A stretch of 64,000 nt of DNA from Acidobacteriota bacterium (lineage in GTDB: Bacteria > Acidobacteriota > UBA6911): NCBI GenBank assembly GCA_035506515.1, contig DATJPG010000042.1:11235-75234 (forward strand), given 5' to 3'. Shown here one piece after another: positions 1 to 64,000 of this stretch. The translations under genes were made by a program, and so were the position numbers. Positions within the stretch are counted from its first letter, which is position 1, and each line of letters starts with the position of its first letter. Below the pieces are notes generated by a model. That model did not search any database, had not been told where the DNA came from, and saw nothing but the letters and a program-made list of their open reading frames with translations.

Positions 1-78
1 CAGGCACCTTAATTCACCAATTTTCGGCGAGAGCCGCGATCCGACAGCCGTCCGACAATAAGTGAATTAAGGTGCCTG
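1..78. terminator. 17-bp inverted repeat downstream of tssG (terminator-like; the left arm may be truncated by the window edge)
   Basis: caggcaccttaattcac (1-17) pairs with gtgaattaaggtgcctg (62-78). It is followed by gtcaccgaaatt, which is shared with the 35611 hairpin. Confidence 0.4.
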
Positions 79-102
79 TCACCGAAATTCCATTAAATTC
101 CC

Positions 103-1146
103 TTAAATTTGCAGAATTGTGTCGTCAGGATCACGCTCCATCGGAGCCGTCCTGGCCCAGGTCATCCATCCCAGCCTCGTTGCTGCCGGGCCATCCGCGC
201 CCAGCGCACACGGCGGCGTTTCCTCTTTTTTCAGCACGAGCTGCACTTCGAAATCCAGTTCGTTTCCCGCAAAAAAGCGCACCAGCGCGGCGAGGGGCTT
301 GTGTGCGGGACCATCGGGCAAAAACTCGCGATACTGTTCCAGCGTCAACGGGCCCAGGCGTATGCGCACCGCCGACTGCTGATCCCAAATCTCGTCTCCC
401 ACAACCGTGCCGAAGCCAAGACGCTCGGAATCGGCGCCGGAATCGCTGAAACAGCACTGCGTGTCCCGGTCGATCGGGTGCCATCTTCCGACAAACTGCT
501 CGATCTCCACCGGAACGTCAAAATAATCGATCAGCAGCGCGCGCAGCGCGGACGCGGACCGGACATGCTCGACGAGGAGGCCCGTGCGGAACAGCAAGGC
601 CTCATCCGAGACTCCCTGGCGCGACGAAAGACCGGGCGTTCCCAATCCGAGCAGATCCATCAAATGGGGAGACAGCGAGTCTTTGTCATTGCGCTCATAC
701 GCAACCGTGAAATGGTGCTTCTCCCACGCCCGATAAAAAAGCGAGATGGCCCGATGATTGAAGATATCGAGAAAGGCGCGCAGGGCGGTGTCGCGGGCGC
801 GCAATCGCTCGCGCAGGAGAGCCGAGTAATACAGGGGAAGGATGCCCTGCGGTCCGGTCAACCCCATGAAATGGACATTCATGCGGGGCTGGGTGTCCTT
901 CGGCCATTCGAGGCTTGCGATCTGACTTGAAGGGAAACCTATCTCGTCAGAGGCACCGAAACGGACGGTTTCCGCGCCGGGATCCGAAAAGCGTCCTACG
1001 GGTGTGCGGTCCCGCAAAAGTCCGTGCAGAAGCCGCACGGCCTGGAAGAAATTGAAGTCAAACGGTTCCTCCCGCAGCGCAACTTCCATTTCGGGTGAAT
1101 TTATTTTTTCTAAAGCAGGATCTTCCTGCCGGCTCTCGGGGGCCAC
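103..1146 (-). CDS. tssG: Type VI secretion baseplate protein TssG (ImpH/VasB family)
   Basis: 347-aa ORF with the family-typical N-terminal FDFNFFQAVRLL motif. It sits in syntenic position after tssF. The start could instead be the internal Met at 1089. The 5' end overlaps the tssF 3' end. Confidence 0.85.
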   Translation of the reverse strand: MAPESRQEDPALEKINSPEMEVALREEPFDFNFFQAVRLLHGLLRDRTPVGRFSDPGAETVRFGASDEIGFPSSQIASLEWPKDTQPRMNVHFMGLTGPQGILPLYYSALLRERLRARDTALRAFLDIFNHRAISLFYRAWEKHHFTVAYERNDKDSLSPHLMDLLGLGTPGLSSRQGVSDEALLFRTGLLVEHVRSASALRALLIDYFDVPVEIEQFVGRWHPIDRDTQCCFSDSGADSERLGFGTVVGDEIWDQQSAVRIRLGPLTLEQYREFLPDGPAHKPLAALVRFFAGNELDFEVQLVLKKEETPPCALGADGPAATRLGWMTWARTAPMERDPDDTILQI

Positions 1147-2945
1147 TGGCGCAAAACCTCCTTCCTCTGACGCGTCGAAACCCGCAACTGACTGAAGCTG
1201 TTGAGCGCTACATACAAGCCGAGAAAATGTTCCAGTACGCCTGCGAACAGGTACACGCCGCCGCCCACGAAATTATCTTCATCCAGCTCCATGTCGACGC
1301 GGGTACCCCTGGCGAATGTGATGCCGTTTTCCGAGAGGATGCGCGCGTAATGCGGGTGGCTCTCGATCTTCAGAATTCCCTCGATTTGTTTTGCGGTGTG
1401 AGGAGATCGCGTGAAATCGTAGAGCTTCAACATTTCCTGAAGCGCCTCTTTCCCTTCGGAAACCAGGGAGAGGTAATTCAGGGAAAGGTGCGAGATGAGG
1501 CGCCACAGCGAGGATCTCCCGGTTGGCGGGCGGTATGTCGGAGTCGGCTTCCGCATCGCAACGATGGCCTGCACCGGTGCGGTGCTCTCCAATTCAAAGT
1601 CGCCCGATTCCATGCCGAACGGCAGGCGCGCGGGTAGGTCCCGGTTCGTGCACGTCAGGCGGACCGTCAGGCTGTCCAGGTCGGGCGCGACAGGCCGCTG
1701 TTCGAGATCCACGAGAGATAGGACCATCTCCGTACCCTCGTCATCGCGGCGGGCGGATGCGCGTCGCGATGCCATCCAGAAAGTCTGTCCGCGCGCGGCG
1801 GCCCCGTGGCGATAGGAGTAAAAGGGCTCAAACCGCACCGGTTCCTGAGTATCGGGGCGAACGCTCACCACTTCATCTACCGAGAATATTTCGGTGGCAT
1901 TGGGACGGCGGACATCGGGGACGATAGGATATTCGAAGCGCCGCTGCGTGATGAGAATCGGCTCGGCAGTCTGTTCGAAGAGATTGACGGCAGGCGCGCA
2001 GGCCAGCTGGATCGTCTTGGCGGTAATGCCGACTTCGAGTGCCTGCCTCCGCTCGGTCTGCTCAAAAGGAGCGATCAGGAAGATCAGCTCGGTCCGGTCC
2101 TTGAATCCCTTGAGCGCTGCTTCCAGACCTGTCAAATCCAGGAAGAAGAATTTTTCCGGGAAAGTGAAAAATTCGTGCAGCAACCGGTACCCCTCGAACG
2201 AGCGCCGCGGGTCCGGCAGCATGCCTTCGTTCTCCCCGAAACCAACGGGGCGTAACGCATCCGGCGCGAGCGACACCGGGCGGATGGTGGAACCCGGAGT
2301 GGGGTCGCGGACGATGATCTGAGTGACGCGGCTGCAGAGGAGCTCGTACAAAGTGTGAATCAGACTGCCCTCGCCGTTAAGAAATATGCGCAGCGGGTCC
2401 GGCGGTGCTTTTTCAAATGTCAAATCGCGCCATGCCTTCAACTCGACGCGCAACGCAGCCACCGCTTCCGCCGATTTGATGGCGGGCTGCAACCGGTCCG
2501 GCGATTTCCACTCCGCCGCGACGACGCTTGTCGGCCAGAGGTGGACATCGTAGCACGTGCGGAATTTGCAGGGCACTCCGGCGACGGGCCTCGAAGAGAG
2601 CGTGGCGCCGCGGTCGATTTTGAGTCCCGTTCCGATTTGCGTCTGCATTGGATTCATGCGGAAGTCCACGATGGTCATCGAGGGCACCGGCCGTATGAAG
2701 TGCGGATAGATGATGCTGAGGAGCGCTTCGCTGATTTCGGGAAACTCATCGTCGAGTTTGAGATGGATGCGGGCGGCCAGAAATGCGAACGCTTCCAGGA
2801 GCCTCTCCACGTGGGGATCTTCGCATTTGTCGGGCTCGATGTTCAGGCGTGAGGCGATTTTCGGATACTGCTCCGCAAACTGCGCCCCCAGGTGCCGCAG
2901 AAAACTGAGTTCGCGTTCATAATACAAAAGCAAATCGTCGCGCAC
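1110..2945 (-). CDS. tssF: Type VI secretion baseplate protein TssF (ImpG/VasA family)
   Basis: 611-aa ORF whose N-terminus MRDDLLLYYERELSFLR...FAEQYP is typical of TssF. It has a GTG start that overlaps the tssE stop, and sits in tssE-tssF-tssG order. Confidence 0.88.
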   Translation of the reverse strand: MRDDLLLYYERELSFLRHLGAQFAEQYPKIASRLNIEPDKCEDPHVERLLEAFAFLAARIHLKLDDEFPEISEALLSIIYPHFIRPVPSMTIVDFRMNPMQTQIGTGLKIDRGATLSSRPVAGVPCKFRTCYDVHLWPTSVVAAEWKSPDRLQPAIKSAEAVAALRVELKAWRDLTFEKAPPDPLRIFLNGEGSLIHTLYELLCSRVTQIIVRDPTPGSTIRPVSLAPDALRPVGFGENEGMLPDPRRSFEGYRLLHEFFTFPEKFFFLDLTGLEAALKGFKDRTELIFLIAPFEQTERRQALEVGITAKTIQLACAPAVNLFEQTAEPILITQRRFEYPIVPDVRRPNATEIFSVDEVVSVRPDTQEPVRFEPFYSYRHGAAARGQTFWMASRRASARRDDEGTEMVLSLVDLEQRPVAPDLDSLTVRLTCTNRDLPARLPFGMESGDFELESTAPVQAIVAMRKPTPTYRPPTGRSSLWRLISHLSLNYLSLVSEGKEALQEMLKLYDFTRSPHTAKQIEGILKIESHPHYARILSENGITFARGTRVDMELDEDNFVGGGVYLFAGVLEHFLGLYVALNSFSQLRVSTRQRKEVLRQWPPRAGRKILL

Positions 2946-2946
2946 G

Positions 2947-3435
2947 TTAATCGCTCTTTATATGATATTCGCCGTTGCTGAGTTGAAGCGAGGTGTCAAA
3001 CAGTATCTGCTCGGGCGCCGGATCCATCCTCAGCATGGCCTCGATCTGAAACCGTAGGGTGCGCGGTCCAGAACTCCCGTTGTCCAGGGCTCGCACCCGC
3101 GTTCCGGTCAGCCGCGGCTCAAATATCTCGATGGTCTCCTCGATGAGTCGCAGTAGCCGCTGCTTGTCCCGTGGTGAGTTCAGCCCCATGGACGTTACGT
3201 CCGGCAGTCCGAAGTTGTACAAAGACCGGAAAAGCTCCTCGTAAGTTTCAGGAACTTCATCCGGGTTCCTGCGACTGTTCAGCAGCCACTCCAGGTCGCG
3301 GCGCAAAGAGGCCTTCAATTGGCGCACGGATTGTGAGCGGTTTGCCGGCGGGTCGGCTGCCGAATCGGGATTCAAGTCGATCAGGCGATCCAGTATCGAG
3401 GCAGTAACTGCGAGATCGGGATCCGGTCTCGGCAT
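2947..3435 (-). CDS. tssE: Type VI secretion baseplate protein TssE (gp25-like lysozyme-fold)
   Basis: 162 aa, the size of the GPW/gp25 family, with a conserved LLNSRR-like segment. A GGGAGA RBS precedes it. It lies between tssA and tssF. Confidence 0.8.
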   Translation of the reverse strand: MPRPDPDLAVTASILDRLIDLNPDSAADPPANRSQSVRQLKASLRRDLEWLLNSRRNPDEVPETYEELFRSLYNFGLPDVTSMGLNSPRDKQRLLRLIEETIEIFEPRLTGTRVRALDNGSSGPRTLRFQIEAMLRMDPAPEQILFDTSLQLSNGEYHIKSD

Positions 3436-3438
3436 GGC

Positions 3439-5253
3439 CTATCTCCCACAGGCCAATGCCTGCAATGGATCCAGCCGGCAAATGCGGTCATAGATCTTTT
3501 GTTTCAGCTCGGCACTTGCCTCGGCTTTCGTGAGACATTGATACAAAAGGCAGAAAGGTTGCGCCACCATCGTCGGCGATTCCCACCCTTCCAGTCCACG
3601 GCTGTCGATCTCGGCCGTGATCTGTTCGAGGATCGGGTGCGCGATGTGATCATACCCCATCGAGATGCACAACTGTGCCAGTTGCAGCCGTCTCTGGAAT
3701 CGTCCGCGGCCGCTCTTTTCGGCAGCAGCCTCGCGCATCAAAATTTCAATAGCCTCCTGCGACCGTCCGGCCCGGGCGGCTTCCATGGCGAGATCGTTGG
3801 CGTCCGGGGTTCCGGATGTATCCTGGTTCGCAGAACCGGGTTCTTCTACAGTCGGGGCGTAGGAATATGCGGGTTGTTCTGCCGCCGGTGCCGACGGCGC
3901 GATTTCATCCAGCCATGCCTGGGTTTCCGGATTAGCCGCAGGCGTGTCGTCTAGCAGCGAAGCCTGGCGCAAGCCTGGATAGTCCGCGAGCAGCGCGTTT
4001 ACTTCGGCGCGAATGACGGCCTGGATCTGGTAATAGCCGAGCTCGTAAGCTGCGCGATATACATAGCGCTGCAAATCGAGCCAGCCTCTCCCGCACGGCG
4101 TGCCCATGGCCGTTTCGGCAATTTCGATTACCTGCTGCCATTCCCCGTCATTCGCCGCTTTCTTGAGCGCCTGGCGGGTTTCTGTTGGCGGGGCCTCGAG
4201 CAGGTTCGCGTCCAGATCCGATCCGGCGCTGCGCAATTCGCCAAAACGCAATCCGCGCAGCAGAAGATACGGCGTTACGCAGTATGCATCCTCACGTCTC
4301 AGAAAGGCCGCGACACTGACGATCCGGCGGTATGCGTCGTCCTTATCCTGGGGTTCCGGAGCGAGAGCGCCTGTCGCCGGGCGCGGCTTTGGCCGCGCGG
4401 CTGCTGCGGGTTCTTCCTGGGAGGGGTATTCTTCCTGCGCGACTTCTTCTTCGGGAACTTCGGCCTGTGCTGCCGCCTCATCGGGCTCCTTCTCTCTCTT
4501 CTTCTGCAGGAGACCGTGCACCGTGTGGCGAATTTCTTCAAGCGTGGTTCGCATGGGACCGAAGGACGGTGCTTCATCCGCAAACTTTTCCGAGCATATG
4601 CCGGACAGCGTTTCCAGGGCTTCAAGAATGCCGTCGATCGTCGCTTCCAGGTTGACGTAATAGGCCTTGGGGGATGCGTTGAAAGCTTTGTCCCAGTCCT
4701 CGCCCGTCTTTTTCCCATCGGCGATGGCAACCGCGCGGGCTTCCTGCTTTGTGGAATCGTCCGCGGCATCCGCTTCGTACCCGACGGCGCGCGCTTCTTT
4801 GAACTGATACCAGCTGATGCCCGTCTTCGTGATCGGCAGGCTGCGCAGCGTGGCGTCCATGCGCATTCCCAGCCAGTCCAGGGGAGCGGCGCGGATTTCG
4901 AGATCGCCTTCGTCCAATTCCGGGTACAGACCGTCCCAGAAATTCCCGATCAAACCGATGATCAGGTCGAGGCCTGCGCGCAGGCCGGAGAAAGATTCGG
5001 TTTTGATCAGCGCTTCCGTCAGCCAGACGGCAATCTGCAGATCCTTGCTTTTCGCTGCAAGAACATCGCCCGCAAGCTTTATGACCGTAGCGTAGTCCGC
5101 GGCTTTTCGCTCGTACTGCCAATCGCCCTGCGGAGCGGCGTCGTCCTCGCGTCGGGCCTCCTTGATTTTATCGTACACTGCGGCATAGCGCAGGCTTTCA
5201 CCGCAGGGATTGTCTCCCGGGATTGGATTCAGCAGATCGTCTCTGATAGGCAT
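3439..5253 (-). CDS. tssA: Type VI secretion protein TssA (ImpA N-terminal domain)
   Basis: 604 aa. The N-terminus PIRDDLLNPIPGDNPCGESLRYAAVYDKIKEARREDD matches the ImpA_N signature. Acidic and Pro/Ala-rich linkers are as in long-form TssA. Confidence 0.8.
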   Translation of the reverse strand: MPIRDDLLNPIPGDNPCGESLRYAAVYDKIKEARREDDAAPQGDWQYERKAADYATVIKLAGDVLAAKSKDLQIAVWLTEALIKTESFSGLRAGLDLIIGLIGNFWDGLYPELDEGDLEIRAAPLDWLGMRMDATLRSLPITKTGISWYQFKEARAVGYEADAADDSTKQEARAVAIADGKKTGEDWDKAFNASPKAYYVNLEATIDGILEALETLSGICSEKFADEAPSFGPMRTTLEEIRHTVHGLLQKKREKEPDEAAAQAEVPEEEVAQEEYPSQEEPAAAARPKPRPATGALAPEPQDKDDAYRRIVSVAAFLRREDAYCVTPYLLLRGLRFGELRSAGSDLDANLLEAPPTETRQALKKAANDGEWQQVIEIAETAMGTPCGRGWLDLQRYVYRAAYELGYYQIQAVIRAEVNALLADYPGLRQASLLDDTPAANPETQAWLDEIAPSAPAAEQPAYSYAPTVEEPGSANQDTSGTPDANDLAMEAARAGRSQEAIEILMREAAAEKSGRGRFQRRLQLAQLCISMGYDHIAHPILEQITAEIDSRGLEGWESPTMVAQPFCLLYQCLTKAEASAELKQKIYDRICRLDPLQALACGR

Positions 5254-5271
5254 CAGTGTGGAAAAGAGCCT

Positions 5272-5988
5272 TTATTCGGCCGCCGCCTCGACGGCGACGG
5301 GGAACTCCAGCGTTCTTACCTCCAAAATTGGTAACTCCTCGCCATCGACCAGCAACATTTTTTGACCCGCAGGTACTTGGGTGCCATCCATTTCCTCCCA
5401 AACCGTCTGCCGGCCAAGCCGCACGGTGTTGTCTGAGTGCCGGAAAGCGAAGGGGGTCAACGCGGGAATCATGACTTCGCCCAGGTCGAGGCCGCCGCAT
5501 TTGGGACCCGTTTTTAGCACGGCAGGAACCCAAATCAGGTCGCGCACGCGCTTCGGGGCTTCCATACGGATCGATTCGATATGCGCCAAAGGCAGCCATA
5601 AATAGGATCCCGCCGCATATACTTCCAGACGAGGGCCGATGCGCGGGTCGGCATCCTCGACGGCATCGCAAGCGATACCGTTGACGATGGCTTTCGTGAC
5701 AGGCTCGGCGGTTGTTTGCGGAAAAGTCTTTTTGTCGAACATTTCACGGCGCAAGCGCTCCGCCTGAAACGCCGAACGATAGATGAGCGTCCCCATGCCC
5801 GCTTCCTTGCTGATGTCGGATAAAATATCGAGCTGTTTTTCAGCACGGTCCAAGTCACCTGCAAAACAGAGCAGTTCAAACAAGAATGTTCGACGGCGTA
5901 CATCCGTCGGATCGTTGCGCAAATCGGCGGCCAAGACTTGTAGGGCTTCCTCTATTTTCCCAGCCTGGAAGAGTTCTTTGGCGTTCAT
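5272..5988 (-). CDS. tagJ: T6SS accessory protein TagJ (ImpE/SciE family, TPR-like)
   Basis: Begins MNAKELFQAGKIEEALQVLAADLRNDP, typical of ImpE. The start is taken at the internal Met with an AAAGGCGGG RBS; the ORF track extends to 6045. It lies between hcp and tssA. Confidence 0.7.
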   Translation of the reverse strand: MNAKELFQAGKIEEALQVLAADLRNDPTDVRRRTFLFELLCFAGDLDRAEKQLDILSDISKEAGMGTLIYRSAFQAERLRREMFDKKTFPQTTAEPVTKAIVNGIACDAVEDADPRIGPRLEVYAAGSYLWLPLAHIESIRMEAPKRVRDLIWVPAVLKTGPKCGGLDLGEVMIPALTPFAFRHSDNTVRLGRQTVWEEMDGTQVPAGQKMLLVDGEELPILEVRTLEFPVAVEAAAE

Positions 5989-6111
5989 GACCAAACCCGC
6001 CTTTCGCCTGCTGCACTTATAAGGGATAGCCCGTGGCGCTTGCACACCAATGCACTTGCGCCACAGGCAAAAAGCACTGCCAGCATCGAAAATGACATGC
6101 AGAAACGGTTG

Positions 6112-6600
6112 TTACACGGCCTTATTCTGTTTTAAATCGTAGCCGGCTTTAACGGCGCCGTCGAGAGTGCCATCCGCTTTCTGCGCTTTGTACTCGTACT
6201 CGATTTTTGCAAAGTTTAACGAGATTTGATCGGTTGGAACGATGCCCGATCCTCCGGAACCGCCAGTTTGAAAAGAGGAGACAAGGCAATCGGTAAATTT
6301 CATTTTTAAAAATTCCTGCTGCTCCTTGCCCGCTTTTCGACAGACCAAAACAGCTTCCTTGATATGTTCCCCGTTCGCGCACGCCAGGAGGAGTTTTGGG
6401 CTCGCCTTGTTCACCTGCATGATAAAGCTGAAATCCTGCATTGACACTTTGCCGGACCCACCGCCGCCGCCCGACGCAAAGCTTCCATGCTGAGTTTCGC
6501 CCCAGGACCACGATTCAACATCTATCTCGCCTTTGTGTTTGCTGTCCGAGCTTTCACCCTCAATCCCGTCAAGCTTTAAAAAAAAGTCCACAGCAGCCAT
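6112..6600 (-). CDS. hcp: Hcp (TssD) T6SS inner tube protein
   Basis: 162 aa. MAAVDFFLKLDGIEGESSDSKHKGEIDVESWSWG is the canonical Hcp1 N-terminus. Strong AAAGGAGA RBS. It lies directly downstream of tssBC. Confidence 0.93.
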   Translation of the reverse strand: MAAVDFFLKLDGIEGESSDSKHKGEIDVESWSWGETQHGSFASGGGGGSGKVSMQDFSFIMQVNKASPKLLLACANGEHIKEAVLVCRKAGKEQQEFLKMKFTDCLVSSFQTGGSGGSGIVPTDQISLNFAKIEYEYKAQKADGTLDGAVKAGYDLKQNKAV

Positions 6601-6668
6601 TTCTTATTCTCCTTTTTGTAAGACCGCGCCCGGCCTGATCTTTCTGTGGGACGGGCGCGGAAATCATT

Positions 6669-8156
6669 CTACTTACGAGCCGAGGCGGGCAATTCCGCCA
6701 CCAGGCGAAGCGATACCGTCAGTTCATCGAGCTGGAAATGCGGCCGGAGGAATGCCACCGCGCGATAGGCACCTGCCTTGCCGGGAACTTCCATAACCTC
6801 AATTCTGGCGTCTCTCAACGGATACTGAGCTTTGGTCGCAGCCGTAGCCGTGTCGTCGGGAGTCACGTAATTGGTAATCCACTTATTCAGCCAACGTTCG
6901 CATTCCGTGCGGGACGTAAAGCTGCCGATTTTGTCGCGCATCATGGCCTTTAGATAATGAGCAAAGCGGCAAACGGCCATGATGTAGGGCAACTGCCCTG
7001 CAAGACGAGCGTTGGCGTTGGCAGCATCGCTATCGTACAGCTTCGGTTTGTTGCAGGACTGCACGCTGAAAAACGCCGCGTAATCCGTGCCCTTGCAGTG
7101 CACCAGTGGAGCAAAGCCGGCATCGGCGAGTTCCTTTTCGCGACGGTCCGTAATGGGCGATTCCGTGGGACACTTCATCGCGACGTCGCCCGAATCCGTA
7201 TAGAAATTGTGGACCGGGAGTCCTTCGACCAGACCGCCGCCTTCTACGCCCCGGATTGCGGCGCACCAGCCGTAGAGAGCAAACGCCTTGGTCATGCGGG
7301 AGGCCAGCGCATACGCTGCATTCCCCCACAGATACTTGCCGTGATCTTCACCGCCGACATGTTCTTCGAATCCGAAGCCTTCTACCTGTTTCGTCTCCTT
7401 GCCGTAAGGCAGGCGCATCAGGATGCGCGGGCAGGTGAGGGCAACGTACCGCGAGTCCTCGGATGCCCGGAAAGACTTCCATTTTGCGTATTCGGTCGTA
7501 TCAAATACTTTGCCCATGTCGCGCGGCGCATCCAATTGTGTGAAGCTGTCCAGGTTGAACATTTCCGGTGAGGCAGCCGACAGGAATGGAGCGTGCGCGG
7601 CCGCCGCTACGTTGGATATTTTTTCCAGCAGCTCGATGTCCTCCGGTCCCCGGCCGAATTCGTAGTCGCCCACGATGCCGGCAAAAGGCGCCCCGCCGAA
7701 TATTCCGAATTCTTCTTCGTAAACCTTTTTGAACAACGCGCTCTGATCGAATTCCGGCGCCCGCTGCAGGTCGCGCAACAATTCCCTCTTGGAAACGTTC
7801 AGGATCTTGATCTTAAGATTTGCACTGGTTTCGCTCTGATCCATCAGGTACTTCAATCCGCGCCAGGAGCCTTCCAGTTTTTGAAACTGCTCCTGGTGGA
7901 GAATTTCGTTGAGCTGGATGGAAATGAGGTGATCGATCTGAGCGATGCGGGCGTTAATCATAGCCTCCGCATCTTTGGACACCGTCATGGCCCCCTCAAG
8001 AACCTGGCTCACGAATTCGGAGACCAGGTTTTTGCCGCGCTCGCGGCCGGCGACGTCCTTGGCAAATCGGCCTTCCTCAACGATCTGATCGAGCACACTC
8101 CTCTCGACGACTTGTTCCGCAGGAGCGGCTTTGGATTTTTTCTGCTCAGCGCTCAT
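6669..8156 (-). CDS. tssC: T6SS contractile sheath large subunit TssC (VipB/ImpC)
   Basis: 495 aa with typical TssC length and motifs. Its ATGA start overlaps the tssB stop. GGAGGAG RBS. Confidence 0.92.
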   Translation of the reverse strand: MSAEQKKSKAAPAEQVVERSVLDQIVEEGRFAKDVAGRERGKNLVSEFVSQVLEGAMTVSKDAEAMINARIAQIDHLISIQLNEILHQEQFQKLEGSWRGLKYLMDQSETSANLKIKILNVSKRELLRDLQRAPEFDQSALFKKVYEEEFGIFGGAPFAGIVGDYEFGRGPEDIELLEKISNVAAAAHAPFLSAASPEMFNLDSFTQLDAPRDMGKVFDTTEYAKWKSFRASEDSRYVALTCPRILMRLPYGKETKQVEGFGFEEHVGGEDHGKYLWGNAAYALASRMTKAFALYGWCAAIRGVEGGGLVEGLPVHNFYTDSGDVAMKCPTESPITDRREKELADAGFAPLVHCKGTDYAAFFSVQSCNKPKLYDSDAANANARLAGQLPYIMAVCRFAHYLKAMMRDKIGSFTSRTECERWLNKWITNYVTPDDTATAATKAQYPLRDARIEVMEVPGKAGAYRAVAFLRPHFQLDELTVSLRLVAELPASARK

Positions 8157-8683
8157 TGGTCTCCTCCTTCACCTTCCCCTTTGTCTTTAGTCACTTCGGA
8201 TTTCAGCTTGTCCAGTTTTTCGCTGTTGCTGACTGCCTCGAGCAGGAGCTCTTCCAGTTTGTCGTTGCCCTGCAAAGAGCCGCGCAGATCGGAAAGCTTG
8301 GTGCGAAGATCGAGCATCTCCTTGAGCGGCTTGACCTGACGGGCCACCTGTTCCGGCTCAAAATCTTCCATGCTCTTAAATCGCAGGTCGACCTTCAACT
8401 GGCCGGCGTCGGGATCTTCACTCAGTTTGTTTTCGACTGAGAAGGCCAGGTGGGGTTTCATGCCCTCCAGGACGCTGTCAAAGTTATCGGGATTCACCTC
8501 TACAAATTTCCGATCCTTGAGCTTTGGAAGCGGCGTCTCCGGCTGGCCCGTAAAGTCGCCTAGAACGCCCATGACGAACGGTAATTCCTTTACTTCGATC
8601 GCATCGCCGGTTTCCACGTCATACGTGACGTGTACCCGGGGCGGACGCACGCGATCAAGTTTGTGCTGTGTGCTTTTTGCCAT
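8153..8683 (-). CDS. tssB: T6SS contractile sheath small subunit TssB (VipA/ImpB)
   Basis: MAKSTQHKLDRVRPPRVHVTYDVETGDAIEVKELPFVMGVLGDF matches the VipA N-terminus. The start is chosen at the Met 6 nt after a GGGG RBS; the ORF track extends to 8752. Confidence 0.9.
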   Translation of the reverse strand: MAKSTQHKLDRVRPPRVHVTYDVETGDAIEVKELPFVMGVLGDFTGQPETPLPKLKDRKFVEVNPDNFDSVLEGMKPHLAFSVENKLSEDPDAGQLKVDLRFKSMEDFEPEQVARQVKPLKEMLDLRTKLSDLRGSLQGNDKLEELLLEAVSNSEKLDKLKSEVTKDKGEGEGGDQ

Positions 8684-9124
8684 TGCCATCCCCTTTCCAT
8701 GCAGAACAAGTTGGAACATGGCGACTCCCGCGCAATTGGCGCAAGAGTCCAAACGAGCTAGTGATAACTGATACCGTTAAATATAAGTCCGGTAGATTTG
8801 TCGTAAGTACCGGGAATTAAGAATTTGCGAGGGGAAATGCCAAACCGATTCAGCCCAGTGCTTTTCTCCATCGCAGTCGTTTGGATGTCCATAGCCGACG
8901 GCGTCCGGAATTTCCAAACCTCCTCATTCAACTGTAAGCCTAAGCGAAAATCTCTCATTGAGTATAAGTGCGAATGACAAAATTCGTCAAGGTTTATCCA
9001 AGAAATCAAGGACTTGCGGGGACGCCCGTATTTCCGCGCCGGCTCTGAATTCAAAGCGGTCTTAATCGACTCGTGCTCTCAAAACCTTTGCGAATTTCAG
9101 GCACTTCTGTTAGTTTGAAAGGCG

Positions 9125-10480
9125 ATGAACCAACTCCAGCCGGTGATATGGACGAAGGGCACGCTTCTCGGTCCTCAACATCTCCAGACGCAAGACCGGT
9201 TTATCGAGAGCTCACTCCAATTTCGGGTACAGTCCCTGATATCGAATCCGTGGGGTTTTTTGAAGCTGCAGGTGAAGCAGGAAGCGCTTGCGGCAGGGGA
9301 ATTTGCCCTTTCGGAAGCATCGGGAATCTTTCCTGACGGGCTCCTGTTCGATTTTCCGGCATCGGAACAGGCTCCTCCCTCGATCCCGTTAGGTGATGCT
9401 TTCGGGCCCGACCAGAATTCTGTGGATCTTTACCTGGCGATTCCCAACTACCGCCAAGCCGGCCTGAACGTTTCCATCGCTCAGCAAAAAGCGGATACGC
9501 GGTATTTGGCCGATGTGGTTTCGGTACGCGATGAAAACTCCGGGAAGGCAGAAAAGCCCGTGCAGGTGGCGCGCAAAAACTTCCGGTTCCTGACCGCAAG
9601 CGACTCGCGCCAGGAATGTTCGGCTATGTGCGTGGCCCGCGTCTGCAAGAGCGATGCCGGCGTTCTGCAGTTGGATCCGCAATACGTTCCCCCGTTGCTG
9701 GATTTTGCTGCGAGCGACTATCTATGCGCCATCGCCCGGCGCCTGGTCGAAATTCTGGCCGCCAAGAGCAGTATTCTCGCCGGAGTGCGGCGGCAGAAAA
9801 ATCTCAGCCTGGCGGATTTCGGAACCGCGGACATCGCACAGTTCTGGTTGCTGTACACGGTCAACAGCCACTTCCCCGAATTCAATCATCTGTTCGAGAC
9901 ACGCCACGGTCACCCGGAACGCCTGTATGCAGCCATGCTCTCTCTGGCTGGCTGCCTGACGACCTTTTCGCCCAAAGTCAGTCCGCGCGATCTGCCTGCC
10001 TACGTGCACGATGATCTCTCCGGCTGTTTTGGATCCCTGGATGAAACCGTGCGGACCCTTCTGGAGACGGTGGTCCCGAGCAACTTCGTCTCGCTTCCTC
10101 TCAAGCTGGTTCAGCCGTCGATTTACGCGACCGCACTGGCCGAGGACAAATATCTTTCGGGAACCCGCCTGTATCTCGCCGTCTCCGCGGACATGAACCA
10201 GGCAGACCTGATCTCGAAGGTGCCCTACCTGGTGAAGGTATGCTCGGGGAACCACATCGAACACCTCGTGCGCCAGGCCTTGCCCGGTGCAGCGTTGACG
10301 CACGTGGCGAAGCCGCCCGGCGCCATCCCGGTAAAGCTGAATCATCAATATTTCAGCATCAATCAATCCGGGGTAGCCTGGGAAGCGGTTGTCAGAGCGC
10401 GGAATCTTGCGGTTTATGTTCCCGGGGATTTTCCCTCTCCCCAGCTGGAGCTCATCGTTTTATTGCCTGAGGCGGTTTGA
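9125..10480 (+). CDS. tssK: T6SS baseplate protein TssK (ImpJ/VasE), copy 1
   Basis: 451 aa. The N-terminus VIWTKGTLLGPQHLQTQDRF is a TssK hallmark. It is divergent from the tssB operon across an AT-rich 440-bp intergenic region. Confidence 0.88.
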   Translation: MNQLQPVIWTKGTLLGPQHLQTQDRFIESSLQFRVQSLISNPWGFLKLQVKQEALAAGEFALSEASGIFPDGLLFDFPASEQAPPSIPLGDAFGPDQNSVDLYLAIPNYRQAGLNVSIAQQKADTRYLADVVSVRDENSGKAEKPVQVARKNFRFLTASDSRQECSAMCVARVCKSDAGVLQLDPQYVPPLLDFAASDYLCAIARRLVEILAAKSSILAGVRRQKNLSLADFGTADIAQFWLLYTVNSHFPEFNHLFETRHGHPERLYAAMLSLAGCLTTFSPKVSPRDLPAYVHDDLSGCFGSLDETVRTLLETVVPSNFVSLPLKLVQPSIYATALAEDKYLSGTRLYLAVSADMNQADLISKVPYLVKVCSGNHIEHLVRQALPGAALTHVAKPPGAIPVKLNHQYFSINQSGVAWEAVVRARNLAVYVPGDFPSPQLELIVLLPEAV

Positions 10481-11981
10481 ACCGCTCAATTTCAATAAAG
10501 CCCCCGGACACCATCGACGCAGCGGCGCGTGCGAATTCGCCCGGCGGCGTGGCTCCCGGCAGGACATCATTCCGAATTAGCGTCGTCAACGCTTCACGCC
10601 CTGTGATTTTTCCATCGCATAAGGAAATCAGATGCGCCATCCAGGGCTGAATATTGCATTCCATATTAAAAGGGTATTGTGTCTGCAGCTTGTAGGATGA
10701 AGGATTCCAGCAGCCCTTTTCCAGACGATGCATCACAAGAAACTCCGTCTGCGGCGAGGCGTGCAAGGGAGAATCCAGGATAATCCGCTCCAGGTCGTCG
10801 CTGCACGATACGGATTCCCATTTCAATAGCCACTCCCATGGAGATCGCGAGGCGGAAGGAGAGGCTTGGCGCCGGACCGTGAAGATCCTGTGCGTTCCTG
10901 ATCTCTTCTGGATACAGATGAAACCATAGACAAGGGCGGTGATTCCCAGGTTATTAAACAACTGGCGCCACAGCTCGGATTCTTCTCGAGAGCGCATCGT
11001 TTCCCTGTTCTGGCGCTGTGCAAACTCCTGAGGTTCATACTCCCGGCGGGACAGGAACGCGATATCGAAATCCTTCTCTCTGGCGCCGAGCCAATCCCGG
11101 ACACGGTGTTCAAACGATCGTTCTCTACGATCGGTTCCCATCGTGAGCGCCAGGAATCTGCCTCCCTCCTTCAGATGATCGGGCAGCCCTGCCACGATCC
11201 GGCGGGTTATTTCTTCTCCGTCGCTTCCGCCGCTGTAGAAAATCCACTTAGGCTGGAGAGTCGGAACATAGGGCGGGTGGGCGGAGATGAAATCGAATCG
11301 GCAGTTTTCAAATCCTTGATACAGGTCGCTCGTCACAACCTTCACGTTGGAAATGCCATTCAGTTGCCGGTTAAATTCCGCAAATTGGGTGGAGCGGTCT
11401 GCGATGTCGCCAGACCACGCGTGCTGCGCGCTCCCTTTGGCGGCAAGCAAAGCCGCGATCCCCGTGCCCCCGCAAAGGTCGAGAAATTCTCCGCGCGGCT
11501 GTTCGGGCAAGTGGCGGAGGAACAGGCGGGTGTTGGGAAGAAAAGCCGGAAACACGATATCTTCCGCCACCGGCATCGAGGTGCCGTCGTATGTATTCCA
11601 CCGGTCGGAGGCGATGTACAGATCGCCCACAGGATACAGGGCGATGGTGGCATGGTATGCATCAGAGTCGGCGTCCCATCGAAGCAATCCCATACCCTCA
11701 AGAACCGCAATCATTCCGGCATCGAAGAATTCCCGCAGGGTATTCGAATGAACGATTTCGCCTGCCAGAAAAAGGGTTGTAAGAGCATCGGCTGCAGATT
11801 CACAGGCCGGCAGCGGAGGGCGCTGCTTCCGGTCTATCTCGAAGTCTTCGGCGTGTTCGAGGCGAAATCGTCTGCACAAAAACTCGTCGCTGTAATCCAT
11901 CGCTCGCAGAAAATCCCGCAATTCGCAGAACTGCCCCGTCTTCCCTAAAGCTCCTGCGTCGATGACAGAAGGGTACATCAC
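10452..11981 (-). CDS. SAM-dependent amino-methyltransferase, HemK/PrmC-like (LDLCGGTGIAAL motif I; DFISAHPPY motif IV) with an N-terminal extra domain of about 150 aa
   Basis: 509 aa. Motif I and an (N/D/H)PPY-type motif IV are spaced as in protein-glutamine and N6-adenine methyltransferases. It is 6 nt downstream of the repeat-protein gene (coupled). Its 3' end overlaps the tssK copy-1 3' end convergently. Confidence 0.7.
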   Translation of the reverse strand: MMYPSVIDAGALGKTGQFCELRDFLRAMDYSDEFLCRRFRLEHAEDFEIDRKQRPPLPACESAADALTTLFLAGEIVHSNTLREFFDAGMIAVLEGMGLLRWDADSDAYHATIALYPVGDLYIASDRWNTYDGTSMPVAEDIVFPAFLPNTRLFLRHLPEQPRGEFLDLCGGTGIAALLAAKGSAQHAWSGDIADRSTQFAEFNRQLNGISNVKVVTSDLYQGFENCRFDFISAHPPYVPTLQPKWIFYSGGSDGEEITRRIVAGLPDHLKEGGRFLALTMGTDRRERSFEHRVRDWLGAREKDFDIAFLSRREYEPQEFAQRQNRETMRSREESELWRQLFNNLGITALVYGFICIQKRSGTHRIFTVRRQASPSASRSPWEWLLKWESVSCSDDLERIILDSPLHASPQTEFLVMHRLEKGCWNPSSYKLQTQYPFNMECNIQPWMAHLISLCDGKITGREALTTLIRNDVLPGATPPGEFARAAASMVSGGFIEIERFKPPQAIKR

Positions 11982-11987
11982 TCTTCC

Positions 11988-13424
11988 TCACTTCCTCGCT
12001 GTAACCACGATAATGGCGATCACGGCCAGAAGAACCAGGATGACGATGATCAGCACTGGAATCATTTTCGAAGGTTGTTTCGCGGGTACGGGCGTTTCCT
12101 GCATTCGGGTCGGGGCCGGAACCGGCTCTGTTGCCAGTTCCTGCGGGAGCGACTGAGCGCTGAACATGCGCGTGTATTCGCCGGGAGCGCTTGCTGCCGG
12201 CGAAGCCGGGCTTGATTCTGCCAGCGGCGCTACGGGGCCCAGCGGAGGAATTTCAGCCGATGAATCGCCGAAGATCTTCGTAAATTCGCCGGCCGCCGGT
12301 GCAAAGGACTGAGGTGGCTTGGATGCGTGGATAGTTTCGCTCTGCTTGGGTGCAGATGCGGAAGATGGCTGGCCGAAGATTCCGGTAAAGGAAGTGGGCG
12401 GAACTGTCGCCCGGTCACCGCTGCCGAAGACGCGCGCGAATTCTCCCTGAGATTCAGGCTTTTGAGGCATAGGCGCCGGTGTAGGAGCCGGAGAGGATGC
12501 CGCGCTGAAAAATCGCGTGAACTCTCCCGGTCCTGATTGCGCCTGCTTAGGCGGCACAGGCGGCGTTGAAGCTTTCGACCCCTGGGGCACAGATTCCCCT
12601 ATGGGAGCGGCGGCCGCCTCAAACACTTGCGTGAATGATCCCGGCGCAGACGGGGCTGGGGTCGGGGCCGGTTGAGGCGTCGGAGGTTTTAATGCTCCGG
12701 GCGCAGGTTCGCCGATTGGAGCGGCGGCAGCCTGGAACATTTGGGTGAAGGATCCCGGCGCAGATGGAGCCGGGGCCGGGGCCGGCTGAGGCGTCGGAGG
12801 CTTTGATGCTTCGGGCGCAGGTTCGCCGATTGGAGCGGGGGCAGCCTGGAACATTTGAGTAAACGATCCCGGCCTAGATTCAACCGGGGGCGGTGCAGGA
12901 GCGATTGGCAATTCGGCCGCAGGCTCACCGATCGGGGCCGCAGGAGCTTGAAACATTTGCGTAAAAGAACCGGCCGCGCTGTGCGCGGGTGTTTGTTCCT
13001 CGGCATGCATGTCCACAGCACCGGATTCCCTCGATACCTTCGGGGATCCTGCCGGCGCGGATTTGAGTTCGGCGGGAACGTGCCACACGCCGGCTTTCGT
13101 AAACTCCCCCGGTTTGTGAGCCGGCGCTTCCGACGCCGCGGCATGGAATCGCGACAGGCGGGTTTTGAGTTCCGCAAGATTGCCGACCGGTTCTGTCACA
13201 ACATAGATTGTTCCGCGATTATCGCCGGTATCAATCAGTTCCGGAAACTGCGCTCGGTCGACTTCCCGCAGCTTGGCGAGAAAATCTTGCTGAGCGTGGG
13301 CTTGCTCACCCACGAAGAGAAACACGGTGACTTTTTTCCCGGTTGCAATTTCCTTGGCGACGAATGTCTTGGCGCCGTCCTCCCCGGCAAGCTCGAGAAG
13401 CTGATATCTTTCGTCGAAACTCAT
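11988..13424 (-). CDS. Tail-anchored membrane protein with a degenerate kinase N-lobe-like N-terminal domain, about 9 Pro/Ala-rich repeats (GSFTQMFQ / GEFTxxF) and a C-terminal TM helix
   Basis: The start is taken at the Met with a GGAG RBS; the ORF track extends to 13475. The N-terminus YQLLELAGEDGAKTFVAKEIATGKKVTV aligns by eye to the kinase glycine-loop/VAIK region of the nearby STK, but the catalytic Lys is missing. Residues about 120-450 are low-complexity repeats. The C-terminus MIPVLIIVILVLLAVIAIIVVTARK is a single TM span. Confidence 0.6.
   Translation of the reverse strand: MSFDERYQLLELAGEDGAKTFVAKEIATGKKVTVFLFVGEQAHAQQDFLAKLREVDRAQFPELIDTGDNRGTIYVVTEPVGNLAELKTRLSRFHAAASEAPAHKPGEFTKAGVWHVPAELKSAPAGSPKVSRESGAVDMHAEEQTPAHSAAGSFTQMFQAPAAPIGEPAAELPIAPAPPPVESRPGSFTQMFQAAPAPIGEPAPEASKPPTPQPAPAPAPSAPGSFTQMFQAAAAPIGEPAPGALKPPTPQPAPTPAPSAPGSFTQVFEAAAAPIGESVPQGSKASTPPVPPKQAQSGPGEFTRFFSAASSPAPTPAPMPQKPESQGEFARVFGSGDRATVPPTSFTGIFGQPSSASAPKQSETIHASKPPQSFAPAAGEFTKIFGDSSAEIPPLGPVAPLAESSPASPAASAPGEYTRMFSAQSLPQELATEPVPAPTRMQETPVPAKQPSKMIPVLIIVILVLLAVIAIIVVTARK
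12125..13115. repeat. Intragenic tandem repeat array of about 114-bp period (about 9 units; the central units are near-identical)
   Basis: Near-identical DNA units are visible, for example around 12640-12760 versus 12755-12875, each encoding GSFTQMFQAAAAPIGEPAP...PTPQPAP. Confidence 0.75.
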
Positions 13425-13622
13425 AGTTTTGGCTCCGTTTTGCCTCATCATGTCACATCGGCAATTGCCGATCAATAAGAGGAGGCTTTTAGAGAATAGA
13501 ACCGTGCCTAGTGCGTGTATAATAGACTGGCATCCCGCGGGCGCTCTGGAGTAATCTCAATAGCGCACCAGGGAAAATTTTTACGACCGCGGTTTCGTCA
13601 CCATACCGAGCGGAAAAAGATC

Positions 13623-14975
13623 ATGAAGCACCTGTCGAGAGTTGTATGGTCCGAAGGCATGTACCTGGCTCCGCATCATTTTCAGGTGCAGAGCCGGTAT
13701 TTCGAAGATTCCATTCAATTCGCCGCTTCGGCGCTTTGTTTTGCCCCGTACGGATTTGTCGGCTTCGGATTGGATGTCGAGGCTCTGCGCAACGGTACGC
13801 TGTCCCTTCTGCATGCTCGCGGAATTCTTCCCGACGGGCTGTCGTTTCAAATGCCCGACTGCGATGCCCTGCCGGCGGCGCGAAACATCGCCGATCTGTT
13901 TCCCCCGACGCGAGACAAAGTCACGGTGCTGCTTGCAATTCCCGAGCACAAATGGAATGGGGTCAATTGCGCGCAGTCCGCAGACGATAGCGGCTGGGTG
14001 CGTTACAGCGCCGAGTCTCAAACGATACCGGACGAAACCACGGGCCGCGACGAAAAGCCGGTTCCACTGGGCCGGAAAAATTTTTCTCTGCTGCTCGACA
14101 CCGAAGCGCAGGAAGGCATTCTGGCGTTGCCGGTGGCCGTTATCATGCGGGATGGGACGGGGCATTTCATTTTCGATCCCGATTTCATACCGCCTCTGAC
14201 GAGCATCGCTGCAAGCGATCGTCTGATGAGCGTCCTCAAGCGCCTCATTGAAATCCTGGATGACAAGAGCGCGAGCCTTTCCAAAGGCAGCGCGGCGGCG
14301 GCGCGCACCTGGGCCGAGTATTCCACGCGCGATGTCGCACAGTTCTGGCTGCTGCACACGGTCAATTCCGCCCTTGCGCCGTTGCGCGATATGTATGCGG
14401 GACGTCACGTGCACCCGGAGCAACTGTTCGTTCAGATGCTTCGCCTTGCCGGCGCGCTGTGCACCTTCTCGATCGATTCGCACCCGCGCGATCTGCCGCT
14501 CTACAATCACAGCAACCTGGCCGGATGCTTCGGCACGCTGGATCAGCACATCCGCACAAACCTGGAGACGGTTGTGCCGACCAACGTGATCTCGGTACCG
14601 CTGCAGAAATCCGCCGATTATTTCTATGAAGGTCCGATCACGGATCAACGGTGTCTCGATCGCGCGCGCTGGATTCTGGAAATCCGCAGCTCCACCGGCG
14701 AGGTGGAGATCATTGCCAAAGCGCCCCAGTTGGTGAAAATCTGCTCCAAGCTATTTGTCCCTAAACTGGTCGAAAGAGCCTTGCCCGGCATGGGCCTGAC
14801 CCATTTGCCCACTCCGCCTACCGCCATATCCGCACGGGTGGATGCCCAATACTTCAGCATCAATCGTGCCGGCCCATGCTGGGAGCACATTGTGCAAACA
14901 CGGCAGGTGGGAATCTACGTCCCCGGGGAGTTGCCGAATCCCGAACTTGAGCTGTTGATCATCCTCGAATCCTGA
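13623..14975 (+). CDS. tssK: T6SS baseplate protein TssK (ImpJ/VasE), copy 2
   Basis: From the internal Met, MKHLSRVVWSEGMYLAPHHFQVQSRYFED is the TssK N-terminal signature; the ORF track starts at 13515. It is about 40% identical by eye to copy 1. It is followed at 16 nt by tssL. Confidence 0.85.
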   Translation: MKHLSRVVWSEGMYLAPHHFQVQSRYFEDSIQFAASALCFAPYGFVGFGLDVEALRNGTLSLLHARGILPDGLSFQMPDCDALPAARNIADLFPPTRDKVTVLLAIPEHKWNGVNCAQSADDSGWVRYSAESQTIPDETTGRDEKPVPLGRKNFSLLLDTEAQEGILALPVAVIMRDGTGHFIFDPDFIPPLTSIAASDRLMSVLKRLIEILDDKSASLSKGSAAAARTWAEYSTRDVAQFWLLHTVNSALAPLRDMYAGRHVHPEQLFVQMLRLAGALCTFSIDSHPRDLPLYNHSNLAGCFGTLDQHIRTNLETVVPTNVISVPLQKSADYFYEGPITDQRCLDRARWILEIRSSTGEVEIIAKAPQLVKICSKLFVPKLVERALPGMGLTHLPTPPTAISARVDAQYFSINRAGPCWEHIVQTRQVGIYVPGELPNPELELLIILES

Positions 14976-14990
14976 TAAGGAGACTCAGAC

Positions 14991-15704
14991 ATGATATCCA
15001 ATCCCGGTTCTCCGGCTTTGCTCCGGCGACACGAGAACCTCGCGCTTGTCTTTCAAGAAATCCTGGTCGGGAGTGAGCGTCTGCGCACCGGCCGCCAGAC
15101 AGTATCCGATCCTGCCGTTTTCAGGCAGCAGGTGATTGACGCACTCAAGACAGCGGACCAGCAGGCTCGCAACCAGGGGTATGCCGCCGAGGACATCAAG
15201 CAGGCCATTTTTGCGGTCGTGGCATTTGTGGATGAATCCGTTCTGAATCTGCGCCTGCCTGTTTTTGCCGATTGGCCTCGAAGGCCTCTGCAGGAGGAAT
15301 TGTTCGGGCATCACATAGCCGGCGAGATATTTTTCAAAAATCTGCAGGAGCTTTTGGGGAAAAACGATTCGCAGGATCTTGCCGACCTCCTGGAAGTATA
15401 TCTGACGTGCCTGTTGCTCGGTTTTGCGGGCCGCTACAGCCTGGGAGAGCGCGGCGAATTGAGGGCGATCACAAACGCCACGAATGAAAAGATTCAACGG
15501 ATTCGCGGGGGTGCATCGCCGCTGTCTCCGGCGTGGGAGCTTCCGCCGGAAGCTCCGCAAAAAACGGGAACGGATCCGCTGGTCCGTAAGATCGGGATTG
15601 CTGCCGCAGCCTGTTTCGGATTGGCGTTGATTCTTTTTATCGTGTACAAGCTGGTTCTCGATTCGGGCTTATCCAGCCTGGGCGAGCTGGCGGGAAAGCT
15701 ATAG
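14991..15704 (+). CDS. tssL: T6SS membrane complex protein TssL (DotU/ImpK family)
   Basis: 237 aa with a DotU-like cytoplasmic domain and a C-terminal TM helix (IGIAAAACFGLALILFIVY). It lies directly upstream of tssM. Confidence 0.85.
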   Translation: MISNPGSPALLRRHENLALVFQEILVGSERLRTGRQTVSDPAVFRQQVIDALKTADQQARNQGYAAEDIKQAIFAVVAFVDESVLNLRLPVFADWPRRPLQEELFGHHIAGEIFFKNLQELLGKNDSQDLADLLEVYLTCLLLGFAGRYSLGERGELRAITNATNEKIQRIRGGASPLSPAWELPPEAPQKTGTDPLVRKIGIAAAACFGLALILFIVYKLVLDSGLSSLGELAGKL

Positions 15705-15716
15705 GGAGATGCCGCT

Positions 15717-18700
15717 ATGATGATCTATCTGGGAGCAGGCGCTGCGCTGGTCGGGTATCTGATTATAGCCTGGATTGTGGGGAGCTTGTTGCACCTGGAC
15801 AGTTCGCGATTCAACACGCTATTTGCCATCCTCACCGTGCTTGGCATTTCTGCCACCGCCGCCTTCCTCTGGTTCTGGAAAAAATCGCACGCGAACGCTT
15901 CCGCCGAGGGGAGCCAGGGCACAGGCCCCATGGGGAAGGATGACGAAATCGATGCGCTTGTGCGCGAAGCGGAAAACCGTTTGGCAGCGTCGAACCTGGC
16001 AAAAGGCGCGAAGCTGAATAATCTGCCTCTGGTTTTTGTGATCGGGGATGCGGGATCGACGAAGACCAGCACGATCCTTCATTCCGGGCTCGACCCGGAA
16101 CTGCTGGCCGGAAGCGTATACCAGGATACGACCGTCGTGCCGACGCGCCTCGCCAATATCTGGTTCGCGCGCGGCATGATTTTCGTGGAGGCCGGGGGGA
16201 AACTGCTGGCCGAGCCTCAACGCTGGAAGCATCTGCTGCAGCGGCTGCGCCCGGCAAGGCTCCTTTCCGCCATGCGGGGAGAACAGGCGCCGCGCGCCGC
16301 GATCGTGTGCCTAGATGCCGAGACTTTCGTCCGCGCCGGGGCGGCGGACGCTCTGACAATGGCGTCCAGAAACCTGCAGAAACGGCTCTCCGAGCTTTCG
16401 GAAGAATTCGGCATCAGCTTCCCCGTCTATGTGCTGTTTACCAAAATGAACCGGCTGGCGTTTTTCGAGGACTTTGTGCGCGACCTGACGGCGGATGAAG
16501 CCGGACACGTGCTCGGGGCAACGGTCCCGCTGCCCGCGCGCGAGGGCGGCGTCTACGCGGAAGAAGAAGGAAAACGGCTGAGCGCCGCGTTCGACGCAAT
16601 ATTCTATTCGCTGGCGGACCACCGCGTCCTGTTCCTGCCGCGGGAAAACGATTTACAGAAAGTTCCAAACGCATACGAGTTCCCGCGCGAGTTCCGCAAG
16701 TTGCGCAACGGCCTTGTACAGTTCCTCGTGGACGTATGCCGGCCAAGCCAGCTGCGCGCCAGCCCTTTTTTGAGAGGATTTTATTTTTCCGGCGTTCGCC
16801 CCATTCTCGTGCAGGATGCTCCCGTGGCGACGCCGCGTCCGTCCGCCGCGCAACGGTCCCCATTTGAAGCGGCGGGAAGCGCGACGGGATTTTTCCAGAC
16901 CGGGGCGGCTCCTGCGGCCCCTGCTCCAATCGCGGCGGCCGCGGGAGGCACGCGCAAGGTGCCGCAGTGGCTGTTTTTAAGCCACCTTTTCGCGGACGTG
17001 ATTCTGCGCGACAAGGCGGCTCTGAGCGCCAGCGGCAGCAGCACCAAAGCGAGCACGCTGCAGCGAATCCTGCTGGCATCGGCGGCGGCGCTATTCCTGA
17101 TCTTCGCCGTAGGCTTCACCGTCTCGTTCTTCGGCAACCGCACGCTCGAAAACGAAGTGATGGAGGCGGCACGCGGAATTCCGCCGGGTGAGGCCGGAGG
17201 CATGAATCTGCCCACGCAGGATGCGCTGCAGAAGCTCGAAACGCTTCGGGCGTCGCTGGTCAAGCTGACCGCCTATGAGGAAGACGGCGCTCCCTTCAGG
17301 CTGCGATGGTTTCTATACGCCGGAACGGACCTGTATCCGGCGGTGCGCCAACTGTACTACACGCGGTTCAACCAGCTTCTGTTCCTTCAGACGCAGGGGA
17401 AAATGCTCGCGTCGCTGCGCATGCTTGCGATCCCGCCCGCGTCCACTGACGATTATGCAACAACCTATGACACGTTGAAGGCCTATCTGATCACGACGTC
17501 GGAATACAAGCGCAGCACAAAATGGCTTTCGCCGGTCCTGATAAACCGGTGGGCGGCCGGCCGCCAGGTCGACAGCATCCTGCCGTTGGCCACCAGACAA
17601 TTCGATTTCTTTGCGGAAGACCTCGTGCGCGGCAATCCGTTCGGGGATAAGAACGATTTCGCTGCCATCGACCGTGCGCGGCTTCATTTGTCCAAGTTTT
17701 CCGGAATCGAGCAGATCTACCAGTTCATGATCTCCGACGCTTCGCGTCGCGCAAAGAGCATCAACTTCAACGAACAGTATCCGGGTTCTGCGGATGTGGT
17801 GGTCAACAACGTCGAGATTCCGGGGGCATTTACCAGAGCGGGCTGGGCGGTCATGCAGGATAACATGGCCCGCGCGGATAAATTTTTCGGTGGCGAACGC
17901 TGGGTCCTGGGAGATTACGCCTCGGCAAAACCCGAAGCAGCCAAGGTGGAAGAAGAACTGCGCAACCGGTATGTTCTGGATTACATCGGCAAATGGCGCG
18001 ATTTCATGAACAACACGAAAGTCGTGCGCTTCGCCGGATTGAAGGACGCTGTCAAAAAGCTCAATACGCTTTCCGGCGCACAAACCCCCCTGATGGCGCT
18101 TTTCTGGGTAGCCACTCAGAACACGGCCGTGAGCTCACAAAAACTGACGGATATTTTCGACTCCGTCCAAAAGGTGGTACCGCCTCCGGCGACTACGGTG
18201 CAATACGTGTGGCCGACGAACCAGGAATACATGGGATCGCTGGCTTCTCTGCAAACGGCCGTCAGCCAGGTGGCCGAGACGGCTGCGACTCCGGGACCAC
18301 CGGATCCCAACCGCGGCCTGCCTGTGCGGCAAAGCGCGGATAACGCCCGAAATGTCCTCAAGAAGCTCGAGTACACATTTAAGATCGATCCGGAATCGCA
18401 CATGGAAACGGTGACATCCAAGCTCCTGGAGGCTCCGATCGATTACGCCGACGCGCTTACCAAAGGCATGGGTGCCGGCGAAATCAACAACAAAGCCGCT
18501 GTCTTTTGCAGGTCTTTCGCGACAATTACGAACAAGTTTCCCTTCAATCCGTCAGCCACGGCCGAAGTTACGCTTCAGGAGCTGAATGGCATGTTCCGCC
18601 CGCACGAAGGGAAATTGTGGACCTTTTACAACGAAACGCTCCAGCCCCTGATGACAAAACAGGGGCCGAGGTATGAAGCGAATTCCACTAGCGGCATCAA

Positions 18701-19196
18701 GCTGACAAAGACCTTCCTCGACTTCTTTAACGCGGCGGCCCGCTTCTCCGAAGCAGTGTATCCCAACGGTGCTAAGGACCCGAGTTTTCATTATTCACTG
18801 GCGGCACAACGCGCCGATCAGATCCGGGAAATGACTGTGACGATAGACGGACAGACGACTCGGGGAACCGGTTCCAAGGAACACACATGGACTGCATCGC
18901 CCTCGCAGGACGTGCAGATCAGCGCGAAACTTTCCGGGGGATCGGATTTCGAATTTCAGAACCGGCAGGGAATGTGGGCCCTGTTCCGTTTCTTCGCCGA
19001 CGCCGACCGCTCAACCCAGATCGGCAATGCGAATTCTCTCGAGTGGATCGTGCGGCAAGGCAGAGAAGGCCGTCCCGTGTCGGTCGGCGGCAAGGAATTG
19101 ACCTACCGCTTTATCGTAGACACGGGCGGCGCCGAAGCCATCTACCAGAAAAACTTTCTCATCAGCATGCGCTGCGTTTCCTCGGCCGCGCAGTGA
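15717..19196 (+). CDS. tssM: T6SS membrane complex protein TssM (IcmF/ImpL/VasK)
   Basis: 1159 aa with N-terminal TM helices, a Walker-A-like VIGDAGSTKTS and IcmF-family length. It is 13 nt after tssL. Confidence 0.9.
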   Translation: MMIYLGAGAALVGYLIIAWIVGSLLHLDSSRFNTLFAILTVLGISATAAFLWFWKKSHANASAEGSQGTGPMGKDDEIDALVREAENRLAASNLAKGAKLNNLPLVFVIGDAGSTKTSTILHSGLDPELLAGSVYQDTTVVPTRLANIWFARGMIFVEAGGKLLAEPQRWKHLLQRLRPARLLSAMRGEQAPRAAIVCLDAETFVRAGAADALTMASRNLQKRLSELSEEFGISFPVYVLFTKMNRLAFFEDFVRDLTADEAGHVLGATVPLPAREGGVYAEEEGKRLSAAFDAIFYSLADHRVLFLPRENDLQKVPNAYEFPREFRKLRNGLVQFLVDVCRPSQLRASPFLRGFYFSGVRPILVQDAPVATPRPSAAQRSPFEAAGSATGFFQTGAAPAAPAPIAAAAGGTRKVPQWLFLSHLFADVILRDKAALSASGSSTKASTLQRILLASAAALFLIFAVGFTVSFFGNRTLENEVMEAARGIPPGEAGGMNLPTQDALQKLETLRASLVKLTAYEEDGAPFRLRWFLYAGTDLYPAVRQLYYTRFNQLLFLQTQGKMLASLRMLAIPPASTDDYATTYDTLKAYLITTSEYKRSTKWLSPVLINRWAAGRQVDSILPLATRQFDFFAEDLVRGNPFGDKNDFAAIDRARLHLSKFSGIEQIYQFMISDASRRAKSINFNEQYPGSADVVVNNVEIPGAFTRAGWAVMQDNMARADKFFGGERWVLGDYASAKPEAAKVEEELRNRYVLDYIGKWRDFMNNTKVVRFAGLKDAVKKLNTLSGAQTPLMALFWVATQNTAVSSQKLTDIFDSVQKVVPPPATTVQYVWPTNQEYMGSLASLQTAVSQVAETAATPGPPDPNRGLPVRQSADNARNVLKKLEYTFKIDPESHMETVTSKLLEAPIDYADALTKGMGAGEINNKAAVFCRSFATITNKFPFNPSATAEVTLQELNGMFRPHEGKLWTFYNETLQPLMTKQGPRYEANSTSGIKLTKTFLDFFNAAARFSEAVYPNGAKDPSFHYSLAAQRADQIREMTVTIDGQTTRGTGSKEHTWTASPSQDVQISAKLSGGSDFEFQNRQGMWALFRFFADADRSTQIGNANSLEWIVRQGREGRPVSVGGKELTYRFIVDTGGAEAIYQKNFLISMRCVSSAAQ

Positions 19197-19243
19197 GGGA
19201 AAAAAGCAGAATACAGTAGACAGGAGACAGAATTCAGGAGGCG

Positions 19244-20710
19244 ATGAATTCTGTTTCCCTGAATGCTATGGATATTCGAATGCCTGATTCCTATGACGAA
19301 GTTCGGTATCCAAGCCTTCCTTTAAAACAGAGCCATCCTGCGTTCATCGCGGCGCTGTCCACAATTGCCGGCCTGGAGCTCCCTCCGGTAGAACGGTGGA
19401 GAGTGCTGGAGATCGCCTGCGGCAACGGATCCAATATTATTCCACTGGCATTCGACTATCCCGAAGGACATTTTGTCGGCGTCGATCGAGCTTTAAATCC
19501 GATCCGGGCAGGTCGGGCTCTGGCCGACAAATTGAAGCTCTCCAATATAGAATTGCTGAACGCAGATTTGCTTCAATGGCAGCCGGAGGGCGAATTCGAT
19601 TACGTCATCGCCCACGGCATCTTCTCCTGGGTTCCTGCGGAAGGCCGGGAAAAAATACTCGAGATCTGCGGCCGCGCCCTGAAGCCATCGGGGGTCGCAT
19701 TTATCAGCTATAACGCACTTCCCGGCTGCCATTTCCGCAGGTTTGCCTGGGATTTCCTCCGCTTCCACGTGCGGCGCATCCCGGACCCTGCGGCACGCAT
19801 GAAAGGAGCTCGAGATCTTGCCGGAATGATCGTGAACGCGCCGGCCGGCGAAGACCCCCTTCCGCTTGCCATTCGCAAGGAAATGACTACTATCCTCAAT
19901 AAGGATGAAACGGTTCTGTATCACGACGATCTTTCCGAAATAAACGAGCCATTCTACCTGATGGATTTCGTATCGCAGGCCGGGAGCCATGGACTTCAAT
20001 ACCTGGGTGATGCGGATCCGCAGCGCGACAATGTTCAAGACCTTCCGCTGCGGGCTGAGGACTGGATAGAGTCGCGGCAATACGGTGATTTTCTGGCCAG
20101 AAGGCGATTTCGCGAAACTCTGCTCTGCAGGAGTGAAATCGTTTTGGACCGAAAGCTCTCGCTGGATCGCTTTAGAAATTTGTTTGCTGAGTCGCGGGTA
20201 TCGCCGGGTGAGGTGCAAAAGGACGGGCAGCAGCAGTTTAACATCCCCAAGTCGGGTAATCTGACGACCAATCACCCCTTGGCCAAGAATCTGTTGTGCC
20301 GATTGGCATCGTTGTGGCCGGGATCAATGCGACTCTCCGAATTCCCTCTGGACGACTATCCGGAGGATGCAGTTGCAGGATTGTTTATGCAGCTTGTTCA
20401 GGCTGGGGCCCTCGATGTAAGAAGCCATCCGCCAAAAATCCCTGCAGAAATCGGAGATCGCCCGAAGGCGAGCGCCTTGGCCCAGGCGCAGATCGGTGAA
20501 GGGTACAGCACCGTGACCAATCAGCGGCACAGCAATATCGCGATCACCGACGACACGAGCCGCAGGATTCTTACACTCCTCGACGGAACCCGGAACAGGC
20601 AGGAGCTCGCGGGCGAACTGACGGCCGGCGGAATGGATCCGCAAACGATCCATAGCGCGATCGAGGGCGCTCTTGCAAGCCTGCATCACGTGAGCCTGCT
20701 GATTGGATGA
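19244..20710 (+). CDS. Class I SAM-dependent methyltransferase with a long C-terminal extension (resembles the 'methyltransferase regulatory domain' type)
   Basis: 488 aa. VLEIACGNGSN is a GxGxG SAM-binding motif, and an acidic DYVIAHGIFSW motif II-like segment follows. It is 48 nt after tssM, same strand. Confidence 0.65.
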   Translation: MNSVSLNAMDIRMPDSYDEVRYPSLPLKQSHPAFIAALSTIAGLELPPVERWRVLEIACGNGSNIIPLAFDYPEGHFVGVDRALNPIRAGRALADKLKLSNIELLNADLLQWQPEGEFDYVIAHGIFSWVPAEGREKILEICGRALKPSGVAFISYNALPGCHFRRFAWDFLRFHVRRIPDPAARMKGARDLAGMIVNAPAGEDPLPLAIRKEMTTILNKDETVLYHDDLSEINEPFYLMDFVSQAGSHGLQYLGDADPQRDNVQDLPLRAEDWIESRQYGDFLARRRFRETLLCRSEIVLDRKLSLDRFRNLFAESRVSPGEVQKDGQQQFNIPKSGNLTTNHPLAKNLLCRLASLWPGSMRLSEFPLDDYPEDAVAGLFMQLVQAGALDVRSHPPKIPAEIGDRPKASALAQAQIGEGYSTVTNQRHSNIAITDDTSRRILTLLDGTRNRQELAGELTAGGMDPQTIHSAIEGALASLHHVSLLIG

Positions 20711-20847
20711 GATGAGCGATGGTCACCATAAGCCGAATTTATAAGAAGGAAGGTGATTTCTGCCGGCCCGGCTCTTATGATTTCTTTCAGGGTGATGACA
20801 CATGTCACGGAATAAGCCTATAATTGCAGCAAGATAGGAGGCCTCTT

Positions 20848-21816
20848 ATGCGCCGCTCCATTTTGACGATTTTCCTGTTATGCATATTGGTTCCATTGGC
20901 GAATGCCCAGACAAAACCGCGCGTGGCCGTCATGAATTTCGACTATGCGACCGTGCGCGACATGAGCTCTTCGATATTCGGCACGGACGTGGATATTGGA
21001 AAAGGCATCACGGATATGCTGGTTGACAAGCTGGTCAATGGCGGCGCCTTCTCCGTAATCGAGCGCAAGGCTCTGGACAGCATTATCGCGGAGCAGAATC
21101 TCTCGAACAGTGACCGTTTCGATAACAACTCCGCGGCAAAAATCGGGCGGCTGCTTGGAGTGGACGCGATCATTACCGGCAGCATCACGCAATTCGGCCG
21201 TGACGATAAAAACACGAATATAGGCGGCGGAGCGGTCGGTGGTATTTCGCGCCGCTTCGGCATCGGCGGGGTCGGCAAAAAAGAATCCAAGGCAGTCGTG
21301 GCAATCACGGCGCGCATTATCAATACGGACACAGCTGAAATTCTGGTGTCCACAACAGGAAATGGCGAATCCAAGCGGTCCGGTACGATGTTGCTTGGCG
21401 CTGGAGGCAGCGCCGAAACCGCTGCGGGCGGTGTCGTGGACATGAGAAGCAGCAACTTCGCCAACACAATTCTCGGAGAGGCGGTTGGGCAAGCCGTCAC
21501 CTCCGTCGCCACGCAGCTGCAAGATAAAGCCGGCCAGCTGCCCACGCGCGTCGTGAAAGTCGACGGCCTCGTGGCGGATGCGACGGGCGGCGAACTGGTG
21601 CTCAATGTCGGCAGCAAAGCGGGAATCAAAGTCGGCGATCACCTGAAAGTCGTACGCACCGGGCGCGAGATCCGCGACCCTTCTACCGGTAAGGTGATCC
21701 GGCGCACGGAGGAAGCGCTCGGTGAAGTGGTCATCACGGAGGTCGACGAACAGTCAGCAGTTGGCAAGTACAACGGGACCAATCCGGCAAAAGTAGGCGA
21801 CCGGGTACACAACTAG
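20848..21816 (+). CDS. CsgG/HfaB-family (curli-type secretion channel-like) exported protein
   Basis: GGAGG RBS. Signal peptide MRRSILTIFLLCILVPLANA. The segments VAVMNFDYAT...ERKALDSIIAEQNLS...GVDAIITGSIT resemble CsgG-family conserved blocks. The STK gene follows at 12 nt. Confidence 0.6.
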   Translation: MRRSILTIFLLCILVPLANAQTKPRVAVMNFDYATVRDMSSSIFGTDVDIGKGITDMLVDKLVNGGAFSVIERKALDSIIAEQNLSNSDRFDNNSAAKIGRLLGVDAIITGSITQFGRDDKNTNIGGGAVGGISRRFGIGGVGKKESKAVVAITARIINTDTAEILVSTTGNGESKRSGTMLLGAGGSAETAAGGVVDMRSSNFANTILGEAVGQAVTSVATQLQDKAGQLPTRVVKVDGLVADATGGELVLNVGSKAGIKVGDHLKVVRTGREIRDPSTGKVIRRTEEALGEVVITEVDEQSAVGKYNGTNPAKVGDRVHN

Positions 21817-21827
21817 GCGGGGGGCGG

Positions 21828-23456
21828 ATGAGCTACGAAATCGGTTCTCGCGTTGGCGATTACGAAATTCTTCAGATCCTTGGCGCGGGCGGCATGGGGC
21901 GAGTCTACAAAGTCCGCAACGTCCTGTCCGATCGTGTAGAAGCCATGAAAGTATTGCTTCCGGATCTCGAGGGCAATCCCGGGTTGGCCGACCGGTTCAT
22001 GCGCGAAATCAAAGTGCAGGCAAGTCTGGATCATCCGAACATCGCCGCGCTGCACACGGCGCTGCGCATCGAAAATCAACTGATGATGCTCATGGAATAT
22101 GTGGACGGAGTCACGCTGGACAAGATGATGGAAGCGGGTCCGGTCCCTATCGACAAGGCGGTGGACTACATCGCGCAAGTACTCTCGGCGCTGGCGTACG
22201 CGCACGCGCGCGGCGTCGTACACCGCGACCTGAAGCCGGCGAACATGATGATCATGCCCAACGGGGTGGTCAAACTGATGGACTTCGGAATCGCGAAGAT
22301 GACGGCAGACCGCAAGCTCACGCAAACGGGCAGCACCGTCGGATCGCTGTACTACATGTCTCCGGAGCAGATCAAAGGCGCCGTGGATCTCGACCCGCGA
22401 TCCGACTTGTATTCCCTCGGGGTTTCGCTCTATGAAGTTGTCACGGGCGCACGTCCCTTTCAGGGGGACAGCGAATATTCGATCATGGCGGCGCACTTGC
22501 AGAAGAACCCTCCTCCGCCGATCGAAATATCGCCCAACCTGCCGAACGGATTGAACGAAATAATTCTGCAGGCGCTCCAGAAAGAGCCGGCGAAGCGTTT
22601 CCAGACGGCCGATGCATTCCGGAACGCGCTGCTCTACGTGTGCAAGCAGCCGCTGTCCGCGGCTCCGGTGGCGGCCGCGGCCGTGCCTCCGCCAAAAGCC
22701 GTACAGCCGCAGCCGAATATTCCACCCCCGCCCCCACCGGCAGTGCAACCTGCATCCTCGCACAGGGGCCTATGGATTACCATAGGCGCCGTCATTGTTC
22801 TTGCCGTGATCGCGGTTGTGGCCATGCAAATGCCGATGTTCCACAAGACCGCGGCGGAGACCGCTTCCGCCCAGCCTTCGACGGCAGTTTCGGGCACTGC
22901 AACCCCGTTGCAGGAATCCAGCGCGACTGTTCAACCCCCCCCGACACAAGCTTCTGTCCCGTCCACGACTTCACAGGAGGACGTGGCCGCGCCTGCGCAA
23001 GTTGCATCCGCCCCCGAAGCTCAGTCTCCGCAGACAAAGCCGACCACAAAACCGGCATCCGCCCCGTCCAAAACGGCAAAGCAGATGCAGTCTCCTCTGG
23101 CATCTCAGGCGGTTTCAGGAACCCAGCCGCCGGCTCCGGCGAAATCTGGGGCTGCTCCGGCAACGCCTGTCGAGGATCCGGCAACGGCAGAGCAGCTGAA
23201 GGAAGTTAAAGAGCAGCTGAACCTTCTGAGCATACGCATGGATACGGTTAAAAGCAGCCTGGATTCGCTGCGCAAGCAGCAGGCTACTTCCGGTTTCGGA
23301 CTGCGCGCCGACATGGCGAGTTCCGCCCAGCGGATGGAGTATTATTACAGTCAGACGGACGCGGCTCTGAAAAACCGCGATGCGGCAGCGGCGAAGAAAA
23401 ACCTGGATCTCACGGAACGCGAAGTCACAAAACTGGAGAATTTCCTGGGGAAATAG
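21828..23456 (+). CDS. Transmembrane eukaryotic-like Ser/Thr protein kinase (PpkA-like architecture without a vWA domain)
   Basis: GAGGMGRVYKV, AMKVL, HRDLKPANMM, DFGIAK and SPE motifs are present. Then come a Pro-rich linker, the TM helix LWITIGAVIVLAVIAVVAM, and a Ser/Thr/Pro/Ala-rich exported region with a C-terminal coiled coil. Confidence 0.9.
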   Translation: MSYEIGSRVGDYEILQILGAGGMGRVYKVRNVLSDRVEAMKVLLPDLEGNPGLADRFMREIKVQASLDHPNIAALHTALRIENQLMMLMEYVDGVTLDKMMEAGPVPIDKAVDYIAQVLSALAYAHARGVVHRDLKPANMMIMPNGVVKLMDFGIAKMTADRKLTQTGSTVGSLYYMSPEQIKGAVDLDPRSDLYSLGVSLYEVVTGARPFQGDSEYSIMAAHLQKNPPPPIEISPNLPNGLNEIILQALQKEPAKRFQTADAFRNALLYVCKQPLSAAPVAAAAVPPPKAVQPQPNIPPPPPPAVQPASSHRGLWITIGAVIVLAVIAVVAMQMPMFHKTAAETASAQPSTAVSGTATPLQESSATVQPPPTQASVPSTTSQEDVAAPAQVASAPEAQSPQTKPTTKPASAPSKTAKQMQSPLASQAVSGTQPPAPAKSGAAPATPVEDPATAEQLKEVKEQLNLLSIRMDTVKSSLDSLRKQQATSGFGLRADMASSAQRMEYYYSQTDAALKNRDAAAAKKNLDLTEREVTKLENFLGK

Positions 23457-23656
23457 TTTTCCGAATACAGGAGTCAGCGTTCAGATTGGAAGTCTTGTGA
23501 ACTCTATATGCGTCCTGTCTCCTGCCTGATTGGTTGAGAGATCTCTCGGCTCTGCCGGGGAGGCAGTAATAGTTTGACAGGTGCAGGAGTTATTAGCGGC
23601 GGATTTCCGACATGTTTGTCTCGAGCCCCCAATAGCCAGTCCGGCATCACCAAGAC

Positions 23657-23753
23657 GATCGGGGTCGGTATCGGAATCGGGGTCGCAATCGGATTCGGTA
23701 TCGCTGAGGCTTATCGCCTCCCGATTTCGACCCCGATTCCGATACCGACCGCG
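23657..23753. repeat. REP-like palindromic element, family 1 (GGGGTCGGWATCGG arms), copy A
   Basis: Inverted arms of about 33 bp: gatcggggtcggtatcggaatcggggtcg...cgaccccgattccgataccgacc. It lies downstream of the STK stop. Related copies are at 37811 and 47307. Confidence 0.7.
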
Positions 23754-23863
23754 AACATATTGCCAAAGCCTCCGGCTTTGCCGAGGATACTTACTTCGGG
23801 GATCTGCTTGACTATCCCCTTCCCCAAGTCTATAGTGGCGATTTTTTCTCATGGAGGTTATCG

Positions 23864-25072
23864 ATGTCTGGGCCCTTAGCAGGCGTGCGAGTAGTAGAAA
23901 TCACAATGTTTCAACAGGGACCGGTTGCCGGAACCAAACTGGGTGACATGGGGGCAGACGTCATCAAGGTTGAACCCAAAGAAGGCGATCCGGCGCGCGG
24001 TTTTATGCGTCTCATCGGCGCGACCGTGGGACTCAAGGGAAATAACTACTATTTTGAAAGCAACAACCGCAACAAGCGCAGCATTGCGATGGACCTCAAG
24101 TCAGCCGGCGGGAAGGAGATCTTCCTGAAACTGATTGATACCGCCGATATCTTTCTCACCAACATGAGCATCGATGCGCCCATCAAAATCGGAATCGGGC
24201 CTGACGATCTGATGAAGCGAAATCCGCGGCTCGTCTACGGGCACTCGTCCGGATGGGGAAGAAAGGGGCCTGGTGCCGGCGATCTTTCGTTTGATTACAC
24301 GGGCATTGCCCGCTCGGGTTTGATGATGTGTGCGGGCGAAAAAGGCAGCCCCCCGGCCCAAATGCTTCCCGGAATGGGCGACCAGATCGGTGGCCTTATG
24401 CTCGCTTGGGCTGTAACTGCAGCGCTGTATGCCCGCGAGAAGACGGGCCAGGGCCAACTGGTGGACACGTCGCTCATGGGCAGCATCATCGCCCTCACCG
24501 GCCTCATTCTCGATGCCCCCGCGATGTTGAACCAGGAATACCCAAGAGAACTCAGAGCAGAAGCCGGCAACCCCATGTACAACCACTACAGGTGCCGCGA
24601 CGACAAATGGATCGCCGTGGCTCACCTCCAGCCGGACCGCTATTGGCCAGCCTTCAGCAAGGCCATGGAACTCGGAGACTTGGAACATGATCCCAGGTTC
24701 AACAGCATGGAAGCCCGCGGAAAGAACAAGACGGAACTCATCCGTATGCTGGACGAAAAATTCGCATCCAAAACGAGAGACGAATGGCTGGATCAGCTGA
24801 ACAAAGCAGGCTGCATCTGCACACCCGTTCAGTCTCTCGCCGAAGTGACTCGGGATCCCCAGGCTCTTGCCAATAACTATATGATCGATGCGGATCACCC
24901 GGAATGGGGACGCGTTCGCCAGGTCGGCTTTCCCTGGGATTTCAACGGAACGCCGGCCGAATGGCGCAGACCGGCGCCCAAGCTGGGCGAACACACAGAA
25001 GAGATTTTACGGGAAATTGGTTACGCCAGCGAAGCCATTGCTCAACTGAAGGCGTCCGGAGCTATTCTCTAA
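23864..25072 (+). CDS. CoA-transferase family III (CaiB/BaiF/FldA-like), paralog 1
   Basis: VRVVEITMFQQGPVAGTKLGDMGADVIKVEPKEGDPAR is the family-III N-terminal signature. It has about 65% identity to the ORF at 34400. Confidence 0.85.
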   Translation: MSGPLAGVRVVEITMFQQGPVAGTKLGDMGADVIKVEPKEGDPARGFMRLIGATVGLKGNNYYFESNNRNKRSIAMDLKSAGGKEIFLKLIDTADIFLTNMSIDAPIKIGIGPDDLMKRNPRLVYGHSSGWGRKGPGAGDLSFDYTGIARSGLMMCAGEKGSPPAQMLPGMGDQIGGLMLAWAVTAALYAREKTGQGQLVDTSLMGSIIALTGLILDAPAMLNQEYPRELRAEAGNPMYNHYRCRDDKWIAVAHLQPDRYWPAFSKAMELGDLEHDPRFNSMEARGKNKTELIRMLDEKFASKTRDEWLDQLNKAGCICTPVQSLAEVTRDPQALANNYMIDADHPEWGRVRQVGFPWDFNGTPAEWRRPAPKLGEHTEEILREIGYASEAIAQLKASGAIL

Positions 25073-26351
25073 TCACAACCGGAATGATGGTTCCTCCGGA
25101 CGGCAGAATCGTCACATCGGCCTTGGGCGTGCTCTTATAAGCCATCTGAATGGCCTCGTCGAGAGTCGCAGCATACTCAAAATTCATAAGCTGCACCTGC
25201 TCTCTCGTCAACCCCTCCGTCATGTGAATGACTTTGTACTGCTCGGACACTTCCTTGAAGGGAACTCCGAGCATAAAGAAGGATATGCCGAAGGGTTTGA
25301 TGCTGTCCGGAATATTTCCTTCAAGCAGTCTGCGGTGATATTCATTCGCGCTTTTCGCAGCGGCCATCTGCTCGATCAGCGACATTAGCGGTCCGGCCTG
25401 CTTTTCGGCGGCGGCCCAGATGATCGTTCCTCCCGTTTTGACAGCAAGCCTTGCGTTCAACAAAGATTTGGTCGCCTGGACGCCGATTTCCAGCGGGGCG
25501 GCGGATGTGATAACGATGTCCGCCTGTTTGGGCAGCGCCACCTTATATATAGAGGATGCGAATTCTGCCGCCTGCCGGTGCTCTTCGACGGGATCCCCGG
25601 CGAATGCCCGAATGACTCTATCTGTCTCGTTCAGCAGGAAATCAACCTTAAATGCCAAGCCTGCCAATCGCGCAACCTCGACTGTTTCGTCATACCAGGC
25701 ATTTCCCGCAAGGGCGCTGAGCTGGCAGGTCCTGTTCCGGAGCCAGCTGTAGTGATGGTCACCGATGCTTCGGTAGGACGACACTCCGGGCATGATAATT
25801 TTGCATCCGCCGCTGTATCCCGCATAAGGGTGCGGCATGCACGTGCCGATGCCGATGACCAGGTCCGCCTCGGCGACGTATTTATTGATTTCGACAGCCG
25901 TTCCCCGGCTGGTCTTGCCGACGAAAACGTTGTCGGGCGATTGAGATTCGTGGATGTAGACGCGACCCGCGAGGCGCCGCAGTGCTTCCGGCCCTATCTT
26001 CTTGGCAATCTGCTCCTGGGAGGGCATCGGGTGTGATCCCCGGGCACAGATCGCGGTGACGCGGGCATCGGGTACTCCGGCTTTGTTGAGACGGTTCAGG
26101 ATCGGGGGGATTGCGAACTGCGCCGGAGTGGCCCGCTGCATGTCGTCAAACAGCACGGCGACCTTCATCCCCGGGCGGGCCAGCCGCTCCAGGGTTGGAG
26201 TTCCGATGGGATTATCGAGCGCCCTCTCCACTTCTTTTGCCGCGTCTTCGACCAGAGGCGCCTTCGCACAATCCTGCGAGCTGAGCACATTCCATCCAGA
26301 TGGCAGGGAAAAATCGATCCTGCCGCCGCTGTAATTCAGGTAATAGTCCAT
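25062..26351 (-). CDS. LarA-like (nickel-pincer cofactor-dependent) 2-hydroxyacid racemase family protein, paralog 1
   Basis: 429 aa with DUF2088/LarA-type N-terminal domain features, and is paralogous to the ORF at 32832-34118. Confidence 0.7.
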   Translation of the reverse strand: MDYYLNYSGGRIDFSLPSGWNVLSSQDCAKAPLVEDAAKEVERALDNPIGTPTLERLARPGMKVAVLFDDMQRATPAQFAIPPILNRLNKAGVPDARVTAICARGSHPMPSQEQIAKKIGPEALRRLAGRVYIHESQSPDNVFVGKTSRGTAVEINKYVAEADLVIGIGTCMPHPYAGYSGGCKIIMPGVSSYRSIGDHHYSWLRNRTCQLSALAGNAWYDETVEVARLAGLAFKVDFLLNETDRVIRAFAGDPVEEHRQAAEFASSIYKVALPKQADIVITSAAPLEIGVQATKSLLNARLAVKTGGTIIWAAAEKQAGPLMSLIEQMAAAKSANEYHRRLLEGNIPDSIKPFGISFFMLGVPFKEVSEQYKVIHMTEGLTREQVQLMNFEYAATLDEAIQMAYKSTPKADVTILPSGGTIIPVVIRE

Positions 26352-26796
26352 AAAACCCCGCCTTCCTTCATTCCGCTCAATTATATCCGGCGCGTGGCTT
26401 CCTTGCCAGCAGGATGCTTCTGTCCCCGAATATTTAAAAATCTATTGGTAGGATGGTAGAATCAGAAATATACTTGTCATATATATGCGGATTCGTTTCC
26501 TGAACTAAGGTAAGAAGCAGGCAAAATATTTGTGCCGGGAGTGTTCTAGCGGCTAAAACCATTTGCGAGTGATCCAATCTCCATGTTGGATGCAAAGCAG
26601 GTTCGTGCTGTTTATTTGGAGCAAAATCATAAATATCCAGGGCATAATCCCGCGACACAAAATTGTTTAAGGAAGTTAGTATTATTTCCGCAATTGTGCC
26701 CGCCCACCCAATTCATGCAGTATGAGCGTCCGACATGCAAACAGGTGCATGCGGAGGGTTGCGGTGCATCCATAGTACTGAGGCAAGGAGGGCTTT

Positions 26797-28302
26797 GTGC
26801 AAAACATACTGGTCACTAAAAGCAATTCCTGGATGATCACGCAAATCATCAACAATAAACACGAATGCGAAAAAGAGATGGCTGAAGCAATACTGCAAGC
26901 CTTCGACAACAGCAAAGACAAAGATGTCCTCGGCGTTCTGAGGGGAATCGTTGCCAATTCGATCGATGACATAAAAGATATTATCGCCGCAAAGGGCGAG
27001 GCAGCGTTCACCGCCGCCTACGGCAAGGATGCAAGCAATTACGGCTTTGTTTCAGGCAAAGGTTTGGCCAATTCCGAGAAGTTTCTGAGTTTTGTCGGCA
27101 ATACGTCTAATGTTTTCGAAAGCATGAATACCGATGAATGCGGTTGTATGATCCGGTTCTATGGAGAGGTGATAGAAGCCGGGAATAAAATAGGGGGCGC
27201 CGACGAGTCCAAGGCGATCAAAGCGAAGCTCAAAGCGCTCGAGGATCACAAAGCGAGCTACCAGCTATCCTCTGAGGCGAATAAACCCGAATGGAAAAAG
27301 TCATCACAGGAAACCGGTAAGGAAGTCCCCAAAAGCGATGCGGCACTGAGAAATCGCGTTTCGGCATCCCCGAAGCCGCTTAAATGGGAAAAGGCACCAA
27401 CGGAACATCCCTCCCAGGCGGATCAGGCGGCGATTGAGAAATTTGAAGCACGCCAGAAAGAGGTTCAGGCTTATCGTCTGAAACGATCGAAAGTCGAGAG
27501 GCAATTGGCCGCTGCCGGAGGCGGCATCGGCGTATGGGTGCAAGAGGATGAAGATCTGCTTGCCCGGATGAACAAGGTGTTTGGTCTCATTCACGGCGCC
27601 ACGATCTCAGGCACGACCACCGATACTATCTTTTTCCTCAACAGGATGACTCTCGTTGATAAATATATGGGCGTCCGATTGCCCGACGAGTTGGGACAGC
27701 CTACCCCTGATTGGCTCGAATCTTATTATGGAGGGTGGGATTGGAGCACCTACAAAAAAACACATATAAAAAAGGTGGTCGCTCCGCAGGGTCTCGACCC
27801 TTTATATTACTTGATACCAATCGGCACCATTGTCGGCAAAGGACATCACTCCGTCCTGGAAGTCGCCATCCCCCTCACGCAGAACAAGAAGATGAACTAC
27901 ATCATAGGCAAATATACCCGGCTGCTTCTGGATCGCGAGGGGCGGGAAAACAGCGACGCGGCGGATATCGTGAGCGTCCTGAAGAGGTATGAGAATGACG
28001 ACAGAAACAAGCGTGTGCTGATTTATTATACCGCTCAAAAAGAGATTGAGGGATATGTGCTCTTTGACAAGGCAGAGGCGATCTGGGATGACATTGCTTT
28101 GGCAAACCAGAACCTCATGAATAAATTTAAGAGTTTCGCCACTCATCCCACAAAAGCACAAGTTGCATCGCTTCATCCGGAGCTGAATAGACTGCTTCTC
28201 CAAAGTCCTGCGCCACAGAAGGTCACGACCGGGGCGGAGCAAGTGTTTGCGTCCAGGAGAGCAATGTTCGAACGCCCGGTTCCCAGGCCTCAGAGGCAGT
28301 AA
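26797..28302 (+). CDS. Hypothetical protein in a low-GC island (orphan)
   Basis: 501-aa ORF with a GTG start 5 nt after AGGAGG. The gene and its 450-bp upstream region are visibly AT-richer than the surrounding sequence. No recognisable motifs. Confidence 0.5.
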   Translation: MQNILVTKSNSWMITQIINNKHECEKEMAEAILQAFDNSKDKDVLGVLRGIVANSIDDIKDIIAAKGEAAFTAAYGKDASNYGFVSGKGLANSEKFLSFVGNTSNVFESMNTDECGCMIRFYGEVIEAGNKIGGADESKAIKAKLKALEDHKASYQLSSEANKPEWKKSSQETGKEVPKSDAALRNRVSASPKPLKWEKAPTEHPSQADQAAIEKFEARQKEVQAYRLKRSKVERQLAAAGGGIGVWVQEDEDLLARMNKVFGLIHGATISGTTTDTIFFLNRMTLVDKYMGVRLPDELGQPTPDWLESYYGGWDWSTYKKTHIKKVVAPQGLDPLYYLIPIGTIVGKGHHSVLEVAIPLTQNKKMNYIIGKYTRLLLDREGRENSDAADIVSVLKRYENDDRNKRVLIYYTAQKEIEGYVLFDKAEAIWDDIALANQNLMNKFKSFATHPTKAQVASLHPELNRLLLQSPAPQKVTTGAEQVFASRRAMFERPVPRPQRQ

Positions 28303-28476
28303 AGCCAGACGATTGCGCCCGGACAAGTTACTGTAAGGGGCCTTTTCTGCTGAATTGTAGATATGCGATCATATCGGGCAGCGCAGGGAATCATTTTTGC
28401 CCAATCCCTTTAGATGCAACCTATCCGCAGTAATGCCGCGGACAAACAGATCTCTCTGCCACTTTGACATTTTTGC

Positions 28477-28505
28477 TTGACAGTCCCACGCCGGCTCATT
28501 TAAGA
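28477..28505 (+). promoter_or_regulatory. Candidate sigma70-type promoter (TTGACA-N17-TTAAGA) upstream of the oxidoreductase/dehydratase operon
   Basis: A perfect -35 hexamer, a 17-bp spacer and a weak -10, located about 40 bp upstream of the 28544 start. Confidence 0.25.
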
Positions 28506-28543
28506 GTGCACGGCTGTCATCGAATTGATTGGGAGATGAGGGG

Positions 28544-29485
28544 ATGTCCAGGACGATTGGAATTATAGGCGCCGGACCCGTTGGAGGGATTTTGGCGGCA
28601 CACTTATCCTCCGCTGGAAACACCGTTATCCTGGTGGATGCCTGGAAGGAACACATCGAAAAGATCCGTGCCGACGGCCTGCACATTACGGGCCAGGCCG
28701 GGATTTCATCAAAGCTGACGCACCTTTTGACCTCGGTTGAAGCTCTGGGCGCGTTCGCCCCTGAATTTGTTTTCATCTGTACTAAGGCCTGTGATCTTGA
28801 TAATGTCCTAGAGGGAATGGGCGAATCGCTTCGGCGTTCGAAAGCTGTATTTATCTCATTCCAGAACGGCATAGATACCGAGCAGGCCGTGGCAGAACGG
28901 ATCGGTCGGCATCGTGTCCTGCGCGGCGTGGTCAGCTATGCTGGCGTTCTTGTCGGTCCCGGAGAGATTCGCCGGAGTTTCTTCACTCCGCCCAATTACC
29001 TGGGCTGGCTGGATGAACGCGGCGCGGAGCCCTGCAAGGAAGCAGCCGCTGTGCTGTCTGCCTCCGGACTCGCAACGGAAGCGACGAAGGATATCGGCAG
29101 ATACGTCTGGAGAAAGGCGATCCTGAACAGCTGCACCATGTCGATCGCCGCCATCACCGGCATGACCATTCAGGAGATGATCGAGTTCTCCCCGACGGCG
29201 CAGCTCGTTGAACTGCTGCTGCAGGAGTCGGTCGCAGTGGCCGCTGCCTTTGGCTATGACTATGGTCCGGGGTTTGTGGAGTCGGTGCGGGATTTTAACA
29301 ACCATGCCGGGCCGCATAAACCATCGATGCGTGTGGACATCGAGAACGGACGCAGGACGGAAAATCCGTTTCTTATCCGTCGCATTGCCGAATGCGCCGA
29401 GCAAAAGGGAGTGCCGGCACCGCTGCACAGAACGGTGGCAAATCTCATAGATGCGCTCGAAAAGAAAGCCCTCGAGCGCCGCTGA
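28544..29485 (+). CDS. Ketopantoate reductase (ApbA/PanE) family 2-dehydropantoate/2-oxoacid reductase
   Basis: N-terminal Rossmann IGIIGAGPVGG; family length of about 310 aa. The start is taken at the Met after a GAGG RBS; the ORF track starts at 28529. Confidence 0.75.
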   Translation: MSRTIGIIGAGPVGGILAAHLSSAGNTVILVDAWKEHIEKIRADGLHITGQAGISSKLTHLLTSVEALGAFAPEFVFICTKACDLDNVLEGMGESLRRSKAVFISFQNGIDTEQAVAERIGRHRVLRGVVSYAGVLVGPGEIRRSFFTPPNYLGWLDERGAEPCKEAAAVLSASGLATEATKDIGRYVWRKAILNSCTMSIAAITGMTIQEMIEFSPTAQLVELLLQESVAVAAAFGYDYGPGFVESVRDFNNHAGPHKPSMRVDIENGRRTENPFLIRRIAECAEQKGVPAPLHRTVANLIDALEKKALERR

Positions 29486-29568
29486 TTTCCGGGCGGACTG
29501 AAACCCGCCCCCACCAGTGAATTCGTAACAGGGCTGAACAAACTAACTTTGAATACAGGAGCCAGGAA

Positions 29569-30825
29569 TTGAGTACCGAAAAAGCCAAAGCGACGTTCAA
29601 GAAAATCAATGCAACAGACAAAATGAAGGTCATCATGGAGCAGCATTTCCGCGAGCTCGATGAGGCCGCCAAAACCAAAAGCCACAAGATCGCCTGGTGC
29701 ACCAGCGTCGGTCCTGCGGAATTGCTGCGCGCGGCCGGATTCCTGGTCTTCTTTCCGGAAAATCATGGCGCCATGCTCGGATCCACCCGAATGGCAACCG
29801 ATCTGATCCCGCTTGCCAACGCCATCGGCTATTCGCCCGACATCTGTTCCTATCTGACCGCCGACATAGGTTCTTATCTCAAAGGCAACAGCCCGATCAG
29901 CAAGGCGTACCCCGGCGTGAGCGGTCCCCCGAGACCCGACCTGCTGGTTTACAACACCAATCAGTGCCGCGACGTCCACGACTGGTTCAACTTTTACGGG
30001 CGCGAATTCAACGTTCCTGTAATCGGCGTTCAGACGCACCGCGGCGTCGGCGATATCACGAAGGCGCATATCGATTCCATATCGGCGCAGATCAAAGCGC
30101 TTATTCCCACGCTGGAAGAGATTTCCGGCAAGAAACTGGATTACGACGAGTTCAAACGTGTCGTAGGCCTGTCACGCCAGTGCACGGATTTGTGGAAAGA
30201 GGTCCTGGAGATCGCTTCGAACAAACCATCCCCGCTGACGTTCTTTGACGGTACGATCCAGATGGGACCGGCCGTTGTGCTGCGCGGCGAACAGCGGGCA
30301 GTGGATTATTACAAAGATTTGCTTGTGGAGCTGAAACAGCGTGTTAAGGATGGCGTTGCCGCGATTGACGGCGAAAAGTTCCGCCTCTATTGGGAAGGAA
30401 TGCCGGTTTGGGGCAAACTGCGCGAGCTGTCTACCCAGTTCGCAGAACTGAGCACCTGCGTTCTTGCTTCGACCTACTGTAGCAGCTGGGTATTCCCTGC
30501 ACTGGATCCGGACGATCCATTTGACAGCATGGCACGCGCCTACATCGAGCTGTTCATCGTCCGCGACGAAAACTACAAGGAGAAGTATTTCGAGAACCAG
30601 ATCAACAAGTACAAGATCGACGGCATGATTTTCCACGATGCCAAAACCTGCCCGAACAATTCCAATAACCGCTACGGCATGCCAGAACGGCTGGCGAAGA
30701 AATACGAGATGCCTACGCTCGTGATCCACGGCGACCTGAACGATCTGCGCTGCTATTCGGAAGAACAGGCGCGGACGAACATCGAGGCGTTTATTGAGCA
30801 GCTGGCGGAGAAGAAGGGCAAGTGA
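29569..30825 (+). CDS. 2-hydroxyacyl-CoA dehydratase family protein (HgdB/FldC-like; single subunit, possibly double-cubane-cluster type)
   Basis: 418 aa, Cys-containing (8 Cys). It belongs to the HgdAB/BcrBC-like family, and the next gene, overlapping by 4 nt, is the cognate ATPase activator. No partner subunit is present. Confidence 0.65.
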   Translation: MSTEKAKATFKKINATDKMKVIMEQHFRELDEAAKTKSHKIAWCTSVGPAELLRAAGFLVFFPENHGAMLGSTRMATDLIPLANAIGYSPDICSYLTADIGSYLKGNSPISKAYPGVSGPPRPDLLVYNTNQCRDVHDWFNFYGREFNVPVIGVQTHRGVGDITKAHIDSISAQIKALIPTLEEISGKKLDYDEFKRVVGLSRQCTDLWKEVLEIASNKPSPLTFFDGTIQMGPAVVLRGEQRAVDYYKDLLVELKQRVKDGVAAIDGEKFRLYWEGMPVWGKLRELSTQFAELSTCVLASTYCSSWVFPALDPDDPFDSMARAYIELFIVRDENYKEKYFENQINKYKIDGMIFHDAKTCPNNSNNRYGMPERLAKKYEMPTLVIHGDLNDLRCYSEEQARTNIEAFIEQLAEKKGK

Positions 30826-31616
30826 GTCAGAATACTTATTTCGGCGGAGTGGATATCGGGGCCTCGGCCACCAAAGTCGCCATCATCGACGACGCGCGAG
30901 AACTTGTGGCTTCCGATGTCCGCAAAACCGGCGTCAGCTTTGAAACCTGTGCGCAGGAGGCAATGGATTCGGCCCTGGCCTCCTGCGGCCTGAAAATTTC
31001 GGACCTCTCACGCGTATTTTCGACCGGGTACGGCCGTCAAAATGTGGTCTTCTCTCACGGAACCCGCACCGAGATCGCCTGCCACGCGCGGGCTGCGCAC
31101 CATTTCTTCCCTTGCCGTATCACCATCGTCGATGTGGGCGGGCAGGACAACAAAATCATCCACATCGATGCGGCCGGCCGGCGCGAAAGCTTCAAGATGA
31201 ACCGGAAATGCGCCGCGGGTACGGGCGCTTTCCTCGAGGAAGTGGCCCAGCGCATGGACGTTCCGATGGACCAGCTCGATTCCCTGGCGCGGCAGGCGTC
31301 GAGCGTCGTGCACATGGGGAGCTATTGCACGGTGTTCACAAAAACTGAAATACTGGCTCACCTGAGAGCCGGGAAAAAGGTTCCGGAAATCGTAGCGGGG
31401 CTTATCGAATCGGTCGTCAAACGCATCATCGAAATGAACCCGCTCGCGGGCGAGGTAGTAATCACGGGCGGAGTGGTGGATCATAATCCGATCCTGGCGG
31501 AGATGCTGGCCAAGCACCTGGGACATCCGGTTCATACGCTGCCGCACGCGCAACTTGCCGGCGCACTGGGTGCCGCCCTTTTAGCCGCAGAAGAAAAAAA
31601 AGAGGCCACAAACTAA
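30822..31616 (+). CDS. Acyl-CoA dehydratase activase (HgdC/BadF/BcrAD ATPase family)
   Basis: The N-terminus YFGGVDIGASATKVAIID is the ASKHA ATPase phosphate-1 motif. It is about 260 aa with the conserved Cys region typical of HgdC-like activators. Confidence 0.8.
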   Translation: MSQNTYFGGVDIGASATKVAIIDDARELVASDVRKTGVSFETCAQEAMDSALASCGLKISDLSRVFSTGYGRQNVVFSHGTRTEIACHARAAHHFFPCRITIVDVGGQDNKIIHIDAAGRRESFKMNRKCAAGTGAFLEEVAQRMDVPMDQLDSLARQASSVVHMGSYCTVFTKTEILAHLRAGKKVPEIVAGLIESVVKRIIEMNPLAGEVVITGGVVDHNPILAEMLAKHLGHPVHTLPHAQLAGALGAALLAAEEKKEATN

Positions 31617-31710
31617 ATCGGGGACGTCCCACTCGTTCATCTATTTTGCATAGCAATCCTCTGATTGGTGTGCCTTCCAAAATAGGTGAACGAGTGGGAC
31701 GTCCCCGATT
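31614..31710. terminator. 33-bp perfect inverted repeat between convergent genes (bidirectional terminator-like hairpin)
   Basis: aaatcggggacgtcccactcgttcatctatttt...aaaataggtgaacgagtgggacgtccccgattt, with T-runs on the flanks. It lies between the 3' ends of the activase (+) and ldh2 (-). Confidence 0.6.
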
Positions 31711-31727
31711 TCACCCGATTTCAAAAA

Positions 31728-32813
31728 CTACAGATACGGTGCCGGCTCAAGATTGAACTTCTTAGCGTAATCGTCGAGCATCTTTATTTCGCCCTCGTCA
31801 ATCGTGACTCCCTCAGCCATCGACTTCGCTTTCCGCTCCACTTCCTTTTCGCCGTGGACGTAGATCCTGTCGTGGCCCTCCGCTTTCGCGCTGTTGCGCA
31901 CTCCCTCGAGAATTTCCTCGACATGCGCCTCGATCTCGGCGGGTTTGCCGAAAAGATCTGTGCGCATGACGCCGAAAAACTGCGCTACCCTCGCGCCGCT
32001 GTTTTTGATAAACGTGTCGCGGCTCCATGCACCCATCGACATTCCGGCACACAGAAGGTCTACAAACAAACCAAGTCCGTATCCCTTATGCCCGCCGAGC
32101 TCTTCGCCGGCGCCGCCAAGGAACAGATGCCCGCCTGTCTTCTTTTCGCGATAAATCTTCTGGAAAGCATGGACATCGGTGGTGTCCATGCCGTTCTCGT
32201 CGACCACCCATCCAACCGGCATGGATTTGTTGAGGCGCTCATACACTTCAATCTTCCCATGTGCGACCGTTGTCGTTGCCATATCCAGAATGAAAGGTAC
32301 CTTCCCGGATGAGGGAATGGCAAAGCACATAGGATTGGTTCCAAGAATGCGATCCTTTCCAAAGGTAACAATCGAGCAGATCCGGGTGTTGCAGAAGGAC
32401 ATGCCAATGAAGCCTTCTGCCGTGGCCATTTCTCCCCAAAGCGCTGCCATCCCGAAATGATTGGAGTTGCGGACTGCGGCGAAACCGGCTCCGGCTTTCC
32501 TTGCCTTATCGAGGGCACGGTTCATGGCGAACTGAGCGATATACGCTCCAACGCCATTATGTCCATCGACCACCACCGATAAAGGAGTTTCATGGACGAT
32601 CTCAGGCTCCGCAGCAGGGAAATTGAATCCATTCTTGATGTTGGATTCATAGAAATCCAGCCGGCCTACTCCGTGGGAATTGACGCCGCGCGCATCGGCT
32701 TCCACGAGAGCCCACGCAGTAACGTCCGCCTGTGCCTTTGGGTATCCCAATTTTTCCAGGATCTTGATGGTGTATGCAGTTAGCGCTTCGTACTTGACTT
32801 TAGCTTCGTTCAT
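31728..32813 (-). CDS. Ldh2-family (malate/L-lactate/sulfolactate dehydrogenase type 2) oxidoreductase
   Basis: 361 aa with Ldh_2 family length and conserved blocks (GVNSHGVGRL, HFGMAA). Confidence 0.75.
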   Translation of the reverse strand: MNEAKVKYEALTAYTIKILEKLGYPKAQADVTAWALVEADARGVNSHGVGRLDFYESNIKNGFNFPAAEPEIVHETPLSVVVDGHNGVGAYIAQFAMNRALDKARKAGAGFAAVRNSNHFGMAALWGEMATAEGFIGMSFCNTRICSIVTFGKDRILGTNPMCFAIPSSGKVPFILDMATTTVAHGKIEVYERLNKSMPVGWVVDENGMDTTDVHAFQKIYREKKTGGHLFLGGAGEELGGHKGYGLGLFVDLLCAGMSMGAWSRDTFIKNSGARVAQFFGVMRTDLFGKPAEIEAHVEEILEGVRNSAKAEGHDRIYVHGEKEVERKAKSMAEGVTIDEGEIKMLDDYAKKFNLEPAPYL

Positions 32814-32831
32814 AGTTCTCCTTGATTAGTT

Positions 32832-34118
32832 TCAGATTTTCTTCAGCTTGGGAAGTGCGCTCGATCCCTGGGGCATCAAATAGATCTTCTGGTTTCGCCC
32901 GCCCTCCTTGAGTGCAATCTCGAGGGCTTCGTCGACTGTTCTGGCGGTCCGGAATTTGGTTTTCGCCAGAAGCGCAGGGTCTCCGTTCCCCACGATGATG
33001 ATGTTCCATTGTTCTGCAGCCGTGCACATGTAATAGCTCACATACTTTGGAACTGTGAAAAGTTTGCGAACCTCACGCTCACGCTCCGCGTTCGTCTCGC
33101 ATTCCAGAAAAATCGTGTTCGCATCCGGCGGACCAATCCCCTCGGTGCAGTCGCTCAGGATGATGATCCAGCCGCCGGGCTTTGTCGCTGCCTGCGTGTG
33201 GTAGACGCCTTTGCCGGTCTGGCACACGTCGATGTCCTTCGGGTAGCCGCCTTGAGAGGAAATGGTGATGTCGGCAAGCTCTTTGATGGGCACTTCGTAG
33301 AGTTCGTCCACGATGTTTCGGCCCACGTCGTGCGCGGCGAGGCAGTCCCCGCACACGGCGCGGGCGATCTTCCCGTCATGCCCCATGATCACGTTGAACA
33401 TAAAAGTCGGCTTCACAATGGCGGCGACTTCAAGCATGTCCAGGTGGATGGGATTGTCCTTGATGTTTCCACTCGCAACCTCAGGACGTTGTCTGCCCAG
33501 CTCGTCCATGGTCATCAGGTGGTTCTTCTGTATGGATTCGATCGAGGAAATGCCGGGCAGAATCGACTTTTTGCCTCCGCCGTAGCCCACCCAGGGGTGG
33601 TACGTGCAGCAACCGGTCAGCACGAGACAATCAGCCTCCGCGGCAATCCTGTTAATAATGACGGGTGTGCCGCGGCTGGTTTTGCCCACCTGAACCAGGT
33701 TGTTCTTGTCCAGGCAGTCGTGGTCGATGATCTGAAATCTCTTCAAGAGCTCGGGCCCGAGCAATTTCGCGTGCTCCTCCGGCGTGTGCTTGCGGTGGTA
33801 TCCCAGGGCGCTGAGGAAACAGATGTCCTTGTCCTTGACGCCAGCTTCGTTCAGCTCTTTCACGATATGCGGCAAATACACGCTCATCCGCTGCCAGGCG
33901 CGCGTCACATCGGATACGACGATACAGACCGTATTGCCCGGTTTTACGAGTTCTCGCAGGCGCGGCGTGCCGATCGGATGGGCAAGGGCGTCCAGGACTA
34001 CGTCGTCTTCGGTCATGGGAGAGGATGGGATTTCTTTAACGATCATCCCCAAAAGATTTTCTTCCGGGACGGATACATCCACATAACCAGTTCCGAGTTT
34101 CATCTTTACGGTTTTCAT
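32832..34118 (-). CDS. LarA-like 2-hydroxyacid racemase family protein, paralog 2
   Basis: 428 aa, paralogous to the ORF at 25062-26351. GGAG RBS. Confidence 0.7.
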   Translation of the reverse strand: MKTVKMKLGTGYVDVSVPEENLLGMIVKEIPSSPMTEDDVVLDALAHPIGTPRLRELVKPGNTVCIVVSDVTRAWQRMSVYLPHIVKELNEAGVKDKDICFLSALGYHRKHTPEEHAKLLGPELLKRFQIIDHDCLDKNNLVQVGKTSRGTPVIINRIAAEADCLVLTGCCTYHPWVGYGGGKKSILPGISSIESIQKNHLMTMDELGRQRPEVASGNIKDNPIHLDMLEVAAIVKPTFMFNVIMGHDGKIARAVCGDCLAAHDVGRNIVDELYEVPIKELADITISSQGGYPKDIDVCQTGKGVYHTQAATKPGGWIIILSDCTEGIGPPDANTIFLECETNAEREREVRKLFTVPKYVSYYMCTAAEQWNIIIVGNGDPALLAKTKFRTARTVDEALEIALKEGGRNQKIYLMPQGSSALPKLKKI

Positions 34119-34399
34119 AGACGCGCTCCGCTAACTACTGCTATGCCACCGGCTCGAAAAGCACCGAAGCCCGCACGAATCCGGCTGTCCTGCGGCTCGA
34201 TCTTCAAAATTCGTGGAGGTTTTGGCGGCCGTGGCTCAATGAAGGCAGATCCAAGAAACCTGTCACGAATCAAATATTATACTGGATTGAAGCCTTCTAA
34301 ATAGAGGAAAAAGGCGACAGTGATGACTGTCCGGTTTTACCATGGTATATTGACCCGTTCACAATGAGCTGCGATCAGCAAATCGTCGGGAGGAATGCC

Positions 34400-35611
34400 A
34401 TGTCAAAGGGGCCTTTATCAGGGATAAGAGTGATAGAAATCTCAACATTTCAGCAGGGGCCGGTTGCCGGGATGAGACTGGGGGATCTCGGGGCCGATGT
34501 CATTAAAATCGAGCCGAAAGAAGGGGATCCCGCAAGGCGCCACATGAGAACCATTGAGGCGGAATTCAACGTCAAGGGAGACAATTACTATTTTGAGCAC
34601 GCCAACCGCAACAAGCGTGGCATTGTCCTGGACATGAAAAAAGCAAAGGGCATGGAAGTTTTTCTGAGGCTCATCGATTCTGCGGATGTCTTCCTTAATA
34701 ATATGAGCATCGGAGCGCCCCTGCGGCTCGGCATCGGGCCGGATGAGCTGCTCGCCCGCAATCCCCGACTCATTTACGCACAGGCTTCCGGCTGGGGCAG
34801 AAAAGGTCCCATAGCCAACAACCTTTCTTTCGATTACACCGGCATTGCGCGATCCGGCCTCATGATGGCGGCAGGAGAAGACAAGACTCCGCCCTCCATG
34901 ATTCTCCCGGGCCTGGGAGATGAATTGGGCGGGCTCATGTGCGCCTGGGGAGTAAGCCTGGCACTCTTTGCACGCGAAAAGACGGGAAAAGGACAAGTCG
35001 TCGATACATCCCTGATGGGCAGCGTGGTCGCTATGCTGGGACACCTCATATCGGGCACTGCGATGCTGAAGCAGGAGTTCCCAAGGTTCGTCCGGACTAA
35101 CATGGGCAATGTCATGTACAACCATTACTGCTGCAAGGACGGCAAATGGCTTGCCATTGCGCATCTCGATCCAGACCGGTGGTGGGCGAAGGTCTGCGGC
35201 GCGCTCGGCCTTGAAAAACTGATCGACGATCCAAGGTATAGCACCTTCGCAGCTCGGTCCAGCAACCGCGCGGATCTGGTTAGGATTTTCGATGAAGTAT
35301 TCGCCAGCAAGACAAGAGATGAATGGATGCAGATTCTCCAAGAGCACGGCTGCATCTATACCCCGGTGCAAAACATTCCTGACGTCGTCGAAGACCCGCA
35401 GCTATTGGCCAATAACTATGTAATCGAGATTGACCATCCGACCTATGGCCATACCAAGACCATGGGATTTCCGTGGGACCTCAGCGAAACACCGGCATCC
35501 TGGAGAAGAAGATCTCCGAAACTCGGCGAACACACCGATGAAGTGATCCTGGAAATCGGGTACAGCAAGGAAGACCTGGCAAAATTAAAAGAAGAGGGTG
35601 CTATCCAATGA
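34400..35611 (+). CDS. CoA-transferase family III, paralog 2
   Basis: IRVIEISTFQQGPVAGMRLGDLGADVIKIEPKEGDPAR. The start is at the Met after a GGAGG RBS; the ORF track starts at 34364. Confidence 0.85.
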   Translation: MSKGPLSGIRVIEISTFQQGPVAGMRLGDLGADVIKIEPKEGDPARRHMRTIEAEFNVKGDNYYFEHANRNKRGIVLDMKKAKGMEVFLRLIDSADVFLNNMSIGAPLRLGIGPDELLARNPRLIYAQASGWGRKGPIANNLSFDYTGIARSGLMMAAGEDKTPPSMILPGLGDELGGLMCAWGVSLALFAREKTGKGQVVDTSLMGSVVAMLGHLISGTAMLKQEFPRFVRTNMGNVMYNHYCCKDGKWLAIAHLDPDRWWAKVCGALGLEKLIDDPRYSTFAARSSNRADLVRIFDEVFASKTRDEWMQILQEHGCIYTPVQNIPDVVEDPQLLANNYVIEIDHPTYGHTKTMGFPWDLSETPASWRRRSPKLGEHTDEVILEIGYSKEDLAKLKEEGAIQ

Positions 35612-35711
35612 ATTTCGGTGACAGTCACCATAACTCCCGAATTGCAGATAGCGCGTCAGGGCGGCCTCCGTCTTGAGTAATTCGGGAGTTATGGTGGCTG
35701 TCACCGAAATT
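35611..35711. repeat. 33-bp near-perfect inverted repeat (stem-loop) between CoA-transferase 2 and the acyl-CoA synthetase
   Basis: aatttcggtgacagtcaccataactcccgaatt...aattcgggagttatggtggctgtcaccgaaatt, with one mismatch. It shares the 12-mer gtcaccgaaatt with the window-start hairpin. Confidence 0.7.
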
Positions 35712-35737
35712 ATAAAAATTATAAAAGGAGAAATGAA

Positions 35738-37795
35738 ATGCTTGATTCCCTGTTTCGACCCCGTGGCGTTGCCGTGATCGGCGCTTCCAACAACACATTT
35801 TCCATCGGAAACCGTGTTGTGAAAAATCTGATCGCCCATAATTTTAAGGGAGGAATCTATCCCGTTCATCCCAAAGAATCCGAAATACTGGGTCTGAAGG
35901 CATATCCAAGCATTCTCGATGTCCCGGGACCGGTGGATATTGCGAGCATTGTGGTTAAAAACACGATGGTGCCGCAGGTTGTCGAGGACTGCGGGAAGAT
36001 GGGCGTCAAGTTCGTCATCATCCATACCGCGGGATTCAGCGAAATGGGGCCCGATGGAGCAAAACTCCAGGATGCGTTGATGGACGCGGCGCGCCGGTAT
36101 GGCGTGCGCGTCTATGGGCCGAACAGCCAGGGAGTCATGAACTCGGATCCAGACGTTTCGGTGTACGCCAATTTCACGTTCACGCCGATGCGCCCCGGCA
36201 ATGCATCCATTCTTGCGCAGAGCGGCGGCGTGGCGGAATTGCTGAACCTGAATCTGCGCAAAATGGGCTCCGGTTTCCGCATGTACGCTTCCCACGGCAA
36301 TGCCACCGACGTGAACACGAACGAACTGCTGGATTATCTCGGCAGCGATCCGGAAACGCGCACCATCATCATGCACATCGAAAGCATGAAAGACACGCCC
36401 GGATTCATCGAACGCTGCCGGCGCATCGCCCGCGACAAATCCATCCTGGCGATCCGCACGGGGCGCACCGCGGCCGCGGCCAAAGCGGTCAGTTCGCACA
36501 CGGGCTCGCTGATGCAGCAGGATTCGCTCACGGATACTATTTTTGAGCATGCAGGTGTCATGCGCTTCAGCACGACCGAAGAGATGATCTCCGCGGCATA
36601 CGCATTTGCGACCCAACCGGTCCCGGCCGGGGCGAATGTGGGTATCATCGCAAACGCCGGCGGACCGGGCATCATGTGCGTGGACGAGTGCGTGAGCCAC
36701 GGACTCTCACTCGCCAAATTCACCGAGGAAACCAAAGCGAAGCTGCGCGCCGGATTGATCCCCGAATCTTACGTTGAGAATCCCGTCGACGTCGCGGCAA
36801 CAGCCAACGCGGATCATTTTGGTCTCGCCATCTCCTGTCTGAATGAGGATCCCGGCGTCGATGCCATCCTCATTCCTATGGTGACTCCATTTTTTGTGGA
36901 TTGCGAAGCGATTGCACGCAAGATTGCGGAGACGGCGAAAACGGTCACCAAGCCGATCATCGCCGTGGTGATGACCAATGAAAATTGGACAAGCACAGTA
37001 GAAACCATCAAAAACGCGGGAATCCCGGTTTTCGACTTCCCGGAAACGGGAGCAAGAGTGCTGGCCGCAATGGCCCGCTACAGCGAAATCCGGAAACGCT
37101 TGACCGAGGTGCCGGCCGTTGCCGCCGGGAACAAGACGAAAGCCCAGGGAATACTCGCCGGCGCCGGCACGGGATTTATTTCTCAGGCTGCCGCGTTTCA
37201 GGTGCTGGAGGCATACGAAATTCCGGTTGCCCTCACAGCCGCCATCGGATCGGCGGATTTGCCGCGCAAGATGAATTACCCCGTGGCGCTGAAAGTGGAC
37301 AGCGCCGACGTCGTCCACAAAAGCGATGCCGGTGGCGTTGTGCTGGATATTGCGAAAAGAGACGCGCTCCAGAAGGCGATCGATGAGATGGCGAAACGCT
37401 TCCCAGGTGCGAAGTTTATCGTGCAGGAACAATGTGCGCCGGGTACCGAAGTGATCGTCGGTTTCAAGCGCGAAAAAGGGGTGGGCCCGGTTGTCATGTT
37501 CGGCATGGGCGGCGTTCAGGTCGAGGCACTCAAAGATGTTTCCTTTCGGATGGCTCCTATGTCGGAAGCCGGTGCCGCGCGCATGGTGCGGGAGATCCGT
37601 TCATTTCCACTCCTTGCCGGCTCACGCAGCAATCCCGCCGTGGATCTGGCCGCCATCGAGAAACTGATGATCGCCGTTGCACAAATGGCTGTTGACCTTC
37701 CGGAAATCGCCGAGATGGATTTGAATCCGGCTATCGTGTATCCGCAGGGCCAGGGGATTAAGGTCGTCGACGTCCGCATAAAAAACAGTAAGTAG
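35738..37795 (+). CDS. Acyl-CoA synthetase (NDP/ADP-forming), fused alpha-beta type (acetate--CoA ligase [ADP-forming]-like)
   Basis: 685 aa. It has an N-terminal CoA-binding domain (VAVIGASNNTFSIG), a succinyl-CoA-synthetase-like flavodoxin domain and a C-terminal ATP-grasp. AAGGAG RBS. Confidence 0.85.
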   Translation: MLDSLFRPRGVAVIGASNNTFSIGNRVVKNLIAHNFKGGIYPVHPKESEILGLKAYPSILDVPGPVDIASIVVKNTMVPQVVEDCGKMGVKFVIIHTAGFSEMGPDGAKLQDALMDAARRYGVRVYGPNSQGVMNSDPDVSVYANFTFTPMRPGNASILAQSGGVAELLNLNLRKMGSGFRMYASHGNATDVNTNELLDYLGSDPETRTIIMHIESMKDTPGFIERCRRIARDKSILAIRTGRTAAAAKAVSSHTGSLMQQDSLTDTIFEHAGVMRFSTTEEMISAAYAFATQPVPAGANVGIIANAGGPGIMCVDECVSHGLSLAKFTEETKAKLRAGLIPESYVENPVDVAATANADHFGLAISCLNEDPGVDAILIPMVTPFFVDCEAIARKIAETAKTVTKPIIAVVMTNENWTSTVETIKNAGIPVFDFPETGARVLAAMARYSEIRKRLTEVPAVAAGNKTKAQGILAGAGTGFISQAAAFQVLEAYEIPVALTAAIGSADLPRKMNYPVALKVDSADVVHKSDAGGVVLDIAKRDALQKAIDEMAKRFPGAKFIVQEQCAPGTEVIVGFKREKGVGPVVMFGMGGVQVEALKDVSFRMAPMSEAGAARMVREIRSFPLLAGSRSNPAVDLAAIEKLMIAVAQMAVDLPEIAEMDLNPAIVYPQGQGIKVVDVRIKNSK

Positions 37796-37810
37796 CCCAT
37801 ACCTGCATTT

Positions 37811-37876
37811 TCGGGGTCGGAATCGGATTTTAAAAAGCAGTTCGACCCCGATTCCGACCCCGACCCCGACCCCGAT
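37811..37876. repeat. REP-like palindromic element, family 1, copy B (with CCCCGA hexamer reiteration)
   Basis: cggggtcggaatcggatttt...tcgaccccgattccgaccccgaccccgaccccgatt, immediately downstream of the acyl-CoA synthetase stop. Confidence 0.65.
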
Positions 37877-37986
37877 TTTTATTTTTGGTTTTACTGTTAA
37901 CCTTCCCCTTCCTCCAATCGTTATAAAGGCAAAACAATTTTCTGGCGAACCTGGAGTTCACCGGGATTAACAGGAAAGGAAATACC

Positions 37987-38415
37987 ATGGGTAGCTTGCT
38001 GAGCGAAGACGTTCTGGTTCCAATTGCCGCATTCGCGATGGTGATAATTTTGGTCTGGTTCGGGCACAAAATTAAGAGGACTCGCATACAGGAACAGGGA
38101 GAACTGCGCAAAAGATTGCTGGATAAATTCAGCTCGGGCCAGGAGCTCTCGGAATTCCTTTCGACACCTCAAGGTCAGAATTTTCTCAAAGACCAGGAAG
38201 CGAATGCGGGATTGCGATCGCCGAAATCGCGCGTCATTCATGGAATCTGCTGGGGCATTGTGCTCCTGGTGCTGGGTGGAGCATTCTTCGGACTGATGCG
38301 GCTGGAGCGAGATCTTGTTTACCCGGCCACGATCCTGACTGCTCTTGGCATTGGCATACTGGTTGCGGCGGCAATTTCTTATTCCCTCTATAAAAAGTGG
38401 AACATGATAGAGTAA
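37987..38415 (+). CDS. Small membrane protein (3 predicted TM helices), hypothetical
   Basis: 142 aa with hydrophobic segments and basic KIKRTR/KKWN flanks. It lies upstream of the ECF sigma pair. Confidence 0.45.
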   Translation: MGSLLSEDVLVPIAAFAMVIILVWFGHKIKRTRIQEQGELRKRLLDKFSSGQELSEFLSTPQGQNFLKDQEANAGLRSPKSRVIHGICWGIVLLVLGGAFFGLMRLERDLVYPATILTALGIGILVAAAISYSLYKKWNMIE

Positions 38416-38473
38416 GAGTATATCGCGACCAGAAAGCTTCCCGGAAAAAGCAACCGGGCGGGAGATTCATCCG

Positions 38474-39043
38474 TTGACGTTCCTTGATGCCGTATCTCTA
38501 CCGGGTTTGATGGAGAAGAAGGCAATCGCCTGCACGGACGACGCGTTTTCTGTGGATGAGGAGGCATTTTCTGCTCTCTACCGAGCAACCGCCTCCGCGC
38601 TTCACGGATACATCCGCAAGACCTGCGGCAATATGGCCCTGGCAGAGGACATTCTCCAGGATACGTTCTATCGCTTCCTGCGTGCCAATGTGCCGGAAAT
38701 GAATGCGCACCAGACGAAGTCGTACCTGTTCAAAATTGCGACTTCTCTATTGGTAGATCACTGGCGCCGCGAAAAGCGTGAGAAGCTCTGGCAAAATCTG
38801 TGGCATCCGGCGACCACAACACAAGGCGGACAGACGGGTGATGTTTCGCATATGCTGTCCGCTCTGAAGCCGGCCGAACGCGCTCTTTTGTGGCTGGCCT
38901 ACGTGGAAGGTTTCGATCACGGCGAAATTGCCGCCACGCTGGGACTCAAGGAAAAAAGCATTCGCGTCCTGCTGTTCCGGGCGCGCAAAAACCTGTCACG
39001 CGTCCTGGGACGGAAGAACAGGAGCTATGGAGCGACATCATGA
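38474..39043 (+). CDS. ECF-type RNA polymerase sigma-70 family sigma factor
   Basis: Region 2 (DILQDTFYRFLRA...LFKIATSLLVDHWRR) and region 4 (ALLWLAYVEGFDHGEIAATLGLKEKSIRVLLFRARKNL) are present. The start is uncertain: TTG at 38474 or ATG at 38510. Confidence 0.75.
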   Translation: MTFLDAVSLPGLMEKKAIACTDDAFSVDEEAFSALYRATASALHGYIRKTCGNMALAEDILQDTFYRFLRANVPEMNAHQTKSYLFKIATSLLVDHWRREKREKLWQNLWHPATTTQGGQTGDVSHMLSALKPAERALLWLAYVEGFDHGEIAATLGLKEKSIRVLLFRARKNLSRVLGRKNRSYGATS

Positions 39044-39507
39044 CGCGGATTTCATGTTCTCAAGAAAAAAGTATCAGTAATGCCGCCAGGACGGGCCGCT
39101 GGGATGATTCCGCAAAGGCGCATGTCCAACAATGCGCTTATTGTCGCGAGATAGCCGGGATAGCCGAATGGATGGGACACATTGCAGGGATGGATGCCGA
39201 GGAAGCCGTTCTGCCCGAGCCACAGCAAGTTTTGTTAAACGCGCGCTTTGCTGCAATCCAGGCCGCGCACGAGAAGGCACTTCGCCCGCTGGCAATTGCC
39301 GAGAATATCGTTAGAATCACGGTTATTTTTGCGCTGGCCGGCAGCGTCTTCGGGCTATGGTTTGGCCTTCGTTCGCTGGCCGCCAACTTGCCGGCTGCCA
39401 ATTTGCACGTGCCGCAAACCGTCTTGAATTCCGCAGCTGCACTGGTGACCTGCCTGATTACACTGGTGTGCACAAAAATTGTGCAACCAATACTGATGGA
39501 AGAATGA
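39040..39507 (+). CDS. Zinc-binding anti-sigma factor (HxxxCxxC) with a C-terminal TM segment
   Basis: Its ATGA start overlaps the sigma factor stop. The HVQQCAYC motif is present, and the membrane helix is ITVIFALAGSVFGLWFGL. The ORF track shows a longer frame from 38890. Confidence 0.6.
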   Translation: MTRISCSQEKSISNAARTGRWDDSAKAHVQQCAYCREIAGIAEWMGHIAGMDAEEAVLPEPQQVLLNARFAAIQAAHEKALRPLAIAENIVRITVIFALAGSVFGLWFGLRSLAANLPAANLHVPQTVLNSAAALVTCLITLVCTKIVQPILMEE

Positions 39508-39590
39508 CACCGGCGCTCCCGGGTCTTTAAACTTTATCCAAACTTATTTTCCTCGATTCTCGTATTGAAAGTCATCGGGAGGAACAATGC

Positions 39591-40832
39591 ATGGCCAAGA
39601 AACGGCTTTTCACACTTGTCTTCATATCCGTCGTGGCGCTTCTGGTTGTCCTGGGCGGCTATTGGGTTTTCGGAGCGCTGTTCTCCGTGGATAAAAGCAT
39701 TCCTCCCGAAAAAATAGCGAGGGTGGAATTGGGCTCCATCGCCAGGTCCGTTGTTGCCACCGGCAAAGTCGAACCGCTTTCGAAGGTTGAGATCAAATCC
39801 AAAGCCACCGGACTAATCAAATACTTATATGTCAATGCCGGAGACCCCGTGCGCGAGGGACAGTTGCTTGTCGAATTGGACAAGGAGACTCTGGAAGCGC
39901 AGATGAAAGAGGCAAAGGCAGTGCTCGATTCCGCAAGAAGCAATCTCGAGGAGATGGAATTGCAGGGAAAAACATTCCAGGCCAATCTCCGAAAGGCGCA
40001 ACTGGAAGCTGAAAACAAAGACTACGAGTTTCTCAAAGCGGAACACAAGCGGCAACAGGAACTATTTCAAGAGGGTCTGATTTCCAAATCCGACCTCGAC
40101 AGCATGGATCAGAAGATGCAGGCCGCCGGAATTACGGAGAAATCTTTAAAGGCTTCCGTCAGCGTCCGGGAAGCGGAGATTGCGCAGAACGGCCGCACGA
40201 TCGAGAAGACGCGGGCTGCCGTGATCCAGGCACAGGCCCAATATGAAAGGGCCGAGGAGAACCTCAGATATGCATCCATTCGATCGCCCATCAACGGGGT
40301 CGTTTTGAGCCGCGAAGTGGAAGTTGGCGACGCCGTGTCTTCTATTCTGCAGCTGGGCTCCAATGCAACGCTGATCATGACCCTGGGTGACGTGCGGGAA
40401 CTCTATATCAAGGGTAAGGTGGATGAAACAGACATAGGACTGGTAAAAATGGACCAGCCGGTGCGCATCACGGTCGACGCCTTTAAAAACCGGACATTTC
40501 AGGGAAAAGTGATCCGAATCGCTCCCATGGGAGTCGAACAGGACAACGTTACGAGGTTCGAGGTGCGCGTCTCGATTTTGAACGATCTGGATCTGCTCAA
40601 AGCAAATATGAGCGCCAACGCCGAAATCATTCTGGAAGAGCACCATAATGTGCCTCTGATCCCCGAGAGCGCACTCATCTATAACGAAAAGCGCGAAACC
40701 TTTGTCGAACTGCCCGATGTATCAACCAAAACCGGGCGGCGGCAGGTACCCATCAAAGCCGGTTTGGGCAATGGTGCGCGGACCGAGGTCCTCAGCGGCC
40801 TGAAGCTGGGCCAACCGATCATACTTCAATGA
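39591..40832 (+). CDS. Efflux periplasmic adaptor (HlyD/MacA membrane-fusion family)
   Basis: N-terminal TM anchor, a long coiled-coil region and a beta-barrel/lipoyl-like C-terminus. It is followed by two FtsX-type permeases. Confidence 0.8.
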   Translation: MAKKRLFTLVFISVVALLVVLGGYWVFGALFSVDKSIPPEKIARVELGSIARSVVATGKVEPLSKVEIKSKATGLIKYLYVNAGDPVREGQLLVELDKETLEAQMKEAKAVLDSARSNLEEMELQGKTFQANLRKAQLEAENKDYEFLKAEHKRQQELFQEGLISKSDLDSMDQKMQAAGITEKSLKASVSVREAEIAQNGRTIEKTRAAVIQAQAQYERAEENLRYASIRSPINGVVLSREVEVGDAVSSILQLGSNATLIMTLGDVRELYIKGKVDETDIGLVKMDQPVRITVDAFKNRTFQGKVIRIAPMGVEQDNVTRFEVRVSILNDLDLLKANMSANAEIILEEHHNVPLIPESALIYNEKRETFVELPDVSTKTGRRQVPIKAGLGNGARTEVLSGLKLGQPIILQ

Positions 40833-40953
40833 CGAATTACGAAAGACGAATTACGAAGTGAAACATACTATGCAGTTTTGCAGAAATCTGAAGGAGTGGA
40901 CAATGACGCCTGCGTTTTTTCAATTCGTAATTCGTCTTTCGTAATTCGTAATT
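40831..40953. repeat. Palindromic element, family 2 (GACGAATTACGAA arms), copy 1, intercistronic
   Basis: gacgaattacgaaagacgaattacgaa...ttcgtaattcgtctttcgtaattcgtaatt: 27-bp arms with a 55-nt loop, lying between the HlyD stop and the permease start. Confidence 0.75.
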
Positions 40954-40959
40954 TTAAAT

Positions 40960-42204
40960 ATGGAATTACTCAAACAAACCTGGATGAATTTGGCCGCGAA
41001 TAAGACGCGTTCGTTTCTGACGATGTTCGGGATCGCGTGGGGGCTGATCTGTCTCATTCTGATGACGTCGATCGGCGAGGGATTGTGGGTTGCGCAGAAG
41101 AGGAAGACGCACGCGCTGGGCCAGAATATCATGATTGTCTGGGGAGGAATGACGAGCAAAGGCAAGGAAGGGGTTCGTCCAGGAAAAGTGATCCGCTTAA
41201 CGCTCGACGACTACTTTCTGCTCAAAAACAAGGCGTCCGATCTGCAGCGCTTGAGCCCTGAAATCCAACGAAGCCTAATGGCGCGCTCCCGCATCAACAA
41301 CGGCACTTTCAATACACACGGCGTCTTCCCCGATTACATGCAGATGAGAACCATCGACGTAGCTGCCGGCGGCAGGCAAATCAGCGATGGAGACAACGCA
41401 AATGCCCGGCGTGTCTGCATTATCGGGAATGAAGTCCGAGATCAGCTTTTCCGAAAAGAAAAGGCTGTCGGGCAGACCGTCAGTATTGGCGGCTACCCCT
41501 ATCTGATCATCGGAGAATTGATCCCCAAGGACCAAAACTCGAATTATAGCGGGCCGGATAAGAGCAAGATATTTATCCCATTCGGCGCCATGACCCGGGA
41601 TTTCCCTTTGCCGATAGCGGCGGAAGGCAAAAATGAACTTTCTAATATGATCCTTCAGCCCCGGAGCGAGAATCTTGGGGAGGCCGCCGAGCTTCAAGTG
41701 CGGCAGATTCTTGCCGCGGAAAAAGGATTCGATTATTTGGACAAGGACGCGCTGGGAATCTGGAACACCGTCAAACAGGCAAAATTCGTAAAAAAGATTT
41801 TTGACTCGCTCAGCATATTTCTCGGCGTGGTTGCCATCATCACCCTGATCCTCGGAGGTGTTGGGGTGATGAATATCATGCTGCTTTCGGTTGGCGAACG
41901 GATTCATGAGATCGGGATCTGCAAGGCCGTGGGCGCCACCACACGCCGCGTCCTGATGCAGTTCTTTGCGGAATCGATGATGCTGACGTTGTTCGCCGGC
42001 TTGACTGGCATTGGGATGGGGTGGGCGCTGTGCGCACTGATCAATCAGCTCCCCAAGATCGATTTCTTCGCAGGCATGATCGTGACTCCGGCGGTGGGAC
42101 TGGTGGCATTCGGATTTCTGTTGCTGGTCGGCGTTCTCTCGAGCATATATCCGGCGTTTATGGCGGCAGTCGTCGACCCGATTGAAGCACTCAGGCATGA
42201 ATAA
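40960..42204 (+). CDS. ABC-transporter-type permease, FtsX/MacB-like (no ATPase domain)
   Basis: 414 aa with an N-terminal TM helix, a large periplasmic domain and three C-terminal TM helices of the FtsX fold. Confidence 0.8.
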   Translation: MELLKQTWMNLAANKTRSFLTMFGIAWGLICLILMTSIGEGLWVAQKRKTHALGQNIMIVWGGMTSKGKEGVRPGKVIRLTLDDYFLLKNKASDLQRLSPEIQRSLMARSRINNGTFNTHGVFPDYMQMRTIDVAAGGRQISDGDNANARRVCIIGNEVRDQLFRKEKAVGQTVSIGGYPYLIIGELIPKDQNSNYSGPDKSKIFIPFGAMTRDFPLPIAAEGKNELSNMILQPRSENLGEAAELQVRQILAAEKGFDYLDKDALGIWNTVKQAKFVKKIFDSLSIFLGVVAIITLILGGVGVMNIMLLSVGERIHEIGICKAVGATTRRVLMQFFAESMMLTLFAGLTGIGMGWALCALINQLPKIDFFAGMIVTPAVGLVAFGFLLLVGVLSSIYPAFMAAVVDPIEALRHE

Positions 42205-42205
42205 G

Positions 42206-42330
42206 GAATTACGAATGACGAATTACGAATTGAAACAAACGTTGGAATTATCCCTCAGCCGCTGCGGTGTTTCGCATATTGCGATGTGTGTTTTCTTTCA
42301 TCATTCGTAATTCGTCACTCGTAATTTTAC
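42206..42330. repeat. Palindromic element, family 2, copy 2, intercistronic
   Basis: aattacgaatgacgaattacgaattg...caatcattcgtaattcgtcactcgtaatt, with one mismatch. It lies between the two permease genes. Confidence 0.75.
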
Positions 42331-42341
42331 ACAAGGACCCG

Positions 42342-43595
42342 ATGGTTATCGAAATAGTGAAGCGCGTCGCTGATAATTTAAGGTCGTACGGGAAGCGATC
42401 GATCATGACGATCGTTGGAATCACCTGGGGGATTGCCTCCTACATCCTGCTCATCGCGTACGGCGACGACTTTCACAGGGCCTTGCTCCTGGGAATGAAA
42501 TATTTTGGCGACAATGTTGTCGTTGTCTGGAATGGGCAGACCTCGCTGCAGGCCGGCGGCGGCCGCGCGGGCCGGGTTGTGCGTACTCAGCCGGAGGACG
42601 TGGAAGCCATTCGACAACGCTGCACGCTCATAAAACGCGCCAGCCCGGAAGTATATGAAGAGATGCAATTGCGCTGGGGCGACCGCTTGACGGTGGGAGG
42701 CATCCGCGCCGTCAATGACGAATATGGGGCCATGCGCGGCATGTTCATAGGCGAAGGCCGGTTTCTCAGCGCGGAGGATGTCGCGTCCATGCGCCGTGTG
42801 GTAGTGCTCGGATACGATCTTAAAAAGAAGCTCTTCAGCCAGGCTCCGGCATTGAACCAGGATCTCTTTATCAATGGCATGCGGTTTTCCGTAATCGGGG
42901 TGCTGCGGAAAAAGATTTCGCTGTCGAGCTATTTCTCCGACGATGACAGCTGCGCCATTATCCCGATCAAGGTCATGGGAATGATGCGCGACATCCGTTA
43001 TAACAGCGTTCTTGTGTTTCAGCCCGTCAGCGGCGCCATGGAGAATGCGGCCGTGCGGCAGGTTCGGCAGGTCCTCGGAGATATTCACAAATTCGATCCG
43101 GCGGATGAAAAGGCGCTGAACATGCACACCTCCAGCGAAGGATTCAGCATCGTCAACGGGCTGGGAGTGGCAATTAAGGCACTGCTCAAGGTGATCGGAT
43201 TGCTCACACTGGCCGTTGCAGGTGTGGGCATCATGAACATCATGCTGTTTTGCGTGCAGGAGAGGACGAACGAGATCGGCGTTTTAAAGGCTCTCGGGGC
43301 GCGAAAGCGGCACATTCGTCTTCAGTTCTTGGGTGAAGCGCTTGCACTTTCCATCGCCGGAGGGATCCTGGGGTATATTCTTGCGATTCTTCTTGCGCAC
43401 TGGATCGGCGTAATCCCATTCCTGGGTCCTCTGTTTGAGGATATCAGCGGACAAGGGGATATCCACCTGATCGTAAACACCCACGTATTTCTGACCTCCT
43501 TTATTACGTTTATAGCAATCGGGTTAATTTCCGGCACATGGCCCGCAATCAAAGCGTCACGTCTGGATCCGGTGGAAGCTCTTCGATCGGAATAG
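42342..43595 (+). CDS. ABC-transporter-type permease, FtsX/MacB-like, second copy
   Basis: The start is taken at the Met after AAGGA; the ORF track start at 42267 lies inside the palindromic element. Same architecture as the preceding gene. Confidence 0.78.
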   Translation: MVIEIVKRVADNLRSYGKRSIMTIVGITWGIASYILLIAYGDDFHRALLLGMKYFGDNVVVVWNGQTSLQAGGGRAGRVVRTQPEDVEAIRQRCTLIKRASPEVYEEMQLRWGDRLTVGGIRAVNDEYGAMRGMFIGEGRFLSAEDVASMRRVVVLGYDLKKKLFSQAPALNQDLFINGMRFSVIGVLRKKISLSSYFSDDDSCAIIPIKVMGMMRDIRYNSVLVFQPVSGAMENAAVRQVRQVLGDIHKFDPADEKALNMHTSSEGFSIVNGLGVAIKALLKVIGLLTLAVAGVGIMNIMLFCVQERTNEIGVLKALGARKRHIRLQFLGEALALSIAGGILGYILAILLAHWIGVIPFLGPLFEDISGQGDIHLIVNTHVFLTSFITFIAIGLISGTWPAIKASRLDPVEALRSE

Positions 43596-43624
43596 AAAGC
43601 TCGAAGAGATAGGCTTCGACGGGT

Positions 43625-44623
43625 CTATTTTCCTTTAAAAACAAACTGCAGCAAAAGCGTTCGCTGCATAGGAGAGAAATTGTCGTCGGACATCAGGGTA
43701 ATCACAGCCTCGCCGGCGCGGTTCTGGTGCACGCTCATGGCTTCCATGTTGTCGATCTGACAGCGCATGTCGGCCTCGATCACCGCAGGGCCATCCACCA
43801 AAGCGCCCGGATTGATCTCGTCGAGGTGAATGCGCCGTATACGCATCTGGACTCCCCGCTGCAGGGAATATTGGCGCTCGAGAATGAGGATATCGCCGTC
43901 CGGCAAAAGCGCCGCATCGCTGATGTCATAGCCGTCCGAACGCTTGACGGAAAACAAGCCGGGTGTGCGTCCCCCGATCAGAAACGATTTCAGATTTCCT
44001 TCTGCTGTGAGCCCTTCTTCCGAGAAAGCGATCAGGGTGCCGGCCAGCCTGTGATTTTTCGGGATAAAGACCATTGCCTCAAGGCCTTTATTGAATGGCA
44101 GTTCTTTCAGTTCGGGCGGAGCAGAGACCGGTCGTGCGTGCCGCGGGAAGCTTCTCCAGTCGAAGTCAAAACTGAAGATTCGATTGATGCGTTCAATGCC
44201 GACGTATAGCGTGTTGCCGTCTTCGGCGATCGATTCGGTATCCCATTGGGGAGCTGGTTTCCCGTACTCGTCGAGGACGGGCGCCGCAGACGCATCCGCG
44301 ATGCCGGAAGGGCGATTGTTATCATAAACTATGCGGCCGCGAATCCACGATGCGCAATCCGAGAGCGCGAGGAAATGCGCGCCGTCAGAGTGGACAACCA
44401 GCGCCGATATGCCGCCGAATGATTTGTGCGCAGAGCTGAGAACGAGGCCGCCGCAGAATTCAAGCGAACCGAAGTGGGACCTTGAAGGAGTATCCGGCTG
44501 AAAAGCGGGAATCGGCGTGGAATGGATTATTATGCGCGTCGCCGGATCTGAGACAGTCGTCTGCGGATAGGCCCATGAAAACAAGCCCAAAAGCACAAGG
44601 ATCAGGACGAGCACGTTGGCCAT
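43625..44623 (-). CDS. Secreted esterase-like/phytase-like family protein
   Basis: 332 aa with the signal peptide MANVLVLILVLLGLFSWA. The reading resembles the 'esterase-like activity of phytase' family. Low certainty. Confidence 0.45.
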   Translation of the reverse strand: MANVLVLILVLLGLFSWAYPQTTVSDPATRIIIHSTPIPAFQPDTPSRSHFGSLEFCGGLVLSSAHKSFGGISALVVHSDGAHFLALSDCASWIRGRIVYDNNRPSGIADASAAPVLDEYGKPAPQWDTESIAEDGNTLYVGIERINRIFSFDFDWRSFPRHARPVSAPPELKELPFNKGLEAMVFIPKNHRLAGTLIAFSEEGLTAEGNLKSFLIGGRTPGLFSVKRSDGYDISDAALLPDGDILILERQYSLQRGVQMRIRRIHLDEINPGALVDGPAVIEADMRCQIDNMEAMSVHQNRAGEAVITLMSDDNFSPMQRTLLLQFVFKGK

Positions 44624-44707
44624 AAATTAAAGCTACACCCGGGATGCAATTGTTCCAATGTGCATCCGGAATGTCGAGTATATATCAAATCCGCGGTCTT
44701 ATTTCTT

Positions 44708-46162
44708 TCAATAGCGGTAATGGTCCGGCTTATACGGACCATCGATGGGAACGCCGATATAGTCGGCCTGCTTCTGAGTCAGCGTGGTCAGCTTGACACC
44801 GATCTTTTCCAGGTGCAGCCGCGCAACTTCCTCGTCGAGCCTCTTTGGCAGGCGGTATACGGCCGGCTTGTATTCGGCGCGATGCGTCCACAGGTCGAGT
44901 TGGGCGAGGCATTGGTTTGTAAATGAATTCGACATGACGAAGCTCGGGTGCCCTTCGGCGCAGCCGAGATTGACGAGACGGCCTTCGGCCAGAAGATAAA
45001 TGCTCTGATTCCCGGGCAAGTCGTAGCGATCTACCTGCGGCTTGATGTTGACCTTCCGCACGCCGGGAGCCTGATTCAGCCGGTCCACCTGAATTTCATT
45101 GTCGAAGTGCCCGATGTTGCAGACAATCGCCTGGTCCTTCATTTTGAGAATGTGCTCCAGCGTGATGACGTCGCGGTTTCCAGTACAGGTGACATAGATG
45201 TCGCCTTCGCCAAGAGTTTCTTCAAGGCGTGTCACCTCGAATCCTTCCATCGCGGCCTGCAGCGCATTGATCGGATCGATTTCCGTAACGATCACGCGCG
45301 CGCCAAAGCCCCGCAGCGAATGCGCGCTTCCTTTGCCAACGTCGCCGTATCCGCAGACGACGGCCGTTTTACCGGCAATCATCACACCCAGTGCGCGCTT
45401 GAGCCCGTCGGCCAGCGATTCGCGGCATCCATACAAATTATCGAATTTTGATTTCGTGACGGAGTCGTTGACATTAATGGCGGGCACGAGCAGCTGGCCG
45501 GCTTCGAGCATTTGGTACAGGCGATGCACGCCGGTTGTCGTTTCTTCGCTCACCCCCTTCCATCCTTTGACGGCTTCCGTGAACCATCCGGGACGGTCCT
45601 GTGCGCACTTTTTGAGGAGGTTCTTGATTACTTGCTCCTCGTGACTGGCGGCCGGCGCTTTCACCCAATCGCTTCCCTGTTCCATGTCATAGCCCTTATG
45701 CAGCAGAAGCGTGGCGTCGCCTCCATCGTCGACAACAAGCTCCGGACCCTGATTGCCCGGATGCGTGAGAGCTGCCAGCGTGAAGTCCCAGTATTCCTCG
45801 AGGCTTTCCCCCTTGAATGCGAAAACCGGAATTCCGGCGGCGGCCATCGCGGCTGCGGCGTGATCTTGCGTGCTGAAGATGTTACAGCTCGCCCAGCGCA
45901 CCGAAGCCCCCAGTCGCACCAGTGTTTCGATGAGAACCGCAGTTTCAATCGTCATGTGGAGCGATCCGGAAACGCGCACGCCCGCCAGCGGCTTTTGCAG
46001 GCCGTATTTCTCGCGAACGGCCATCAGCCCGGGCATCTCCTGCTCGGCAACCGAAATTTCCTTCCGGCCCCATTCCGCAAGACTGAGGTCGCGAACGCAG
46101 TAATCGAAATCTTTCTTCGGGAGAGTCTGGCTACTGGCATCAATCCCCGCTAATTGAGACAT
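44708..46162 (-). CDS. ahcY: Adenosylhomocysteinase (S-adenosyl-L-homocysteine hydrolase)
   Basis: 484 aa with a Rossmann NAD motif ([10 protein letters not shown]) and conserved AhcY blocks throughout. Confidence 0.93.
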
Positions 46163-46228
46163 ATGCTGGCTTCCTTTTCAGAGGAGAAAAATTTATAGGC
46201 CGCCCACCGTGGGCTTCCAAAAAACATA

Positions 46229-46256
46229 TCGACAAATCCGGATAAGAGGATATAAT
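46229..46256 (+). promoter_or_regulatory. Candidate sigma70 promoter (TCGACA-N16-TATAAT) for the ArsR-methyltransferase regulator, overlapping an ATATC...GATAT inverted repeat
   Basis: A perfect -10 hexamer sits 65 bp upstream of the 46323 start in the divergent ahcY intergenic region. The ATATCgacaaatccggataagagGATAT palindrome is a candidate operator. Confidence 0.35.
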
Positions 46257-46322
46257 AAATCTGTCGGGTTCGTCAACTTAAATTTTTTGTGGTGGTGGAA
46301 GTTTTTCTGAGGAGCGCGGCCT

Positions 46323-47252
46323 ATGGCACCAGTTCTGAAGTCGTTGCGCGCGTTGTCGGATGCGACGCGCTTGAGAATCGTCGCACTGCTGGAAAAAAAT
46401 GAGCTGTCGGTTCAGGAACTTCAGGAGATCACCAGGCTGACGCAGTCGAGGATTTCGACGCACCTCGGACTGCTGCAGGAATCCGGGCTCGTGCAGTCGC
46501 GGCGCGAAGGAAAGCGCACGTTCTATAAGCTGAATGAAGGTTCCGGCGGGTGCGGATCGGAGGTTCTAAAACTGGCTTTTCAAGGTGCAGCCGAGATGCC
46601 GGAGCACTCCGGAGACCGGATCAATCTGAAACGGATTTTGAAGCGCAGGCAGGAACAAGACCAGGTTTATTTCAACCAGGTGGCAGGAAGATTCGATCGC
46701 GTTTACGGGCCCGGCCGTTCCTGGCAGGGATTCGGTCACTTGCTGCTTCGCATCGTGCCTCCTTTGGTCGTCGCAGATCTCGGTTCTGGAGAGGGTTTGC
46801 TGAGTGAGTTGCTGGCGCTGCGCTGCAAAAAAGTGATTGCCGTGGACAATTCCGAAAAGATCGTTGCGTTTGGCGCAGCCAAGGCAAGAAAAAACGGATT
46901 GCAAAACCTCGAGTTCCGGTTGGGCGATTTGCAGAATCCTCCGATCGATCCCGGAAGCGTAGACCTTGTCATATTAAGTCAGGCGTTGCATCATGCAGAG
47001 GATCCTGCGGCGGCCATAGTCGCGGCGTATCGGCTGTTGCGCGTTCGTGGTCAAATACTGATTCTGGATTTATTGAAGCACAGGTTTGAGAAGGCGCGCG
47101 ATTCCTATGGAGACCGCTGGCTCGGTTTCGCGGAGAGCGATCTCCACCGCTGGTTGGAGGATGCCGGCCTCAGAAACATCGAAATCAGCGTTGTAGCCAG
47201 AGAGGAAGCCCCCCCGCACTTTCAAACAATCCTCGCCTGCGGCGAAAAATAG
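46323..47252 (+). CDS. sahR: ArsR/SmtB-family HTH regulator fused to a SAM-methyltransferase-like domain (SahR-like SAH-responsive regulator)
   Basis: N-terminal ArsR wHTH (LSDATRLRIVALLEKNELSVQELQEITRLTQSRISTHLGLLQESGLV) plus a C-terminal class-I methyltransferase fold (VADLGSGEG). It is divergent from ahcY, as described for SahR. Confidence 0.7.
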   Translation: MAPVLKSLRALSDATRLRIVALLEKNELSVQELQEITRLTQSRISTHLGLLQESGLVQSRREGKRTFYKLNEGSGGCGSEVLKLAFQGAAEMPEHSGDRINLKRILKRRQEQDQVYFNQVAGRFDRVYGPGRSWQGFGHLLLRIVPPLVVADLGSGEGLLSELLALRCKKVIAVDNSEKIVAFGAAKARKNGLQNLEFRLGDLQNPPIDPGSVDLVILSQALHHAEDPAAAIVAAYRLLRVRGQILILDLLKHRFEKARDSYGDRWLGFAESDLHRWLEDAGLRNIEISVVAREEAPPHFQTILACGEK

Positions 47253-47306
47253 CCCAAACTCCGGGGCATACTCTGGACACCCATCTAACTTCACAATCCA
47301 TAAGTC

Positions 47307-47370
47307 GATCGGGGTCGGAATCGGATTCGGTATCGCTTAAGCTTTTCGCTTCCCGATTTCGACTCCGATA
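47307..47370. repeat. REP-like palindromic element, family 1, copy C
   Basis: gatcggggtcggaatcggattcggtatcgc...cccgatttcgactccgata, downstream of the sahR-like stop. Confidence 0.6.
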
Positions 47371-47602
47371 ATACTGTTTAAGCCGCTTTGAGCGGCTCAT
47401 AGGCTAAAGCCTCCGGCTCTGTCGGATGATAGTTACCCATTTCTTAATCATTGGGGAGACAAGACTTTGACGCCCAGCTTTCATTGAGTGAGTTTTAGCA
47501 GCATTGCAAGCTAAAGCTCTCAATTCTTTTCGACGATGAGTAGGTGTACATGCGTTTCTGGCCTGATACCGGGTACAGATATTTGGGGAACGAGCGATCC
47601 TT

Positions 47603-48334
47603 ATGCAGAAAAAGCAACTTCCGAGCCTGTATCTTCAGTCTCCTAAACTTAACCAGCTGAACATATTGAAACAAGTGGCCGCCGACGCGCATATCACGCA
47701 GGCCGAACTTGCTGCCTGCTGCTCGCTTTCCGTGGCAATGGTGAACAATTACATGAAGGAGTTATGCAGAACTGGCCTGATGGAATATCATCGCAGAACA
47801 ATCAAAAGCGTGACCTACCATCTGACACCTGCCGGCTCGGCGCAGCTGGAAGTCCTGCACCGCGAGTTGATGCGCGAAATGCTTGACATGTTTGTGGCGT
47901 CTAAAGAGCAGGTCCTTGCCTGTATCAAGAGCCAGGCGCCGGCTGGCCTCCGACGCGTGATCCTGTTTGGTAGCGGACATATGGCGCAATTGGTATTTCA
48001 CGCGCTCGAGCTGGCGAATGTGAATATCCTTGGGGTTTGCGACGACGATTTGGATCTGATCGGAAGCGATTTCTGCGGGCGCGAGGTGATGAGTTTTTCG
48101 CAGGTGCGTTTTCTTTCTCCGGATGCGGCGATTGTAGCAAGAGTGCCCCGTACGGAAGAGGCATATCGAGGTCTGGCATCTCTTGCGGATCGAGATATTA
48201 GGGTCATTCGCCTCGATGGCCCGGCTCTTCCTACGATTGCAGAACACACCGAAGTGACAACTCCCGCAATTTCCCCAAATGAAATATCCGCAAAAAAATC
48301 AAGCTTGCCCTTATTCCGCTCAGAAAACAGGTAA
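47603..48334 (+). CDS. Putative regulator: N-terminal winged-HTH plus a C-terminal NeuD/PglD-like Rossmann-type domain
   Basis: HTH-like HITQAELAACCSLSVAMVNNYMKEL. RVILFGSGHMAQLVFHALELANVNILGVCDDD resembles the N-terminal nucleotide-binding-like domain of NeuD-type acyltransferases, but no hexapeptide-repeat region follows. Confidence 0.4.
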   Translation: MQKKQLPSLYLQSPKLNQLNILKQVAADAHITQAELAACCSLSVAMVNNYMKELCRTGLMEYHRRTIKSVTYHLTPAGSAQLEVLHRELMREMLDMFVASKEQVLACIKSQAPAGLRRVILFGSGHMAQLVFHALELANVNILGVCDDDLDLIGSDFCGREVMSFSQVRFLSPDAAIVARVPRTEEAYRGLASLADRDIRVIRLDGPALPTIAEHTEVTTPAISPNEISAKKSSLPLFRSENR

Positions 48335-48340
48335 GGCGCC

Positions 48341-49375
48341 TTACAGCTTCCTGGATGCTTTCCTTCTGACTGAACCAAAAAGACCATTCCATATTTTAGG
48401 CGCGGGATAGAAGACTATCGTGCGCAGCAGCAGTCGCCATGTGTCGGACTGGGCGATTCTTATATGAAACCTGTCGTCCAGCACATTGCCGCGCCGGAGA
48501 TCCTCGATGGTCCGTACACCGATAAGGATCGGCCACGAGCAAGCGAGGCGGACGCGCATGTAGCGGGCCGGCAGCATAGTGGTGTAAAGCCAGCCGGCCG
48601 CTAAATGATCCTCTGTTTGACGCAGGTACTCTTCATATAGCGGACGGAACCGGTCCATTTGAGAGGCATCAAGCAAATCCCGCGGCTGCAGACCGTGCTT
48701 CGATAATTGATCTTGCGGGATATAGCATCGGCCCTGGCGCAAATCCCTGGGCAAATCGCGCAATATGTTTACCAACTGCAGGCCTTTGCCAAATCGGGTG
48801 CCGTTGGCCAGGAGGATGGAGTCATCCAACGCTTCATCGGGAAACACGTGGGCGCGGCACATTTTTGTCCAGAATTCTCCGACACAGCCCGCGACGCTGT
48901 AGATATACCTGTCAAGATCCCATTGGGTGTCTAAAGCCACGATCCGGTCTGCGGATGCATTGTGAAACCGCTGCAGATCCATTTCCTGACCGCTTGTGAT
49001 TATTTCTAATACGTGACCAACATGACGGCGGTCTTCGGCGGAAAACTGGCGCAAATCATCCAGGATGTCTCCGAGATTCTCCAATAAAATGCGCTCTGCA
49101 GGATTCCCTTTTCCGGCGACCGTTGTCTGCGCTGCACTGAGATCCCCGAGATCGGGAAGCGCCGGCTTTTCCCCTTGGCAGGCTTCCTGGATGCTCTTTC
49201 GCATTTGCTGCAATGCCTCCATCCTTCTACGGGCTTCGATCAGCTCCGTGTCGGCAACCGTATCGGTTGCTCTGGCCAGCAAGTAAGCCAGGCTCAGCTG
49301 CGGATTCACGGATCGCGGCAGGATACGCAACGTCAGATAAAATGATCTTGAGACCTGTCTTAATAAATCCCGCAT
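48341..49375 (-). CDS. Squalene/phytoene synthase family protein (HpnC/HpnD-like)
   Basis: 344 aa with a trans-isoprenyl diphosphate synthase head-to-head fold (YLLARATDTVAD aspartate-rich motif 1; second DxxxD-like region). Confidence 0.75.
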   Translation of the reverse strand: MRDLLRQVSRSFYLTLRILPRSVNPQLSLAYLLARATDTVADTELIEARRRMEALQQMRKSIQEACQGEKPALPDLGDLSAAQTTVAGKGNPAERILLENLGDILDDLRQFSAEDRRHVGHVLEIITSGQEMDLQRFHNASADRIVALDTQWDLDRYIYSVAGCVGEFWTKMCRAHVFPDEALDDSILLANGTRFGKGLQLVNILRDLPRDLRQGRCYIPQDQLSKHGLQPRDLLDASQMDRFRPLYEEYLRQTEDHLAAGWLYTTMLPARYMRVRLACSWPILIGVRTIEDLRRGNVLDDRFHIRIAQSDTWRLLLRTIVFYPAPKIWNGLFGSVRRKASRKL

Positions 49376-49490
49376 AATGGGTGAATTGAAGCACAGAATG
49401 ATTGCTCAAAGGAAATGATTATTTTCCGGGATCTGAGTTCTTTGCGTCTTCGGAACTTCGGGTTAAACTCCAGAATTCGAAGAGAGGCCT

Positions 49491-51752
49491 ATGAATATTT
49501 TGGAACTGTTAGCGCAGGAACTTTCACTCGGACCGAGTCAGATACAGAGTGCATTGTCTTTGTTTGCGGAGGGAGGGACAGTCCCTTTTATCGCCCGCTA
49601 CCGCAAAGAGAGAACCGGGGAAATGAATGAAGTGCAGCTTCGCGCACTTCTCGAAAGGCATACGTACCTCACCGAGCTCGAGGAACGGAAGGGGACAATT
49701 CTCAAATCGATCGAAGAACAGGGAAAACTCACCGAAGAACTCAAATCCAAAATTGAAGATTGCCTCCGGAAGACGGAACTCGAGGATTTATATCTCCCCT
49801 ATAAGCCGAAAAAACGTACCCGAGCGACGATTGCCAGGGAGAAGGGGCTCGAGCCATTGTCGCTGTTCGTGAAAAGCGTGAACACGAGCGATGCGCCGCC
49901 CGCCGATCTGAATGCTGAGGCCGCCCAATATATTTCCGAGGAGCGAGGCGTGCAAAGCGCCAACGATGCGCTTCAAGGCGCATCGGACATTCTTGCGGAA
50001 GAGGTTTCGGAAAAAGCCGGACTGCGCCAGCACCTGCGCGAATATCTAATGAACGAAGGTTATTTCGTTTCCGGCATCAAGGAAGAGTTTGCCGAAGGAA
50101 CAACCAAGTTTGAGATGTATCGCAACTATAAAGTCAGGGTGAAAGATATCGCACCCCACAATATGCTGGCTTTGCGGCGCGGGGAAACGGAAGGAGTCCT
50201 CACGTTCACGATCGAATTCGATGCCGCGGCTGTATCTGCGTATCTCGAATCTCAGGAAATTCACACAACGGCTGCAAGTGTGCGCGGTTTTTACCAGGCG
50301 ATGTTGGCGGACGCTTTCGAACGTCTGATGAAAACCACGCTGATCGGGGAAGTTCGCCTGGAGAAAAAGACGGCAGCAGACCGGGAATCGATCGGCACTT
50401 TTGAAGCGAACCTCAGGGAACTGCTGCTTTCCAGCCCTGCCGGCATGAAACCGACGCTGGGTGTGGATCCCGGATTTCGTACCGGCTGTAAAGTTGCTGC
50501 CGTGGATAAAACGGGCAAGCTGCTTGAATATGTAACCATTCATCCTCACAAGTCGGATACAGAACGCACGCAGGCAGCGGAAACTCTGAAAAAGCTGATT
50601 GAAAAACACAACATTGAGCTGATCGCGATCGGCAATGGAACCGCGGGGCGTGAAACGGAGGCGTTTGTTACAGAAGTTTTCGCGCAGATCGATGCAAAAC
50701 CAATCAAGGTGATGGTGAGTGAAGCGGGAGCGTCGGTTTATTCGGCGAGCGAGGTGGCGATTGAAGAGTTCCCGGATTTGGATTTGACCGCGCGCGGCGC
50801 AATCAGCATCGCCCGCAGGCTTCAGGATCCGCTTGCGGAGCTGGTGAAAATCGATCCCAAATCCATTGGCGTCGGGCAATACCAGCATGACGTCGATCAA
50901 AAGCTGCTCAAGGAGAAACTCAACCACACAGTCGAGAGCTGCGTGAATTATGTCGGCGTCGACTTGAACCTCGCATCGAAAGAGCTCATGAGTTTTGTCG
51001 CGGGCATGTCTTCTTCTGTGGCCAGGAATGTCGTAGCGTACCGCAATGCGCATGGCGCTTTCCGGAATCGGGGAGAGCTGCTCGAGGTCCCGAAGTTTGG
51101 ACCCAAAACGTTTGAACAGGCGGCAGGATTTTTGCGAATCCGCAACGGAGAGAATCCTCTCGACAACACGGCGGTTCATCCGGAAAGTTACGCCATTGTG
51201 GAGAAAATGGCGCGCGATCTTGACGTATCCCTGGATCGCGTTACCAGGAATCCGGGCAGATTCAGCGCACTGGACCTGCAACGTTACGTCACAGATGCAG
51301 TTGGCGAACCGACTCTGCGCGACATTGTTGCGGAGTTGGAAAAACCGGGCCGCGATCCGCGCGCTGAATTTCGCTATGCAACGTTCAGGGAAGAAGTAAA
51401 GGAGATCAAAGATCTTGTTATAGGAATGAAGTTGGAAGGAATAGTAACCAACGTAGCCAATTTTGGAGCCTTCGTTGATATCGGGGTGCACCAGGACGGC
51501 CTCGTGCATGTTTCGCAGATGGCGGACCGGTTTGTCGACGACCCTAAAAAGGTCGTCAAGGTCGGGCAGATCGTGATGGTTCGGGTGCTTGAGGTAAATG
51601 AATCGCTGAAGCGGATTTCACTGTCGATGAAATCCTCCGGTCGACCCCCCAGCCCTCCTGTTCGCGAGAAGAAGGCCTCGGCTTCACCCGAAAGAAAGAT
51701 CCCCTCCGTTCGGGATTTGATGGCAAAGTTCAACAAATCCAGTTCAGGCTGA
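49491..51752 (+). CDS. tex: Transcription accessory protein Tex (YqgF/HhH/S1 domains)
   Basis: 753 aa. The N-terminus ILELLAQELSLGPSQIQSALSLFAEGGTVPFIARYRKE is the Tex signature, and a C-terminal S1 domain is present. Confidence 0.92.
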   Translation: MNILELLAQELSLGPSQIQSALSLFAEGGTVPFIARYRKERTGEMNEVQLRALLERHTYLTELEERKGTILKSIEEQGKLTEELKSKIEDCLRKTELEDLYLPYKPKKRTRATIAREKGLEPLSLFVKSVNTSDAPPADLNAEAAQYISEERGVQSANDALQGASDILAEEVSEKAGLRQHLREYLMNEGYFVSGIKEEFAEGTTKFEMYRNYKVRVKDIAPHNMLALRRGETEGVLTFTIEFDAAAVSAYLESQEIHTTAASVRGFYQAMLADAFERLMKTTLIGEVRLEKKTAADRESIGTFEANLRELLLSSPAGMKPTLGVDPGFRTGCKVAAVDKTGKLLEYVTIHPHKSDTERTQAAETLKKLIEKHNIELIAIGNGTAGRETEAFVTEVFAQIDAKPIKVMVSEAGASVYSASEVAIEEFPDLDLTARGAISIARRLQDPLAELVKIDPKSIGVGQYQHDVDQKLLKEKLNHTVESCVNYVGVDLNLASKELMSFVAGMSSSVARNVVAYRNAHGAFRNRGELLEVPKFGPKTFEQAAGFLRIRNGENPLDNTAVHPESYAIVEKMARDLDVSLDRVTRNPGRFSALDLQRYVTDAVGEPTLRDIVAELEKPGRDPRAEFRYATFREEVKEIKDLVIGMKLEGIVTNVANFGAFVDIGVHQDGLVHVSQMADRFVDDPKKVVKVGQIVMVRVLEVNESLKRISLSMKSSGRPPSPPVREKKASASPERKIPSVRDLMAKFNKSSSG

Positions 51753-51760
51753 TTTAGGGC

Positions 51761-52525
51761 ATGAGAACAATCATTGATACACATGCGCATTTGTGCGATC
51801 CGCTTTTTGACAGGGATATTGTGGGTGTCCTTGAAAGAGCACTGAACATTGGGGTATCCGGCATTGTTTCGGTGGGGGAAAATTTGGCGGATGCCCAAAA
51901 GAACCTTATGCTTGCGGCAGAGCATTCGATGATACGGGCTGCGGCAGGACTCTATCCCACCTATCTGGATTTGGCTGCAAGCGACCAGATGTGCGCCTTC
52001 ATCCGAAGACACCGGGAAAAACTCGCCGCTATCGGTGAGGTTGGCCTGGACTACTGGATCATCAAGGAAGAATCGCAACGAGAGATCCAGCGCGAAATTT
52101 TCCGGGGCTTTATCAAGCTGGGCAAGGAATTAGGCCTGCCGCTTAATGTGCACTCCCGTTCCGCCGGGCGGCACGCAGTGGGTGTCCTTCTGGAATCGTC
52201 GGCCGAACGTGTTCAACTGCACGCCTTTGACGGTAAGGTATCCGCGGCCATGCCCGCAGCGGATGCCGGCTTTTTCTTCTCCATTCCGCCGTCGATTGTC
52301 CGGTCTGAACAAAAGCAAAAGCTCGCAAAAGTCCTTCCGCTATCCTGCCTTCTTGTCGAGACCGACAGCCCTGTTCTCGGCCCGGCGCCGCAGGAGCGGA
52401 ATGAGCCTGCGAACGCCTCCATTGCGCTTAAGATGATCGCGGAGCTAAGAGGCATGCCCGTAGACGAAACAGCGGAAGCGATCGCGGAAAACACCTATCG
52501 TCTTTATGGGAATGCTATTTCATAG
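51761..52525 (+). CDS. tatD: TatD-family metal-dependent hydrolase/DNase
   Basis: [11 protein letters not shown] followed by His and Asp metal ligands. 254 aa. Confidence 0.85.
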
Positions 52526-52974
52526 CCTTCATCGACATCCAAACGCAACCCACGGGCTGCAGTCGTCGCCAACTCATCACAGCGCTCGTTTTCGCTGTGC
52601 CCGGCATGGCCGCGAAGCCACTCAAATTGCACATTGTGCGTCTTACACAGGTTCAGGAGCTTTTCCCAGAGATCCGGATTGATGGCCTTTTCTTTTCTGT
52701 TCCGCATCCATCCGTTTGCCTGCCAGCGCCGTGCCCATCCCAGATGAATCGCGTTGACGAGGTACTGCGAATCGCTATAAAGAGTCACGCTGCAAGGCTC
52801 TTTAAGCGCGTCGAGTCCCGCAATCGCGGCAAACAGCTCCATGCGGTTATTGGTGGTTTTGCGGAATCCCCCAGAGAGTTCTTTGCGATGCGAGTTGTAC
52901 AACATCACGACGCCATAGCCGCCGGGCCCCGGATTGTTGATGCACGCGCCATCGGTATAGAGAATCACCGTTTT
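52504..52974 (-). CDS. rnhA: Ribonuclease HI
   Basis: [24 protein letters not shown]...TNNRMEL...DSQY are the RNase H catalytic motifs. The start is at the internal Met; the ORF track extends to 53016. Confidence 0.88.
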
Positions 52975-53024
52975 CATATACCCGTCATCGGCAAACCATA
53001 ATAGGTCTCGGTTCACGCGAAAAA

Positions 53025-53879
53025 TTATTCTTGTGTCACTGTGGGCGCAGGTGCCTTGGGGATATCCTTATTCGCGACCCAATCTTTAACGGGCGGAGCT
53101 ACGGAAGTAGCTTGCTTCTGTTTTCGCAATCCAAAAGCCCTCAGAAAAGCGTCCTTTTTGGCCAGCTGGATCGCCAAGGCGGGATCCACGCCCTTCGGGC
53201 ATACCTGCGAACACGCACCGGCGAAATGACAGCGATAGACTCCATGACTGGAATACATCTCCTTCGCTCTTTCTTTCGCTCCTTCATCGCGCGTATCCGT
53301 CATATAGCGCCACCCCTGGGTCAAAGCCTGAGGCCCGGTATATTCCTCTGAAGTTGCGACCGTCGGGCAAGCCGACATGCACAGGCCGCATTTGATGCAG
53401 TAAGCGAACTGAATATAATTCAGCAGCTCCTCCTCTGACTGGAAGTATTCCCCCGTTGGAAGGTTCTGCTCCGCCAGGTCTTTCCGGACCAGGTTAGGCT
53501 TCACCGAGCGGTGCTTGGAGAACAGGCTCTCCAGATCAGGGACCAAGTCCCGTATGATGTCGAAATTGGGCAGAGGTTTAACCACCACCACATCCGAATG
53601 CAGATGCACGATCTGGTTGTTGCAGGCGAGACGGGGCAATCCATTGATAAACATGCCGCAGGATCCGCAGATGCCCATGCGGCACGAAGATCTCCACGAG
53701 AGCGTGCGATCCTCGTGCTCTTTGATCCAGGTCAATCCATCCAGAACTGTCATTCCTTTTGTAACCGGAACAACATATTGCCGCAGCTTTGGCTCTGCAT
53801 CCTTTTCGGGATTGTATCGCAACACTTCAAAACGAACTGTTTTGATTATTACTAAATCCTTCGCCGACGATCCGCTCAT
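53025..53879 (-). CDS. sdhB: Succinate dehydrogenase/fumarate reductase iron-sulfur subunit
   Basis: 2Fe-2S CxxxxCxxC motif (CRMGICGSC) and ferredoxin-type Cys clusters ([24 protein letters not shown]). The start is at the Met after GGGAG. Confidence 0.9.
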
Positions 53880-53881
53880 GG

Positions 53882-54253
53882 CTATGCTCCCTTCAATCGA
53901 AACACCGCGATCGCAGCATAGCTTCCGTAAATAAACAGAGCAAAGCCGCCGACGGCACACAGGCCACCGATGAGTTTTTCGACGGTTTTCGAAAGCGATA
54001 ATTCAAAAATCATGCTGCGGAGGCCATAGAGTCCATGAAACAAAGCCGTTCCCAGCAACAAAATATACGTGATCATAAAGAATAACTGCTGACTGCGATG
54101 GAAAACCTCGGCAGACTTGGTTGGCTCGGCCGACCCGATCCCAAACGCATTTAAAATTGCACCCAGATGCATGATTCCCATATGAAAGCCCAACAATACG
54201 AGAATGATCACCGCAGTAAGAATATGCCAGGACCAGAGTTTTGATTCGCGCAT
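53882..54253 (-). CDS. sdhD: Succinate dehydrogenase hydrophobic membrane anchor subunit
   Basis: 123 aa with 3 TM helices, lying between sdhC and sdhB. Confidence 0.65.
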   Translation of the reverse strand: MRESKLWSWHILTAVIILVLLGFHMGIMHLGAILNAFGIGSAEPTKSAEVFHRSQQLFFMITYILLLGTALFHGLYGLRSMIFELSLSKTVEKLIGGLCAVGGFALFIYGSYAAIAVFRLKGA

Positions 54254-54262
54254 GACTCCCTC

Positions 54263-54709
54263 CTATTTCATCATGTGATAAAAATCTGCGCCGCCGATGA
54301 TCATGAGAACCGCCGCGAGAACCATCACGACCACAAAAAGCGGTCTCTGCCGCAGGGTTGAATAATGATATGGAAACGACGGGAGCCCGGGCCTGCCGAC
54401 TAAATATCCGAGTTCCACCATGATGAGCCGGATCCCATTGAGCGCGTGATAGGCAAACGCCAGGAAAACCAGGAACTCGCCTATTTTGAATAATGGGTTG
54501 CTTAGGGTTGCCATGGTTTGATCCCATTTCGCATGGCCGCTGATGCGAGACCCGGTGACAAAGATATGCATGAGGAAATAAGCCAGGATGCCGAGGCCGC
54601 TCAAGCGGTGCAGTGCATATGCATAGCGTTCCGCCCCGTAGCGCCCTCCGCTGAGCCAGCCCAAAAGGCCTAGATTATTTTTGAATCTGTTCTGCATAGG
54701 TGCTCCCAT
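54263..54709 (-). CDS. sdhC: Succinate dehydrogenase cytochrome b subunit
   Basis: 148 aa, polytopic, with His heme ligands. The alternative start at 54697 has a GGGAG RBS. Confidence 0.65.
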   Translation of the reverse strand: MGAPMQNRFKNNLGLLGWLSGGRYGAERYAYALHRLSGLGILAYFLMHIFVTGSRISGHAKWDQTMATLSNPLFKIGEFLVFLAFAYHALNGIRLIMVELGYLVGRPGLPSFPYHYSTLRQRPLFVVVMVLAAVLMIIGGADFYHMMK

Positions 54710-54713
54710 CTTT

Positions 54714-56432
54714 TCAGTATTTCCTCTCCTCGGGTTTCCAACTCGTAATGGTAACCGGTTTATAATCGAGCTTTGGACCTTGCTCCGTGAGGAAAGCCAG
54801 CGTGTGCTTTAACCAGTTCGCATCATCGCGATGGGGATAATCGCGCCGCGCATGTCCACCCCGCGATTCGGTCCGCGCGAGAGCTCCCGTAACCGTGATT
54901 TCCGCGAGATCCAGCAGGTTCGCAATTTCCAGAGCATGGTACAGGTTGGTATTGTAGACGGTGCTCTTGTCCTCGATGCTGATATTTGTGTACCGTTGCC
55001 TCAGTGATTTTATCTTTTCAAGCCCACGGCTCAATTCGGGACCTGTGCGGAAGACGCCCGCATTCACATCCATGCAGGTGCGCAATTCCCTGCGGATGTC
55101 GTACAGGTTTTCTTTTCCGTTCCGGGCCATGAGGTCATCGAATATCCGCTTGTGCTCCGCATCGACCCGAGCTTCAGGCACCGGGGCGGCTTGTTTCACT
55201 TCATTGCAGTACCGGCCGGCTTCCCCGCCGGAGATCTTTCCCCAGACAAGGCATTCCGCGGTCGAATTGGAGCCCAGGCGGTTGGCTCCATGCAGGCTCA
55301 CGCAAGCCGCTTCCCCGGCGGCCCAGATGCCTTTGACCCGGGTTGCTCCATGGATATTCGTCTCTATGCCCCCCATGGAGTAATGTGCTACCGGCCTGCA
55401 GGGAATGGGTTCCTTAATGGGATCTATGTCGTTAAACTCAATGCAAACTTCCCGGATCAGTGGCAGGCGCTCATTAATGGTTTTGGCTCCCAAATGCACC
55501 AGGTCGAGGTAGATGTAATCAAGTCCGCTCGGCTCCTTAACCCCGTGTCCTTCCTCGATTTCCGTCATCTCCGACCGGGAGATCAGATCTCGCGGCGCCA
55601 GTTCCAGCTTGGAAGGCGCATATTTGTGCATGAACCGGTCGCCCTTGCTGTTGATCAGGTATGCGCCCTCCCCGCGGCAGGCCTCGGTTATAAGAATGCC
55701 CGATGGCACAAGGCCGGTAGGGTGAAACTGCAAAAACTCCATATCCTCCAAAGGAATTCCTGCGCGATACGCCAAGGCCATACCGTCGCCTGTAACTGTC
55801 TGGGAATAGGTGGTAAATCCGAACAACGTCCCTGCTCCGCCACTGGCAATAATCAGGGCCTTGCCTCGCATGACCTTGAACTTGCCTGTGGTCATATCAA
55901 TGACAGTCAAGCCGGCGAAGGTATTGTTTTCGACCAGGATCGATGTGACGAAGTGTTCGTTGTAATGCTTGACAGCATTGTATTTAAGCAATGTGTCGTA
56001 TAGCGTTTGCATCTCAAAAAATCCGGTTTTATCCTGGGCCAGCACGGCGCGCGGATAACTATGGCCCCCAAAAGGCCTTTGAGCAATGCGCCCGTCTGCT
56101 CTCCGCGTCCAGGGGATTCCCCAGTGATCCAGCTGCAGAATCTCGGAAGGCATCGTGTTAACAAACAGATCGACGACATCCTGATCTGCCAGGAAGTCGC
56201 TTCCTTTCACCGTATCCCACGCGTGGAGCTCGATGCTGTCTCCGTCCTCCGGACGCAACACAGCCGCCGTGCCGCCTTCCGCCGCAACGGAATGTGCACG
56301 CATCAGCTGGTTCTTGGAAATGATTGCAATATCCAACTTTCCTTGGGCTGCACGCGAAGCTTCTATTGCTGCGCGCAAGCCGGCCAGTCCTGCGCCGAAA
56401 ATAATCAGATCATGAGTAAAAACGTCCGCCAT
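54714..56432 (-). CDS. sdhA: Succinate dehydrogenase/fumarate reductase flavoprotein subunit
   Basis: HDLIIFGAGLAGLRAA FAD-binding motif, covalent-FAD His region (RAHSVAAEGG), 572 aa. AGGAGG RBS. Confidence 0.93.
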   Translation of the reverse strand: MADVFTHDLIIFGAGLAGLRAAIEASRAAQGKLDIAIISKNQLMRAHSVAAEGGTAAVLRPEDGDSIELHAWDTVKGSDFLADQDVVDLFVNTMPSEILQLDHWGIPWTRRADGRIAQRPFGGHSYPRAVLAQDKTGFFEMQTLYDTLLKYNAVKHYNEHFVTSILVENNTFAGLTVIDMTTGKFKVMRGKALIIASGGAGTLFGFTTYSQTVTGDGMALAYRAGIPLEDMEFLQFHPTGLVPSGILITEACRGEGAYLINSKGDRFMHKYAPSKLELAPRDLISRSEMTEIEEGHGVKEPSGLDYIYLDLVHLGAKTINERLPLIREVCIEFNDIDPIKEPIPCRPVAHYSMGGIETNIHGATRVKGIWAAGEAACVSLHGANRLGSNSTAECLVWGKISGGEAGRYCNEVKQAAPVPEARVDAEHKRIFDDLMARNGKENLYDIRRELRTCMDVNAGVFRTGPELSRGLEKIKSLRQRYTNISIEDKSTVYNTNLYHALEIANLLDLAEITVTGALARTESRGGHARRDYPHRDDANWLKHTLAFLTEQGPKLDYKPVTITSWKPEERKY

Positions 56433-56521
56433 GTGGCGCCTCCTATTTCAGACTCGGAGACATATTGTTTCAGAATTGACGGGAACCTTCAATGGCTGGA
56501 GCTTCTGAATTCGGGCTTTGA

Positions 56522-57727
56522 CTATATTTTTTGATATCTCTCAAGACCTGCGGCAAGCGCCTCGATGGCTTCCTCGATGGAGCTCCTGTTGAGCACATAC
56601 GCAAATCGCGCCTGCTGAGTTCCGTACCCTGGCTGCATATAAAAACCTGCAGCCGGCGCTATAAAGGTTGTTCTCATTTTGTACGAAAACTCCGATAGCA
56701 GAAACGCTGCAAAGCGTTCGGCATCATCAACCGGAAGCTGAACCACAGAATAAAAAGCACCCTGAGGCTTGTGAATTGCCACTCCGGGTATTTCCCTCAG
56801 AGCATTATAGAGAGCGTCACGACGAGACTTGAATTCACTTCGCACGCCTTCAAGATATTCATCCTGGATATGATCCAGCATATAAGCGGATGCAAATTGC
56901 TCAATCGTTGGAGCCGCAAGACGCGCTTGGGCTATCTTGAGCGTCGCGGCAAGGATTTCTTCATTGCAGGTGACCAGGCAGCCTATCCGTGCACCGCACA
57001 AACTGAAACGTTTGGACAGGCTATCCACGACGATCACGCGTTCGCTGTTCGGGACCAGGTGCAGGATCGAAAGCGGCTTGAGGTCATCGTACACAAATTC
57101 CCGATAGGTCTCATCCACGATCAAGAAAAGATTATTTGCCTCGCAGATGTCATACAGGAACCGAAGCTCCTCTTCAGTACAGACCGTCCCCGTGGGATTG
57201 TTTGGGCTGCAAGCCAAGATGGCCCGCGTGCGGGGCGTAATCCGTTTCTCAATTTCGCTTGGCGCCGGAAGTGCGAAATTATTTTCCATATTACTCAACA
57301 CCGGCACCAGGCGGACGCCGGCGATTGAGGCGAAACCCAGGTAGTTGGCATACGTCGGATCGAAGACGATGATTTCATCGCCGGGATCGCAGCAGGTCAT
57401 GAACAGAAACACGAGAGCCTCACTGGCCCCCATCGTTATTAATAGCTGTTCCGGCGTGGTCTGGATCCGCAGCGTTCTGTTGATATATTTCGACCAGGCG
57501 AGACATAAACTCTCGTTTCCCTGGGATTGCTCGTAGGCGACAACTTTCTGCTTGAACAAAGACAGCCCATCGAAAAATTCTTTGGGAGATTCGATGTCCG
57601 GCTGCCCGATATTCAGGTGATATACGTAGATCCCGGACTTCTTGGCTTTGGTTGCCAGGTGGGCAAGTTTACGGATAGGAGATGGAGGTGTAACACGGGC
57701 ACGGTCCGATAGGTTGGTCTTGCTCAT
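56522..57727 (-). CDS. Pyridoxal-phosphate-dependent aminotransferase, class I/II (AspC-like)
   Basis: About 400 aa with the PLP-lysine region SLSKRFSLCGARIG. The start is at the Met after GGAGA; the ORF track extends to 57739. Confidence 0.8.
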   Translation of the reverse strand: MSKTNLSDRARVTPPSPIRKLAHLATKAKKSGIYVYHLNIGQPDIESPKEFFDGLSLFKQKVVAYEQSQGNESLCLAWSKYINRTLRIQTTPEQLLITMGASEALVFLFMTCCDPGDEIIVFDPTYANYLGFASIAGVRLVPVLSNMENNFALPAPSEIEKRITPRTRAILACSPNNPTGTVCTEEELRFLYDICEANNLFLIVDETYREFVYDDLKPLSILHLVPNSERVIVVDSLSKRFSLCGARIGCLVTCNEEILAATLKIAQARLAAPTIEQFASAYMLDHIQDEYLEGVRSEFKSRRDALYNALREIPGVAIHKPQGAFYSVVQLPVDDAERFAAFLLSEFSYKMRTTFIAPAAGFYMQPGYGTQQARFAYVLNRSSIEEAIEALAAGLERYQKI

Positions 57728-58004
57728 TGCGGTCTCCATTTAGCCAGAGGTACGGATAAGCAAGACTATCCTTTTCTCAAAAGATGATCAAGTTGTAAGA
57801 CTGCTTGCGCCGCGAGCAGAGAAGTTGCGGCCGATGGCCATAAATACTGGAATATTTTCTTTGGGCTCTGGTCGAAACCGGTCTTTTGCCTTAAACTTCC
57901 CTCAAGCACGACCGGGTATATGGTCAATCCCGCGGGGATTGACGAGTGTATAGGGTGCAATCTCATTTTCTAGGCTCGATGATTGTTGTGAAACGGAGGA
58001 ATCG

Positions 58005-58598
58005 ATGGCGTATCAGGCGATAAATTACGAGAAGCTTTTGGGAACAGAGGGATTGAGCAACCAACTGTTGAACAATCATTTCACGTTGTATAACGGCTAT
58101 GTCACCAATACTAACAAATTAATGGATGAGCTGGCAGAGCTCGAAAAACAGGGGAAAGCGGGCACTCCTCAGTATGCAGAAATGAAGCGGCGATTCGGCT
58201 GGGAATTTGACGGAATGAGGCTGCACGAGCTCTATTTCGGGAACATGGTGAAGGGCGGAGCTGCGCTGGATACGAAATCCAAATTTTGCGCGAAGATAGC
58301 CGAAGATTTCGGATCTCTCGAAAATTGCGCGAAGCAATTCAAAGCAATCGGAGCAATGCGCGGAATCGGCTGGACCGTGCTTTACTATGATCCGGCGGGA
58401 AACAAACTCATCAATACATGGATTGGCGAGCATGATACCGGACACCTCGCCGGAGCAGCCCCGATCCTGATCATGGATGTTTTCGAGCATGCCTTCATGA
58501 TCGATTACGGTTTGAAGCGTGCGGATTACATTGAAGCTTTCTTCAAAGCGATCGATTGGACGGCTGCAGCGCAGCGTTATGACGCGGCGGCACGCTAG
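58005..58598 (+). CDS. sod: Fe/Mn-family superoxide dismutase
   Basis: Conserved metal-ligand His (HHFTLYNGYV) and the D..EH..Y signature (DVFEHAFMIDY). GGAGGA RBS. Confidence 0.9.
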   Translation: MAYQAINYEKLLGTEGLSNQLLNNHFTLYNGYVTNTNKLMDELAELEKQGKAGTPQYAEMKRRFGWEFDGMRLHELYFGNMVKGGAALDTKSKFCAKIAEDFGSLENCAKQFKAIGAMRGIGWTVLYYDPAGNKLINTWIGEHDTGHLAGAAPILIMDVFEHAFMIDYGLKRADYIEAFFKAIDWTAAAQRYDAAAR

Positions 58599-58652
58599 GT
58601 TATCCAGTGTTATGCAGGGTTTAACGTCCTGGCGGCGGTAAGAAGAAAATGT

Positions 58653-58706
58653 AGGAGCCTGTCCGAGTAATAGGAGGAGCCGCTTCCATTACTCGGACAG
58701 GCTCCT
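58653..58706. terminator. 19-bp stem hairpin between convergent sod and a hypothetical gene (bidirectional terminator candidate)
   Basis: aggagcctgtccgagtaat aggaggagccgcttcc attactcggacaggctcct. Confidence 0.55.
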
Positions 58707-58790
58707 AGCCACGGATTTGCGCGGATTATGGAAATAACTCGTGGAATTCGTGGCCTTCGTTTTCTTTTGAGTCCACGCTCAGGAGGCGCT

Positions 58791-59546
58791 TCAGAGCATT
58801 GCGTCGAACTGGATGGTCAGAAGATGGCCCAGTTCGAACAGACGGCAGAAGCCGTTGCGCAATTTATACCGGAGTTCTTTCGAATGATCCTCTTCCTGGA
58901 AGCGCGCGGCAACCTGGTGGATCTGGTCTTTGAGCTCGGAATCCGTCAACAAAGCGAAAATCTGCATCATTTCCACGATCCGATACAAGGCATTCAGCAG
59001 ATGCTCCCAACCTGAGGAGGCCGCCTTGGCGGCAGCCGCAAACCGCTGCTCCACCTGCCGGATCACCGGGCTCATTGTCTGATCCTGGTCGAGGGCAATT
59101 ACGACGAGGCCAAGCAGGGGAAAGCTGGCGCGCAAGGCCGCAGCCGATCGCTCGACGGGATCTTCGGATTCGGCGCTTTTGTGCACCAACTCATCCACAT
59201 TTTGTATCAGCGCCGCAGATTCGGCGTTCCCTTCCGTCAGCTGGTGGCCGATCGTGTTGAAGCTGTTGTAAATCGAAAAAGTGGCGTTGATCAGGCAATC
59301 TAAAAAATTTTCGGCATTCCTGCTCCCCTCGCGAAAGAGAGCGATTCGCTGGTCGATCAAATCTTCGTAGCGGCTATTTTTATCGATGGTCCTCGAAAGC
59401 CAGGTCAATACCTCGACCACATGATAAGCCGCCACAATCGCCTGGCCCTCAGCGTCGCCTTCTCTGTCGGCGTATTGTTCGAGATAATCCCGCCAGAGCT
59501 GCATCAATTGTTGTCCGGATTGTCCTTGTCCCGGTGGATAGATCAT
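58791..59546 (-). CDS. Hypothetical protein
   Basis: 251-aa ORF with consistent codon usage and no recognisable motifs. The start is uncertain. Confidence 0.45.
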   Translation of the reverse strand: MIYPPGQGQSGQQLMQLWRDYLEQYADREGDAEGQAIVAAYHVVEVLTWLSRTIDKNSRYEDLIDQRIALFREGSRNAENFLDCLINATFSIYNSFNTIGHQLTEGNAESAALIQNVDELVHKSAESEDPVERSAAALRASFPLLGLVVIALDQDQTMSPVIRQVEQRFAAAAKAASSGWEHLLNALYRIVEMMQIFALLTDSELKDQIHQVAARFQEEDHSKELRYKLRNGFCRLFELGHLLTIQFDAML

Positions 59547-59651
59547 AATTTCCCGTTTTCAGCGTCCCGCGCCGCGTTTGAAATTCTTTCGAAAAACTGG
59601 AACGGGTAACGGAGGCGATTTTGATTCTAACACTGATATAATGATTCGCAC

Positions 59652-60614
59652 ATGTTTAAGATCCGGGATGTGATCATCGATCCACCGCTCGTCCTGGCCC
59701 CAGTTGCGGGTCATACGGACTCTCTTTTCCGCCAGGCCATCAAGGGCCTGGGCGGATGCGGACTGGTTGTCTCCGAGCTTGTGAGCACAGAGGGGATGAC
59801 ACGCCACCAGGATAAAACCTCCTATCTGACGCGCTTTGAGCAATCCGAACGACCGATCGCCATTCAGATTTTCGGTTCCAGGGCCGAACGCATGGCGGAT
59901 TCCGCTGCGATGGTCGAAGCGATGGGGGCCGATCTGGTAGACGTCAATTTGGGGTGTCCGGTCAAAAAGGTCGTGAGGCAAGGGGGCGGCAGCAATCTCC
60001 TGCGAGACTTACCGCTGATGGAAAAGATTCTAAAGGCCGTGCGGAGAGCCGTCCGAATCCCGCTCACAATAAAAATCCGTTCGGGGTGGGACCAAAATTC
60101 CATCAATGCTCCCGAAGTGCTGCGGCTCGCCGAAGACTGCGGGGTGGAAGCGCTCACAATCCACGGCAGAACACGCTGTGATCTGTTTGCGGGCCATGCG
60201 GACTGGGGAATCATTGCGAAGGTCAAACAGACCGCACGTATCCCAATCATCGGCAATGGAGATATCTTCACGCCGGCGGATGCCGAGCGCATGTTCCGCG
60301 AAACCGGAGTCGACGGCATCATGATCGGCCGGGGAACCATGAGCAATCCATGGCTGATACGCCAGTGCTGGGATCACTTGAACGGGAAGGAAGCGGTCTC
60401 AGTGAGCCTGGAAGAACGCATGGATTTTGTGATGACGTTTCTTCAGCGAGTCAATCTGGAGTTGCCGCCCCCCGTTGCCCTTGGAAAGATCAAGAAGATC
60501 GGCGGATATTTTTCGAGGGGATTTCCCGGCAGCGCCCAGCTGAGGGCTCGAATCCATGGCTCCCACACAACCGCAGAGCTATTCGAGGCGATTCGCGAGC
60601 ATTTTGGTATCTAA
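59652..60614 (+). CDS. dus: tRNA-dihydrouridine synthase (DusB-like)
   Basis: LAPVAGHTDSLFR, a TIM-barrel FMN site (DVNLGCPVKKV) and the catalytic Cys are present. Confidence 0.88.
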   Translation: MFKIRDVIIDPPLVLAPVAGHTDSLFRQAIKGLGGCGLVVSELVSTEGMTRHQDKTSYLTRFEQSERPIAIQIFGSRAERMADSAAMVEAMGADLVDVNLGCPVKKVVRQGGGSNLLRDLPLMEKILKAVRRAVRIPLTIKIRSGWDQNSINAPEVLRLAEDCGVEALTIHGRTRCDLFAGHADWGIIAKVKQTARIPIIGNGDIFTPADAERMFRETGVDGIMIGRGTMSNPWLIRQCWDHLNGKEAVSVSLEERMDFVMTFLQRVNLELPPPVALGKIKKIGGYFSRGFPGSAQLRARIHGSHTTAELFEAIREHFGI

Positions 60615-60638
60615 AATAGGGTTCGCCGGAGTGGAAGC

Positions 60639-61421
60639 CTATTCCAACCGTTTATTTTTCCGACGCCAGCCAAATAGGGCGGCTGCCCCAATGCTTATAA
60701 AATAAAGCAAAAGCATTGGAGCCGACCATACCATCAAATTGAAGGCATCTCCAGTCGGGGATATAACGGCGGCGAGAATAACAATAATGACAATCGCGTA
60801 TTGGAATTTTCGCCAGAGGAAGCCTGCCGTAACCAAGCCGAACATGGAGAGGAAGGCTGCGATAACAGGCATTTCAAAAATGCCTCCGAAGCCCAGCAGC
60901 ATCATGTCCGTCAGATCGAGATAATCATTAATCAGGATCATCGGAGTGAATGATGATCCCATCTCAATAAGAATTTTAAAGGTCGACGGAAGAACCAGGT
61001 AATAGCAAAATGAGGCGCCCAGAAGGAAAAGGACGATCGAGGAAACCAGGAACGGAATAACGTATTTCTTTTCCTTTCTATAGAGCCCGGGTGCAATAAA
61101 CTTCCACACTTCGTAGAGAGTCAGCGGAATCGTCAGAAAGATGCCCGCCAAAAAGGCAACTTTCATGTAAAGAATGAAAGGATCCGTCGGCTTTGTAAAA
61201 ACGAGTTTCGTGCCTGCAGGAAGCGCTTTGATGATGGGGACAGCCAGAAAGTCGTAAATCTTTTTAGAGAAAACCCAACTGGCAAGGAAGCCAACTGCAA
61301 TATAAACAGCGATATGAACCAGACGTTTGCGGAGTTCATCAAGGTGTTCGAGGAACGACATTTTGCCGGATTCGGTCTCCGGCTCTTTTGCTTTGTTGGG
61401 CTCGGGCGTCGCGTCACTCAT
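60639..61421 (-). CDS. tatC: Twin-arginine translocase subunit TatC
   Basis: MSFLEHLDELRKRL motif and 6 TM helices. Its ATGA start overlaps the tatA stop. Confidence 0.9.
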   Translation of the reverse strand: MSDATPEPNKAKEPETESGKMSFLEHLDELRKRLVHIAVYIAVGFLASWVFSKKIYDFLAVPIIKALPAGTKLVFTKPTDPFILYMKVAFLAGIFLTIPLTLYEVWKFIAPGLYRKEKKYVIPFLVSSIVLFLLGASFCYYLVLPSTFKILIEMGSSFTPMILINDYLDLTDMMLLGFGGIFEMPVIAAFLSMFGLVTAGFLWRKFQYAIVIIVILAAVISPTGDAFNLMVWSAPMLLLYFISIGAAALFGWRRKNKRLE

Positions 61422-61693
61422 TGATTCTCTTTTGGCTCTGCGGAGGGTTTGTTCTCGCTGGGTGTTTCGGTTAGCTGCGTGGTGGTATCCTTGACGATTT
61501 CGGAGATAGCCTCCTTTTCCTTATCCAGCCGAACTTCGTCCTCCCACGTTTGCTTCAACTCGTTGGAAGCCTTCTTAAACTCGGCGAGGCCCTTTCCTAT
61601 GGTCTTTCCCAATTCCGGCAGTTTCCTGGGGCCAAAGACGATGAGGGCAATGATAAAAATAACAATGATCTCCTGCATGCCCAAAGAGCCCAT
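61418..61693 (-). CDS. tatA: Twin-arginine translocase TatA/E-family subunit
   Basis: MGSLGMQEIIVIFIIALIVFGPRKLPELG: an N-terminal TM helix plus an amphipathic helix. 91 aa. Confidence 0.88.
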   Translation of the reverse strand: MGSLGMQEIIVIFIIALIVFGPRKLPELGKTIGKGLAEFKKASNELKQTWEDEVRLDKEKEAISEIVKDTTTQLTETPSENKPSAEPKENQ

Positions 61694-61821
61694 AACCCCA
61701 CCTGCTTTCTCAGCCTAAAGCTAGCTTCAATGTCGTGGCTAAAGTCTAGATTAGCAAAATCCGGAAGTCAAGCTGACCCGCACTTATCGCGGGAATTCGA
61801 ATCGAGCCCGCGAATACGATA

Positions 61822-61912
61822 GATTTCAAATTCCAGATTCTCGATTCCAGACTTCATGGCGCAGGTCGAAGAATGCAAGACATCTGGAATCTGGAATTTG
61901 AAATCTGGAATC
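61822..61912. repeat. Imperfect palindrome built from reiterated CTGGAAT/ATTCCAG units in the divergent tatA-ctpA intergenic region
   Basis: tttcaaattccagattctcgattccagac...catctggaatctggaatttgaaatctggaat. It is a candidate operator or REP-like element. Confidence 0.5.
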
Positions 61913-62046
61913 CGAATGGCTCGGGCGAGTTCCGGACAGTTCATTGTCTTGCTAGCGCCATGAATCGCATGCTATACTCAACGGGCTATAAGTACTACGG
62001 TCGGAGCCAATCCTATATGAAGCAAAGATTTGCCGTGTTATTAATT

Positions 62047-63693
62047 TCAGTCGTCATTCTTTCCTCTTTGATGGGCGGTCTTCTGGGCGGCAATGTCGCC
62101 GCGAAGTCGCCATCTTCCAGCGCGACCTCGCCAAATGAGTTTCTGACAAACTTGACGGAAGCCCTGGATGTTATTCAGAAAACCTATGTGGACAAAGTCG
62201 GCCCCGACAAACTCGTGTACAGTGCTATAAAGGGCATGCTTCGGGCATTGGATCCGCATTCGAGCTTTTTCGATCCCAAAGAGTTTTCACGCCTTCGAGA
62301 AGATCAGCACAGCAAATACTTCGGACTCGGAATTCGGGTTCGACCGCTTTTGCGGGATCATGGTCGACATGTTATCGTGGATCCGCCGGCTATCGGGACT
62401 CCTGCCGAACGCAAAGGATTGCGTGCAGGAGATGTGATCACGCGAATTGAAGGCGAACCGATTGACGACTGGACTTCAGATGATGTTGTCAGCCATCTCA
62501 AGGGACCACGAGGCACTACCGTAAACATTACGATCGAGCGTCCCGGAGTCCGCGACCCCCTCGAGTTTACAATTGAGCGAGACGAAATCCCCTTAATTAC
62601 CGTTCCATACGCTTTCGAAATAAAGCCTGGTGTCGGCTATGTGAAAATTGACCGATTTTCGGAATCCACTTCCGATGAACTAGGCACAAAGCTAAAGGAT
62701 CTGAACGCAGATAATTTGTCGGCCCTAGTGATAGACCTGCGCGACAATCCGGGTGGCTTGCTGAATCAGGCAATCGAGGTATGCGATTTCTTCCTTCCGC
62801 GCGGAGATCTGGTAGTTTCCACCAAAGGACGGGCAGAAGGATCCGCCAAGGCCTATAGAGCCCAAAATAAAGAAAAGGTCGAAATCATCAAGGTTCCTCT
62901 AATTGTTCTTATAAATAGACATAGCGCAAGTGCATCTGAAATTGTGTCCGGCGCTTTACAGGATCACGACCGGGCTCTGATCGTTGGAGAAACAAGCTTC
63001 GGTAAAGGCCTGGTGCAGTCCATTTTTAACCTGGACGACGATACCGGAATGGCGCTTACTACAGCTAAGTACTACACGCCCAGCGGACGTCTGATTCAGC
63101 GGGATTACTCCGGCTCCAATTTTGAGTATTTGATGAATATGGATAATCCTGAGGCTCCCGCCGATACAAAAAACCGGGAAACTCGGGAAACCGATAATGG
63201 GCGCAAGGTTTATGGCGGTGGCGGCATTACACCGGACGTAATCGAGACCGCTCGCGAATTGAATCGTTTCGAAGCACTTCTTTCTTCAAGAGATGTGTTT
63301 TTTCAATACGCGCGACGGCTTACCTCAGGTGAAGTTCCGTCAGCCAGCAATTTTCAAATCCCTGCAAATAATGAGATTCCGGCAACGGCCAGTAAGGCTC
63401 CTAAGTCGTTGCCAAATTTAGAAATAACAAACGCCATCCTTGAAGACTTTAAAAAATATCTTACTGAACGGAAAGTGGAATTCACAGAAGAAGATATTTC
63501 AAACAACAGCGATTTCATTAAGCGGAGAATCAGGCAGGAAGTCTATACTTCGTCGTTCGGGCTCCAGGAAGGCTTTAAGATTGCCGTTCAGGGAGATTCT
63601 CAGGTATTGAAAGCGCTTGAGGTGATCCCGGAAGCGAAGCAGTTAATGGTTTCCGGCAAAGTGGCGCCAGCTGCCCAGAGCCAGACAAGATAG
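62047..63693 (+). CDS. ctpA: Carboxyl-terminal processing protease (S41 family, PDZ-containing)
   Basis: Signal/TM segment MKQRFAVLLISVVILSSL, a PDZ domain (GLRAGDVITRIEG) and the S41 catalytic Ser/Lys region (GASASEIVSGALQD). The start is at the Met after GGAG; the ORF track start at 61873 lies in the palindrome. Confidence 0.85.
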   Translation, partial: SVVILSSLMGGLLGGNVAAKSPSSSATSPNEFLTNLTEALDVIQKTYVDKVGPDKLVYSAIKGMLRALDPHSSFFDPKEFSRLREDQHSKYFGLGIRVRPLLRDHGRHVIVDPPAIGTPAERKGLRAGDVITRIEGEPIDDWTSDDVVSHLKGPRGTTVNITIERPGVRDPLEFTIERDEIPLITVPYAFEIKPGVGYVKIDRFSESTSDELGTKLKDLNADNLSALVIDLRDNPGGLLNQAIEVCDFFLPRGDLVVSTKGRAEGSAKAYRAQNKEKVEIIKVPLIVLINRHSASASEIVSGALQDHDRALIVGETSFGKGLVQSIFNLDDDTGMALTTAKYYTPSGRLIQRDYSGSNFEYLMNMDNPEAPADTKNRETRETDNGRKVYGGGGITPDVIETARELNRFEALLSSRDVFFQYARRLTSGEVPSASNFQIPANNEIPATASKAPKSLPNLEITNAILEDFKKYLTERKVEFTEEDISNNSDFIKRRIRQEVYTSSFGLQEGFKIAVQGDSQVLKALEVIPEAKQLMVSGKVAPAAQSQTR

Positions 63694-63797
63694 GGACTGC
63701 CGCCTATTTTGCAGTCTGAGTTCATAGGCAATACCGGTTTTAGGGGAATCAGCGCGCGCTTCATTCCCCAAAATAGAGACCAGAATTCGGCGATCAA

Positions 63798-64000
63798 ATG
63801 AACAGGTATAGGCCAATTCACCTGATCTTGGCATTTTGTTGCCTCTATTTGCCCTCTCAGTCTGTGATCGGGCAAATTACCGTCGCGTTTTCTGCCGTGA
63901 CCCATGAATTTTCAACAGAACCGGCTGCAACAAATGATGCCGCCGGTGTCGCAGAAAATACGAACTATCCTGCCCCAATGTCAGAACTCATGAGCGCTTC
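63798..64000 (+). CDS. 5' fragment of an ORF encoding a signal-peptide-bearing protein (runs off the window end)
   Basis: MNRYRPIHLILAFCCLYLPSQSVIG... is an open frame to the window edge. No function is assignable. Confidence 0.25.
   Translation, partial: MNRYRPIHLILAFCCLYLPSQSVIGQITVAFSAVTHEFSTEPAATNDAAGVAENTNYPAPMSELMSA

Follow-up and report, generated by a model that had tools for sequence, protein, structure and literature searches.

In the acrylate pathway of Clostridium propionicum and Megasphaera elsdenii, LarA, propionate CoA-transferase and LcdABC jointly act on a free 2-hydroxy acid; the Lcd dehydratase is made up of the non-identical subunits LcdA and LcdB, and the pathway relies on a family I CoA-transferase. 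FldBC is a heterodimer as well and is found in a complex with FldA. Every dehydratase and class I benzoyl-CoA reductase characterised so far is heteromeric (PMC7317905; PMC11971306). DCCP is the sole homodimer among the characterised proteins of the family and is paired with a homodimeric ATPase, DCCP-R (Carboxydothermus hydrogenoformans; YjiM/YjiL in E. coli; PMC7317905). A 2026 paper speculates that the 'singular' FldB-like gene of the sulfate reducer BzS1 could act as a phenyllactate dehydratase (PMC13416013). Here we describe a one-subunit, dehydratase-like variant that is uncharacterised and widespread in anaerobes, whereas characterised dehydratases have a partner subunit.

We analysed a 64-kb stretch of acidobacterial DNA (hereafter, the window) and assigned the proteins of the cluster at 23864-37795 to families using Pfam and NCBIfam profiles. 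This segment encodes two family-III CoA-transferases, two LarA racemases, a PanE-like reductase, an Ldh_2 dehydrogenase, an HGD-D protein, an activase and an ADP-forming synthetase, arranged as follows.

23864-25072, + strand: family-III CoA-transferase 1 (402 aa; PF02515, 385.6 bits, full length); conserved acidobacterial set
25062-26351, - strand: LarA-type nickel-pincer 2-hydroxyacid racemase 1, LarA1 (429 aa; Lar_N 172.7 bits, LarA_C 45.3 bits); conserved acidobacterial set
26386-28475, + strand: strain-specific 2.09-kb insert carrying ORF501 (26797-28302), without a DNA counterpart in any syntenic locus
28529-29485, + strand: PanE/ApbA-family NAD(P)H 2-oxoacid reductase (318 aa; ApbA and ApbA_C; TIGR00745, 179 bits, cut-off 141)
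29569-30825, + strand: solo alpha-type HGD-D protein, putative homomeric 2-hydroxyacyl-CoA dehydratase (418 aa; PF06050, 223 bits)
30822-31616, + strand: ATP-dependent activase of the HgdC/HadI type (264 aa; BcrAD_BadFG 169.8 bits; TIGR00241, 205.6 bits, cut-off 125)
31615-31711, no strand: long hairpin between the convergent activase and Ldh_2 genes (41-nt arms, 90% complementary)
31728-32813, - strand: Ldh_2-family 2-hydroxyacid dehydrogenase (361 aa; PF02615, 361 bits); inserted second set
32832-34118, - strand: LarA-type racemase 2, LarAH10-like, LarA2 (428 aa; Lar_N 238.5 bits); inserted second set
34364-35611, + strand: family-III CoA-transferase 2 (415 aa; PF02515, 387.5 bits); inserted second set
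35611-35711, no strand: long hairpin between the CoA-transferase 2 and synthetase genes (33-nt arms, 97% complementary)
35738-37795, + strand: fused alpha-beta ADP-forming (NDP-forming) acyl-CoA synthetase (685 aa; five domains: CoA_binding_2, Succ_CoA_lig, Ligase_CoA_2, ATP-grasp_5)

All nine enzymes named in a first-pass annotation of the window were found where it had placed them, with strong Pfam and NCBIfam support: the Ldh2-type dehydrogenase, PanE-like reductase, activase and ADP-forming synthetase matched the profiles of their families, and both racemases carry Lar_N/LarA_C domains. The two CoA-transferases (CoA_transf_3 matches with E about 1e-115) are likewise present, at 61% identity and not the roughly 65% given there. 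The two racemases are only 31% identical and are thus old paralogues. The PanE gene more probably begins at the ATG at 28544.

The cluster is no chance grouping, as related Acidobacteriota genomes share its complete gene order in synteny. The annotation had treated the dehydratase and its partners as one unit, and they do stay linked elsewhere: an activase adjoins the HGD-D orthologue in 74 of 80 related loci, an ADP-forming synthetase lies within 5 kb of the solo HGD-D gene in 49 (frequently 4-30 bp downstream), and a PanE gene lies within 5 kb in 29, with PanE fused to HGD-D in one relative (P0137, an NCBI genome). The core of solo HGD-D and activase is found across many bacterial phyla and in one archaeal genome, and in many loci a PanE-like reductase and an acid-CoA ligase accompany it. 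Of the 14 acidobacterial loci, 13 have a CoA-transferase gene no more than 5 kb from the HGD-D orthologue, 13 have a linked LarA gene, and seven have Ldh_2.

By both sequence and fold, the nearest relative of the HGD-D protein is HadB, from the (R)-2-hydroxyisocaproyl-CoA dehydratase system HadBC/HadI/HadA/LdhA of Clostridioides difficile (PDB 3o3m). HadB was the top sequence match (173 bits; 214 bits with a profile), followed by MbdO and BzdO, with HadC, MbdN, BzdN and DCCP much weaker. A Foldseek search with an AF2 model (pLDDT 80) also ranked 3o3m_A (HadB) first, at a TM of 0.83 and 28% identity. The NCBIfam equivalog models gave scores well under their cut-offs throughout, namely 221 bits for HadB (cut-off 750), 160 for BcrB (487), 57 for the double-cubane model (350) and 22 for HadC; the protein does not fall in the BcrB/C clade. 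Judged by these sequence and model comparisons, the HGD-D protein is of the catalytic alpha type. Assignment as a beta subunit was rejected (HadC model 22 bits versus HadB 221), as was assignment as a double-cubane protein, since the 7-Cys motif is absent, identity to DCCP in the structural alignment is 16-17% (TM 0.70) and the model score is far under its cut-off.

Alignment to HadB showed that the three [4Fe-4S] cysteines are kept: C93, C133 and C361 align with the BzdO ligands Cys95, Cys128 and Cys380 and with the corresponding, identically coordinating HadB cysteines, and E64 aligns with the active-site Glu (BzdO Glu65, HadB residue 55). Across 65 orthologues, C44, C93, C133 and C361 never vary, and 98% retain C304. 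The activase gene overlaps the dehydratase gene by 4 bp and is translationally coupled to it; C130 and C169 of the activase are invariant in 52 orthologues. These features bear out the 2-hydroxyacid, CoA-ester and radical-dehydratase logic that had been proposed for the cluster. The three-Cys [4Fe-4S] site and the active-site Glu are shared with the had system, as are the separate HgdC-type ATPase and the presence of a family-III CoA-transferase and a D-type 2-oxoacid reductase within the cluster. Unlike that system, the locus lacks a HadC-like beta subunit, has an ADP-forming synthetase in place of AcdB/EtfAB, adds LarA racemases, and encodes two clade-specific cysteines, C44 and C304, where HadB has Ser and Pro.

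We consider it moderately probable that the cluster converts 2-hydroxy and 2-oxo acids, mainly hydrophobic ones, to 2-enoyl-CoA by means of a homo-oligomeric dehydratase. The PanE-like reductase and Ldh_2 would interconvert 2-oxo acids and (R)- or (S)-2-hydroxy acids, the LarA racemases would supply the (R)-enantiomer, and the (R)-2-hydroxyacyl-CoA would be formed by a CoA-transferase or by the synthetase working in the ligase direction. The activase, using ATP, would inject one low-potential electron into the dehydratase, which would then remove water via a ketyl radical to give (E)-2-enoyl-CoA. Because no enoyl-CoA reductase or ETF is encoded in the cluster, this product would leave it, most likely for beta-oxidation. 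The second set of Ldh_2, LarA2 and CoA-transferase 2 would widen the substrate range. In its logic the scheme resembles FldABC/FldI of Clostridium sporogenes, compared here by description only, in which aryl-pyruvate is converted through aryl-lactate and its CoA ester to cinnamoyl-CoA; related loci have an aromatic context, and the LarAH10-like enzyme resembles the phenyllactate racemase group. It differs from the Fld system in its solo subunit and in a product that probably enters beta-oxidation instead of being reduced. With the acrylate pathway it shares the combination of racemase, CoA-transferase and activase-dependent dehydratase, although the LarA specificity residues do not fit lactate racemases.

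A rival along the lines of the clostridial model in the first-pass annotation is a fermentative, Stickland-type reductive branch, running from 2-oxoacid through (R)-2-hydroxyacid, CoA ester and enoyl-CoA to saturated acyl-CoA, with recycling of the enoyl-CoA or acyl-CoA product by a FldA/HadA-type CoA-transferase and energy conservation by the synthetase. We regard this reading as possible but doubtful. Save for the reductase step, the gene content follows had/fld operon logic; ADP-forming synthetases are the classical ATP-yielding enzymes of peptide fermenters, and UBA6911 Acidobacteria are predicted to ferment. However, it is the reductase step that fails, with acyl-CoA dehydrogenase and ETF absent from both the cluster and the syntenic acidobacterial loci. 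Neighbouring genes outside Acidobacteriota are those of beta-oxidation (thiolase in 19 loci, enoyl-CoA hydratase in 9, FadB-like in 7) and not reductases. Moreover, CoA-transferases outside Acidobacteriota amounted to two weak matches in 66 loci, so acid activation there must fall to the synthetase or to an AMP-forming ligase; in other phyla the ADP-forming synthetase is the sole CoA-activating enzyme beside the dehydratase, and several loci have an AMP-forming ligase and no ADP-forming synthetase. Substrate-level phosphorylation, the role first given to the synthetase, is therefore not required, and acid activation fits at least as well. The top NCBIfam match of this enzyme is 4-hydroxybutyrate-CoA ligase (474 bits, under the cut-off of 1300), and its H254 and H527 are invariant in 41 orthologues. 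The contrast drawn between an oxygen-sensitive module and aerobic sdh and SOD genes is weak: SdhAB and FrdAB are indistinguishable here, and SOD is carried by anaerobes too. A related UBA6911 lineage has been described as both respiratory and fermentative (bioRxiv 10.1101/2021.04.09.439258).

Since HadB (28% identity) and MbdO (27%; TM 0.80) are almost equally distant, homology alone cannot separate a dehydratase from a reductase. The HGD-D protein could thus be an ATP-driven reductase similar to benzoyl-CoA reductases or double-cubane proteins. Its substrate would be an aromatic or other acyl-CoA supplied by the synthetase, and the extra cysteines would contribute to an enlarged cluster or help to deliver protons. 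These two residues, C44 and C304, are peculiar to the solo clade (MbdO also has a cysteine at the C44 position) and lie in loops that provide second-cubane ligands in DCCP and BzdN. Aromatic-pathway genes adjoin HGD-D in Desulfobacterales and other lineages, class I benzoyl-CoA reductases (BzdNOPQ, MbdONQP, BcrABCD) are members of the same superfamily and use an ATP-dependent electron-activating ATPase, and DCCP with DCCP-R offers a precedent for a homodimeric member with a homodimeric ATPase and for the two-gene architecture proposed here. Nevertheless, we judge this reading unlikely. The linkage of PanE, Ldh_2, LarA and a GlcD-type FAD/Fe-S 2-hydroxyacid dehydrogenase, which in four loci sits directly upstream in the place held by PanE elsewhere, means that four different families of 2-hydroxy- or 2-oxo-acid enzymes converge on HGD-D, PanE even being fused to it in P0137. 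Cysteine is missing from one of the six double-cubane ligand positions, C304 maps onto such a ligand only ambiguously, and an invariant Val136 stands where BzdO has its catalytic His131. Class I benzoyl-CoA reductases also depend on two ATPase subunit genes and on an N/C-type partner that bears an [8Fe-9S] cluster, as in the related locus L004, and DCCP has no CoA channel and reduces small molecules.

A partner subunit was sought among ORFs of 120 aa or more, both in the window and in 80 related loci with flanks of up to 10 kb. Neither tblastn nor a sensitive profile search of every such ORF found a second HGD-D gene in the 64-kb window, in agreement with the single subunit reported earlier, and hmmsearch --max, applied to the flanks of up to 10 kb around the orthologue, was likewise negative in 79 of the 80 related loci. 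The exception, L004, yielded a beta/N-type subunit (E = 0.009) that was confirmed as BzdN-like (203 bits) and serves as a positive control. Relatives at 40-52% identity (P0137, P0139, P0144, P0147 and P0148) are likewise solo; those at 37-38% (P0153 and P0163) have a beta gene directly upstream, as ordinary alpha/beta pairs. A conventional heterodimer with its beta subunit encoded elsewhere in the genome would suit the heteromeric make-up of all characterised relatives, and the search of the organism's own genome spans 64 kb only. We think it improbable, as canonical alpha and beta genes are adjacent (P0153, P0163, L004), whereas 79 of the 80 loci, drawn from many phyla, show no beta gene even though linkage to activase, ligase and reductase is kept; in the planctomycete locus L086, the HGD-D and activase pair stands alone amid unrelated housekeeping genes. 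Most likely the dehydratase does not need a beta subunit of the usual sort and acts as a homo-oligomer whose symmetry would match that of a homodimeric activase, by analogy with DCCP and DCCP-R. The annotation had left a choice between a homodimeric double-cubane enzyme and a partner encoded elsewhere; the homomeric part of this is the better reading, the double-cubane part does not hold, and comparative genomics makes a distant partner unlikely.

Neighbouring genes in other lineages point to aromatic or other hydrophobic 2-hydroxy acids as substrates. Desulfobacterales operons add IorAB (indolepyruvate oxidoreductase; 765 bits, cut-off 651), the 6-hydroxycyclohex-1-ene-1-carbonyl-CoA dehydrogenase of the benzoyl-CoA pathway (471 bits, cut-off 339), and PaaK-like ligase, thiolase, FadB-like and enoyl-CoA hydratase genes; further loci encode a molybdenum enzyme resembling 4-hydroxybenzoyl-CoA reductase. 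The sparse planctomycete loci, L086 and L087 (HGD-D, activase and synthetase amid unrelated genes), fit lactate, 2-hydroxybutyrate or 2-hydroxyglutarate as well as aromatic substrates.

LarA1, whose top NCBIfam match is LarAH6 (286 bits, under the cut-off of 500), has the His/His/Lys/His equivalents of L. plantarum LarA H108, H174, K184 and H200 in an alignment to 5huq; its specificity loop is entirely hydrophobic, without the H/Q-K pair of malate racemases, and it has no malate, lactate or 2-hydroxyglutarate signature. LarA2 best matched LarAH10, the hydrophobic 2-hydroxyacid or phenyllactate racemase group (455 bits, under 540), and it conserves the catalytic residues and has Tyr-Val at the positions of the Mar2 His-Lys. 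Phe or Tyr at the Mar2 His position is a hallmark of hydrophobic racemases (PMC11770544). The cluster probably prefers hydrophobic 2-hydroxy acids, for example phenyllactate and further aryl-lactates, or 2-hydroxyisocaproate. The nearest solved relatives of the CoA-transferases, by contrast, act on dicarboxylates; for CoA-transferase 1 this is succinate-hydroxymethylglutarate CoA-transferase (172 bits), and its putative catalytic Asp, read off the sequence, is D173 in 'GMGDQ'. The top NCBIfam match of Ldh_2 is L-sulfolactate dehydrogenase (203 bits, under 500). The nickel-pincer cofactor genes larB, larC and larE are absent from the window.

The racemases and CoA-transferases are add-ons limited to Acidobacteriota, and the second set is an inserted block present in only some relatives, with CoA-transferase 2 orthologues (83-91% identity) in L001, L002, L004, L008, L009 and L014. 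The racemase pair had been suggested to handle both enantiomers; the enzyme pairs more likely broaden the substrate range. It is highly improbable that the cluster runs as a reverse anaerobic alpha-oxidation, in which enoyl-CoA is hydrated, the synthetase frees the acid with a gain of ATP, the reductases oxidise it to the 2-oxo acid and a ferredoxin oxidoreductase decarboxylates this, for although 2-hydroxyacyl-CoA dehydration is chemically reversible, GlcD-type enzymes usually oxidise 2-hydroxy acids and IorAB lies within the same operon in Desulfobacterales, we know of no physiological precedent, the beta-oxidation genes of the same operons offer enoyl-CoA a shorter route, and the acidobacterial racemases and CoA-transferases suit uptake of free 2-hydroxy acids.

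A tenth ORF, ORF501 (26797-28302, + strand; 501 aa), had been overlooked. It matches no Pfam or NCBIfam family. A search of 5.8 billion proteins gave just 15 relatives, which sit in prophage-like regions, next to transposases or in other, unrelated surroundings; the insert that carries it is no part of the pathway. The hairpin at 31615-31711 (MFE -71.2 kcal/mol, z = -15.7) is probably a bidirectional terminator or a REP-like element, and most related loci have spacers of similarly strong folding. For the hairpin at 35611-35711 (MFE -73.2 kcal/mol, z = -13.9), one arm also matches positions 71-90 of the window, so this element is dispersed.

Scanning the ORFs with Pfam and NCBIfam bore out the gene list of the first-pass annotation, and the cluster consisted of the following genes.

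Genes of the cluster (window coordinates, strand, assignment by Pfam/NCBIfam)
23864-25072, +, family-III CoA-transferase 1
25062-26351, -, LarA1 racemase
28529-29485, +, PanE-like reductase
29569-30825, +, HGD-D protein (418 aa, PF06050; putative 2-hydroxyacyl-CoA dehydratase)
30822-31616, +, activase (HgdC/HadI-type ATPase; 4-bp overlap with the HGD-D gene)
31728-32813, -, Ldh_2 dehydrogenase
32832-34118, -, LarA2 racemase
34364-35611, +, CoA-transferase 2
35738-37795, +, fused ADP-forming acyl-CoA synthetase

The two CoA-transferases were 61% identical, rather than about 65% as estimated earlier, and the two racemases were 31% identical. The borders originally drawn for the cluster are correct because both flanks carry unrelated genes: a type VI secretion system, a methyltransferase, a CsgG-like protein and a Ser/Thr kinase on the left, and a sigma factor and ABC efflux genes on the right. 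The type VI secretion cluster (103-19196) was complete (TssG, TssF, gp25-like, VasJ, ImpE, Hcp, VipA/VipB, DotU and IcmF) and held two TssK/VasE paralogues (9125-10480, +, and 13515-14975, +); among its genes were two methyltransferase-like genes and a 495-aa ORF without assignment (11988-13475, -). The CsgG-like lipoprotein and Ser/Thr protein kinase genes directly upstream of the cluster (20824-23456) were syntenic in three related loci (L003, L005 and L008).

In a scan using one genome per species, the closest relatives (83-94% protein identity) were found in metagenome-assembled genomes, nearly all labelled Acidobacteriota and including the UBA6911 lineage. The entire gene order was syntenic in loci L002, L008 and L014, and in L001, L003, L005 and L009 as far as contig or gene content permitted. 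A minimal acidobacterial form (L006, L007, L010, L012 and L013) comprised CoA-transferase 1, LarA1, an optional PanE, the HGD-D protein, the activase and the synthetase; the block of Ldh_2, LarA2 and CoA-transferase 2 was inserted between activase and synthetase only in some genomes. Locus L009 (contig CAWEBD010000102.1) is labelled 'uncultured Bacteroidetes', with a cluster 91-94% identical to that of the window at the protein level, and its HGD-D gene is broken, with the N-terminal part in an ORF of its own (9137-10423). Misbinning or misnaming probably explains the label, and misassembly the break.

The HGD-D protein matched PF06050 with 223 bits. NCBIfam models ranked in the order HadB (alpha-type, 221 bits), BcrB (160), BzdO (90), double-cubane (57) and HadC (beta-type, 22), with every score below its curated cut-off (750 for the HadB equivalog model NF052455, 487 for BcrB, 449 for BzdO and 350 for the double-cubane model NF040772). 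PDB sequence searches, run both from the single sequence and from a profile, returned HadB ahead of MbdO and then BzdO, with the double-cubane cluster protein (DCCP), HadC and MbdN far behind. A Foldseek search with an AlphaFold model (pLDDT 80, pTM 0.85) gave TM scores of 0.83 for HadB (28% identity), 0.80 for MbdO (27%), 0.75-0.78 for BzdO, 0.70-0.73 for DCCP and 0.63-0.67 for beta/N-type chains, all of which ranked below the alpha-type chains. By alignment, C93, C133 and C361 correspond to the [4Fe-4S] ligands Cys95, Cys128 and Cys380 of BzdO and to the matching HadB residues, and E64 to the active-site Glu65 of BzdO and its HadB counterpart; these four residues were invariant in 65 orthologues and kept in almost all of 100 representatives.

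Taking the model ranking, PDB searches, fold matches and residue alignments together, the HGD-D protein is a catalytic, substrate-binding alpha-type subunit and not a beta-type, double-cubane or BcrB/C-clade protein. Membership of the BcrB/C clade, which the first-pass annotation had named as fatal to its proposal, thus does not apply, as models and fold both rank HadB first. The protein is almost as distant from HadB, however, as from the reductase subunit MbdO. Its activase scored 205.6 bits against TIGR00241 (cut-off 125), and the putative cluster-bridging cysteines C130 and C169 were invariant, with a spacing of 39 residues, the same as between C127 and C166 in HgdC. The double-cubane type that had been offered as one explanation for a single subunit is ruled out by motif, model score (57 versus 350) and fold rank: the published 7-Cys motif (CX19CX18-19CX29CX166-170CX32-34CX32C; PMC7317905) is absent from the HGD-D protein, and spacing comparison placed no cysteine at one ligand position.

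By tblastn, the 64-kb window contained no further HGD-D gene. We also ran the family profile, with all filters off, against each ORF of 120 aa or more from the window and from 80 related loci, whose flanks mostly extended up to 10 kb, and it detected no extra family members in the window or in 79 of the 80 loci. The earlier statement that only one dehydratase subunit is present therefore stands for the window and for these 79 loci. In the sole exception, L004, the same search found a beta-type protein at E = 0.009. This positive control indicates that the search can see beta subunits, so that their absence elsewhere is meaningful. The L004 protein is encoded in a set of four genes of the benzoyl-CoA reductase type (5329-10031, minus strand) directly beside the solo dehydratase gene, in PanE's place: two genes for activase-type ATPases, one for an alpha-type subunit and one for a BzdN/double-cubane-type subunit (203 bits) with five of the six BzdN ligand cysteines. 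The orthologue group formed one cluster in a 50%-identity representative library, whose related proteins had the following gene contexts.

Gene context of library proteins related to the HGD-D protein (identity to the window protein)
P0137, 52%, solo: PanE::HGD-D fusion, then activase
P0139, 47%, solo: PanE, HGD-D, activase, AMP-forming ligase
P0144, 42%, solo: HGD-D, activase
P0147, 40%, solo: PanE, HGD-D, activase
P0148, 40%, solo: divergent ADP-forming-synthetase-like gene, HGD-D
P0163, 38%, beta-type HGD-D gene immediately upstream
P0153, 37%, beta-type HGD-D gene immediately upstream

Gene context in the window, the 80 loci and these relatives thus makes the solo state a property of a defined clade. 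A partner gene far from the locus is unlikely, judging from the window and the 80 loci, most with flanks of up to 10 kb.

Besides the three cluster ligands, C44 was invariant and C304 98% conserved in the 65 orthologues. The solo relatives P0136, P0137, P0139, P0140, P0144 and P0147 retain both, and the fusion protein P0137, which comes from an NCBI assembly, keeps all five cysteines, whereas paired relatives have Val, Ile, Leu or Ser at position 44 and Thr or Pro at 304, and HadB has Ser and Pro. C44 comes just after the active-site Trp (BzdO Trp46), where MbdO likewise has a cysteine, and C44 and C304 sit in loops that provide second-cubane ligands in DCCP and BzdN. The cysteine spacings of the HGD-D protein are 48, 39, 71, 91, 6, 56 and 33, and that from C133 to C304 equals the published C4-to-C5 double-cubane spacing (PMC7317905). 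In spacing and hhalign mapping, C304 fits the DCCP spacing, and C297, which is not clade-conserved, fits the BzdN spacing and hhalign column. This ambiguous mapping is suggestive of C44 and C304 as candidate double-cubane ligand positions, and we treat the two as an unexplained clade signature near the active site. Two other library proteins, P0146 (603 aa) and P0161 (768 aa), had PanE-like domains fused to an HGD-D-like domain in which each of the three cluster cysteines has been lost (replaced by Ser/Gly/Ser or Thr). Such a domain may have degenerated into a non-redox partner or a scaffold.

The cluster follows the same pathway logic as the Had, Fld and Lcd systems. Like canonical 2-hydroxyacyl-CoA dehydratases (HgdAB/HadBC/FldBC/LcdAB), the window system has the HGD-D alpha fold, three cluster cysteines plus Glu and a separate ATP-dependent activator, but those enzymes are heterodimers with side-by-side alpha and beta genes, an arrangement found neither in the window nor at 79 of the 80 loci; canonical pairs of this kind occurred in P0153 and P0163. 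Class I benzoyl-CoA reductases have two ATPase subunits, a catalytic O/B subunit and an N/C subunit with an [8Fe-9S] centre, whereas the window has one ATPase and one HGD-D gene; next to the second cluster cysteine, where BzdO has its catalytic His131, the HGD-D protein has a clade-invariant Val136. DCCP, the only known homodimeric family member, shares the two-gene architecture but differs in its cofactor motif and lacks a CoA channel (PMC7317905). Our literature searches, within the library covered, found no description of a solo module with an ADP-forming synthetase. The one near match was a 2026 paper on a sulfate reducer that degrades benzene, which mentioned a 'singular' FldB-like gene and speculatively proposed a phenyllactyl-CoA dehydratase (PMC13416013).

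Within 5 kb of the HGD-D orthologue, the activase was present at 74 of 80 loci, the ADP-forming synthetase at 49 and the PanE-like reductase at 29. LarA and the family-III CoA-transferase, whose linkage to the cluster the first-pass annotation had made a test of its reading, were each found at 13 of 14 Acidobacteriota loci; elsewhere, LarA was found at 0 of 66 loci and the CoA-transferase as two weak matches in 66. The genome scan returned at least 548 matching stretches, and orthologues with 62-69% identity occurred in Desulfobacterota, Planctomycetota, Aminicenantes, Elusimicrobia, a Thermoplasmata archaeon and the cultured Desulfonema magnum. At four loci, a GlcD-type FAD/Fe-S 2-hydroxyacid dehydrogenase lay directly upstream of the HGD-D gene, at the site occupied elsewhere by PanE, and several loci had an AMP-forming ligase and no ADP-forming synthetase. 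These conserved neighbours show that four unrelated 2-hydroxy/2-oxo-acid enzyme families converge on the HGD-D protein, and this convergence is the strongest argument for a 2-hydroxyacyl-CoA as its substrate. The same convergence, with the AMP-forming ligase in the synthetase's stead, also suggests acid activation as the main role of the synthetase, although a reverse, ATP-yielding role is conceivable. Its five Pfam domains cover CoA-binding, CoA-ligase and ATP-grasp functions, and the conserved H254 and H527 are invariant.

LarA1 and LarA2 both contain the Lar_N and LarA_C domains and keep the pair of catalytic His, the Lys that binds the cofactor and the His that binds Ni, and neither falls into a characterised specificity group (LarA2, 455 against the LarAH10 cut-off of 540; LarA1, 286 against the LarAH6 cut-off of 500). 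LarA2 is closest to the LarAH10 group of hydrophobic 2-hydroxyacid and phenyllactate racemases and has Tyr-Val at the His-Lys positions of the malate racemase Mar2; Phe or Tyr at the Mar2 His position is a hallmark of hydrophobic LarA racemases (PMC11770544). LarA1 has an all-hydrophobic specificity loop that matches no lactate, malate, 2-hydroxyglutarate or gluconate signature. The Pfam-annotated ORFs of the 64-kb window included no larB, larC or larE.

In Desulfobacterales, the module lies in a single same-strand gene array that holds 6-hydroxycyclohex-1-ene-1-carbonyl-CoA dehydrogenase (471 bits, cut-off 339), IorA (765, cut-off 651), IorB and a PaaK-like ligase, followed by PanE, activase, HGD-D, synthetase, acyl-CoA ligase and thiolase, with FadB-like and enoyl-CoA hydratase genes nearby. 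In other lineages, a three-subunit molybdenum enzyme adjoins the module, its best match, 4-hydroxybenzoyl-CoA reductase, being below cut-off. Taken together, the LarA signatures, this array and the molybdenum enzyme context point to aryl-lactates or other hydrophobic 2-hydroxy acids as predicted substrates, whose enoyl-CoA products would enter beta-oxidation, aromatic ones going on to benzoyl-CoA. Against this reading, one planctomycete locus (L086) has only the HGD-D/activase pair and another planctomycete locus (L087) the pair plus synthetase, both among unrelated neighbours, and the nearest solved relatives of the CoA-transferases act on dicarboxylates. The CoA-transferases themselves matched the PF02515 model over its full length (positions 1-366 of 366, about 386 bits), a family-level assignment, with the candidate catalytic Asp in 'GMGDQ' and 'GLGDE' by pairwise alignment. 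Members of the molybdenum enzyme family occurred near the module at 7 of 66 non-acidobacterial loci. At L088 (GCA_054682455.1, 8188-14157), a PanE::HGD-D fusion and activase are followed by a three-subunit molybdenum hydroxylase (best match 4-hydroxybenzoyl-CoA reductase alpha, 733 bits, cut-off 995), XdhC and a cytidylyltransferase.

For the HGD-D protein, we infer the cofactor, the substrate and the oligomeric state. In two-subunit enzymes, substrate binding falls to one subunit and storage of the energised electron to the other; a large, strongly conserved clade seems to function with only the catalytic-type subunit. It is conceivable, if rather doubtful, that the solo clade is an unrecognised class of homodimeric ketyl-radical dehydratases in which one polypeptide serves both as alpha (substrate) and beta (electron store), with C44 and C304 enabling this either as part of a larger or additional Fe-S centre or as a thiol pair, redox- or proton-active, next to the [4Fe-4S] cluster, and with aryl-lactyl-CoA dehydration as its physiological role. 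Anaerobic respirers among Desulfobacterota, Acidobacteriota, Planctomycetota and others would then have a route from aromatic amino acids and aryl-lactates via cinnamoyl-CoA-type intermediates and beta-oxidation to benzoyl-CoA. For specialists in radical and ATP-driven iron-sulfur enzymes, the clade would offer a minimal system for studying how ATP-driven 'archerase' electron injection is coupled to radical chemistry and would open the beta subunit's role to direct testing. Anoxic soils and sediments are rich in the module's hosts (uncultured Acidobacteriota, sulfate reducers, planctomycetes and Aminicenantes), and the module could account for mineralisation of 2-hydroxy acids and aromatic amino-acid skeletons there outside clostridia. 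Being compact, it is also a candidate part for making unsaturated acids by bio-based production.

The first-pass annotation had found it notable that an oxygen-sensitive module occurs in an organism with aerobic sdh and SOD. The SdhA/B-type genes of the window were not distinguishable from fumarate reductase, and Fe/Mn superoxide dismutase is also found in anaerobes. UBA6911 Acidobacteria are predicted to respire and ferment (bioRxiv 10.1101/2021.04.09.439258), and such a module in a facultative organism is not remarkable.

A tenth ORF within the cluster, ORF501 (26797-28302, +), encodes 501 aa without any family match. It sits on a 2.09-kb stretch (26386-28475) of lower GC content (about 51%) that every syntenic relative lacks. 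Its 15 relatives among 5.8 billion proteins (24-54% identity) occur in otherwise unrelated, prophage-like or IS200/IS605-adjacent (transposase-adjacent) contexts. ORF501 is an accessory insert rather than a pathway gene; as a hidden second dehydratase subunit it was rejected, being a strain-specific member of a rare orphan family in mobile contexts with no HGD-D similarity.

An Rfam scan of window positions 20-42 kb found no riboswitch or RNA family, and promoter and terminator consensus counts showed no excess over shuffled sequence. Perfect hairpins of about 100 nt occupy the intergenic spacers 31615-31711 and 35611-35711 (-71 and -73 kcal/mol, z about -14 to -16). We rejected them as mobile-cassette borders of the Ldh_2-LarA2-CoA-transferase 2 block: equally strong structures occur in spacers of most related acidobacterial loci (L001-L014), including relatives without the block, and the arms are dispersed repeats, one recurring at window 71-90. 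This acidobacterial lineage seems rich in long intergenic palindromes. A REP-like palindromic element of TCGGGGTCGGNATCGG units (13 matches versus 0.31 expected) was found at 23651-23762, 37811-37875 and 47309-47368, and two of these three sites exactly bracket the cluster (-71 and -32 kcal/mol).
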